Both the position numbers and the translations under genes were made by a program. Shown here piece after piece: positions 1-64,000 of a DNA stretch of 64,000 nucleotides. The notes under the pieces are model-generated. The model did no database searches. It was not told the origin of the DNA and saw only the letters and a list, made by a program, of their open reading frames with translations. This stretch comes from Kudoa neothunni (lineage: Eukaryota > Animalia > Cnidaria). Within the stretch, counting starts at the first letter, position 1. Each line of letters opens with the position of its first letter. The stretch covers positions 2,782,430 through 2,846,429 of the forward strand of contig OZ199840.1 of the NCBI GenBank assembly GCA_964304625.1, in the 5' to 3' direction.

Positions 1-23
1 TAATGTATATTTTTCATAATGTA

Positions 24-615
24 GAAAGCATCTATGGACAATAAACGAAGACGTGAAAAAGAAGAGCGTGATGCTAAGATGAAAGCTCTGAAAGTCGTCA
101 ACTATTTTATTTCGGCTGCAACTTATTAATTTGTGTTGGTGTGGGTATATAGGAAGCTGATGCCAAAAAACGAGCAAACAGAGCAAATCAAAGCGGTTCA
201 GAAAACTCTCCTGGTGGTCAGGATATGGCTAAGAGGGGAGTTATTGATGGCCTACTTAGCTCATTGGAAACAGGTAAAGCCTTCAGAGGTAAGAAACCAG
301 ACGATGAAGATCCCAGTGCGTCGTCTGCTAACAACACTCCTGCGGTACTCCTAAAGAAAAGTAATTTGATTTTTGATTCACCATAATTCCAACTTCACAT
401 TTATCATTCTATAAATTTTTCTTCCGTTACAGTTAATCGAACTGAATTCTCGCTATTTAGAAGCCAATCCTGGAGTAAATTATCGCAAGGAAAAAACAAG
501 AACTATGGGTAAAAAATCTGAAGCTCTTTTCTCAGCCATGATTAAAGAAATGAACATGAACATTGGTGATGACAAAGGAAACGATGCTAACCAAACCGAC
601 GATATGGAATTTTGA
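24..615 (+). CDS. 3' end (partial, about 3 exons) of a Diaphanous-related formin
   Basis: Spliced translation KASMDNKRRREKEERDAKMKALK/EADAKKR...KRGVIDGLLSSLETGKAFRGKK resembles the FH2 C-terminal coiled coil plus the DAD motif ([20 protein letters not shown] in mDia). Last exon ends at TGA 613-615; the last splice junction is ambiguous. Confidence 0.75.
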
Positions 616-3130
616 TTGTAGATTATGTGGAGAATGTTCTCATCCAAGTGATGATTATTTTCCTTGTGGATTCCGATAAATAGAGTTTTTTTCTAATAGT
701 TATCATGATTGATTTTTTAACTTTTTCATGCAGTTTTGTAAATTTTTTTTCTTGGCGCACCCTCGAACTGTTTTCAAAAATTAGCACAAGCGTATTTATC
801 CTTTTTCTGTTTTCAACCTAAAAAAATATATGTTGAATGTACATTTTTTCTTGCTCTTATTATTATATGTAATCTTATTAAATTTATATGCCTCAATAAT
901 TCAAGTTTGTCTATTTTTATCTATCTATTCATAATTTAACAATCGAAATATAATGATTATTTATAATTAGATTTATTTTGTGGTTTCTATCGTCTTAAAC
1001 ATCGGAGTAGCACCTTTAGTAATATTCCGCGCTAATTGTTAATGAATGATTGTTTTTCTCAGAGTTGAAGTTAAAAATAGGGGTTTAAAAATATAAAATA
1101 GAAATATATATTTAGAAAAAGTGTGAGTTCACTTGGGATCCTAAAAATATAGTGAGCAACCGTTTTTCAGAAGCTTCGAAAGATTATAGCTTATTATTTT
1201 ATTGTCTCAAGTCATATAGTATATTTTAGTAGCCCATGTGGGTAAAGAAATAAAATATTTATTTAATTTTTATCGAGTAATCTATTTGAATTCAACAAAA
1301 TTTTGTACATATTTACGATAGGATTTCTGTTTCCGTGAGGCAAAATATTCCACGATTTACCCCGAATATTAAATCGTGTTGGTGAATGAAACGACATAAA
1401 AATCTCCTCCTAACTTTCAACTTTAATTTTTCTCTTATTTTAAAGCAATGATATACACTTTTTAACCAAGAAATAAAATTTTTAGTTATATGAGGCATAT
1501 GCGACCATTATAGTCCGTGTCGTTGGTGAGGTGGATTAACGAAAATATACGTCGGGTCATGCAGAATTCGAACTTTCGTTTCTTTATTTCACCCAAAATT
1601 AAATACTTTTTTAAATATTCGCTTATCTATTTGTTGTACTAACAATTTCTCGCACATCAAAGTAGAAAATTAATAAAAGGAATTCAACGTATATTTTTAA
1701 GGTATGTGATAATAACAACTTTCGAGCATGATTATTTAAATAATTTTTTACAACAATATAAATTTTACTTAGATTTGAATGATTTCATTAATTTTTAGAA
1801 GAATACTATTCTTCATCTGCATATTATTATCACACATGTTCTGTGATGTTTTCGGTTTTTAATAATCACTCCTTATTTTTAATAAAATTTATATTTTATT
1901 AATATAGTTTTATAATTTAAAAAAGTCAATATTTTTTAGTACTTAATTTATTTTTATGTAGTTGTTTCCTGAAATTAAAAAAATATTCCACAAAAACTCG
2001 ATATGACAAATGACACTTGTTTTTTTATAACTAATATTTTTTGTAATTTTTTAGTTGAAACTTTTCATCGATAAAAAAACAAATATTACAAATGAATAAG
2101 TCCTATTTGATATCAATAATTTATAATAAGTTAAGGAGTAAAAAATAACATATATTTACAATCTCCCAATATTCAACATTAAATTAATAACAGATTTATT
2201 ATATTTTTAGAAATTATTTTTAAAAGTTTCTAACCATTGTTTTATTAATAAAAGAAGTAATTACTACAGAAAATATATGAATTATTTCCCAACAAACATT
2301 CGTCAAACACAGCAAACAATAAATTTGGAATTTGAAACCGCGTGACACATGTAGAGGAGATATGATGCATAGTGAATACTGATTGATTCTTAAACGACCT
2401 ATTATAATAATTAAACTGGAAGTTAACATTTTACAAAATTAAATCTCCAAATGTGTATTAAGAATGAACCAACTAAATAATTACGTAGAGTTTCGTTAAT
2501 CCGTACTCGACTGCCGGTTATCATTAATAACTAAATTTAATTTGTCATTAGAACTTTAATTATCACAAAAATTTAATCAAACTAACGTGGGTTTTAATTT
2601 CTATGCATTTAATGTCATTTTAACAGTTAAACACAAGCAAATATTAATTAAGAGTAAATAATCTACTACATTTAATTAATTACTATAAATAGTCATTTAA
2701 GCCTCTCATTCATCGCATTCTAAGTTTCAATCCATTTCGTTCTTTTTCTAAATTCTCCACACATAATAGCGTAAATGGATAAATGGAAACTGAATAATTC
2801 CCCCCGATTTTGATATCGATTGAGTTAAATTATTTGAACAGATTATATTCAAATTTATAAAAATGAATCTTGATAATATAAATATAAGTTTAATTTTTCA
2901 TTTTATATTTTCAGAAAATAGATCAATTTTTTGTAAGTTCGTTTATAAACAATTAATTTGGCGCAAACCCAATTGTTCACCTTAGAACTCAAAGATTGAA
3001 TATAAAAAATTAATAGACTCAACAAAAAGAAGTAAAGTTAATTGGATATTTTTTTATTCTGAAAGAAATAATTAAGGAGACCATAAATTAGGTTTACTAA
3101 AATCATGTGGGCATGCGCACGTCGTTAAAA

Positions 3131-5763
3131 ATGAAAATCGACATAGATGGGCTCACTGTATTGTTTCCGTACGACTATATCTATCCTGAACAATATAGGT
3201 ATATGCATGAGTTGAAAAGATGCCTTAGAGCTGGAGGAAGTTGCATTTTGGAAATGCCATCAGGCACAGGGAAAACTATTTCTTTGCTTGCTTTGTTGGT
3301 TGCCTATCTTCAACAATATCCTTTGGAATATTCAAAAATAGTCTATTGTTCAAGAACAGTATCTGAGATTGATAGTGTGATGAACGAATTGAAGCACCTC
3401 TATAATTACTACGAAAAGCACGCTAAAACCAAAGTGCAATTGTTATCGTTGTGCCTATCCTCTCGAAAAAACCTCTGTATAAATGAGGATGTGGTTGATA
3501 GTAGTGCGGATGCGTTTTTGGATGGAAGAGTGGTTGATTCGAAGTGTTATCAACTAACCAGGAAAAAATGTCATTCATGTGTTAGCGACACCGTAACAAA
3601 TAAACAAAAAACCAGTCATAATGGCACAGGGTATGACTTGAACGTAGATGAAATGAAAGAATGTGTTTATTTTGAAGTAAAATAGCTGCTAGTCTATCAA
3701 ATGTGTAGATGTGAATATTTTTATAGACTTTTGATATTGAAAGTGAAGATTTCGTGTTGCCTTATGGAGTTTATTCGTTGGAAGATTTAAAAGCTCTGGG
3801 TAGAACCAAGAAATATTGCCCCTACTACACAGCAAGACACGCGATTTCTACCTGTCAAATTTTAGTTTACAGTTATTATTATTTATTGGACCCCAAAATT
3901 GCGCAAGTAGTTTCCAGAGAACTACCTTCTAATTGTGTGATTGTATTCGATGAAGCACACAACATTGACAATGTTTGTATCGAGACTTTTAGCATAAAAT
4001 TAACTCAAAAACATTTAAACGAGTCACGAGATAGTTTATTATATTTGGAGGGGTTGATTAGTGAGATCCGATTGAAAGACAAAAATAAACTACTGGAGGA
4101 ATATCACAAAATGTTAGATAACATTAAGATGCGTGTTGAAGACAACAAAAATGATCTCTATCTAACCAACCCCATTATTCCAGAGGATATTCTTGAAGAG
4201 TTGATTCCTGGTAGTATAAGAAAGGCTGACCATTTCGTCTCATTTATGAAACGGTTTGTGGAATTTTTGTGTTATAGGATGTCGTTGAAGAATGTCACAA
4301 CCGAATATCCTTATCACTTCCTTAAAGATTTGTATGATAAAGTGATCGTTGAGATAATGTGATATGACATTTATATGCGGTAGGTTTACATTGACCACCG
4401 ACCAATGAGGTTGTGCTCGGAGCGTTTGCGCTCTCTTCTCGTCACTCTAGAATTGGATGGATCATCAGAGTTGTGCTCATCACTTGGTGTTGTTGCTGAT
4501 TTTGCGACAATAATCGGAACTTACCAACAAGGTTTCTCTATTATTGTCGAACCCTTTGATCAATCCACCCCTTCCATCATCAATCCAAAAATTTTGTTAT
4601 GTTGCTTAGATGCCACCCTTGCCATAAAACCCATCTTCGATAGGTATCAATTGAATTTTACTTCCCAACAATAACAATCCAACTGTTGAACAGATTTAAA
4701 AGTGTCGTCATCACCAGTGGCACACTATCCCCCTTGGATATGTATCCTAAGTTGTTGAATTTCAATCCGCTTGTTGTCTCGTCTCTATCTATGTCATTGA
4801 TAAGGCCCAGTTTGTGTCCTATTGTGGTTTCCCGGGGTGCAGACCAAGGCGTCATATCTAGTCGCTTTGCCGACCGACAAGACATCAGTGTCACACGAAA
4901 CTATGGGCTATTGATTGCCAATATTTGTGCCGTAGTACCGGATGGTGTGGTTTGTTTCTTCACCAGTTATCGCCATCTAGAGGTACTCTAACATTATTCG
5001 ATTCATTTCATTTTGGTATATTTTTGATGATGATCTATATTTTTATGATACAGAGTTGTATGGCTATTTGGGATGATATGGGAATTCTTGCAAAAATACA
5101 AGCTCACAAATTGCTTTTCGTTGAAACCACAAACGTTGCCGAAACTTCGGTTGCTTTGGAAGCGTATAAGAAAGCTTGTCGAATTGGACGTGGTGGATGC
5201 TTCATATCGGTTGCTAGAGGAAAAGTTTCCGAGGGAATCGACTTTCATGGATTTTACGGACGGGCAGTAATAGTACTCGGGGTGCCTTACGTTTTCACAC
5301 AAAGTTATGCACTTAAAGCTCGTTTGGAGTATCTCAAAGAGAAGTAAATGCTACTGTCGTTTTATTATTTTCTTCAATTAAATTATTTAATAATTAATTT
5401 TGTAGATATGGCATTAATGAATCTGACTTTTTGACTTTCGATGCGATGAGACACACAGCTCAATGCTTGGGCAGAGTGATCCGCGGTAAGTCCGATTACG
5501 GTCTTATGATACTGGCCGACCAACGCTTCGCGAGAGCTGATCGAATCAGAAGACTCCCCAGTTGGATTAGGGAACATTTGTCACCACAGAACGTTGGTCT
5601 CTCTGTAGATGAAGCTGTAAATGTAGCTCGTCGGTTCTTCCATCACATGGGCCAACCCGTTGACAACATTAAACAACTTGGTCATTCTTTGCTTACGCCT
5701 GAGATTATTTCCTCAGAAAAATTTCAGAAATCATTCCGGCTATCTCTCACTACCAATAACTAG
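3131..5763 (+). CDS. ERCC2: TFIIH helicase subunit XPD (Rad3), 6 exons
   Basis: Motifs [81 protein letters not shown] introns 3677-3726, 4342-4383, 4644-4693, 4983-5053 and 5344-5405 restore one reading frame. Confidence 0.97.
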
Positions 5764-7363
5764 TATTAGTAATCTAATTTGTCTCACCCATGTTTATATT
5801 GAACGAAATTGTAAATTTTGAAAAGTTTCCGATGCAGATCGATTTTTATTTACGCAGAATTGATTTTTTATGCTCTTTAATAAAATTGTTGCATATTATT
5901 AAATTAACTTAAACCAGAAGTAAATCTATAAGTTTTGTTGATGAAATTAATTACCTTTTCAATAGATTCTTAGTGATATTATTTTCTAATCATTTCATAA
6001 TAAATTTTTTTGGATTTTCTCCAAATTGATATAAGTTTTTACTACATTGAATTAAAATAAATTAACGCCTGGAATTAAAAAATTGGGGGTACATTTCAAT
6101 TAAATCTGATGAATTGTTTCCTCCAAAGACTTGAAGGAAATATCTGAATCAATTTTAGGCTATTTGCAATTATAAATTAGACAAGGTGGTGTTTGAATAG
6201 TAAAAATAACTTAGTGTTGCCTAATTTTATGGCGTTTTGGATTAAGCGGCTCCTATCTCAATAAAAAATTGGAATCTAATCTTATTTGCGTCGTCATATT
6301 ATAAAATGAAAAATAAAAGTTATATTGGCTTAAAACAATGTTGATACATGATTTCTCAAATTTTATGATCAGTAAATTCCGGAAATATTTTCAAAGAATA
6401 CAAAAATTTATTTTACTTCAGATGAGTGAATGTTTTAGATAAAATCGATTTAAATTTATAAATTTAATATTTTTTCAAATCTAAACTCTAATTTAATAAT
6501 TTTAATGAGATCATTTTTTCCCGATTTTAGAACAGAAATAATTTTATCAAATTTTAGGAAGGGCCAAGGGATTAATTTAGAAGGAAATTTTGTTTTATTA
6601 ACTAATGGTAATGTCTAGTCAAGTTTTTTTTTGTTTAAATCCAATATAAATTTTCACCAATTATCAGAATAAAGGAATATTTTGAGATATTTTCATTTTT
6701 CGACATTTCTTGTGCAGTAGTGTTTATTTTTTCTGTTTAAAAATAAATCAAATATCTAGATTATATATTTATAGTTTTGATTTTTAGTTACCATCTGAAA
6801 AGTTTAGAAGAGTTTAATATAGGAACGTTATTGTATGATTCTGATTTATGGATTCCGGTTATTGCACGTTACTTAAATCATTACTTTTAAACCAAAAAAT
6901 CTGGGTATTCATGAATTTAAAGAAAAATTCAATATTTATAAATTTTCTTATGTTTATTTTTAAAATTTTCGAATAGGAAACAACTTTATATTATGAGTAA
7001 TATCTATTCGAGTGTGGTAGAGTAAATAACGATTAATTTCTAATATGTAGAAAAAATTTAATATTACAAATATCTGCCTCATTTTGTAATGTAATTTAAT
7101 AGAAGTTTAATAAAGGTGAAAAATAGCCAGAAATTCTAAATAATTCATCATACGTCTCTAGGTAAATCTTAGATTTCATGGTAACCTTAATAAAATGAAA
7201 TCCCCATTTATGATTTTCATATATTTTACCCAGTAATATTAAAATTTTTAAATTAACAATTAAGTTGTATTTTAATAACAGAATAAATATATACTAATCA
7301 GAAAATTACGATATATTAAGAAATAGATTATCATATCAATTGTGTTTTAGATAGGCTATTTAC

Positions 7364-7379
7364 CCGATACAAGTATCGG
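7364..7379. promoter_or_regulatory. Palindrome CCGATAC-AA-GTATCGG about 57 nt upstream of copy 1 ATG
   Basis: CGATAC-N2-GTATCG is present at the same position in all five copies (also 20039-20052, 42236-42249, 49984-49999, 59115-59128). Confidence 0.6.
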
Positions 7380-7435
7380 CTTATTATAGTATTCATTTAT
7401 TAAGTTCTATTTGTTGGTTTCCTTTATCTTTCATT

Positions 7436-10400
7436 ATGGTTAAGGATAAATTTTTGAATTCCCTCTTATGTATATAGTTTTTTCTTACCATTAATGAATC
7501 TTTATTAGGCATGCAAATCGCATTCTTTTGCGTGGTAGAGAATGCAACAGCGCCCGCTTCAGCCTCAACGTCTACTCCCTTAGCTATTCTAAATTATCAA
7601 ATTGAATATGATAGTGCTACTTCCTCTAATGTAGTTAAGCATACACTTGGCGGAACAAGTTATGCTACAGGAAAATGTCGTATATTGAGGTCAAACGAAG
7701 CAGAAACTATACTCAACTCAAGTACTCCAGCTGATCTTAAAGAAATTTCAGAATGCCCTGGACGTGAAACTGCCGAAACCACAAAATGCATAATCGATTG
7801 CAATAGCCAAACAAGTAAAGTACCGTATAATAAACTTTCTCCTAGAACAAAATACATGTATGTATACGTTGGTGCAGATGAGGCTGTTAAAATAGAGCAA
7901 TATCCAAGAGGTGGAAAGGTGTTTGGTTTGGCCATACGTAATCTAAATAACTTTGAATTGATAAATAATTTAATCAAATTTAGCATTATTGGTCAATCCT
8001 CAAGTATCGATCTCTATGGCTGCAGAAAAATTGAAACTCCTAACAAAAACTTGCTCCCCAGTTGCGTGCCCAATCCATTATAAAGACGCACAATTCAAGG
8101 GGGGTAATGCGGGGCAAACATGTGACGCAGAAAACACAGAGAATGATGTTGAATTTGATTTATTGATTCCTCATTATGAGATGAGATGTGTGAATTATCC
8201 AAGTTTCTTTTATTATATGCCAAATGCATACATGAAGAAAAATATCGCTATTTATGAACCTCAGTATTACGTAACAAAAAAGGCGGGAGTTGCTAATCAA
8301 GTTGTTCTTAAATTCACTGATTTAATGTTATCATCAGAGATATGTGTTTTCAGTATTAAGGACGGTAAAACTGAAGTAGCTAACTCCGCGTATGAATCGA
8401 AATGTGGAAATACTGAGGGAAAGTGTTACGCACCTTGTAAAAATGTTGAGCTTACTGTAACAGCAGAAAAAGAAATATATAATGTTCTAATTCAAACCAG
8501 GAATCACGATCTTTCAAAAACATCTGTTGATTTTGATGGATTTTCTCAAAAAAAATTTCGTAATTTATTTTAGTCAATAATTATAATTATTTTATTATAA
8601 ATCTTATAGCGATATCTGAGACTGGAGATGGTTTATTATCTGTTTATACGAAACAAGGTTTAACGTTGGATGGGGGATTTTTAAATCCATCATCGGGAAC
8701 TAAGTTCAATACATGCACTCTAAAACATTATCCTGCTGACAAAGTCAATCCTACATCTTCAACTACTTCATGTAACGCGGCCACTAAAAAGGATAGTAGT
8801 AGTAGTGGTAGTGAGAGTGGTGAATGCAAAACTGGTTGCGAAAAATTAGTAATTGAACAACTATCACCAGGGAAACCATATATAATTGAAATTGAGTCCA
8901 GTGGCATAGCAGATTTAACTTCCTTCAAAGAACAAATACTTATAAGAACAAGTAATAATTTGAAATTAAAAATAAACAAAACTAATAATCATTAAAAGAT
9001 AATGAGGAGAACAAAAATTTCCAAGAAACTGCCCCTACTAAAACAGAATCAACAACTACACTAACAGCTATTGGAGGTGCAGCTGAAGGCAATATGAAAG
9101 ATCAACCAAATTGTGAATACTATTTAAGTCCAACTGGGAAAAACACATTTTACACCGCTAAATGTACTGAAACCAATCCCTGTAGAGGAAGATGTAGAGA
9201 ATCAATAACTATTGTTGATCTTGAACCAAACACTTCTTACGACGTTAGGGTCATTGCTGATAAGGAGTACAAAGAACACATATATACAAATGTTTTAACT
9301 AGTATATATATATATATTAACTTATTCAACTCAATCTAGATCTGGCAACCTTGAGAATAACTCAAAAATACACTGAGCAAGGATTGGAATTGAATGCACA
9401 ATTGTCCAAAAAAGTCCCAGAAGCCATTTGCCATTATACAATCCAAATAAAAAAAGATGATGAGTTTGAAGATGTTTACGTCTGCGAAGCATCACAGACA
9501 CCGGCAGCTGCACCAGAAACTCAAAATACTCCACCAAGCTCACCAGCCGAATCCAATTCTAATACCGACCAACCACAAACTGGTACTAGTCAAATTCAAA
9601 GTCTAAAATCAGAAATTAATAAATTAAAAATTGCAAGAGCTGAATCTAATACTCCTACTGAAACTGAAACTGATACAGATGTCACTCCAATTACGACAGT
9701 CGATACAACTGCGAGCCCGGTCAATTCAAACACATGCTCCTCGTTTCCATTGTGCAGTTCTATTAAATTCGACGACTATGATGCAAATGAAGAGTATAAA
9801 GTGTCTATTACTGCAGTGGGAAAATCAGAGAGAAATGAAATTACTTTAGTAGCTAGTAAAAATATTTTCGATATTATTATTATATTAATATTTAAAATAA
9901 ATAGCCGCTCCAAAGGGGAATCCCACAGAAAACGACAAAATAATATATGTGACCATAACAAGGGATGGTGAATCATTTGTTATAGAAAACACCCTACCAT
10001 CTAGTCTTAATGAAAAATCCAAATGTAAATGGGAATTACGTAACGCGAGTACCAAATCGATAGCAATTATTAAAAAATGCATGAGACGAAATGACAATGG
10101 ATGTAGAACGTACCCTTCATGCAAATCATTCACTATCAGTGGATTAGCAGATGGCAATAATTATCACTTGACTGTGTACAGTTCTATCAATCCAACAATT
10201 TATGGGACAGCCACTATTGAGCAAGGTAAAGCATTGTTACTTCGAAAATAATTAAAACTGTAAATTTTAGGAGCCAAAAGCAGTTCCAGGTTTATTAATT
10301 AATATTTTTAAAATAAATAAATAAATTTTTAGTTCTAAAACCATGGTCATGTATTAATTTATTGTGTTTTTACAATTTAACTGGTATTGTTTTAGAATAA

Positions 10401-10471
10401 TTGCAGTAGCCGCTATTGGAGCTATGATCATGGGTGCTATTGGTTTCGTGGTTTTCAAGAAGAAAAAATAA
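7436..10471 (+). CDS. Variant surface protein family copy 1: 877-aa type I membrane protein with Cys-rich FN3-like modules (intact)
   Basis: Exons 7436-7469, 7509-7937, 7984-8559, 8610-8951, 8999-9301, 9340-9855, 9905-10225, 10271-10289, 10333-10350, 10396-10471 sum to 2634 nt with no internal stop; all introns GT-AG. N-terminus MVKDKFLNSLLCMQIAFFCVVENA is signal-like; repeated LxPxxxYxV/I motifs; C-terminus MVIIIAVAAIGAMIMGAIGFVVFKKKK. Confidence 0.88.
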
Positions 10472-11154
10472 ACGCCCTTATTTACGAATTATTGCCCTAA
10501 AATCCAACTATAGAAATTTAGATTATTTTTCTAATGGTGTGATATTTATGAAAATTTTTTAATTTGTCGACAATTAAAATTTATTGATACTTAATCAAAT
10601 AAAAATATTTTATCTTTGATGTGTTCCAACGTTATTATAAAATTTGATTGGGATGATATGACTCGGATAAAAATGTGGGATTGTTAATAAATTTTAAAAT
10701 TTTTTTATAATTATTTGAAATTGCTAAAACTTAATGAAATATAATAAACGAATAATATTCATTTTGTTAAACGACTTAGTTAAATAAAATATATCTATCG
10801 AAAAATAGTTGTAAACGTTGATTAATCTTCCAAATATTTGGATGTTGTATTCGGTTACTTTTATAAATTATACACTAAATAACGGTACTGAAATTTATGT
10901 GAAATATAAATATCTGAAAAACTAGATAACAAGATATGATTAATATTTTTTTTCTGTTTATTAAAAAAATGAGCTCAACGGCTTGTGTATTGGCATCTAG
11001 GATTTTCAACACTAATCAATGCAAACTCATTTCTTGGGAACTATAATTATGGTTTTAGTACTTATTCCAGTTTTTAATGAAATCTTGGGCTATTTAAAAG
11101 CTAATGTTATGTGGAAAATATTAATAAATAAATTAATTATTGGGTTACTTAACA

Positions 11155-11388
11155 CAGTGGGTGACCAGTTTTTCGCACTGTCGACTCGTTTGTACTTTCA
11201 ACAAAAAGTAGATTTATGCTGCATTGTTTTTTTTAAAAAGATATACCATATTTTTTTATAATAGAATGTATCAAATTAATAAAACAAATTTTAATTTATA
11301 TTTGCTATTTTACGTGCTTTTCTTAATGGCCAGTTTTTCGTACATTTTTCAATACTTGTGGAGGTTACAAACGAGTGGTCACCTACTG
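11155..11388. mobile_element. Tc1/mariner-type MITE (~234 bp)
   Basis: TIRs CAGTGGGTGACCA...TGGTCACCTACTG followed by TA; absent from the homologous flank of copy 2. Confidence 0.75.
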
Positions 11389-12467
11389 TACTAAAATTAT
11401 TTTCCAAAAATCCCTTAGAATCATTTTGCATCTACGTTCAAATCTGGATATAGCGTGGTTATAAAGTTGGACACCGATTTTATAAATTTTTGAATCACTT
11501 AAGTTCGTAATCAATTTTACTTTATTTTGCAATAACACATACGGAGGAAAAATGTTTTCAAGTCTAATGTTCTCCGATATCGAGTTTCCTTCATATGGCG
11601 TGACATTTTAAGTTTGGTAACTGGGTTAGCGCGAGTTCGGAATTATCAAGAAAAAGTTCAGTATTGACGAAAAATGTGAAGCGATAGAATTTTTGTAAAT
11701 TTATAAAAGTAATCATTTAGGGGAAAACATAAAAACTTTAAAATTTAACGTATACGGTATATTTATTTCTCTAGCATACTTGAAAATTAATCAAGATTGG
11801 CGAATTGTGATTTTCCTGGCAAAAAAAAGTTGCGTTTTGAAAATTTTAAGATTCGGATGCTAAAGTGTATAATTTAGGCTCCAAATTAAGACATTTAGAT
11901 TGATCAATTATTGCTAATGTTATTATGAAAATAGTCGCCTTAACACTGTAGAGTGTGATCTTAACAGTCTTGGTACACGTATAGGCTGACTTTGTAGATT
12001 AAATATTTTGATCACAAATTTTTCTTTTGCATTAAGAATTTTTTATATTAAATTAATATTAAAATTATATACAATTTGAAATTTATTTTTTTTAAATAAA
12101 TAAATAATTGACTATAATTTAAAGTCTTTTTAATGCGCCCGCTAAAATATGGGAAATGGAAAGTTATTTAAATTAACCGATTCGTACATTGGTTACGCGC
12201 AAAAAAAAAGAACACGAAATACAGTATTTCAAAAAACTTGGATGCAACCATGTTGTATTAAAATAGATAAATTATAATAAACGCATATAGGTAATAGTTT
12301 ACTATTTCTTCCATATTTAGACATATTGGGTGGTATGACTTTGCGTGATTAGAATAATATTGTAGTTGGACTGATGTTATTTCATTAGGTTCATTAAAGA
12401 CGGCCTTCCATTTATTCCTCCATTTTTGTGGATGATTGATTTTTTGGTGAAAAATTCCACGATAAGA

Positions 12468-13200
12468 TTAATCCTTTGGACCCCGAATTTAATTCAGCGA
12501 CTGAAAAAATTTTGTTTGCTCATTCTGTTAAATTTTAAATAATTCTATATAAAATATCCAAAAATTGGAGAAGTCATTTTAAAAATTAAAGATACACAAA
12601 AGGTGCCAAATGGTAACATTGGGACGCGGCTTATTTCAATATGCGGGAGTGCGACTGTGCTTGTTTTTATGTTACTTTGTTTTTAACCAAGAAGTTACTC
12701 TTCCACCATCAGAAATGAAATATTAAATTATTCGTTATATTTTTGATAGTCCAAAAAGCAGTTTCTGTTTTTATTGAGGTACAAAGAAATATTACACTTA
12801 ATGCAAATATGTTCAAATAAGTGAAATATTCAAATATAATATCTTCAACTTATTCAGAAATATCAGCTGTTTCAATGCCATTGTTTATTTAATTTTTCGC
12901 GTTTATTGTCTAATTTAAGCGGTAGTCATCTTACTCCCCATCATTAGAACTGTATTCGGATACAATGCCATCATATTGACTACACAAAATGGAATCCGAT
13001 TCCAGTCCAACGTCTGATTTGTTCCCATCTGGTAACAATATGATTCTTTAAAAGTATGCTCTATTCTTTCTTCCCCACTGACCTATTCATTATCCATTCC
13101 AAAGAATATAAGCACATTTAAATCAAGGGTCGAACGTTGTCGTGTGACGACGTTCACTGTACCCGCTGGCCCAATATTGCCGTGTGGCAACATTGATTAA
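12468..13200 (-). mobile_element. Non-autonomous piggyBac-like element (copy at 53256-53998; deleted derivative at ~27320-27478)
   Basis: TTAA at both ends, AAAGGG-TTAA terminus in the 53998 copy, subterminal hairpins (TTGCC-GTGT-GGCAA), acidic LPDGNKSDVGLESDS remnant. Confidence 0.5.
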
Positions 13201-13489
13201 TCTGCCCCTATAGTATTCATACCAAAACATATTTTCATGTTAGATTAATATTTAGAATAAACTTATTTAATACTATACTTATATATTTTTTAATTTTACT
13301 GAAACCTCAAAATTCCAAGTTCAATTACAGGATACTTTTAGCCTTTTTTTATACTTGCCGTAGAGTTAGATATTCATCTGTATTTCCCTTGATATAAAAC
13401 ATAAAAAGTTTTGTAATTCATTTATATAAAATCAAATAAACATTAACTATATTATTATAATAAAGATAGATTTAAAAATGTAATTACAT

Positions 13490-14450
13490 GGTTAAAACAC
13501 TCACAAAAGTAAAATGTTTCCATTTGGCAACATAGGGGTTTAAAGGATTAAGGGATGGTTCATACGAAAGAAGAAACAAAAGTTTGTGGTCTTTTGAATC
13601 TAGTTTCCGTCGAATAAGGTCGGTTTTATTGAACCTTACACCGCTCGTAATTAATAGCTCACTTTGAATTATATAATCAGTAAAATCATTAAGAAGTTTC
13701 TCTATTAAAATCTCGAAAAATTGCTGTTTCACAATACCATTTGTCAGCTGAAACGTCTAAACTTTATCAGAGCAAACATAGGCAACCAATACGATGTTAT
13801 TAGAGCGAACACTTTTTACTTTCATGTTCAAGTGCGAACCTGAAACCGACCTTCCAAATAATGTTCGTCTCATATAAAGCGAGAAGCCAGACTCATCAAT
13901 GTAAATTACAGGAAAATGGAGTGGTTTAGATTCCAGTTATTTTGGAACTTAATTAATAAATATAACATATACCTTTAATTAATTAAAACAATTTTTGCGT
14001 TTCGATATGCAATCCTGAGAATTCCACGCAATTGGTACAATTGAAATATTGTTGAGGGCGTAATGGAACTGGCTCAAAGAGTTATCAATAATATGTCTAG
14101 AAACGCCGATATTATGTTCTTGTAGGTTTTTGGCGATTGAATCTAATGTGATTGTGCAATCTTCATTCACTAAGCTTTGGATATTGTGATTTGTGGACGG
14201 TTGTCAATCTTGATCTCCAGTCCCCAGCTCTTCTTAGAAATGCATTCTTCGTCGGCCGACTTCATCGTCATCCTCGAATTCTTTTAAAAAACCATGAGAT
14301 CGTTGATTTGAAGACTCCAACCGTTTTTTTTTTCGATTTAAACATGAGTGCAATTTTCCTTGATATCCTTCAAAATAGTTTAACTAACGCCATACACTTT
14401 CGGTAACCTATGATAGTTTGTTTCGTTGTGTCTTCTAAAAAAATATACTT
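13490..14450 (-). mobile_element. Degenerate Tc1/IS630-like transposase
   Basis: Broken frames give DCTITLDSIAKNLQEHNIGVS, VIYIDESGF and HKLLFLLSYEPSLNP (the FLPxYSPxLNP motif). Confidence 0.8.
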
Positions 14451-15312
14451 TCTTTTAGTGACATAAAGCTGTGATGAATTATGATCCGACATGGTTATTT
14501 GTAATAACGCGAACCAGTTTAATTTTGATCTGACGTTGTTGCATTTAGGTCTTGAAATATTGTATAGTCGTCAACCAATTTTTTACAACTTATTTAATGT
14601 CGCTTAATTTTAATTTTAAATGTTCCTGATATTTATATAAACAAGTATATTCAACTCAATGACATTTTTTCAAGAATTGGTTGTAAAGAATGCAAAACAT
14701 ACATCCAAATTCACGTGACTTGCCGATTTTTCACATTTTTTTCTCATTGTCTGGAGGGGATTGGGTGAATGGGTTATCTGCTATATTTAAGGAGCAATAT
14801 AGGATCATGCAAGTCACTAAAATCGCCACTCTATTTTTGAAGTCAAAGTGACGATTTAAAATATTGCTTTGATATTCGCGCTTAAAATTTAAAATTCATC
14901 ATCATCTGAATCATTGGAATCTCGATATCTTTCGTCATCCGATTCTGCCTCAATATTTTTAGTGTTGGGAGAATCCTGCCTGTCCATTAGCACAATCTGC
15001 CCGGAATTATTCGCACGCAGAAAGACAATCATCTCTGTTATTGTCGTTCCGTTTCCTTATGTCCAAAAACAATGTTAAAATCCATTCGAACTAACTATCG
15101 GAAGTTCTCAAACCCTATTGTCCATTATAATATCCACGTGAAGATTATTGTGTTTTTTGGTATATATAATCATTGCTTAATTAAATATCACATTAAATAT
15201 TTAATTTGTTTTGATACTTATTTTTTCAAATGTTAAAAAGATTAATTATAGTGTGAAATTAATAAAGAATAACTAACTATTTCATATTTCACATAGCTGT
15301 TAGTTAGATTTA

Positions 15313-17832
15313 TTAACCTTAAAAGTAAACTGGGGTCCCTTTGGACCCAAACGAGATTGCCACCTCGTTTTCTCAGTCGTTATATAATTACTAGAATTTA
15401 AACTCCTTCAATTCCCGTAAAACATGATTATCTGTAAAGGAATAGATTTATTGGAATTTTCATCCGTCATAGCAATTTTTATAACAAAAACACCTTCGGA
15501 GTATAATTGGGATCCATTTGGACCACATTTTTTTTGATATTTTAAAAGCATATTATTTATATTAATTTTCAGATGGAAATTGGCATTAAAAATATTTTAC
15601 ATACCAAAATCTAATAAACAATTTTATGTCGCGCATACGTGAGTGTGCAAGTTTCTGTTGTGAGAGTATGGATTTCTTCTTAGGAAATAGCGAGGAGAGT
15701 ATTGACACTAATGAATCTGAAACACAGGACCTAGTGGATTTGAAAGAGAGTGTCAGCAATGAGAAGAAAGAAAATCTTGTGCGTGATAAAAATAACGATT
15801 CGCTTGTAGACAAAAATAACTGTCTATGAAGTGTAATAAAATCAAAAAAACTAACGTGGCTGCAGAAAATAAAATGAATTTTCTTCGAGGTGTGACTGTG
15901 TACGCCACTCAAAAGATCTCTAGTATTGTATGATGTTTTCATCATTTCTTCCCAATAGAAATAGTGGAACAAACAATTAAGTATGCCAATCAATGTGGTA
16001 AGAATCATTATGGTAATAAATGGAGAGATGTTGAAGTCGATGAAATGCATGGTTTTATTGGCTGTTTATTGTACGTGGCAATCCATAAGGATAGACAAGA
16101 CGCTATTATTGACATGTTTAGTTGTGACGAAAGTAGGAAAATATACAAATATTTTTTTTCCTTGTACATATTCAGGCAATTAACAAGAGCATCCCACATT
16201 GATAATGCAGAATCTAGGAAGGAACGGCGGTAGCACGAACAATTTTGCCCAATTAGAGAAATATGGGACATTTGGGTCAACGTGGCGAAAAAATGTAATA
16301 ACCCCGGAGAGAATGTACGTCTTGATGAGCAATTGGCTTATTTTAGCCGATTATAAAAAATAAGCTAGCAAATTATGGCTTAAAATTTTTCCTATTGGTT
16401 GATCCAGCATCTTCATATGTGTTAAATATTGATGCTTACGTCGACAAAAAATGTCTTTTAGATATGATATCAAAATTTATGATGTGGGGAAAAATTTTGC
16501 ATTAAAATTAACTGAAAATTTGGTCAACTTAGGATGCAATTTGGTGTGTGATAATTATTTTACTTCTATTCCTTTGGCTGAAAAGTTACTTAAAAGAACA
16601 ATGACATTACTCGGTATCATCTGAATAAAAAAGCGAGATATTCCTCCATTTCTCCTCCCCGATAGAAAAACTCCTGTCAACGAATCGAAGTTTATTTTTA
16701 GAGACAAAAAATGTTAGTTTCGTTTTTGGAAAAAAACCAGTGTTACTTTTATCTATTTTGTACCCCAACACATCTATTTCTAGGGAATCCCCACATAAAC
16801 CTGAGGTCATCTTAGAGTATAACGCTGCCAGAGGAGGCGTCGATACAGTTGACCGCATGCTGGCCTCTGTCTCCGTCGGAAGATTTGCCAGACGATTGCC
16901 TTTGATTTTTTTTATAATATGGTCGGCATATCTCTGATAAATGCCTTTGTTGTTTAAAAAGAAATATTCAACGATCCTAGTATCAAACGGCGCAATTTCT
17001 TTAAAAAAGTAGCATATGAGCTATGCGAACCATTGAGATGCAAAAACAATCCAAATATCCAACTAGCCACGAAGGAAGTAACCCTAAGCATGAAATCTCC
17101 AAAAAAGAATATCATTGATCGTAACCCTAAAAATTGATGTGTTTTATGTAGTCGAGACAAAGATAAAAAAACATTTAAAATGCAAGCTCTGTGAGGTTCC
17201 ATGCTGCAAACAACATGCAATATATGTTTGTACCAATTTCTTACCGTATTTTTCTCAAATATAATGAATTACTTATTCTTTCTATTTGATACTGATTCAA
17301 GTTATTTGCCATTTTTTATTGTACTGTCATGGAAATAATATGATTGTCCAAATTTAAAATTATTTGCAAACCATTTAATTTATTGGTTACGTGATTTTTA
17401 AATTGTCCTATTTTCATTTTGATAATGAAAGAAAAATTATATTTATAGGGATTTACTAATTATATTCGTTTGCAATCCATAGTAGATTTGATAGCTTTTC
17501 GCGTAGAGCTTAATTGAAATTCGTGATTCTATCATTAAAATAAATTTCAGCCCATTTTATTTATTTTTAATAATAATTTAAACAGATATATTATGTGTTT
17601 ATGGAGTTATTAACGAATTCTAGTAACAGTCATTTTAAAATAATCAGTCGTAATATTTATGAAGGAACAATGCACGTAGACGCACGCGCCGGTGAAAACA
17701 AGACGTGAAATTATTAACGAAAAGAACACTTTTTAAAATTAAAATTTTACAGATTGATAAAAAACTATATTATTCAATGAAATGATAAAATAAAATCTAG
17801 GGTCAAAATGAACCCCAATTATACTCCGAGGG
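15313..17832 (+). mobile_element. Degenerate piggyBac element with disrupted transposase
   Basis: TTAA-CCTT left end; inverted repeats CCTTCGGAGTATAATTGGG (~15493) and CCCCAATTATACTCCGAGGG (~17813-17832); motifs EMHGFIGCLLY, VRLDEQL, VCDNYFTSIPLA, EYNAARGGVDTVD and a C-terminal CxxC; many stops and frameshifts. Confidence 0.92.
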
Positions 17833-17839
17833 GATCTGC

Positions 17840-18120
17840 CTAATTGTTACTTAGAAGGTTAACTTTATTGTTGGAATTGACTGGCAGTTTCAACAAGGTA
17901 AATGAGTTCATGTGTGAACAATCACTTTTGAGGATTTGTTCGTTATTAGAAAAAACCCTCTCGGGGCTCGAGTTGTCGGTATATCTCAAAAAAATAACTG
18001 TTACCAACTTTCTTAGATTTCGATATTTAGAATCTTCCAATAGTCTAAGGCGAGGGTGATAAGTTCGTGTTCGCTCTCAAGACTTCAAATTTTTTGAACG
18101 AACGAAATTGCCATCCTTCT
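17840..18120 (-). mobile_element. hAT transposase C-terminal (dimerisation) fragment
   Basis: KYRNLRKLVTVIFLRYTDNSSPERVFS matches the hAT YPxLxKLA...SSAxxERxFS motif. Confidence 0.65.
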
Positions 18121-20109
18121 TAGAAATAATCTCCACAATATGTAACCAAACTTTAGAATATTATATAATTAATAAATTGTTTTTTTATTTCAAATTTTTT
18201 GCTTTATTTTTGCTGCAATATTAACTTTCACACACGGCTTGAATAGGATGCCGAATAATAAATTTAACTTTTGATCGTACGTCCGGCGAGATTTCGCCAG
18301 ACAAGAGTTATCTGCGTTTTAAGCTATGGTAGGTCATTTGAATACTAAATAAAGAAATTGGAATTACTTTTCTACAACAGAAACTGCTAAAAATATACAT
18401 ACAGGGAAGGTTTGCATCCATCTTAACCTTGTTCCATGGAATGATTTTAATAGATATATAATTAATTTTCTGTCAATCTGTAAAAACTCTAATGTTAAAT
18501 TTATAACCATTTTACAAAATATAATCATAATTAAAGATTAATAATTTTTTTCACAACGGAGTAATTTACTAAAAACAAACACATTCAAAAAAAATATGTA
18601 AATTTTATTTGACATTTTTATATTTATTATACGCAGAAAAGTTAATTTAAAAATAAATTTTTGTTCAATATTTAAATTAAGGTAAAAAAGGAAACCCTCA
18701 TAAACGATAAGAAAAGTTTATATTAATGCCTACATTAGATGACGTGATGTTTAACATAAGATATGGTGGTGCAAATTTTGAGTTTAAATATAAACTGATA
18801 AATATTCATATCTGAAAGTCAGAAAGAATTATCTCAATCAATTTTGGATCAATTGTAATTTCAAATAAATCAACATGGTATTAGAATAGTAAATATAGTT
18901 TTGTATTGTCTAATTTTAGGGAATTTTAGAATGAGCGGCTTTTAACTCATTCAAAAATTGGAATTTACTCTTAAAATGTATCATTTTATTATCAAGTGAA
19001 AATTTAAGTTCTTTAGCTTATAAAGTTAGCAATACATGAATTCTCAAATTTGAGAATTAATTAATTTAGGAAATATCTTTAATAACTATAAAATTAGTTT
19101 AAGCTGCAAATGATGGTAAACTTTAAAAAAATAGTTTAAGTTAATGATTATAATATTTTTCAAATAAATAACCTAATTTACCAATGAATCAAATCTTGTT
19201 TTTTGATTTCTGTTTTAGGTCGGAAATAATTATATTAACTTTTAGGAAAGATCAATTAATTTACTTTGAAAAACATTTTGTTTTATTGGCTAAATATTAT
19301 ATTTAGCTCGAATTTTTTATATGAAGTCCAAAAATCTCTTGTTAAAATATCCGAATGATGGAATATTTTAAGTTATTTTCTTGTATTAGATTTCACGAGT
19401 ATTTTTGTGTAATCTCACTTATATAATTTTAAGTGAAATATCCAAAATTAAAATTTAAAGGATTGATTTTGTATTACATTTTGTAAGGTTAAGAAGAGTT
19501 TAATAAAGACACATTATTGTACGATGCTGATTTATGAATTTCGGTTATTTAACGTTACGTAAATAACTTCATTTTTAACCAAAAAATCGTTTTTCTATTT
19601 TTTATGTTGAAAAGTTATTGTTATTATGTTAATTTATAAAATTTCTTAATAGGAATTATCTTCGTATTATCACCAATATCTATTTGAGTGTGGTAGAGAT
19701 AATAAAGATTGATTTCTAATATGTATAAAAAATGTAATAATACAAATATCTGATCTATTTTGTAATGAAATTCAATAGAAAATTGATATAGATAAAAATG
19801 GCTTCAAATTCTAAAGAATCCATCATACGTCATCAGGTAAACCTTGGATTTCATGGTAATCTTAATAAAATGAAATCCACTCTTATGATTTTCATATTTT
19901 GTATCTCGTATTATTAAAATTTCTAAATTAATAATTAGGTTGTATTTTAATAATAAAAAAATATAAACTAATCAGAAAATTAAAATCAATGAAGAATTGG
20001 ATTAATAAATCAATTGTCTTTTAGATAGGCTATTTACCCGATACGAGTATCGACTTATTATAGTATTCATTTATTCAGTATTATTGGTTGTTTCGTTTTA
20101 CCTTTCATT

Positions 20110-23100
20110 ATGGTTAAGTATAAATTTTTGAATTGCCTCTTATGTATATAGTGTTTTATTACCGATAATGAGTCTTTATTAGTCATTCAAATCGCATTTC
20201 TTTGTACGATGGAAAATGCAACGGCGCCCTCTTCTCCATCAATGTCTACTCCATTAGCTACGCTGAATTATCAAATTGAATATGATAGTTCTACTACCTC
20301 CAATTTAGTTAAGCATACACTTGGTGGAACACATTATGCTACAGGAAAATGTCGTATATTGAAGTCAAACGAAGCAGCAAACATGGGTGGTTCGACAACA
20401 GCAGCGGCGTATCAAGAAATATCAAGCTGCCCTGGATATATTACCGATAGTAGTAACACAAACTGTGTAATTTCTTGTGACAGTCAGAATAACAAAGTTC
20501 CATATAATAAACTTTCACCACGGACAAAATATATATACGTATATGATAATAATGATTTCGACACTGCTAAAGCAGATTATCCTAAAGGTGGAAAAGTGTT
20601 TGGTTTGGCCACACGTAATCCAAGTATCTTTAAAGCAATAAATTATATCATAAAATTTAGCATTATTGGTCAATCCTCAAGTAACAATCTCTACCAATGC
20701 TGATAGATTGAAACTCCTAACAAAAACTTGCTCCCCAGTTGCGTGCCCAATCCATTATAAAGACGCACAATTCAAGGGGGGTATTGCGGGGCAAACATGC
20801 GATACAGGAAGCACAGAGAATGATGTTGAATTTGACCTATTGATTCCTCATTATGAGATGAGATGTGTGAATTATCCAAGTTTCTTTTATTATATGCCAA
20901 ATGCATACATGAAGAAAAATATGGCTATTTATGAACCTCAGTATTACGTAACAAAAAAGGAGGGAGCTGCTAATCAAGTTATTCTTAAATTCACAGATTT
21001 AATGTTATCGTCAGAGATATGCGTTTTCAGTATTAAGGACGGTAAAACTGGTGCAGCTAACTCCGCGTATGAATCGAAATGTGGAAATACTGCGGGAAAG
21101 TGTTACGCACCTTGTAAAAATGTTGAGCTTACTGTAACAGCAGAAAAAGAAATATATAATGTTCTAATTCAAACCAGGAATCACGATCTTTCAAAAACAT
21201 CTGCTGATTTTGATGGATTTTCCCAAAATAAATTTCGTAATTTATTTTAGTCAATAATTATAATTATTTTATTATAAATCTTATAGCGATATATGAGACT
21301 GGTGATGGTTTGTTGTCTGCTTATACCAAAAATGGTGTATCTTTTGATGGTACATTATTAAACCCCTCTGCAAGTACAGGTACCAAGTTTTCTACGTGCA
21401 CGTTAAAGCATTACCCTGCTGACAAAGTCAAACACACGCCTTCAACTACTTCATGTAACGCGGCCACTAAAAAGAATAGTAGTAGTAGCAGTAGTAGTAG
21501 TAGTAGCAGCAGCAGTAGCAGTAGCAGCAGTAGCAGTAGCAGCAGTAGCAGTAGCAGCAGTAGCAGTAGTAGCAGTGGCAGCAGTAGCAGTAGTAGTAGT
21601 AGTAGTGAGGGTGGTGAATGCAAAACTGGTTGCGAAAAATTAGTAATTGAAGGACTATCTCCAGGGAAACCATATATTATCGAAATTGAACCTAATGGAA
21701 TCGCAGATCCAGCTTCTTTCAAAGAACAAATACTTATAAGGACAAGTAATAACTAAAAATTTAATATTAACTTAACTAATAATATTTACAAGATAATGAG
21801 GTGAATAAAAATTTTCAAGCAACCGCCCCTACTAAAACAGAATCAACAACTACACTAACAGCTATTGGAGGCGAAGCAGAGACAAATAAAAATAATGAGC
21901 CAAACTGTGAATACTATTTAAGTCCAACTGGGAAAAACACATTTTACACCGCTAAATGTACTGAAACCAATCCCTGCAGAGGGAGATGTAGAGAATCAAT
22001 AACTATTGTTGATCTTGAACCAAACACTTCTTACGACGTTAGGGTCATTGCTGATAAGGAGTACAAAGAACACATATATACAAATGTTTTAACTAGTATA
22101 TATATATATATATATATATATTAATTTATTCAACTCAATCTAGATCTGGCAACCTTGAGAATAACTCAAAAATACACTGAACAAGGATTGGAATTGAATG
22201 CACAATTGTCCAAAAAAGTCCCAGAAGCCATTTGCCATTATACAATCCAAATAAAAACAGATGAAAGGTTTGAAGATGTTTACGTCTGCGAAGCATCACA
22301 GACACCAGCAGCTGCGCCAGAAACTCAAAATACTCCACCAAGCTCACCAGTCGACTCCAATTCTAATCCCGAGCAAGAACAAACTGGTACTAGTCAAATT
22401 CAAAGTCTAAAATCAGAAGTTAATGGATTAAAAATTGCAAGAGCTGAATCTAATACCCCTACTGAAACTGATACAAATGTTGCCCCAGCTACAACAGTCG
22501 ATACAACTGCGAGCCCGGCCAATACAAATACATGCTCCTCATTTCCATTGTGCAGTTCTATTAAATTCAACGACTATGATGCAAATGAAGAGTATAAAGT
22601 GTCTATTACTGCAGTGGGAAAATCAGAGCGAAATGAAATTACTTTAGTAGCTAGTAAAAATATTTTCAATATTATTATTATATTTAAAATAAATAGCTGC
22701 TCCAAAGGGGAATCCAACAGAAAACGACAAAATAATATATGTGACCATAACAAGGGATGGTGAATCATTTGTTATAGAAAACACCCTACCATCTAGTCTC
22801 AATGAAAAATCCAAATGTAAGTGGGAATTACGTAACGCGAGTACCAAATCGATAGCAATTATTAAAAAATGCATGAGACGAAATGACAATGGATGTAGAA
22901 CGTACCCTTCATGCAAATCATTCACTATCAGTGGATTAGCAGATGGCAACAATTATCACTTGACTGTGTACAGTTCCACCGATAAAACAGTTTATGGGAC
23001 GGCTACGATTGAGCAAGGTAAAGCATTATTACTTCGAAAATAATTTAAATTGTAACTTTTTAGGAGCCAAAAGCAGTTCAAGGTTTATTAATTAATATTT

Positions 23101-23265
23101 TTAACATAAATAAATTTTACATTTAGTTCTAAAACCATGGTCATGTATTAATTTATTGTGTTTTTACAATTTAACTGGTATTGTTTTAGAATAATTGCAG
23201 TAGCCGCTATTGGAGCTATGATCATGGGTGCTATTGGTTTCGTGGTTTTCAAGAAGAAAAAATAA
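20110..23265 (+). CDS. Variant surface protein family copy 2 (intact; poly-Ser expansion in exon 4)
   Basis: Same 10-exon structure and splice phases as copy 1; no frameshift seen. Confidence 0.88.
21478..21606 (+). repeat. Coding (AGT/AGC)n microsatellite, 42 Ser + 1 Gly
   Basis: 43 consecutive codons, all AGY except one GGC. Confidence 0.95.
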
Positions 23266-25049
23266 ACGCCCTTATTTACGAATTATTACCCTAAAATCCA
23301 ACTATAGAAATTTATATTATTTTTCTAATGGTGTGATATTTATGAATTGTCGATAATTCAAATTTATCCATACTAGATAAAATAAAAATATTTTATCTTA
23401 GATGTGTTCCAACGTTATTATAAAACTTGATAGGGATGATATGACTCGGATAAAAATGTGGGATTGTTAATAAACTTTTAAAATTTTTTTATAATTATTA
23501 GAAATTGCTAAAACATAATGAAATATGATATACGCATAATATTTATTTTGTTAAACGAATAAATTATATTAAATTGAATATATTTATCGAATAATAGTTG
23601 TAAACGTTGATTAATCTCCTAAATATTTAGATGTTGTATTCGGTTACTTTTTTAAACTATACACTACATAACGATACTGAAATTGATGTCAAATATTAAT
23701 ATTATAAAAATTAGATAACGAGATATGATGAATATTCTGATGTTTTAAAAAAAATGAGCTCGACTGCTTGTGTATTGGTATCTAGGATTTCCAAAATTTT
23801 GCAGTAAACGCAAACTCACTGACTTAGGAACCATCATAGTGATTTTAGTATTTATTCCAGTTTTTAATGAAATTTTTGGCTATTTAAAACCTTAAGTTAG
23901 ATGGAAAATATTAATAAATAAATCAAAAAATTAATTAATTATAGGGTTACTTAATCCCAAAATTAATTTAAAAAAATATCTCAACATAATCGTTTGCAGC
24001 TATAAATCTCACACTTAAGTTTTTTAAGTATATTGACTTATTGAATTCTGCAAGAACGCTTCAAAGTGTTCTGATCGTTCCTGAGTCAAGATTCGATCTT
24101 TGTATTTTGATTCAGTTTATAACTACATTCTACATTTCATTTGGCGATTTTTGTTGTAGTTAAACTATAAACGTAAATTATAAATAGTTATTCCAACCAA
24201 ATTAAACGAAAGTGACAATATGACATGTTGCATAATTAATGCAGAATGGTTATAAGAAGACGAATTTTAAACTTATTCAAGATATCAAAAACAACATTAA
24301 TAGAAAATTAAGGTACTTTAAAAATAATGAAAACATTGAGTAAACCACTACAGCGCAGAAATATTTTAGTCAACTTACGAAACCCTCTGTACGTAGTGTA
24401 GATATAATATTTTGATATAACATAGCAAAAGACAATGACAGAGTCTTATATTGAATATGGTAAACACACGATTGATTTCTACATCGTAGAACATATTACA
24501 GTAAGGTATCGGTATAGGGAGGGTTTTTAAAAATGAATAGTAATTTATCACGCAATACTGAGGGGATCGAGTATGCGCGTTATTATATTTTTTCATGGAA
24601 AAGAGTCAATTTTTTATCTTTTTTCCAGGCCGTATAATTTTATATAAAGTGTTCAATTAGGATTGGTGTGAAATAATTAGGATAGATTTTCAAATTGAAT
24701 GGTTATCCAATAGTATTTATGACCGCTTTTACGTCACATTTCGTAATTATTTGACTTTCTCGATGAAAATCAGCGTCAACGTTGCATTTTGTTGATCTTG
24801 CGACATTTATATAAGGTTAACTGTACATTTCTTCATGTATAACTTTGACTTACGTCAATTCCACGATCTCATTCGCGTTGGTATGTAGCAATAGAATAAA
24901 ATTGAACCGACTGCATTACATACCATAAATTATTGTTTTTTCTGTATGACTAATATTTACATTAAATTCGTCATAGTTTATGTTTAAAAATGTCTTCCTA
25001 AATTAATCGCGCGATTTGATATATCGGATATTTCTCGAAACAATTTCAA

Positions 25050-25700
25050 TAGTTAGCTCGTCACCATTTCCCACGTTGCCTTTAAAGTGCGAAGACGCTT
25101 AAAGACAGTATATTTAAAAATTTTCGTAGAATCATTAAATAGAAACTGATTAACGAATGATTTCCTACACTTTGACTTCAAATCATGTGTGGTTTGAAAA
25201 TCTATTGATTTGGTGCCACTAGTATTCTTAGGAAGAAAGCACATTTCGATATAATTAAATTGATCAAGAATGAGATGTGTTTTTCCTTTTTATTCATTAA
25301 ACTGCCTATCTATGTTTTTAACAATTTCAAAGAACAAAGCTGCGGACGTCCAGCTATTTTTTTGAAAAAGATAATTTACTGGGAGATTAGTGACACCGTA
25401 TAAAACGGGGTGACTCTCTTTTTCGAGAATTTCATTCCCTTCAAATCGATTTTATTTTATAGTGTTATATGTTCATTTGCACAACTGTTCGTAGTTGAAA
25501 GCAATCTTGTCAAAATTAATAATTTATACATTTTTTCGTCCCCGAAAATCTACAGAAACCTTTTAGATCCATTCAAATACATTATCCATATCGGCATTCA
25601 CAACCCCACCATACAATATAATGTTCTTCGAACAGTAATGAAACTTGAAATTTAGAAGCAAATCATTATTGAAGAAAATGATTAATCAATAGATTTCAGC
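25050..25700 (-). mobile_element. Degenerate pogo/Tigger (DDE_1) transposase
   Basis: SRKRVT, PVNYLFQKNSW, HLILDQF, FLPKNTS...LKSKCRK in broken frames. Confidence 0.65.
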
Positions 25701-27640
25701 GTTATATTATACAGATGCATTAAAAAATAACCGATAATTATCCAATGATTAAAAAATTTTTCGCCCCAAAATATAATAAAAATTTGAATAAAAACCAAAA
25801 TTTTTTAGACGATTTAAAAATATATCGCCCCATTATACCATTAGGAACTTAGATGCTTTTGAATTCAATAAAAATAAACGTCATATTTCCTCAATACAAT
25901 CAATGTTATTCTATAACAATCTAAATAGAAAACCTAAATTGAAGTCCTGCATCTTCTCAGTTAATCCGTATAAATAAATCATAACATCATAAGAGAAGTG
26001 ATTTCCGCGAATGCAAAGAAAACCAGACTCAACAATAAAGGGTGCCAAATTCATAACATTTTCTTCTATTTAAAGATTCTAAAATTAAGTATCAACGTTT
26101 GTTCAAATAATTTTTAAATTTATTTTACTTGAGTTATACCACGTAAACAGGAAAATGAGCCGGCCATGACAACATTAAATTCTTAGATAATATTAAATTC
26201 TTAAATTTAAAATAGAGAATTAATGATTCCAGAATTAAATAGATAAAATGAAAGCAGTATTAGAATGCATTCAGAAAAAATCCGTTATATCATTATATTA
26301 CTCATAAAGGATGTGTATGATAAGTAAAATCGTCAAAGACCGTATAAAATAATGTTCAAAAAGTAGATTCTTTCAATATTTAGTTATATACGAAACAAAT
26401 ATACATCTGTTATCGACATTATATAAATTTTCGGGTATAATCATCAAATAAAACGAAATATCCCCATAAAATAAACGCTACAATAAACTACAAGCCATTA
26501 TGATAGAAAATAAGTTTTCATTTTATTTGTACAAATATATCGGGAATTAAACGTAAAGCAATCACAAATGTCCTTCCAATATGGCGGATAATTCCAAAAA
26601 TCAACAAATAAGATTAAAAAAACGAAGCAAACCCCCAAGTTTCCCCTTTTTAAAAGAAAGGTGCATTTTATATTCCCGAAAATTAACATATAATTTTAAG
26701 GCAGCGGCTATTGGCACGATAAAATTTAATCCTAATCCATGTGTACGCATACGGATTTTTTAATCTCAACAACCATTTAAAAGCGGTTCATAGATTTAAT
26801 ATTTTAAAATAAGTTATATTTAATTATAGTCAAGACGAGTGTCAACTGAATATTATTTAACATCCCAATAGCCCCTTCATAATTAATTTCAACTAATTCT
26901 TTACAACTAAATCACAACTTTAACTCAATTACAAATTTTACAAGAATTTTAACCTTCAACTTTATCAAGAAAGGAAGTAAAACTTCATTTTTTTATTTGA
27001 ACATTTTAACTTTGTGAGTGTTTTAATCATATAATTACATTTTTAAATACATCTATATTATAATAATATAAATAATGTTTATTTGATTTTATAAAAATGA
27101 ATTATGAAAATTTGTTTGTTTTATATCATGAACAATATAGATGAATATCTAATTCTACGGCAAATATAAAAAAGACTAAAAGTATCCTGCAATTAAATTT
27201 AGAATTTTGAGCTTTCAGTAAAACTAAAAAACATACACATACACATACATTAATAAGTTTATTCTAAAAATGAATCTAAGAATAAAATATAATTTGATTC
27301 GTATACTATAAGGGACAGATTAATCCTTGTTGCCATTTGACACCATGTGTGTATCTTTCAAATTTTTGAAATAACTGCTCTAATTTTAGGATATTTTATA
27401 TAAAATTATTTAAAATTAAACATAATGAGCGAAAAATATTTTTTGGTCACTGAATTAAATTCGTAGTTCAAGGGGTTACTTATAAAAGTATGGAATTAGT
27501 TCCAAAAGAAAGCGCACATTTCAATATATAACAAAAACTAGTTGTGACAATTAAAGAACAGAGATATATAATACCACCAAGTGCCATTTGATTTGTTTAT
27601 AAAGCAAAATTTTAGCTAATATCATTTGACCGCATCTCAA

Positions 27641-27900
27641 TTAACCCTCAGAGGACAGTCTTGGGTTTCAAGAGCCCTCCTTTCCGTTATTTTTAAAATA
27701 AATTTTATTAATAAATTTGTTGTATTTTATGTATTTTTGACAGAATTTCGCCTAATTAAAAATAAATATTACTTATCGACTAATGTAATAAAATGGGAAA
27801 AAATTCCGACGAAATTACTCAAAATGTAACCAACTACTAACTTAACAACAAAATGATATAAAGGTGTAGCATAGGGCTATGGTTGTCCTCAAAGGGTTTA
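27641..27900. mobile_element. piggyBac-type MITE (~250 bp) upstream of Chk1
   Basis: TTAA-CCCTCAGAGGACA...TGTCCTCAAAGGG-TTTA imperfect TIRs. Confidence 0.65.
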
Positions 27901-28320
27901 AATAACCTTAACTTCAATTAAGCATAACTTTAAGTGTATTTGTATTTATCACCAGCATTAATAAAGCTATAAAAAAAGAATATACACAGCCAATTTATAA
28001 TTTTAAAAAAACTTGATGGTAACGTAGATTATCCACAGCAACTTCAAATAAGCTTCGAGTATTTATCGGATTATAGTTAAAGCTTTCCTATGATTAAAAA
28101 TCATGTTGACTTAATCTGATTAGCGGAACAATTAAAATAAATTTATATATTAAATCCGGATTAGTAATAAACTAAACTATTAATCAAAAATAAAAAGGAA
28201 TATTCAAACGAACTGCTAAGTTTTTTGTTTATTGCGGAAAAGGGGTTGGTAATGGATGTTTTGCGCGCATATCATTGTTGATTGTCATTAGTGTGCTTAT
28301 CAACAGCAAACTAATTGGTT

Positions 28321-30519
28321 ATGCTGGAAGAACATTTTTATGGTAATTGGTATTTTATTGACAACCTGGGTGAAGGTTCATTTGGAAAGTAATATCCTTT
28401 CGAACGCACAGGCGAATCACTCACACACGATTGGATTTTAGTGTGAGATTGGCTAAAGACAAAGAAACCAACGATTTGGTAGCAGTTAAAATAGTTGATC
28501 TCTCGAAAATTAAGGAGATCAAAGATATTGAAAGGGAGGTGATCATATTAAATTTGAACACACAAGAAATTCCAATATTTTTCATTTAGATATGTATTCT
28601 AAAATTGATTAATCATAGCAGAATTGTTCGTTATTATGGTCATCGCAAAGAATCTACGCTTTACTATATATTTTTTGAATACCTCACAGGCGGAGAATTA
28701 TTTAATTGGATAGGTATGGGATTGTGGTAGTTCTTCGAATACCACTAAAATATTTAATATAATCGCACGATTATATTCTTGATAACTATAGATCCTGGTT
28801 ATCCTATGGAGAATTCTCTTTGTTTCAGATTTTCATCTCAAATATTAGAGGCTATAGTAATCAGTTTCAACAAGTGTTGAGGTTGTAATATGTTGTTTAG
28901 AATTATTTGCATTTAGTTGGAGTAGCACACAGAGATCTAAAATTAGAAAACGTCCTTTTGGATGAAAATAGTAACTTTAATTGGCGAAAAAATTTATTCA
29001 ATATAAAAATAATTTAAATTATTATTTTAGATAATGTTAAATTGATCGATTTTGGATTGTCAACAATATTCCGATATAAAGGGAAAGAACGTTTTCTTGC
29101 TAAGATGTGTGGTTCAATGCCTTATACAGCTCCCGAGATTCTGTTATCAAAAGAATATCGTGCCCAACCAGCCGATATATGGTCATTTGGAGTGATATTA
29201 TTTGCACTATTTACTGGCGGTGATTATCTTCATTTGGCTGTTATCAATCAACTCCAAATATTATGAGTATTATTTTAGAGTTGCCATGGGATGCAGCTAC
29301 TGACGAGTCTGCGGAATTTCGTCGTTTTAAAGTTGGCCAGCAACCTGCGGAATCTTGGGGTCGTTTAGATCAATATAAGCTAGGTTTAGATTTTCATTTA
29401 ATTTTAAGGCGAGTTTTATTATACTTGATTAGATTTAATTACGCATTTATTTTGCGTAAGTCCAATTCAACGCTACACATACAAAGATGTGTGTGAGAGT
29501 TCGTGGTACAGATTGTGAGTTTTTGTTTGGATTTAAATGCACCTATTAATTTTGATTTATTAAGCTCCCAAAAGATGGAATCCAACATAGGTAAATATAT
29601 GTGCGCTTGTAATTACACAATGCTAATTATTTTTCTGAGTATAGCAATTGCAACAACACAATCTAGTGGAGATATTAACAGTTCGAAGTATTTTATTCTC
29701 GAATAGACTAGCCTGAATTAGAGTTATTGAATTAATTTATTATGTTACAGGTATGTGACAAATAGTCAAGCGCCTAGCAATCCAAGTAGCGGCGGAGTCA
29801 CTACATGTCTATCTCAGATGAATCCAACTACTGAATCGATTTCACTACTTTCCAATCATAGTCGATTCCCCAAGCAGAACGACATTGGAAATAATGCAGT
29901 GGATGCATTTTCTCAACCTATCAAGGCTGATGATTTGGTGGTGAGCCAAATGACCCAGGCCACTCAAACTTGTCAATCTACCCAGGTAAATTCTCATCGA
30001 CTTTATAAGTGTTATCGCATTTCAATATATATTAATTTGAAATATGTAGAAAACGATCTTGAACAATGTGGCTAGAAAAATGACTCGTTTCTATGTCAAA
30101 AATGCTTCGGATGAATTTCTCAAACAAAGCATTGTGGAAATTCTCGACAGTTATGTGCTACAATGGACACTTTTAAATGAATTTGGCGTATGGATTATAT
30201 TCATTTATTATGACTTTGCCTAATTGATTAACTATTTTATTAAGTTTTCTGTAAATGCGATCGATCGTCGTCGAAATCCATTGAATTTTAAAATCGAACT
30301 TCGACCTGTGTCATTACCGCCCTTAACATCTTCGAGCGAAACTAATCCGCCACCAGATAGCATTATTTTGGTGAATATAAAAAGAAACAAAGTAAATTAA
30401 ATATGAAATTTACAAAATTGATTAACCTATTATAGGGTGATGGAATCGAATTTAAAAAATTCTATCGACACATCAAGAATGACCTCAATCGATTGGTTAC
30501 ATGTGTGGATGTGATTTAG
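28321..30519 (+). CDS. CHEK1: Checkpoint kinase 1, about 14 exons
   Basis: Spliced: LGEGSFGNVRLA, VAVKIVD, YYGHRKE, EYLTGGELF, HRDLKLENVLL, DFGLSTIFRYKGKERFLAKMCGSMPYTAPE, ELPWD. SQ/TQ cluster (KYVTNSQAP, AFSQP). C-terminal KA1 domain RKMTRFY...DRRRNPLNFKI...KGDGIEFKKFY. 13 GT-AG introns of about 44-78 nt. Confidence 0.95.
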
Positions 30520-30613
30520 GTTTAGACTGTTTTCAATTTGTCAGCTTAGTTATTGTTTGTAAGTGTTTATTTGAGAGAGTCATTTTTTATAATTCAACCC
30601 ATAAAAGTAAAAA

Positions 30614-33600
30614 CTAAACAGTTGTGCTCGTAATAGTATAATTTTTTGGGTTGTTGAGAGTGGACGAATAGAAACCGTTTTGGTCGATTCGAGAAGCAAG
30701 CGAATTGTTATTGAGTTCGTTGGAGAGGGGTTTATCGTCACGGAGTAGTTTGATTAACTTAACAAGCGATTGTGTTATTTTGGCATCATACTCAACTAAT
30801 TGTTTCCTATGGTTAGTATAAAAAGATTGATAACTCTCGGGTGGTTGATCCTCAAAAATAGCCATTTGAGAAGAGCAGAATTCCTCACTCAATGATAAAA
30901 TGGCAAATATCCGCTAAAATACAATCAAGCTTACAAACAATAACAGACTCTATGTCTTACTTCAATTAGATATTCGTTGTTAAGCAAAAATCCGGCTATA
31001 CACTGAGCAAGGAAGTAACCGTGGTACTGTATAACTTGGTCAACATTTCTGACCTATATAAAAAGATTAAAAATTTGAAACTACTTAAAAATATGAGTTA
31101 GATGTTAGTGTAGTTACAATATTCTCATAAATAGAAAAAACTTCCTATTTTATCAAAAATATTTATAGAATATATTACGATAACACGTAAAAATAAATTG
31201 TATAATTTAAAATGGTGATATGTCTAATGTTCCAGTCTCCATTTTAACATTAAATTCTCTAAAATTATTTTTAAATTTTTCTTAAATCAATAAAAATTAT
31301 TGTAACAACTAGAAACTATTTTTTGAAAAATATTCAAAATATAGCGTCATGGAGATGTAATTATTTTCTCTTATTCATGTAAATTTTAAACGTAAAATAG
31401 GCATGACAAAGTTAAACATGTTTACATATTGTGAGTCAAGTTAAAATAAATGATAATTTTTACTAATATAAACAACTATTGAAGAATTATTAACTGAATT
31501 ATGTTATTAGAATGGGCGAAATGCTTACTTAGATGGTATATTTTAGATTCAGAAGAATGGTTGCTTAAATTAGATATAACAGTGATTTTAGTTTATACGA
31601 AAAGCTTAATTATGATAAATGTAGCATGTGGATTATGAATGTTGTAATCCACATGTTTAATATATTAAATTAATATTTTTATTAAGGTAATTAAAGCGAA
31701 ATTTAACGTTAAAAATAAGAAATAATAAAATTTAATTTATTATATTCATATAATTCTATTCATATGAGTGGTGATAAAATGAATATGATTTTTTATTATT
31801 AAGGTGGATAAATATTGCAATGACACATGCGAAAACCATACGCTGTTTTTAAAGTTGCGTCACAATGATACAACACTTGAAGATATGAATAAATAAACAT
31901 ATTTAAAATTAAACTTTATGATTATAAAACTTTTAGTTCATTACTATTAAAATAACAAAATAACTACTCAGGCTTTAGATAATTTATTGATATGTCGAAA
32001 TCAACGCCATAAACTTGATTTGAACGCAAAAGAAATTGTAAAAATATCTTGGGAAAATTCAAGACTAATTTTAAGAAGTACTCAGTGCGATGCATGCGCA
32101 ATGGAGAAATACAATGAAACCACGTTACATTATGAACACGAAATTTTAACTTTCTTAATATTAAATGGCAAGTTTTTCAATATTTGACTAAGTTTAATTT
32201 TAATATTTTAAAGATAATAGATGCTTCGAAAATTAAAGAATATCATTCTACGGAAGTAATAATAATTAAAAACACTAAATATTATAATAATTTTTAGTAA
32301 AAAATTACATTGATTGGGAAAAATTAGTGGTAAATATTAAATTAAGTAATTTCTTGCGCATGCGAATAATTTAAGTTCCGCCGTTTATATTCCAAAAATG
32401 CGCGTAAAATATAAAGGAAATAAATTTGAATAAAATTTCTAATTTCCGAAATGAACAAATTTTCAAATAATTGAGAGATATCTTATCCGTAACAATTATT
32501 TCAGTAACAATTAAGTAATTTAAAATTAATGCAGCAGATAATAATTGAAAGTAGTTTAAAAAAAGGATTAGTCAAAGTTATGGGGAATCTTAATATATTA
32601 ACGCACGCGCACTTTATTTATTTCTACCCGCTCAAATTTTTCAACTTGATAAATAACACATGTATCAATTTTTGAATTACTCACAATTTTTATTCAACCA
32701 AATGTATTTAAATAAATTAATCAATTTTTAGTCCAAGATCTACCTGAACAATCCTACAAAAATAAAAAATATTTTATTTAAAACACATACAATTAAATTT
32801 AATTAAATTAAATCAAGTTAAATTAAAATAAAATAAAGTATTGAGAGATTTAACACGAAATTTAATTGTTAATACAAATAACGCGCAGTGTATTACATTT
32901 GCTAGATGATACTCCAGATTTTGCCAGTTGGGTTCGATCACTTCGAAGGCTAAATAATACTCAAAAGTCTGTATGAAATGAAGCATTTTATTGTTGACAG
33001 AGAGCAGCATTTTGTAGAACATGAACCTAAACAAAAAAATGATAAAAGTGAGAAGATATCAATAATTAAAATTAACTACTCTTGAGGTGTATGGTAGGAT
33101 TTATTGAATTGTTGCTGCACACATTTTTCCCACAATCTAAAAACAACTTCATCGTCAAATTTATACCCATTTGAAATACTTGGTGTGAAGTCGTTCGACT
33201 CTTTTGACCAAAAAAATCAGCCTAAAAAGCATCTGGTATTTTATCAAGGATTTTCTATCCACCACCAACGACAAAGGCCAAGCAACATCAAAGTTGAAAC
33301 TAAAGGCCTCGTAGCCGAATACGGGAGTGTCGAGTGTTTTGGATTTGTCATCCCAGTTGGTGCCGATTGACCTGGCCATACTGTTTATACTGGATAGTTG
33401 AGTTCGGAGACTAGTAGGAAGTAGAACCACTCTACAGATTGAAACATTCTTATATGAAGACATAAATAAATCAATCCGACTTGAGGTCATCCTTATGGGG
33501 GTCACTGGCACACACACTTAACGAAAGTGCGATTTCAACAGAAGATTCCAAACGATGAATATTAACGTCTATTTGGCAATTTGTAATTATAGCATCACTC

Positions 33601-36600
33601 ACAACAACTAACCATGAATAATTTTTTCGAGTTCATTCCCCAAATTATCCATTAACAGCACGTAAAAATCTCCTTGGTCGAACATAAAATAATGTTTCAA
33701 CGATCTAATATATTAATTTTTTAAGTCATACATTAGTTACATTTAAATTTATGTGACTATTGGCTTGTATGTTTAAAATTTTTCTACTTATTTTTATTGT
33801 ATTTACCTTATTTATTATCACTCCTACTTAATTAATTAAAATTAATTTTTTTAAATATATGTTGAGATGAATAAATTCCTCGTATTTTAATATTTTAGCC
33901 GCCATCCGATGATTAACCTTCGAAATAGAGTGGGGTAGATTTCTACCCCAAGTGAATTTTGCCAACAATACTATAGTGTATAAATGGAACATAACTCCTC
34001 TAAATTGTTCGTAATCTTTTATCGTTACGAAAACTTTCAGAATAATGAGTTGAAATTTTTTTTATCACATATCAAAAAAGTTAATGTAAAAACACCTCTC
34101 AAATAAAATTATTTAAAATATTAATACATGCGATTTTTAATAATTTAAGAAAATTCTATCGAGTAAATAATGAATAAATAACGAAACACCATACACGCGA
34201 TGCCAACACGCATGCGCTCATAGATTAAGCATGTTGTTCTCTCATTATTTTTACACCAGTTATCCAATATACGACGACTTTTTATCAGTTTGCTTATTTC
34301 TACATAGTAGAAATAAACATCCCAAAACACATGTGAAAATTGTAAATCAATATTCCTAATTTGGTATTATGGAGAACATTAAAAAGAGATATAGTATAAT
34401 TGTTCAACCTTTTGACAAGTTTTGTGTTTTAGAAAGAAATTGAAAACGTATATAATAACTTATTTGTGAAATAAGCACTGTTTTCCATCATTTTATGTTT
34501 ATGCGCAGTTTTACATTGCGACGTTTAAAATAAGAAACATTAATTGTCAGCTGTTATAAATCTTGAATTAAATGTTAAAACTAAAAAATCGCGTAAATAC
34601 ACCTATTAATACAATCATACTCCCTGGAAATGTAACAAACATTATATGCGCGCATGCGTACATATAATATAACTTCAATAATTTGTTATTTATTCGAAAG
34701 TTCCGCATCATTTGTCAATAAATGTTAACTTTTATTTGGAAGGTGTAAAAATTTCAGCTACTTAAAAAATAAATACATCGGATGCTACATGGAATGAGTT
34801 AGAGTTTTTTTAACGAAATAGACATTTATCGGCAAAATGGTAGTTTAAATAGGGAAGTTCGATCAAATATACTTCGAAAACTTAGTCAAGCATACTTAAT
34901 TTTAAGTCTCCACGAGCTCACCTATGCATTAAAAGCTGTTTTAATTCTGTTAAACTTTGAATTTCACATATATTCATAAAATTTATCTTTCTTCTTTTAA
35001 TTAAATTTTTAAAAATAATATTTAATTTTAATCCTTTTTTGGATGTTTTAAATCCGCCGTAAAGAAGCAGATGTAATATCGCATTTTCTTTAAGAATTCT
35101 TGTCGTATCGCTCGATTTAGCGCTTATTTGTTTGAAGTGATTAAAATGTCATCACTTCAAAGTATAACGTTTGGCGAACTTAACGACTTCTGGAAAATTT
35201 AAACGCATTAGATGAAAGTTCAACGGATAAATTGAGTAATGAGCATATTTATTCAAAAATTCATAGTGATAAAATTGATATTTGTAATCCCTGGCTCCAG
35301 GAGTCCACGGTGATCCGCAGAGGGTTAATTAGATTCTAAAATTACAATTCAAAGTTTATATATTCGATACAATACTTAATAATCGAGGAAAATCAATTCA
35401 ATCAGATAAAAATGATTTCAAATTATAAATTTAATTTTAAAAAATATTAAGCCAACAAAATTAAAACTCTACAAAGTTTAGCAAATAAAAAGAATATTTT
35501 TTCAAATTTATAACGACCACTTTATACATACAGTATGTTTAATAAACATTCACGCACGCGCGAAAATCTCGATATAGATAATACTTATGAAATTTAATCA
35601 GAAATAACGCAATAATTTTTGTAATCCATTAAGTAATTGTGATTAATAAAAACTTAATATTTAAAAAATGTGAATTTTACGAATATTTATCTTCAAATTA
35701 ACTGCAAACAATTTAAGCCAATAGTCAAACTTGAACAAATTAACCTCAAATATGGCAATAATTTCTTCTCTTGGACCAACAACTGCAACAAACACGCACT
35801 AGCTTGATTGTGTGCATTTTCCACAATCGCCATGCAGGAACTGTATTCCTTGGTGAGTTGAATGGGTGAATTTGCATTTGTTTCACAGTCGAAATTTTTA
35901 TCTACGCAATATTGTTCATATCAACGCGCCAATCAAAATAACCAACCAAACTGTCTTATAACGTTTATATATTTTCCTGTGGATAGTATTTTATCTGCAA
36001 TCTATCAAACAACAATAATTTAAATTAAATCAAATTAAATAATTAAATTAAATCCAAGTGGACTTATGTAAAGATAAGCATATATATATATATATATATA
36101 TATATACAGGTTGAAGAAAGGATGGCGTTTTAGCCGAAGACAACACGTATTTCTTCTCCCAAAACACATCATTCAACTCATCTTCGACATTATTCACAGT
36201 GACATCATTACTCTCAACCATAAACTTTTGTTAATATTAATTTTAGCGAGTTAAAAATTTAAAGACCTCATCATAGGGATCATAGATTAATCCTTCGTGT
36301 ATCCACTTTTGAAGAGATTCAAAAAATGGTGCGCACGCTTTATCAAGTAAATAAGTGAACAGTTCATTCGATATCCCCGCGCTATAATTATTAATGTGAT
36401 TACACGCGTGAAATCATGTGCGCGACGTTTACCACTGAGAAAGTTGATAGGATTCGTAAAGAATATCGATCACTTTTTGAGCGGTTAAAGCTCCCTATTA
36501 TATATTCAAAATGTCGCGCGCGCACACATTTGAATTTATACTTTGGACAATTGTTTACATAACCGTTCCAGTGGTTGCAACTGATTAATGCAGCTGTGCG

Positions 36601-38394
36601 CATGTGTGGCCAAACATTGCAGCGTTAGTTGTTTCTAATTATGCTTTGCTTACAATTCGCAAAACCACCAAACAACTAACTTCTTTGTGCTGGCTTTCCA
36701 ACTCACAAATATATGCCATATACTCCCTGAGTAAAGTTTCAATTGCTTCAGATAACGCCTGCGCAACTCGACCCTCGTAAAGTGGAGACACATCTAGACG
36801 CACGCACAGTTTAAATTTCAATTCAATTTTCAACAATATTGAAATTACCATTTATAAAACTGGATATAGTTTGAAAAGATCCCACCAACGGAATCACACT
36901 TGATACTAGCTCTTTAATAGACATGTCTATTAAATATACAAGTGTTAAATGAGCCTGAGAGGAGATAATTAATTACCATACGAACTCGAAATTTTTAAAA
37001 CCCAAGCATTGTTTTCATTGAACAGATGAATAAATTTGCCTTGTATTCCCTGTGTAATAAAAAAAATAAGATGTTGAGAGATTAATAGAAATAGGCACTA
37101 TAAAAAGAAATAATAAGTCTTCAATTGCCATTATTTCTTGAATATTGATATCCACGTCTTTAAGTTGTTGCTTTAATATTGTCTATATATATTTAGATAT
37201 ATATATAATTTAATAATGAGTAAAATAATTAAATGCTCTAACAAGCGAGAATATAATACATTTGGGGTATTTCCCAAATAAAGTTGCTCTTCATCATCAA
37301 ATTCTATCAACTGATATTTCATGTATTTTCTCGCCATAAACCATGCAGGCAACTTTGGCATTTGCGTATGCTCGTGGGCATCGTCATGTTGTTGTTGATC
37401 GTCGCCCATTTTGATAGAGATATTCAATCTAGACATTTCTCTATCAATAGTGGTGGTTGAGGTGCGAGACAATTTAGGTCTGTAATGATGAATGGATGAA
37501 TCTCTCGATTGAATTTTAGTCTCAACTTGTGTGGAGCTGAATGTCTGCTCTTGATGACCTCCACTCTTAGAAATAGAAGACTCTTGCAGTGGAATAGTGT
37601 CTTCAGATTCTGGGATTTGCTTGGAATCCATAACCACTTAACACTTTTCTAAGTGGAATTTGGATGTTGATAATGAAGAAAAGTGTGAATTAATTAATGA
37701 ATCGAATTACGACTGCTCACGATACTAGAATCTTAAACTAACAAACTCACCTTTATTAGAGGTGTAGATTTTTTATATCGTTTCCATGATTGGTTGGCGT
37801 CAATTTCAATACCATTCACATCGTTAGGGTGATGCTCTGTTGTTATAGGAAGTGTCGCAGATGGAATATTTTGTTGAAGATTGACTACCGCATTTGTTCG
37901 ATTGTTAGTTGAGTTGTTGTTGCGATGTTCGTCATCCAACTCACTGCCCAGAACGTACAACAAATGCGGCTGATTTTGTATGTTCGATAGAAAATAAATC
38001 AACAAATTCGCGTAATGAATACTATATCGAGATCATTGTTAGAGGAGCTTAATGTCCAAAAATTACTCATCAACCAACAATTCTCGATACACACGACGCA
38101 ACTCCTTTTTATTGATCTCTCCTTTGGAACACAAACAGTTTATTGAATCACCCACCAAGTCCTTGTATTTATATTTTATGATATTAAAGCATTGCGAAAT
38201 ATCTGCAGTTACCACATCGTAAGTAAATGTACCAACATTCTCCAAAAGAATGTCAGTATATGTGGTCGAATCTGGCCCTCCATCCAATCTTAATTAACTT
38301 ATAATAATGCAGTTTGGTTTAAGTACTGCAAATTTGAAATTAGACTGTCTACAAGAGTTTGAATTTCCTCTCTTATCACCTCACTACTTACCAT
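30614..38394 (-). CDS. TUBGCP2: Gamma-tubulin complex component 2 (GCP2), multi-exon with two ~2-kb introns
   Basis: N-terminus MVSSEVIREEIQTLVDSLISNLQLDGGPDSTTYTDILLEN; IEDLLFLFIGIQGKFI; ACAPFFESLQKWIHEGLIYDPYDEFMVE; PSFLQPIADKILSTGKYINVIR; LRSLKHYFMFDQGDF; FDVAWPLSLVVDRKSLIKYQMLFR; FEVIEPNW. One junction near 37620-37750 could not be resolved by eye. Confidence 0.93.
33913..35328. mobile_element. piggyBac-like insertion(s) inside the large GCP2 intron
   Basis: TTAA-CCTT left end with GGGGTAGA-TT-TCTACCCC hairpin and AGGG-TTAA right end; the ends do not match beyond 4 bp, so possibly two elements. Confidence 0.45.
36080..36106. repeat. (AT)n microsatellite next to a GCP2 splice donor; similar tracts at intron 5 donors of family copies 1 and 2
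   Basis: Direct reading of the sequence. Confidence 0.9.
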
Positions 38395-39165
38395 TGGTGC
38401 AATTTTACAATAAGCTTGGGCCTGCGCACAAGGCGGGTTTATAGATTAGTTTAGTTTGTGTAGGTACTAATTCAATTTTTAGATGAAATATATATATTAT
38501 TGATTGAGAGAATTTTTTTGAATATCTAATGTTTCGATTGAGATGTATTTTGATTGTAAATTTTTGTTATACGTTCTTATATTTGTTGAGTTTCTGTTTA
38601 ATATTTTTTTTGAAGGTGTATTTGGAAAATATGAACTTAATTTTAAGGTCATTTATGCGTGTTCAGGGAAGATTAATAAATTCATTAACTTTAATATTGA
38701 GATATGAAGGGGACGGATTAAATATAGTTGAACTTTCCAGATTATTTATGAAATTTAAAAAATTATTTTCATAAATATAATTAGTTAAGGGGATAATTGA
38801 TAGATACAGCGTTGAATATAACAAGGAGAAATAAAATAAAGGTCTATTATAAAATGATAATTATGTTCTTATCAGTTTTGTTAGTATATTTATATTGAGG
38901 TGATTAATTATAATTAATATTTCTTAGATTGATTATAATTTTTAGGACGAACTTTAGGATTTTGATATTTTATACCTTAGTGGTATTATAATCACGTGAG
39001 GAAGAGAAATATTCATAAAAGACTAAAAATTTAATTATACTATATTATTAAAAAACAATATTAGTTATTTTAAAATAAAAATGTTTTGAAAATATAACAC
39101 TATTGGCTATATAGTCTAAATTTCTATAGTTGGATTTTAAGGTAATAATTCGTAAATGTGGGCGT

Positions 39166-42100
39166 TTATTTTTTCTTCTTGAAAACCACGAAACCAATAG
39201 CACCCATGATCATAGCTCCAATAGTCGCCACTGCAATTATTCTAAAACAATATTAGTTAAATTGTAGGAACATAATAAAGTAATACATGACCATGGTTTT
39301 AGAACTAAATGAAAAATTTATTTATTTTAAAAATATTAATTAATAAACCTTGAACTGCTTTTGGCTCCTAAAAGTTACAGTTTTAATTATTTTCGAAGTA
39401 ATAATGTTTTACCTTGCTCAATAGTGGCAGTCCCATAAATTGTTGGATTGATAGAACTGTACACAGTCAAGTGATAATTGTTGCCATCTGCTAATCCACT
39501 GATAGTGAATGATTTGCATGAAGGGTACGTTCTACACCCATTGTCATTTCGTCTCATGCATTTTTTAATAATTGCAATCGATTTTGTACTCGCGTTACGT
39601 AATTCCCACTTACATTTGGATTTTTCATTAAGACTAGATGGTAGGGTGTTTTCTATAACAAATGATTCACCATCCCTTGTTATGGTCACATATATTATTT
39701 TGTCGTTTTCTGTGGGATTCCCCTTTGGAGCAGCTATTTATTTTAAATATAATAATAATATCGAAAATATTTTTACTAGCTACTAAAGTAATTTCATTTC
39801 TCTCTGATTTTCCCACTGCAGTAATAGACACTTTATACTCTTCATTTGCATCATAGTCGTTGAATTTAATAGAACTGCACAATGGAAATGAGGAGCATGT
39901 GTTTGTATTGGCCGAGCTCGCAGTTGTATCGACTGTCGTAGTTGGAGTGACATCTGTATCAGTTTCAGTTTGAGTAATAGATTCAGCTCTTGCAATTTTT
40001 AATTCATTAATTTCTGATTTTAGACTTTGAATTTTACTGGTACTAGTTGGTTGTTGGTCGGGGTTAGAATTGGAGTCGGCTGGTGAGCTTGGTGGAGTAT
40101 TTTGAGTTTCTGGCACAGCTGCCGTGTCTGTGATGCTTCGCAGACGTAAACATCTTCAAACCTCTCATCTTTTTTTATTTGGATAGTATAATGGCAAATG
40201 GCTTCTGGGACTTTTTTGGACAATTGTGCATTTAATTCCAATCCTTGTTCAGTGTATTTTTGAGTTATTCTCAAGGTTGCCAGATCTAGATTGAGTTGAA
40301 TAAGTTAATATTTTGATATATATACTCGTCGTAACATTTTCATATATGTGTTCCTTGTAATCCTTATCAGCAATGACCTTAACGTCGTAAGAAGTATTTG
40401 GTTCAAGATCAACAATAGTTATTGATTCTCTACATCTTCCTCTACAGGGATTGGTTTCAGTACATTTAGCGGTGTAAAATGTATTTTTCCCAGTTGGACT
40501 TATGTAATACTCACAGTTTGGCTCATCTTTCTTATCAGTTCTTGCCGTATCTCCAATAGCTGTTAGTATAGTTGTTGATTCTGTTTTAGTAGGGGCGGCT
40601 GCTTGAAAACTTTTATTATCCTCATTATCTTGTAAATATTATTAGTTAAGTTAATATTAAATTATTAGTTATTACTTGTTCTTATAAGTATTTTTTCTTT
40701 GAAGGAAGCTGGATCTGTTATACCAGATTCAATTTCGATGATGTATGGTTTCCCTGCAGACAGCCCTTCAATTACTAGTTTTTCGCAACCAGTTTTGCAT
40801 TCGGCGCCGCTGCCATTATCAGTCTTTTTAGTGGCCGTGCTACATTTAGTGATTGATGCAGCGTGTTTAATTTTGTCAGCAGAGTAGTGCTTGAGCGTAC
40901 AGGTAGAAAATGTGGTCCCAGACCCTTGTTTTAAAAATGTTCCGTCAAAAGATACACCTTGCTTGGTATAATCTGACAATAATACGTTTTCAGTCTCGGA
41001 TATTGCTAAATAATTTATAAGTTAACACCGAATTAAATAAATTACGAAATTTATTTTGAGAAAACCCATCTAATTCACTAATAGAAATTTTTGAAAGATC
41101 GTGATTTCTGGTTTGAATTAGAACATTATATATTTCTTTTTCTGCAGTTAGAGTAAGCTCAACGTCTTTGCATGGTGCGTAACACTTTCCTGCAGTATTT
41201 CCACACTTTGATTCAAAGGCATCACCCGATGCTGCACTTTTAGCGTCCTTAATACCAAAAACACAAATCTCAGACGATAATGATAAATCTGTGAATTTAA
41301 GACCAACTTGATTAGGAGCTCCTGTCTTTTTAATCACATAATACTGAGGCTCGTAAATGGCCATGTTATCCTTCATATATACATTTGGCATATTATAGAA
41401 AAAGCTTGGATAATTCACACATCTTATTTCGTAATGAGGAACCAATAAGTCAAATTCAACGTCGTTATCTCTGTTGTCCTCGTCACATGTTCCTCCAGCG
41501 GTACCCGCCTTGAATTGTGCGTCTTTGTAATGGATGGGACATGCAACTGGAGGGCAAGTTTTTGATAGTAGTTTCAATTTTTGGTCATTTTTAGAGATTT
41601 TAACCTGAGGATTTACCAATAATGCTAATTTAAATAACTAAAATTATTTATTTAAAGTTAATTAGATTACGTATTGCCAAACCAAACACTTTTCCACCTT
41701 TTGGATAAGTCGCCACATTAGCAGCGTTCTCTTCAGTATTATCATATACATATATATATTTTGTTCGTGGGGTAAGTTTATCATAAGGAACTTTACTACC
41801 TTGACTATTGCATGCAATTACGCATTTGTTATTATTATTGGTAACATATCCAGGGCACTCAGTTATTTCTCCATACGCGGCTGCTTCTGTCGATCCACCC
41901 ACGTTTGCTGCTGTATTGGATATCAGTATACGACACTTTTTTCCATCGCCATAGCTTGATCCGACAAGTATATGTTTTACTTTATTTGATTTACTGTCAT
42001 TATCGTATTCAATTAGGTATTTGAGTGTGGCTGTGGGAGTAGAAGTAGCTGTAGATTCAGGCACTGTTGCATTTTTAATCATACAAAAGAATGCGATTTG

Positions 42101-42178
42101 AATGACTAATAAAAATTCATGATTGATAATAAGAAAATAAATACATAAGAGGCAATGCAAAAATTTATCCATAGTCAT
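39166..42178 (-). pseudogene. Variant surface protein family copy 3 (1-nt deletion in exon 6; pseudogene, truncated form or sequencing error)
   Basis: Same exon structure; ACA CCG GCA of copies 1/4/5 reads ACA CG GCA at ~40124, splitting exon 6 into two ORFs. Confidence 0.75.
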
Positions 42179-42525
42179 ACTAAAAGGTAAAATAAAACAA
42201 CAAATAGTACTGAATAAATGAATACTATAATTAGCCGATACATGTATCGAATAAAAAACCTATTGAAACGACGATATACTTAAAGTCTTAATTCTTATTT
42301 ACTATTAAATTAATAATTATGAATTTAATATAGTTATTAAAATGCTGAAAATTGCAAATTGAAACAATTATTTTATTATATAGCTCAAACAAATTCGATA
42401 ATACTTATTATCTCTTGTTCAATCCGCCATAATAAAGGCAAAGAAAAAATTAATGGGTGGAACCAACTCTTACTGGATTAAATAATGAGTTAAATAATGT
42501 TAAACTTCATAAACGATATTTACAT

Positions 42526-42543
42526 TGACGTCATGTAAGGTCA
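42526..42543. promoter_or_regulatory. CRE-like TGACGTCA plus AGGTCA half-site upstream of copy 3 (same at 59405-59422 for copy 5)
   Basis: Exact TGACGTCA followed by TGTAAGGTCA about 350 nt upstream of the ATG in both class-B upstream regions. Confidence 0.35.
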
Positions 42544-43059
42544 TCCCAGGTATAAATAATATGAATAATTGGTAAAAATATTTATTCTTCTTCATTACGA
42601 ATAAATAATCATCTAGATAAATATAAATGTTGGCAGTGTCTATTGGCCCGAACAAATTGTTTTATTTAATTATCGAGCTTTTTATTATAGTAAATCTATT
42701 TTGTCTGACATAAAACAACTTGAAATTGTTTACGTAATTTTATTTTCGAAGCATATCGGACAAAAATATTTTGTATAATGTAATAAGGTTTCGATTAAAT
42801 GGTCCGAAAAAACTCATTTTATTGAGTTTATGAGTTATTTATTCAAATGAACATTCTTAGTTGTAATTTAACATTTAATTATCTAAGTAATTAAAATTTT
42901 AAATTTTAATAGTGTTAATTTTATGGTAACGCGCGTTAATTTTATTGTATTTATCCCTTAATGGTGCAATACAAAATTATTCTGAAAAAATGTAAGATTT
43001 TTCATAAGAACACAATAAAGATAAAGTATGCAGTTGTTATTTTTCAAGATATTTGGTTA

Positions 43060-43800
43060 TAATAAAAGAAAAAGTTTTTGAAAGATTTGTTCAATTTATG
43101 TTCACACAAATCGTACAGAAAGATGAATCGACGATGGATAATTATACAGAAGCAACTACTGAGAAATGCAATTGTCCCTTCCGTCTTTGCATGGAACTGC
43201 CATGTCGTCACATTTTCTAGGTGTGGAAAAAACAAAACCTACCTCTTTTTGATAAATTTTTGTGCTTTAAGAGATGGACAAGGGAGTATTTTGTTGAAAA
43301 TTCTGAACTGGCCGATGTTTATGAAACAAATAATAGTTCATCAGAGAATGGTTTGATTGCTATAAATTCATTACCAAAAACTATTGTCTATTTAGAGAAT
43401 AGAAAATTTAATGAAGCTACTAAATTGATGGAAGATGTAGCCGCAAGAATTTCAGAAAAAAACTGGATCTGATTATGAATATTGGATCAATAAACTGGAT
43501 GATCATAATAATTTTAATCCAGTTAAAGTTTTAAAACATAATTGTTTTTTGCAAAAATATTAATCAGGAAAATGAAAACACATTCCACATGTCAAAAATT
43601 TCATTCAATAATTCCTATACTCGAAATCATATCGGCCATTGTATTTCTAATCTGAAGAAATATTAGGTGTAGACAACAATTAAAAACCAGTTCCTATGTA
43701 AAGCTAAAATGATTTATGATATTTCTTATTAGATTACTGCGACTCCAACATTATTGCGAGACAATTATTACAATGTAATTTGTATCCGAGCGATACTACA
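43060..43800 (+). mobile_element. Degenerate THAP-domain / Harbinger-like remnant
   Basis: LCSH...LLRNAIVPSVFAWN resembles the THAP CSxHF...AVPSxF motif; downstream TRNHIGHCISNLKKY resembles a Harbinger transposase C-terminus. Confidence 0.4.
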
Positions 43801-44331
43801 GAACGTTAGCTTGAAATAATGACAAAATATTGTTTTTTAGTATTGAAAATCCAAATCAAAATACTCTTGAATATGAAATAAGTCATAAATACATATTAAT
43901 CATGCATTTATCAATTAAAAACTGTTTCATCAATGATCATTGTAACCTTATGTACCGTAAACAATCGCGTATTATAGGTTGCATCCAAATTTTTGGCGTG
44001 TAAATTGGGGGTTTTCAATAGACCTACAGATCGGTCGTTCTGGAATTTTAGATGTTGAACGCCATCCATAAAAATAAATATTCTGTTGTATTTAGCTTCA
44101 TTTAAAAAATCTTCTTGTAAATATTGGAATGCTTTTAAGATAACTACAAACTACACGACTATAAACATAATTAAAATAAAAGATTTTATTTCTTTATAAT
44201 ATGATCAGTTACTATTAAAAGTCAGCAGAACTGGACCCCGAGAATTCATCATCATTATTATCATTATTTTCAGGATTCACCAAAAGTTGGTCGTTTGATA
44301 TTATAATGCCATGAGTGACCATATCACAATA

Positions 44332-44927
44332 CATTCAAACCCGGATTATCCAAAAAATTTGGGACGGCTATTTTCTTTCCGGATGGCGAGGTTCCAGTTA
44401 ACCGAATATAAACAACATCGTTAGCGCGCATTTTTTTATTATTTACTAAGTAAAATACTTTAATTTTTTCTACTCTAATGTAAAATGTTGACATATCTAT
44501 TAACTAAGAATAAGAAGCTTGATTTAAAGGAAAAATAGTACATAATAATGGCAGTTTTTATACGTCTACAGAGGAGTAACCTACTTTTTTAAATAATAGA
44601 TAGTTAATTTTTGTTTATTATATCTCTAGGCATGTGCTTAGATATAGTAAAAATTAATATAAGAATTTGATGCATAATTTAGGGTTTAAAAGATAAATTT
44701 ATTAATAAATAATCTAGAAATAATTTTGTTTCAAATATTGCATGGTATATATGCTATATTGTATGTCGTACAGTGATGGGTGCTACTTTTATTCAAAAAT
44801 GTGATTAACAGTTCCTCCGGTTTGGGGATAATCGAACATTCATCGACACATTCATATCAATAAAATCCAACTAAACTTTAAAATTTCTTCCGAATAACGA
44901 GATTTCCGGATAATCGAGGTTCGGCTG
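44332..44927. mobile_element. pogo/Tc1-type MITE
   Basis: TA-CATTCAAACCCGGATTATCC...GGATAATCGAGGTTCGGCTG-TA degenerate TIRs with repeated GGATAATCGA. Confidence 0.5.
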
Positions 44928-45099
44928 TATTAATTCAGCTCAACGTCAGTTATGCTAGTTGTAATATTTTAATCATAAAACTCACTTTTCTTCATGCACG
45001 AGTTTGGAGTACTTATGTCGGTATTTCCGTCCTCTATCTCCTTTATACTTGAGAGAGACAATTCTTTATACAGAATATAACTTTCATTTCCGTCTATAA

Positions 45100-46220
45100 T
45101 ATCGAAGTTTTCACATTTTTTGAATCATTTAATTATCAAAATATTCGAAAAATTATCTAAGGCATTTTTACCCATCCCACAACTAAGCGCGATTCAGGTT
45201 TCTTAATTGTATCATTTTTAGTGGTGGGTTTTTTATCAGATATCATCCAAGAATGCCATTATTTTCGAGTCTAATCTTTGAGTGGATCAATGATTAACAC
45301 ATCAGAAGTCTGTAACACAGAGGTACAGCACCTAGGAATGACCAATTTATTTTTTTAAATTCCTGTAGCATAGCATTGACAGACTCATGGCCATAGATTC
45401 TAAACACATCCCATATTAGGAAACTTTAAGGGCTAAGAAAACTCCTGCTTTTTTCATCCATACTTCACCAAACCAAAATTTAGTTAGATTTTCATCCATT
45501 CATCGTTTAGGATGTATTTTTACAATAACACCTAACAGAAAGATTCCTTTGGTATTTTCTTTCATTTAAAGATAATTATTAGACAAAGTTTTTTTACATC
45601 AGCTTGACAAGCTAATACAACAATAAAATACTGTCTCTCGTGCTCTTATGTTTTCAAAACAACAATTTTCCGATCCTGTCAATCGTAGTGTTTCCCGGTA
45701 TACCAATATACTTCGGAGTATCGCCTATGTTCGCAATGTTTGTTTGTAAAAATCATACATTTTGCACTCTTTCGACATAAACAATAAAATATGTACTTCT
45801 TCATCAATTACTTCCGACAGCTTTTGTATAATGTAAATTTTTTGCCGTTGTTCTAACCCAAACCTACTAGTAAATCTATTACAACACTCTGGTGAAGACA
45901 TGGATTGAGGGATGTTGTATATTGGGCTAACTGAAAAGCTATGGTTCTTATTGAAAGTCTTGTCATAATAGGCCCATATTACATTAATTCCAAAACTCAT
46001 TCAAGCAATTCATTTTTAATTTTTTTATATTGAGATACTAAAAATCTGGCTTACTTGTTCGGTTTTGGTATTTCTTTAAGATTATCTTTTCGCTTTCTCC
46101 ATCGTCTTATTAACTCTCGTGAAACTCCAATCTCTTTTCTCACAAATCTAAATTCATGTTTCTCTGCATGGCATACCATTTTTAATTCATAACTGTCTTA
46201 TTGACTCTTTGTTTACCCAT
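45100..46220 (-). mobile_element. Degenerate pogo (POGK-like) transposase
   Basis: HERQYFIVVLACQAD, GVIVKIHPKR*MDENLTKFWFGEVW, LIWDVFR, VIPRCCTSVLQTSDV. Confidence 0.8.
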
Positions 46221-46923
46221 GACAAGGATTTACAAGTATCAAAGACGAGTGCTCAAATTATCGTAAAGTTCTCTTTGATCCAAATGTAAAGAGTTTTGTG
46301 ATAGTACTGATAAAGAATATTAAATATGATCATAATTTTGTTACGAAACTGATTCATTACATTTGTTCTACAGAATGTTACAATCAGACATACACGGAAC
46401 TTGTAAACGTAACCAATCAACGTGTAAAGAAAGAATCAAATATGTTACTCTATACATAATATAGATGCCTTAATTTCGGTTGTGAGCAGTGTGAGATATA
46501 AAAGGATTTTAAATGAATATATTACTAGTAACATCAGATTTAACATAACGCTGTGGATCGGTAGGATCACTTCATATTCAATTTGTGCAGAGGTAACCTT
46601 ACCAATGCTTAACGAACTCAATCTGATACTTGAATCTAAGTATACGCACACTTATAGTAACATTTCGGGAAAAGCTCCTGTAAATCTTCAAAGTATGGCC
46701 GGTAAATAGATCGCGCCCTTATTTTGTGACGAAATTTTTGGTAAAAAGTTTGCGACCAAAACGAGATTATATACAATAAATATTAAATCATATTTTTTGA
46801 TTTGAACATTTAATAATTTGAATTATTGATAAATAAAAGCGTGGTTAAAAATATTGGAGCATAAATTAAATAATCGAAATTTCTCTAACTAGATAGTAGG
46901 GAAAAATTCGTATATATGAGCGT

Positions 46924-49900
46924 TTATTTTTTCTTCTTGAAAACCACGAATCCAATAGCACCCATGATCAAAGCTCCAATAGCCGCTACTGCAATGATTC
47001 TAAAACAATATCAGTTAAATTATAAAAAAACAATAAATTAATACATGACCATGGTTTTAGAACTAAATACAAAATTTATTTATGTTAAAAATATTAATTA
47101 ATAAACCTTGAACTGCTTTTGGCTCCTAAAAGTTACAATTTAAATTATTTTCGAAGTAATAATGCTTTACCTTGCTCAATAGTGGCAGTCCCATAAATTG
47201 TTGGATTGATAGAACTGTACACAGTCAAGTGATAATTGTTGCCATCTGCTAATCCACTGATAGTGAATGATTTGCATGAAGGATACGTTCTACACCCATT
47301 GTCATTTCGTCTCATGCATTTTTTAATAATTGCAATCGATTTTGTACTCGCGTTACGTAATTCCCACTTACATTTGGATTTTTCATTAAGACTAGATGGT
47401 AGGGTGTTTTCTATAACAAATGATTCACCATCCCTTGTTATGGTCACATATATTATTTTGTCGTTTTCTGTGGGATTCCCCTTTGGAGCAGCTATTTATT
47501 TTAAATATAATAATAATATCGAAAATATTTTTACTAGCTACTAAAGTAATTTCATTTCTCTCTGATTTTCCCACTGCAGTAATAGACACTTTATACTCTT
47601 CATTTGCATCATAGTCGTTGAATTTAATAGAACTGCACAATGGAAATGAGGAGCATGTGTTTGAATTGACCGGGCTCGCAGTTGTATCAACTGTTGTAGC
47701 TGGGGCAACATTTGTGTCAGTTTCTGTTTGAGTAATAGATTCAGCTCTTGCAATTTTTAATTCATTAATTTCTGATTTTAGACTTCGAACTTGACTAGTA
47801 CCAGTTTGTGGTTGTTCGGGATTAGGACTGGATTCGGCTGGTGAGCTTGGTGGAGTATTCTGAGTTTCTGGCACAGCTGCCGGTGTCTGTGATGCTTCGC
47901 AGACGTAAATATTTTCAAACCTTTCATCTTTTTTTATTTGGATAGTATAATGGCAAATGGCTTCTGGGACTTTTTTGGACAATTGTGCATTTAATTCTAA
48001 TCCTTGTTCAGTGTATTTTTGAGTTATTTTCAAGGTTGCCAGATCTAGATTGAGTCAATAAGTTAACTTTTTGAGAAATATACTCGTCGTAACATTTTCA
48101 TATATGTGTTCCTTGTAATCCTTATCAGAAATGACCTTAACGTCGTAAGAAGTATTTGGTTCAAGATCAACAATAGTTATTGATTCTCTACATCTTCCTC
48201 TACAGGGGTTAGTTTCAGTACATTTAGCGGTGTAAAATGTATTTTTCCCGGCTGGACTTATATAATACTCACAGTTTGGTTCATCTTTCTTATCAGTTTC
48301 TGCCGTACCTCCAATAGCTGTTAGTATAGTTGTTGATTCAGTTTTAGTAGGGGCGGTTGCTTGAAAATTTTTGTCATCATTTTTCTCTTTGAAAATTATT
48401 AGTTATTGAGAGTTATTTTTCAGTTATTACCTGTCCTTATAAGTATTTGTTCTTTGAAAGAAGCTGGATCTGCGATTCCATTAGGTTCAATTTCGATAAT
48501 ATATGGTTTTCCCGGAGATAGTCCTCTAATTTCTACTTTCGTGCAATCATTTTTACAAACTTCAGGTTCATTCTCCCCGTTATTCTTCTTGCAATTCGTT
48601 TCATTGGAAGTAGTTGGCTTAATTGTATCAGCAGCATAATGCTTTATAGTACAAATAGTGCTAGATGTTCCTGACGTCGGTTTAAACAGGACAGTATCTA
48701 ATTTTACACCCTCCTTTGTGAAATCGGACAATAAACCACCTCCAGTTTCAGATATAGCTAAAAATTTCTAATAAAATAATTTTTGGTTAAAATAAATTAC
48801 GAAATTTATTTTGGGAAAATCCATCAAAATCAGCAGATGTTTTTGAAAGATCGTGATTCCTGGTTTGAATTAGAATCTTATATATTTCTTTTTCTGTAGT
48901 TACAGCAAGCTCAACATTTTTACAAGGTGTATAACATTGTCCCGCAGTATTTCCACACTTCGATTCGTACGCGGTGCTAGCTGCTGAATTTTTACCGTCC
49001 TTAATACTGAAAACGCAAATTTCAGATGATAATGATAAATCTGTGAACTTAAGGCGAACTTGCTTATCGGATCCTGCCTTTTTTGTTACGTAATACTGAG
49101 GTTCATAAATAGCGATATTTTTCTTCATATATGCATTTGGCATATAATAAAAGAAACTTGGATAATTCAAGCATCTCATCTCATAATGAGGGATAAATAA
49201 GCTAAAATCTACAATATTCGCATTGGAATTTGTCACACATGAATCTCCTTTTGAACCAACCGCGAATTTGGCGTCTTTGTAGAAAATAGGACAATCAACC
49301 TGTGAGCAAGTCTTATGTACGAACTTCAGTTTTTCAGCATTCGTAGAGATTATTACTTGAGGATTGACCAATAATGCTAAATAAAACGGATAAATTTATT
49401 CGATATTAATTATTTTTCTTACGTATTGCCAAACCGAACACTTTTCCACCTTTAGGATAATCTGCTTTAGCAGTGTCGAAATCATTATTATCATATACGT
49501 ATATATATTTTGTCCTTGGAGAGAGTTTATCATATGGAACTTTGCTATTCTGACTGTCACAAGAAATTACACAGTTTGTGTTACTACTATCAGTAATATA
49601 TCCCGGGCAGCTTGATATTTCTTGATACGCCGCTGCTGTTGTCGAACCACCCATGTTTGCTGCTTCGTTTGACTTCAATATACGACATTTTCCTGTAGCA
49701 TAATGTGTTCCACCAAGTGTATGCTTAACTAAATTGGAGGTAGTAGAACTATCATATTCAATTTGATAATTCAGCGTAGCTAATGGAGTAGACATTGATG
49801 GAGAAGAGGGCGCCGTTGCATTTTCCATCGTACAAAGAAATGCGATTTGAATGACTAATAAAGACTCATTATCGGTAATAAAACACTATATACATAAGAG

Positions 49901-49927
49901 GCAATTCAAAAATTTATACTTAACCAT
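46924..49927 (-). CDS. Variant surface protein family copy 4 (intact)
   Basis: ATG at 49927, all 10 exons in frame, ends IIIAVAAIGALIMGAIGFVVFKKKK-stop. Confidence 0.88.
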
Positions 49928-50361
49928 AATGAAAGATAAAGCAAATCAACAAATAGAATTTAATAAATGAATACTCTAATAAGCCGATACTTGTATCGGG
50001 TAAATAGCCTATCTAAAAAACGATTGATATAATAATCTAATTCTTAATATATTGTAATTTTCTGATTAATATATATTTACTTTGTTATTAAAATACAGCT
50101 TAATTATTAATTTAAAAATTTTAATAATACCAGATACAAAATATGAACATCATATGAGTGGATTTCATTGGATTAAGATTACCATGAAATCTAAGATTTA
50201 ACTAGTGAAGTATGATGAATTATTTAGAATTTATAACTATTTTTCATCTTTATTAATCTTCTCTTAAATTACATTACAGAATTGGGCAGATATTTGTAAA
50301 ATTACATTTTTTCTACATATTATTAGAAATCAAACTTTATTTTCTCTACGACATTCTTTTA

Positions 50362-50405
50362 TTAACCCTCCGGAGCACGCGTTGGGTCTTTTAGACCCCA
50401 CGTGA
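50362..50405. mobile_element. piggyBac-like terminus truncating the copy 4 upstream region
   Basis: TTAA-CCCTCCGGAG...GGGTC-TTTTA-GACCC; homology to the copy 1/2 upstream region stops here. Confidence 0.55.
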
Positions 50406-50830
50406 TTCTAATATTGCTATAACATTTTTTTAACTTAAAGCTAACGACTAGTAATTAATCCTATTCGCATATTTTTTGACGAACATTACGTTGATTTAAA
50501 AGATCGAAGTGGCTGTATCTCAGGTACTTGATAATCCGGTCGGCCTCAGGCTATATCTCTAAAACTACTCAATATTGTTTTTCCATATTCCACATATCAT
50601 CTAATGTTTATCTAACATAATTTTTTGTATATTTCTGAAAAATTAAAAAAAATTATTTTTTCCTTGTGTGACCATACACAGTCCAACAGCAGCTGGGTAC
50701 GATTCTTTATTTTTTTAACATAATTTCATCAATTAACATCATTATACACAAAATGTAGAAATAATAATAAATTTCTGAGTTATCTATAACTTGGGTGCGC
50801 AATTTTTCTTTCTAATTAGCGTGGCACGGA

Positions 50831-51548
50831 ATGAGTTCAAATATGTTTGCAATTGGAAAACGGTTTCATTCTTTCGAGGAACTCGATAATGCTATAAAAA
50901 ATTACGGAGTCAAACTTTTGCAATCTTTATAAATATCAAGCGAGGACTATTTCGAATATTCGAAATAGAATTACAAAATCAATTAACCAATCTCTGCGGT
51001 ATTATGAAATTACATATCGTTGTATTTTCAGTGGCAAGAATAAAACAAAATCCGATGGAATTAGAAACAAACCGACATTAAAGGGAAACTGCCCCTTGGT
51101 TTTATCTCTTAGGACCTCTGTTGATGGTGTAGCACTTGAAGTACGTTCTAGTATATTAGAACATAATCATGATTTAAGTGCAGTGCTATATCGAAATCTC
51201 CCAAAACAACGAAAAATTGACCTAAATGACCCAAATCTCGTGGAATTAATTCACCTTAGGGCCAATAAAAAATTAATTCAAAATAAAATTTACAATGAAA
51301 CGGGTTAAAACATCCGTTTGAAATCTATCCACAATATTAGAGCAAACAAAGACTCATTCTGTGATAACCTATGTGTAATAGAGAAAATGTTGAAAGAAAA
51401 TTTCAAATGTTACGTTAAGATTTTATATGATAAACATAAAGTCGTTAATGGAATTTTTTTCACTGACCACAAAATGAAATCATTTTTGGAATTTTATCCT
51501 GAGGTTATGTTCGTTGATGCAACTTATAAACTCCTTAATTCAAGGTAA
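50831..51548 (+). mobile_element. Truncated MULE (ZSWIM3-like) transposase
   Basis: FAIGKRFHSFEELDNAIKNY, YYEITYRCIFSG...KGNCP...LEHNH, FYPEVMFVDATYKL; frameshifts and a stop. Confidence 0.8.
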
Positions 51549-51999
51549 ATTTTGAAAACGGATGAATAATTTTAAATTTTGAGCGTGTATATCAAAGCAA
51601 TGTTTTAAATCGTCATTTTAATTTCAAAAATAAAGTGGCGATTTGTAGTGACTAGCATGATGTTATATTGCTCCTTGAATAAGGCAGATAACCCACTTGC
51701 TCAATCCCTTCCAGGTAATGGAAAAAAATGTGAAAAATCGATAAGTCACGTGAATTTTGATATATATTTTGGATTCCTTACAGTCAATTCTTTGAAAAAA
51801 TATCATTGAGTTGAATATATTTGTTTGTATAAACATCAGGAACATTTAAAATTAATATTAAGCAACTTTACAAAAGTCGTGAAAAATTGGTGCTGATTGT
51901 ACAATATTTCAAGACCTAAATGCAACAACGTCAGATCAAAATTAAACTGGTTCGCGTTATTACAAATAACCGTGTCGGATCATAAATCATCACAGCTTT

Positions 52000-52930
52000 G
52001 TGTCGCTAAAAGAAAATATATTTTTTTAGACCACACAACGAAACAAATTATCATAGGTTACCGAAAGTATATGGTGTTAGTTAAACTATTGTGAAGAATA
52101 TCAAGGAATATTTCACTCATGTTTAAATCGAAAAAAACGGTATGTGTCCTCAAATCAACGATCTCATGGTTTTTTAAAAGGATTCAAGGATGACGATGAA
52201 GAATGCATTTCTAAGAAGAGCTGGGGGCAGGAGATCAAGATTGACGACCTTCCACAAATCACATATACAAAGTTTCGTGAATGAAGAGTGCACATTTACA
52301 TTAGATTCAATCGCCAAAAACTTACAAGAACATAATATCGGTGTTTCTAAACAGAATATTTCTCTCTTTGAGTCAGTTCTATTACACCCTCAACAAAATT
52401 TCAATTGTACCGATTGCGAGGAATTCTCAGGATTGCATATCGAAACGTAGAAATTGTTTTAATTAATTAAAATTATATATTATATTTATTAGTTAAGTTC
52501 TACAATAACTGTAATCTAAACCACTTCATTTTCCTGTAATTTACATTGATGAGTCTGGCTTCTCGCTTTATATGAGACGAACATTATTTGGAAGGTCACT
52601 TTCAGGTTCGTTCTTGAATCAGAAACTAAAAAGTGTTCGCTCCAAAAACATCGTATTGGTTTCCTCTATTTGCTCTGATAAAGTTTAGGCATTTCAACTG
52701 GCAAATAGTATCGTGAAGCAGGAATTTTTTGATATTTTAATAGAAAATTTAATGATTTGACTAATTATGTAATTCAAAGTGAGCTATTAATTACGAGCGG
52801 TGTAGGGTTCAATAAAACAGACTTTATTCGACAGAAACTAGATTCAAAGGGCCGCAAGCTTTTGTTCCTTCTTTCATATGAATCATCCCTTAACCATTTG
52901 AACCTCAATGTTGCCAAATAGAAACATTTG
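52000..52930 (+). mobile_element. Degenerate Tc1/IS630-like transposase (duplicate of 13490-14450)
   Basis: RRAGGRRSRLTTFHKSHIQSFVNEECTFTLDSIAKNL, VIYIDESGF, LLFLLSYESSLN. Confidence 0.8.
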
Positions 52931-55140
52931 AATGTTGTGAGCGTTTTAACATTTAAATTAAATTTTTTAAATCTATCTTTATTATAATAATATAGTTAAT
53001 GTTGATTTGACTTGACATGACTTGATTTTATATAAACGAATTATAAAACTTTGTATGTTGTTTATTAAGAGCAATACAGATGAATATCTAACTCTACGAC
53101 AAGTATAAAAAAGGCTAAAGGTATCATGCAATTGAACTTGGAAATTTGAGGTTTCAATAAAATTAAAAAATATACATATATACTATTAAATACGTTTATT
53201 CTAAAGATTAATCTAAGAAAAAAATATGTTTTGATACGTATATTATATGGACAGATTAATCCACGTTGTCACACGGCAACATTGGGTCAGCGGTTATAGT
53301 GGGCATTGTCACACGACAACGTTCGACCCTTGATTTAAGTGTGCTTATATTCTTTGGAATGGATTCTGAATAGGTAGGAGTAGGAGGAATAAACAGAGCA
53401 TACTTTTAAAAAATCACATTATTACCAGATGGGAAGAAATCATACGTTAGACTGGAATTGGATTCCATTTTGTATAGTCATATGATGGTATTGTATCCGA
53501 ATACAGTTCTAACGATGGGGAGTAGACCACTGCTTAAATTAGACGATGAATGCGAAAAATTAAATAAACAATGGCATTGCAAAAACTGATATTTTTGAAT
53601 AAGTTGAAGATATTATATTTGAATGTTTCCCTTATTTCAACCGATTTTTCAATGATAGATTATTTGAACATATTTGTATTAAGTGTAACGTCCATTTTTG
53701 CCTCAATAAAAACAGAAAATGCTTTCTGGACTGTTTAAATTGTAATCAATAATTAAATTTTTCATTTCTTATGGTAAATGAGTAATTTCTTGGTTAAAAA
53801 CAAACACATGTGCACTCCTACACATTGAAATATGCACCGTCCCAATGTTGCCATTTGGCACCATGTGTGTATCTTTTTAACTTTTGAAATGACTTCTCCG
53901 ATTTTTGAATATTTTATATAAAATTATTCATAATTAAATAGAATACGCAAAAAAATTTTGTTCTGTCACTGAATTAAATTCGGGATTCAAAGGGTTAATC
54001 GCATCGTGGAATTTTTCACCAAAAAATCAATCATCCACTAAAAAGAGGAATAAATGGAAGCTGTCTTGAATGATCCCAATGAAATAACATCGGTCCAATT
54101 ACAATATTATTCCAATCACGCATCCGTGATTCCTCCCAATATGTCTAAATATGGAAGAAGTAGAAAACAAATACTTATATGCGTTTATTTTAATTTATCT
54201 TTTTGAATACAACATGGTTTCATTTTATTTCGACGCTGTTGCATCTTAGTTTGAAATACTGTATTTCGTGTTCTTTTTTTGTGCGCGTAACCAATGTACG
54301 AATCGGTTAATTTAAATAACTTTTCATTTCCCATATTTTAGCGGGCGCATTAAAAAGACTTTAAATTATGGTCAATTATTTATTTATTTAAAAAAATAAA
54401 TTTCAAATTGTATATAATTTTAATATTAATTTAATATAAAAAATTCTTAATGCAAAAGAAAAATTTGTGATCAAAATATTTAATCTACAAAGTCAGCCTA
54501 TACGTGTACCAAGACTGTTAAGATCACATTCTAATGTGTTAAGGCGACAATTTTCATAATAACATAAGCAATAATTGATCAACTTAAATTCCTTAATTTG
54601 GAACCTCAATTATACACTATAGCATTCGAAACCTTAAAATATTCAAAACTCAACTCTCTTTTTTTTGGGGGAAAATCGCAATTCGCCAATCTTGATTAAT
54701 TTTCAAGTATAGCATCCAACGACAAATGACTTTTTCATTCTTATAAATATTCTAGAAAAATAAAATATACCGTATACGTTAAATTTTAAAGTTTTTGTGT
54801 TTTTCCCTATAACATATAAATTTACAAAAATTCTATTGCCTCACATTTTTCGTCAATACTGAATAGTTCCTTGATAATTCCGAACCCTCGCTAACCCAGT
54901 CACCAAACATAAAATGCCACGCCATATGAAGGAAACTCGATATCGGAGAACATTAGACTTGAAAACATTTTTAAACATTTTTCCTCCGTATGTGTTATTG
55001 CAAAAAAAGTAAAATTAACTACGAACTTTGGTGAGTCTAAAATTTATAAAATCGAGGTCAAAATTTATAATCACGTTATATCCAATTTTGAACGTAGATG
55101 CAAAATGATTTTAGGGGACTTTTTGAAAATAATTTTAGTA

Positions 55141-55375
55141 CAGTAGGTGACCACTCGTTTGTAATCTCCACGAGTATTGAAAAATGTACGAAAAATTGGT
55201 CATTAAGAAAAGCACGTAAAAATAGCAAATGTAAATTAAAATTCGTTTTATTAACTTGATACATTCCATTATAAAAAAATACGGTATATCTTTTTAAAAA
55301 AATTAATGCAGCATAAATCTACTTTTTGTTGAAAGTACAAACGAGTCGACAGTGCGAAAAACTGGTCACCCACTG
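55141..55375. mobile_element. Tc1/mariner-type MITE, duplicate of 11155-11388
   Basis: TA-CAGTAGGTGACCA...TGGTCACCCACTG-TA; TA target duplication on both sides. Confidence 0.8.
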
Positions 55376-56051
55376 TACTAAGTATTCCTATAATTAATAA
55401 AATTTTTTGGAATTTTTAATTCAATTTAGATTTTTAAATAGTCCAAAGTTTCGTTGGAAACTGGAATAAATGTTAAAACCACAATTATAGTTCCCAAGAA
55501 ATGAGCTTGCATTGATTAGAATGCTGAAAATCTTAGATACCAATGTAAAAGCCATTAAGCTCATTTTTAATAAACATCAGATCATTCATCACATCTCGTT
55601 ATCTAATTTTTATAATATTAATATTTCATATGAATTTCAGTATCGTTATTTAGTTTATAATTTATAAAAGTAACTGAATACAACATCTAAATATTTAGGA
55701 GGTTAATCAATGTTTACAACTATTATTCGATAAATATATTCAATTTAATATAATTAATTCGTTTAACAAAATAAATATTATGCGTATATCATATTTCATT
55801 ATGTTTTAGCAATTTCTAATAATTATAAAAAAATTTTAAAAGTTTATTAACAATCATACATTTTTATCCGAGTCATATCATCCCTATCAAGTTTTATAAT
55901 AACGTTGGAACACATCTAAGATAAAATATTTTTATTTTATTAAGTATCAATAAATTTTAATTATCGACAATTCATAAATATCACATCATTAGTTAAAAAA
56001 TATAACTTTCTATAGTTAGATTTTAGGGTAATAATTCGTAAATAAGGGCGT

Positions 56052-59000
56052 TTATTTTTTCTTCTTGAAAACCACGAAACCAATAGCACCCATGATCATA
56101 GCTCCAATAGCGGCTACTGCAATTATTCTAAAACAATACCAGTTAAATTGTAAGAACACAATAAATTAATACATGACCATGGTTTTAGAACTAAATACAA
56201 AATTTATTTATGTTAAAAATATTAATTAATAAACCTTGAACTGCTTTTGGCTCCTAAAAGTTACAATTTAAATTATTTTCGAAGTAATAATGCTTTACCT
56301 TGCTCAATAGTGGCAGTCCCATAAATTGTTGGATTGATAGAACTGTACACAGTCAAGTGATAATTGTTGCCATCTGCTAATCCACTGATAGTGAATGATT
56401 TGCATGAAGGGTACGTTCTACACCCATTGTCATTTCGTCTCATGCATTTTTTAATAATTGCTATCGATTTTGTACTCGCGTTACGTAATTCCCACTTACA
56501 TTGGATTTTTCATTAAGACTAGATGGTAGGGTGTTTTCTATAACAAATGATTCACCATCCCTTGTTATGGTCACATATATTATTTTGTCGTTTTCTGTGG
56601 GATTCCCCTTTGGAGCAGCTATTTATTTTAAATATAATAATAATATCGAAAATATTTTTACTAGCTACTAAAGTAATTTCATTTCGCTCTGATTTTCCCA
56701 CTGCAATAATAGACACTTTATACTCTTCATTTGCATCATAGTCGTTGAATTTAATAGAACTGCACAATGGAAATGAGGAGCATGTGTTTGTATTGGCCGG
56801 GCTCGCAGTTGTATCGACTGTCGTAATTGGAGTGACATCTGTATCAGTTTCAGTTTGGGTATTAGATTCAGATCGTGCAATTTTTAATTCATTAATTTCT
56901 GATTTTAGACTTTTACTTTGAATAATGTCAGTTTGTTCTTGGTCGGGATTAGGACTGGATTCGGCTGGTGAGCTTGGTGGAGTATTTTGAGTTTCTGGCG
57001 CAGCTGCCGGTGTCTGTGATGCTTCGCAGACGTAAACATCTTCAAACCTTTCATCTTTTTTTATTTGGATTGTATAATGACAAATGGCTTCTGGGACTTT
57101 TTTGGACAATTGTGCATTTAATTCTAATCCTTGTTCAGTGTATTTTTGAGTTATTTTCAAGGTTGCCAGATCTAGATTGAGTTGAATAAGTTAATATTTT
57201 GATATATATACTCGTCGTAACATTTTCATATATGTGTTCCTTGTAATCCTTATCAGAAATGACCTTAACGTCGTAAGAAGTGTTTGGTTCAAGACCAACA
57301 ATAGTTATTGATTCTCTACATCTTCCTCTACAGGGATTGGTTTCAGCACATTTAGCGGTGTAAAATGTATTCTTCCCAACTGGACTTACGTAGTATTCAC
57401 AGTTTGGTTCTTCATTTTTATTTTCCTTTGCGTCGCCTCCAATAGCTGTGAGTGTAGTTGTTGATTCAGTTTTAGTAGGGGCGGTTGCTTGAAAATTTTT
57501 GTCATCATTTTTCTCTTTGAAAATTATTAGTTATTGAGAGTTATTTTTCAGTTATTACCTGTCCTTATAAGTATTTGTTCGTTTAAAGTAGTTGGATTGC
57601 TGCCACCAGTTAATGCGATTTCAAGAATATAAGGTTTTCCTGCAGTTAATTCTTCAATTACTAATTTTTCGCAGCTAGTTTTACAATTATTATTACTACT
57701 TCTGTAATTTGCGCCACATTGAGTGATAGATGGATCTTTTTTAATATTGTCAGCTGGGTAATGTTTTAAAGTGCAACCAGTAAACTGTGTGCCTGACCCT
57801 GGCTTAAAAACTGCTGCGTCAAAAGATACACCTTTATTGGTATAATCGGACAATAAACCGTTTCCAGTCTCCAATATCGCTAATTATTAAATATATAATC
57901 GTATCAAATTTAATATGATACCAAATTTTTTTTGAGAAAATCCATCTAAATCACCAATAGAAGTCTTTGAAAGGTCGTGATGTCTGGTTTGGATTAAGAC
58001 GCTGTAAACATCTTTTGTTGCAGTCAGAGTAAGCTCAACATCTTTGCATGGTGCGTAACATTTTCCATCCTGATTTCCACAGTTTGATTCGAATTGTTTG
58101 CTATTTCCTGCAGATGTACCATCTTTAATACCAAAAACACAGATCTCAGATGATAACGTTAAATCTGTGAATTTAAGACCAACTTGATTAGGAGCTCCTG
58201 TCTTTTTAGTCACATAATACTGAGGCTCATAAATGGCCATGTTATCCTTCATATATGCATTTGGCATATTATAGAAAAAGCTTGGATAATTCCCACATCT
58301 TATTTCGTAATGAGGAACCAATAAGTCAAATTCAACGTCATTATTTGTGTTGTCCTCATCACATGTTGTTCCTACGTTACCCCCCTTGAATTGTGCGTCT
58401 TTATAGTGAATAGGGCACACAACTGGAGGACAAGTTTTAGTCAAGAGTATTAGTTTTTTGCTCCCATCAACAGATATTTTTGCTTGTGGATTTACCAACA
58501 ACGCTAAATTTAAAGATGATTTATCGAATAAAAATTATTTAAATTACGTATGGCCAAACCAAATACTTTTCCGCCTTTGGGATATGTGCCCTCTTTGACA
58601 ATGGTCTCATTAATATTATCATATACATATATGTATTTTGTTCGCGGGGTGAGTTTATTATATGTTACTTTACTAGCTTGACTATTGCAATCTATCACGC
58701 ATTTAGTGTTACTATTAGTACTATCGTACCCGGGACAGTTTTCGATTTCTTCTAAGCCAGCTGCTGACGTTGAACCGAAACTGTTTGCGGATGCGTTGGA
58801 TATCAATATACGACACTTTTTTCCATCGCCATAACTTGATCCGTCAAGTATATGTTTCACTTTATTAGATTTGCTCTCATCATCGTACTCAATTTGGTAT
58901 TTGAGTGTAGCTGTGGGAGTAGAAGTAGCTGTAGATTTAGGCACTGTTGCATTTTTAATCATACAAAAGAATGCGATTTGCATGACTATAAAAATTCATG

Positions 59001-59057
59001 ATTGATAATAAAAAAATAGATACATAAGAGGCAAAGCAAAAATTTATCTTTAACCAT
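56052..59057 (-). pseudogene. Variant surface protein family copy 5 (1-nt deletion in exon 7; pseudogene, truncated form or sequencing error)
   Basis: Same exon structure; CATTTGG of copies 3/4 is CATTGG at ~56501, giving a stop about 13 codons later, before the TM exon. Confidence 0.75.
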
Positions 59058-60635
59058 TATAAAAGGTAAAGAAAAACAACAAATTGGACTGAATAAATGA
59101 ATACTATAATAAGCCGATACATGTATCGAATAAAAAGCCTATTGAAACGACTATATACTTAAAGTCTTAATTCTTATTTACTATTAAATTAATAATTATG
59201 AATTTAATATAGATATTAAAATGCTGAAAATTGCAACTTGATACAATTATTTTATTATATAGCTCAAATAAATTCGATAATACTTATTATCTCTTGTTCA
59301 CTCCGCCATAATAAATCCAAGGAAAAAATTAATCGATTGGACCAACCATTAGTGGATTCACAAACGAGTTAAACAATGTTAAACTTCATGAACGATATTT
59401 ACATTGACGTCATGTAAGGTCATCCTAGGTATAAATAATATGAATAATTGGTAAAAATATTTATTCGTATTCATTACGAATAAATCAATCATCTAGATAG
59501 ATACAAATGTTAGACGACACGTATTAAATTTGTGTATCAATATTGAGATCATTATAAATTTTGAATTTTTTTACTGTAAACATTATTTTCATTAAATATA
59601 TTTGTAACAACCTATAATATTAAGTAATTATAGATCAACATTTTGCAAACTTTATTTCTAACCATCATGCATACAAGATAAAGTAATTTAGTCATATTTT
59701 TCCTTACAAGAATTAATTATGGTCGCGACTTTGGTTTTTGGGGATTACTTTTATAATATTTTGATTAATTATATCCATAAGTATTTTTGAAAAAATTATA
59801 TAGCCAGAAATGGAAGAAACCCAATTTTTATGGAAATATCAAAGTATTGTCGTATGGTTGGAAAATAAAAATGAAGTTGTTTATCGGTTCCTATTTAATC
59901 TTGCGATTTCCGACGTTTTTATATGCACATATAATAACTTCCATGATATTCTATCATAATTTTTCCTTTTATATTAATTCCATTTTTATAAATATAAATT
60001 GAATTTTACTTTAATTGAGATGGTTAACATTATTTCACAATCCGTTCATACATTGACCTAAATATTATGGTCTAATTTATTTGTCACATCACATTCCAGG
60101 TATTGTTCCAATTATACTTTAAAGCTATTTAAAGTGTTACTATATCGAGCTCTTTTATATTCGAAAAATAATTATATTTTTTTAAGAAATCCCATTAAAA
60201 GATCAATAACCTAGATGATCAAAATAACTTTAATCAAGATAAAGCTTTAAAACATTATTTTCAAATTTATGCGTACAAAATAGCGTTTCCATTTTAAATA
60301 AAATTGTGGTAATTATAAAGCCTGTGACACATGAAAAACACCCCTTCCGAATCCTTTTCGTCGCTATTCTTTTACGATTCTCACTAATAAAATAAATAAA
60401 TATGGAAAGGAAAAATTCAGCCCTAATAAATTACTTTTAAATTTTAACCAAATCCCATTCCGAGCAAAATCGACCCCACGTGTAATCTCCCTTTTGTTTA
60501 CAAAAACTTGCCAATTTAATTATTTGTCATATATGTTAACATATTCGATATATTAAATCGCTTAAATGATTTTTTGGCATTAAGAAATAAACGTATTTGC
60601 TAATTCCGCGTTTATTAACACGTGCTAGTCCAAAA

Positions 60636-60810
60636 TGGAGTCGTTAAGTTATAAAGTCGATGGTGACTTTTATTTACTCATTAATGATTAAGAAAAGTTA
60701 TTCCATGTACGTGTTGCTAAAGGTTATCTTTACAAAGCTCCAACTCGCTGTAGAAATTACAGGAATTTTGATTGCTTCATCCTTAGAAAGCTCAAATTAA
60801 ATGATGTCAG
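60636..60810 (+). mobile_element. Merlin-like N-terminal fragment
   Basis: FYLLIND*EKLF...KGYLYKAPTRCRNY aligns with FVLINNSDLL...KNLINRIPTRCRNC of the 62974 element. Confidence 0.5.
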
Positions 60811-61769
60811 GCCGATAACTGAACTGTCCGCCGGTATTGGTATAGTATACGACTACGAAAATTCGTCCTCATATCGTTCTAATTTTTTAATACTTTATTA
60901 TAGGTCGTTATTATTAGATTATAAAAATGGAAATGCCAAAAATTTGTTTAAAATTTAAAATTCTACCGCTTTCTCATCATTCTACCTTAATCCTCATTAT
61001 GTTAGTGTAAGTTGAATTATGTCAACGTTCCTTGTTTTTAATAAGTTTTTTTAAATTAATCTAATAGCTCGTTTGGATTCTTATAAAAATTAAATATATT
61101 GAAGAATTTTTTAATGTCATTTTGAGTTGCACTCAATCATCCTCTCTACATCTTAAGTGAATTTGAGGTATGAAGAAAGCTTACAATAGCAGATAAAAGT
61201 CATCTATAATTTTTTTAATTTATATATTTTTTATGACAATTTTATTGTTTATTTGTGAAGTTATTGAATTATTTTTGCTGAAAAATTCGTTGGAGTTTTT
61301 GTAATTATAATATTTTTCATCATTTAATGTTGTATTCGGTAGATTATCATTAGAAAAAAATCTTACGCCATAATTTATATTATTTTGTCGTACGAAAGTA
61401 CGAAACCTATTCAAGGTCATGAATTCGAAATTCATTATAATTCTTATGTTTTAGTTTATTCGTAGTATATAACATTACACATTCAATGTGTGATTTTTTT
61501 TAAATAATATAATCCCTCGAAAATCATTGAGCTTTAAAATTTTCATTTTATATAGATTTTTCAATGATTATAAATGTAACAGTTTTATTATTCTTGATTT
61601 ATTATTCATTTTTTCATAATCAGTTTGATTAAATCATTATTTCAATATATAAATTAATTAAATTAATTATTAACATTTTGTCGGATTTATTTAGCAAATA
61701 TAAACATTATTTAATAATTTTAATAATATTTATTTATGTTTTCAAAAAGATTGTTTAATATTTGGAACT

Positions 61770-62974
61770 TATTTCCATATATTGAGCGGACCCATTCTTC
61801 TTGTAAATAGCTCTCAAATTCGATATCACTTACTCCTCTTCTGATTCCCAATATTTTAAGTTTCAATTTGCCTCAACAGGATTCTATCGTATTTGAGTGC
61901 TTACCGTTAATACAATAGCGTAATGAATGATTAACAGTAATATGATTGTAACCCAATTCATCCAATTTTTGATAGGGTTTCCATTCGTCACAGTAGATCA
62001 TGGTATCCTTGATAACTTCGTTTTGACTTATAGGAAGTAATGTTTCCTTATTTCATCTTTCAACCTTAAAATATCTGAACTCCTTAAGTTGTCTTTTTCC
62101 GTGGCTATCGACAGAGCATAAGCATAGACCAAAGACCCACGGACCATCAATCCTATCACCGTATTTTACGCGACGCGAACAATGGGTTAATTAGTTTTCA
62201 AAGAGTAAGATTAAAAACATATATACACATGCCCTCTTCGGATAATTCTTCATAATTTGGTTGATATTCATTAGTACTGCAATTTAACTAAAAATAGCCT
62301 AGTTACCTTTTCACATGTAGTACTCGATACATCGGCGTTATGAGACAAGATTTCCTTATTTACAGAATACTACCATTTATCTCCTTTAAGATATTTACCC
62401 ATGTTATTATTTCTTTTCCCTTGAAGTAAGCTTTCGTCGATTTCGACCACAAATCCTTCTCCGCCAAACGGTCTCCTATCCTTAAAGCCGCCCGAACAAA
62501 TATATCGTACATTTTTAAACCAGTTTATCCCCGTAATTTTGGATATATGTACCAATGAGAATGTGGATTCTATTTTATTATTCATAAGCCAATAATAAAT
62601 TACCTTCATTATCTGTTTTACGGTTATTTTAGAAATTTTTTTCCGACACCTCTCGAAAAGAAAGATCTTAAAGGGTGAAGACTTGGTTTTACAGCTATTA
62701 CTTATGGAAAAAGTATAAAATCGATTTATTTTATTACTCTCTACATACATGAATAGTTTTGTATTTATCAGTGCCAACAGAAAGATAGTCCTCATTAATA
62801 GTGATTTCTTTCCTATTTTTTTCTTCTGGAAACATAGAACTAATTGTGACATCTACAATTTCTACATCTCGTTGGAATTCTATTTATGAGATTTTTCGAA
62901 CAAAGAAAATCGCATAGAAGATCGCTATTATTAATCAACACAAAACACTGATCGTCACTATCATCATTAACCAT
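61770..62974 (-). mobile_element. Degenerate Merlin (IS1595/ISXO2-like) transposase
   Basis: PTRCRNC zinc ribbon, FGGEGFVVEIDES, GPWVFG, ETLLPI, IYCDEWKPYQKL, GYNHITVNHS, HSNTIES, YLQEEWVR; internal stops. Confidence 0.9.
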
Positions 62975-63559
62975 TATGAATATATACGATTTAAAGAGCT
63001 CTCATTACACTCCAACTATATCTCAAACAATGAAATACTAAAATAATATAATATTTAAAATTGTTAACCTCAAATAAAAGTTTAAAAAGCTAAATTAAGA
63101 AGTTCTATAGAATTGAATGTAAGTAAAAGCGCACGAATTAATTCACTGAAAGTCACAGCTGTCCCAAAACACATAATGAGGATTAAGGTCGAATTTTGAG
63201 CAAACAGAAGAATTGTAAATTTAAAAAAAATTTGTGTCTCCGTTATTTTTAAAATCAAATAATAACGATCTGTAACAAAATCGTAAAAAATGAGAACGAT
63301 ATGAGGTCGAATTTTCGTAGCCGTATGTTATATCAATACAAGTCCGTCTATGACAGAAATAACATCGATTATTCCTTCACATACCTATGTAAAAAGTAAT
63401 ATTTTATCTCAATTCGTTGATTTAAATACAATTGGTGTAAAACTATTTTCCCCTCCCCCAAAATGGAACATTTTTTCAAACTCTCCTATACGCGACCCTT
63501 CCCAAAACCCAACATTGATATAATGTTTTTAAAATATAATATCGCTGGTGTATAGATGA

Positions 63560-64000
63560 AACTATTATAACTACAACTAAAAAAGATTAGTTAAGTATGT
63601 CTACGGTTTTAGCGTGGTTCAAAAAGTCCGACAACTCTGCAAATCACCCTTCGAGAACAGAAACAAAATTGGTGGATAAGGTTTCATTGTAGAAATTGAT
63701 GAATGCCTCCTTCACGAAAGAAGAAAATATAATCGGGGTCGGATTCTTAATGGAGATGCATGGAAAACGTCTCAAAATAAAGAATTCTTAGAGTCAAGTA
63801 CTGAATCTCGAATTTGATATAATGAATTATATAACGTATTTCTTTTACTTAGTAGATGCCGACGATGGAGGTGTTAGCGATTATTTCCCTTCAGAAGTTG
63901 AATTTTTTGATAAATCCTTCGACAGTATTTTATGATGTCACCATTTTATTAAATAACGTAAATAGAAGCTGCATTAACAAAAGGAAAATATGATGGAAGG
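63560..64000 (+). mobile_element. Second Merlin-like transposase fragment (runs off window)
   Basis: IGG*GFIVEIDECLLHERRKYNRGRILNGDAW. Confidence 0.8.

Follow-up and report, generated by a model that had tools for sequence, protein, structure and literature searches.

Mosaic paralogs in a gene array of Kudoa neothunni, very probably made by interlocus gene conversion

The five genes of this array are, in all probability, mosaics made by interlocus (ectopic) gene conversion. Along the gene, each copy changes its nearest relative, as the original prediction had claimed, and all seven groupings that it named were reproduced. Self-BLAST of the window (the whole 64,000-nt stretch analysed), followed by alignment, identified five copies of one 10-exon gene, here called c1 to c5:

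7436-10471, + strand: c1, 10 exons, reading frame intact (exon projection and frame check)
20110-23265, + strand: c2, 10 exons, 915 aa (gene model)
39166-42178, - strand: c3, with a 1-nt homopolymer deletion in exon 6 near 40125
46924-49927, - strand: c4, intact and the most chimeric of the five copies
56052-59057, - strand: c5, with a 1-nt homopolymer deletion in exon 7 near 56503

The introns of c2 are 39–50 nt long with GT-AG ends, and introns 1–7 are in phase 1. Two of the gene's predicted exons are micro-exons. In c1, c2 and c4, frames of 870–915 aa are intact and every splice site is GT-AG; the frameshifts in c3 and c5 are homopolymer slips and may be errors. All copies carry the same full gene structure and the same upstream region, with no expression-site asymmetry seen.

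In exon 2, c2 and c4 are 98% identical at the DNA level and their proteins differ at 3 residues, while in exon 3 c2 resembles c1, with 95% identity there and 100% in intron 3. The end of exon 4 groups c2 with c4, intron 4 groups c2 with c3 (98%) and c4 with c5 (87%), and the end of exon 5 joins c1 and c2 through 9 consecutive informative sites. Outside the gene, upstream DNA separates c1, c2 and c4 from c3 and c5, and the 3' flanks group c1, c2 and c5. The exon-3 start of c4 had been called unique, and this stood in part: it is no more than 62–72% identical to any member of the 17-copy subfamily to which c1–c5 belong. The orphan segments of c4 are, however, 77–81% identical to another subfamily, and their true uniqueness was therefore rejected.

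Alignment of the five loci, sliding-window trees, the PHI test and a GENECONV-like permutation test were run, and recombination was significant. PHI gave z = -21 to -33 (0/1000 permutations); on the near-identical 3' half alone, with 45 informative sites, it was not significant. The GENECONV-like test was significant in 68 of 105 pairs. In sliding windows the bootstrap-supported grouping moved from 24+35 (100%) to 12+35 (100%) and then through 23+45, 25+34, 12+45 and 15+24 (digits denote copies). That no single duplication tree fits was likewise borne out, since none of the 15 topologies survived the AU test in all segments and each was rejected in at least one. The tree 24+35, for example, is the sole one left in exon 1-2a and is rejected in intron 4 (p = 0.000), exon 5a (0.017) and exon 5b-intron 5 (0.000). 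A copying model, finally, required 15.1 segments per copy versus 8.4 (range 6.9–9.3) under a no-recombination null. It placed 12–18 segments in each 3.4-kb gene, with a median inferred segment of ~160 bp; about half of its switches may be noise, since the null yields them too.

The recombination tests, together with short exact patches flanked by diverged DNA, support segmental gene conversion or ectopic recombination as predicted. Exact tracts of 126–380 bp are embedded in DNA that is 10–40% diverged, often between oppositely oriented copies. The main tracts, and the orphan segment of c4, are as follows:

20102-20432 (+, c2) = 49605-49935 (-, c4): 331-bp exact tract that takes in the last 8 bp upstream, the whole of exon 1 and intron 1, and exon 2 up to its 250th bp
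39526-39905 (-, c3) = 47284-47663 (c4): 380-bp exact tract with intron 6 in its interior, flanked by the end of exon 6 and by the greater part of exon 7
47030-47282 (-, c4) = 56158-56410 (c5): 253-bp exact tract
40568-40802 (-, c3) = copy d115: 235-bp exact tract shared with a member of the second, 12-copy array, 2.7 Mb off
49161-49393 (-, c4): orphan segment at the start of exon 3, reaching no more than 72% identity with the 17-copy subfamily but 81% with genes at C3:4.998-5.025 Mb

Within the 331-bp tract, 156 family-polymorphic sites in a row agree (p = 0/2000). Internal patches with diverged DNA on both sides were found for c2/c4, c3/d115, c3/d76 and c3/c4, and the patches appear to be non-reciprocal. 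The make-up of c4 illustrates the pattern: c1-like upstream DNA, exons 1-2 identical to c2, an orphan exon-3 start and an orphan exon 4 are followed by a c5-like intron 4 and by exons 6-7 identical to c3 and c5. Its orphan segments are closest (77–81%) to a cluster at C3:5.0 Mb and to C1:10.72 Mb. The body of c3 is a mosaic of d76, d115, d83, d66, d121, c4 and c5, and c5 is one of d76, d83, d95, d66, d133, c3 and c4. Candidate block junctions lie at 49935/49936, 49604/49605, 49400, 49160 and 48452 in c4 and at 41292, 40802, 40568 and 40375 in c3. The claim that the process generates new variants holds at the sequence level only, with different block combinations in every copy.

Divergence varies tenfold along the gene, with dS of 0.73–0.87 in exons 2–4 and about 0.09–0.15 in exons 6–7. 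Introns 6–9 are 84–100% identical among the five copies, and introns 6–7 are 98–100% identical among c2–c5. Since dS is low in exons 6–7 and the introns are nearly identical, the uniformity of the 3' side does not come from selection at the protein level. The 3' half is homogenised, introns included, and exons 2–4 keep old lineages. No signature of GC-biased conversion was seen: GC3 lies between 0.25 and 0.34 and does not rise in the homogenised half. GC bias is not obligatory for interlocus gene conversion. Breakpoints are not enriched in introns (28 of 211 intervals touch one, versus 38.5 expected; p(>=obs) = 0.98), and exon shuffling through the symmetric phase-1 introns was accordingly rejected. 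In the 3' half, where the copies are 97–100% identical, some of the single-base patterns could stem from noise in consensus calling or polishing, because the second array described below carries residual homopolymer indel errors.

The window array lies 2.8 Mb into its contig, and a second array of 12 copies lies 2.75 Mb from it, 34–175 kb from the start of contig C3. An apparently duplicated segment links the two:

6993-39000: 32-kb segment with a twin at C3:34.3-66.3 kb

Between the twin segments there are 26 substitutions and 57 indel events, the latter mostly 1-nt changes in homopolymer length, and the assembler held them separate despite 99.9% identity. The twin array carries an N run and many 1-nt homopolymer indels, and residual homopolymer indel errors of the assembly are seen there. 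Near-identical twins exist for c1 (d34, C3:34.8-37.8 kb) and c2 (d47, C3:47.5-50.6 kb). The gene body of c3 is ~11% different from that of its positional twin d66, whereas the 5' flank is 99–100% identical and the intergenic DNA beside it differs by 0.05–1%; c3 and d66 each carry 100% tracts to other copies. Searches for the telomere repeats TTAGGC and TTAGGG and for the nematode SL1 sequence found none. Genomic matches to the exon-3 domain number at least 150 scored, out of 488 candidates. With a 17-copy subfamily inside a family of this size, many donors lie outside the window.

Could the mosaic exist only in the assembly, through reads from paralogs or haplotypes being mixed into a chimeric consensus? 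In favour are the apparent origin of the assembly in noisy long reads, the homopolymer indels and N run of the twin array, and the single homopolymer frameshift in each of c3 and c5. Against this, the mosaic blocks (100–500 bp) are far below long-read length, and neighbouring blocks that are 10–40% different are not confused by consensus callers. The intact frames and GT-AG sites of c1, c2 and c4 argue in the same direction, as does the separation of the two 32-kb copies. Furthermore, k-mer contigs (Logan) that an independent assembler had built out of reads of the source sample reproduced the c4-specific stretches without difference and at single-copy depth, covering 49140-49466 across the c2-like, orphan and c1-like junctions. 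These contigs are short and come from one run; none bridges the 331-bp shared tract, and c4 letters 49516-49604 are uncovered. We consider an artefact quite improbable. A true history of one duplication tree, with regional rate differences, selection or convergence imitating a mosaic, is barely credible. It could draw on the tenfold variation in divergence and on the ~8 spurious segments per copy that the copying model finds on tree-like simulations. However, when the best tree was simulated with the observed regional rates and gamma rate variation, PHI z was -0.43 +/- 1.05 (minimum -3.3) versus -23 observed, and rate heterogeneity on one tree was rejected on this ground. Conflicting splits at 100% bootstrap and the rejection of all 15 trees somewhere along the gene also oppose it, and introns and synonymous sites take part in the pattern.

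Two further explanations accept recombination and differ in its kind. Unequal or ectopic crossing-over, with duplication of already chimeric units (birth-and-death), might have made most of the junctions. The flank classes do switch, c5 being c3-type upstream and c1/c2-type downstream in addition to the upstream division described above. The window array and C3:34-93 kb are colinear, yet the identity between copies at matching positions is only 82% for c4 and only 90% for c5, and the arrays are unequal in size (5 versus 12 copies). Some flank groupings, such as the likeness of the c5 3' flank to c1/c2, are better explained by crossovers or duplication boundaries than by conversion. As the source of most junctions, though, crossing-over is unlikely: most blocks are internal patches beyond which the similarity returns to the original partner, and 12–18 segments per 3.4-kb gene need implausibly many crossovers. 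A single crossover between inverted repeats inverts the interval and leaves no patch, but exchanges have occurred between inverted copies without inversion of the interval, and the patch common to c2 (+) and c4 (-) is bordered by diverged DNA at both ends. A programmed or somatic cassette system like VSG or vlsE, in which silent donors are copied into an expressed gene, would suit the large family, the predicted surface exposure, the short patches and the frameshifted copies. It is very improbable here, since structure and upstream region are the same in all copies without expression-site asymmetry, exchange looks multidirectional, and the frameshifts are homopolymer slips that are possibly errors.

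Altogether, the short exact tracts inside diverged DNA, often between inverted copies, point to short-tract non-crossover gene conversion. Under interlocus conversion, a double-strand break or heteroduplex in one copy would be repaired from a paralog without crossover, so that a short patch is pasted in; this repair pathway is a proposal. Donors would include same-array copies in either orientation and members of the second array, 2.75 Mb off; older patches would also draw on subfamilies that are more distant. In exons 5–10 and their introns conversion is probably so frequent that the 3' half evolves in concert; in exons 2–4 old divergent types persist and are reshuffled into new combinations. 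The exact tracts of 126–380 bp stand in exons with a dS of about 0.75, which suggests that the process is still going on.

The products are predicted to be located at the cell surface. The predicted c2 protein combines a signal-peptide-like N-terminus with a TM helix and a KKKK tail, and the family would be a large set of type-I membrane proteins built as a signal peptide, a Cys-containing chain of Fn3/Ig-like beta-sandwiches, Ser/Thr/Pro-rich linkers, a TM helix and the KKKK tail. In its AlphaFold model (pLDDT 86.7) the exon-3 product is all-beta with two beta-sandwich domains. Foldseek matched this model to tandem Fn3 or Ig pairs (common gamma chain, gp130, basigin, titin) with probability 0.99–1.0 and TM-scores of only 0.3–0.44, and as modelled the domain folds as tandem Fn3/Ig-like beta-sandwiches. 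Pfam fn3 (PF00041) scored 19.4 bits in exon 5 and 12.8 bits in exon 7, both below the gathering cut-off of 25. An Atlas search with the exon-3 domain, a word-based protein search and an exact look-up of one c4 ORF gave no match; an exhaustive protein search returned 14 unnamed fragments at 22–43% identity, one of them a spurious bacterial match. These searches and the fold were made exon by exon, and the spliced CDS was checked for frame and length. Literature searches turned up general analogues only. The gene family itself is undescribed, whereas gene conversion as a process is well known.

The shuffled ectodomains may be functionally important, and if the proteins face a host or partner cell, the exchange would supply raw material for antigenic or recognition diversity. 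A more far-reaching idea, which we hold to be unlikely, is that hundreds of Fn3-chain membrane proteins form a germline diversity-generating repertoire. The homogenised 3' 'handle' would give the homology that seeds patch conversion in the exposed 5' modules, and the architecture would have been selected for new surface variants in immune evasion or self/non-self recognition. What emerges is a diversification route for a very large undescribed surface family, by short-tract copying inside an array and from one array to the other; half of the gene stays uniform and the other half is reshuffled. Gene trees, orthology calls and dating are meaningless for this family unless done block by block, and assemblies of such arrays need long-read validation.

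The exon-3 model shares its tandem beta-sandwich fold with Fn3 and cytokine-receptor-like ectodomains; differences from typical Fn3 are an extra conserved Cys pattern, the low TM-scores and, for exons 5 and 7, the sub-threshold Pfam scores. Plasmodium var, Trypanosoma brucei VSG, T. cruzi MASP and apicomplexan surface families (PMC1386720, PMC1934917, PMC2691823, PMC4413850) are likewise very large predicted-surface families in clustered arrays, with conserved termini, a variable exposed part and segmental recombination that yields new combinations. The position of one array near a contig end is a further likeness. On the side of the differences, telomere repeats were not found, sequence and domain homology to those families is absent, and the genes here are intron-rich, with 10 exons. 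With interlocus conversion and concerted evolution in tandem families (MHC, plant R-gene clusters, segmental duplications), this array has in common the short non-reciprocal patches, the incongruence along the gene, a homogenised part beside a diversified one, and both direct and inverted exchange. It differs from them in that the family is an undescribed one of Fn3-like surface proteins, that GC bias is not visible, and that exchange extends to an array 2.75 Mb off.

Self-comparison showed that one gene, a predicted surface-protein gene of ten exons, is present five times in the window (copies c1 to c5), twice on the + strand and three times on the - strand. The interval of the finding is bounded by the start codons (ATG) of c2 and c4. 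The copies and their neighbours are:

3107-5763, + strand: XPD/ERCC2-type helicase exons (DEAD_2, HBB, Helicase_C_2), just left of the duplicated block
7436-10471, + strand: c1, coding range, open throughout
20110-23265, + strand: c2, coding range, 10 exons, 915 codons, open throughout
29042-29496, + strand: protein-kinase exons, Chk1-like by eye, between c2 and c3, within the duplicated block
30614-38287, - strand: gamma-tubulin complex component gene, between c2 and c3, within the duplicated block
39166-42178, - strand: c3, coding range, one 1-base deletion (CC to C near 40125)
46924-49927, - strand: c4, coding range, open throughout
56052-59057, - strand: c5, coding range, one 1-base deletion (AAA to AA near 56503)

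In the c2 gene model every intron is GT-AG and 39-50 nt long, introns 1-7 are in phase 1, and two micro-exons (19 and 18 nt) come ahead of the last exon, whose product comprises a hydrophobic helix plus a KKKK stop tail. The N-terminus is hydrophobic and signal-peptide-like. Exon projection found all splice sites of this model retained in the other copies. The frameshifts of c3 and c5 both lie within short homopolymers and may be real or sequencing errors. At 21468-21590, in exon 4 of c2, there is an extended poly-serine repeat, (AGC/AGT)n, which the other window copies lack; compared with d47, the twin of c2 in a second array, it shows a length difference of 15 nt.

When the five loci were aligned with MAFFT, pairwise identity per 100-column window ranged from 0.4 to 1.00, and the best partner differed from block to block. 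All seven groupings described in the original prediction were reproduced. Exon 2 of c2 and c4 is 98% identical as a whole, with 3 amino-acid differences, and an exact 331-bp identity joins the two copies (c2 20102-20432 = c4 49935-49605). In exon 3, c2 pairs with c1 (95% identity, with intron 3 100% identical), and the first part of c4 exon 3 is distinct, its best partner reaching no higher than 62-72%. The end of exon 4 unites c2 and c4, intron 4 pairs c2 with c3 (98%) and c4 with c5 (87%), and the end of exon 5, like intron 5, unites c1 and c2. Upstream DNA separates c1, c2 and c4 from c3 and c5, while the 3' flanks group c1, c2 and c5.

The PHI test, proposed with the original prediction along with sliding-window trees and a GENECONV-type check, gave z = -21 to -33 for the shared region, the gene and the 5' half, far under the permutation distribution (0/1000 permutations as extreme). 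Since 100 data sets simulated on the best single tree, with the observed regional rate profile and gamma variation, gave z = -0.43 +/- 1.05 (lowest -3.3), rate heterogeneity on a single tree does not account for this signal. PHI was not significant for the 3' half taken alone, with its 45 informative sites only, and fine patterns there carry no weight in our argument. In sliding windows of 200 columns (parsimony bootstrap) the favoured grouping changed along the gene. Two conflicting splits reached 100%, 24+35 at c2 20086-20482 and then 12+35 at 20727-21126 (digits denote copies); further windows gave 23+45 (75%), 25+34 (83%), 12+45 (82%) and 15+24 (about 69%). The claim that no single duplication tree fits was borne out by AU tests of all 15 topologies on 11 segments, as none was acceptable in every segment: 24+35, the sole tree accepted for exon 1-2a, was rejected for intron 4 (p = 0.000), exon 5a (0.017) and exon 5b-intron 5 (0.000).

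The assembly comprises 40.26 Mb in four contigs, and the window corresponds to C3:2782430-2846429. Near the start of the same contig (C3:34-175 kb), 12 further, closely related copies form a second array, giving a subfamily of 17 copies. Aligning all 17 showed that c3, c4 and c5 change their nearest relative every one to three 120-bp windows. The GENECONV-like permutation test (1121 polymorphic sites, twins left out) was significant in 68/105 pairs; the c2-c4 run extends over 156 consecutive polymorphic sites in a pair differing at 334/1121 overall. A copying model yielded 12-18 segments per copy (mean 15.1), with a median span of 163 bp (interquartile range 87-293). Tree-like simulated data yielded 8.4 segments per copy (range 6.9-9.3), so about half of the switches could be noise: a change of relative "every few hundred bp", as originally stated, stands as an order of magnitude but not as an exact pace. 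In a block table at 97% identity, no two copies combine the same block types in the 5' half, and in the 3' half the copies share one or two types.

Colinearity joins window 6993-46486 to C3:34323-73679 and returns between 59794-63975 and C3:88667-92855. Within the former, a block carrying c1, c2, the Chk1-like kinase and the gamma-tubulin-complex gene is present twice (window 6993-39000 and C3:34323-66300, 2.75 Mb apart, about 99.9% identity). Over window 7000-39000 we counted 26 substitutions and 57 indel events, the latter nearly all 1-base homopolymer length changes; the majority of the differences are such 1-nt indels in the copy at the C3 start. Either this 32-kb block was duplicated very recently or its twin belongs to a redundant, unpolished contig; that the twin looks unpolished follows from the frameshifts in d34 and d47, whose counterparts c1 and c2 have open frames. 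With frameshifts in 8/12 copies and an N run inside d115, the second array looks poorly polished, so the pseudogene status of its copies is not trustworthy.

Between c3 and its positional twin d66 the gene body is ~11% diverged, although immediately upstream the two match at 99-100%. Tracts of c3 match d76 (322 bp, 98.4%), d115 (235 bp, 100%), d66 (182 bp, 100%) and c4 (482 bp, 99.6%); those of d66 are 98-100% identical to d115, d133, c1, d121 and c2. With the position-matched copies of the second array, c4 shares only 82% identity and c5 only 90%. The start of exon 3 and exon 4 of c4, orphans within the subfamily, have their closest relatives at C3:4.998-5.025 Mb and C1:10.72 Mb, at 77-81%, so the mosaic combines layers that differ greatly in age. 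Scored matches to the exon-3 domain number at least 150 (from 488 candidates) and are spread over all three large contigs. Many of them form dense clusters towards contig ends (for example C3:0.18-0.94 Mb, C1:16.3-16.9 Mb, C2:9.8-10.9 Mb).

That the mosaics are chimeras of assembly is argued against by several features: the blocks are small relative to long reads, adjacent blocks are 10-40% diverged, c1, c2 and c4 have intact reading frames and splice sites, and the assembler separated 32-kb copies at 99.9% identity. Short k-mer contigs from a single run of what is presumed to be the source sample matched c4-specific 48480-48817, 49140-49466 and 49989-50558 with 0 differences at a depth of about 3.6 (single-copy), the second match spanning the c2-like/orphan/c1-like junctions of c4. 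A 499-nt contig of depth 8.4 represents the c2/d47 version of 49437-49935, these contigs are too short to bridge the 331-bp tract, and they leave 49516-49604 of c4 itself uncovered; the k-mer contigs leave the assembly neither refuted nor fully confirmed. Upstream of c4, at 50425-50818, k-mer depth is 29-59 vs about 4-8 nearby, which suggests an unannotated multi-copy element.

Internal patches, inverted partners and silent sites point to non-crossover gene conversion. The shared stretches are internal patches, bordered at either end by the previous partner or by unrelated sequence, and many link oppositely oriented copies (c2/c4, c2/c3, c1 and c2/c5). A single crossover between inverted copies would produce an inverted interval and no patch, and unequal crossing-over between them is impossible; patches common to such copies thus favour non-crossover conversion over either. 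Silent divergence (dS) is 0.76, 0.73 and 0.87 in exons 2, 3 and 4, and 0.30, 0.09 and 0.15 in exons 5, 6 and 7, with dN/dS of 0.15-0.5 throughout the gene. Across the five copies, introns 6-9 reach 84-100% identity (introns 6-7, 98-100% among c2-c5). As silent sites behave like coding sites and introns are also homogenised, we rejected protein constraint as the cause of the uniform 3' half, which reflects concerted evolution. Breakpoints were not enriched at introns (28/211 vs 38.5 expected), so the symmetric phase-1 exons are rejected as units of exchange; no GC-bias was visible in the gene copies. Crossing-over probably contributes too, since some flank switches, such as those of c5 (c3-type upstream, c1/c2-type downstream), fit occasional crossovers or duplication boundaries. 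Zero differences over 331-380 bp imply a divergence below about 1%, and elsewhere in the same exons paralogs differ at most silent sites; from the sequences we infer, as originally proposed, that conversion is ongoing. A gene-conversion mosaic in these paralogs is well supported; it is best explained by ordinary interlocus gene conversion, with one gene half evolving in concert.

Searches and fold prediction took single exons as input, and the spliced CDS served for a scripted frame check. Pfam gave fn3 matches, all sub-threshold, and Atlas and word-based protein searches found no match. An exhaustive search returned 14 unnamed fragments, 22-43% identical, in assembled metagenomes and runs; one weak bacterial match was judged spurious. 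One fragment lies on a eukaryotic contig of another public run, adjoining SNF5 and ribosomal protein S14 genes, where two adjacent ORFs (6170-7201) resemble exon 2 and exon 3 (the latter at 28% identity), indicating that the family occurs in at least one other eukaryote. With these sequences and the paralogs as input alignment, the exon-3 product was predicted to be all-beta (pLDDT 86.7). Foldseek matched it to tandem Fn3 or Ig pairs (cytokine receptors, basigin, titin) with probability 0.99-1.0 and TM-scores of only 0.3-0.44, and the ectodomain of this predicted surface protein is accordingly taken to be a chain of Fn3/Ig-like modules. Parasite variant-antigen families have no homology to the window genes; the resemblance to them is one of organisation, a huge clustered family with a conserved anchor and a reshuffled part that is here predicted to be exposed.
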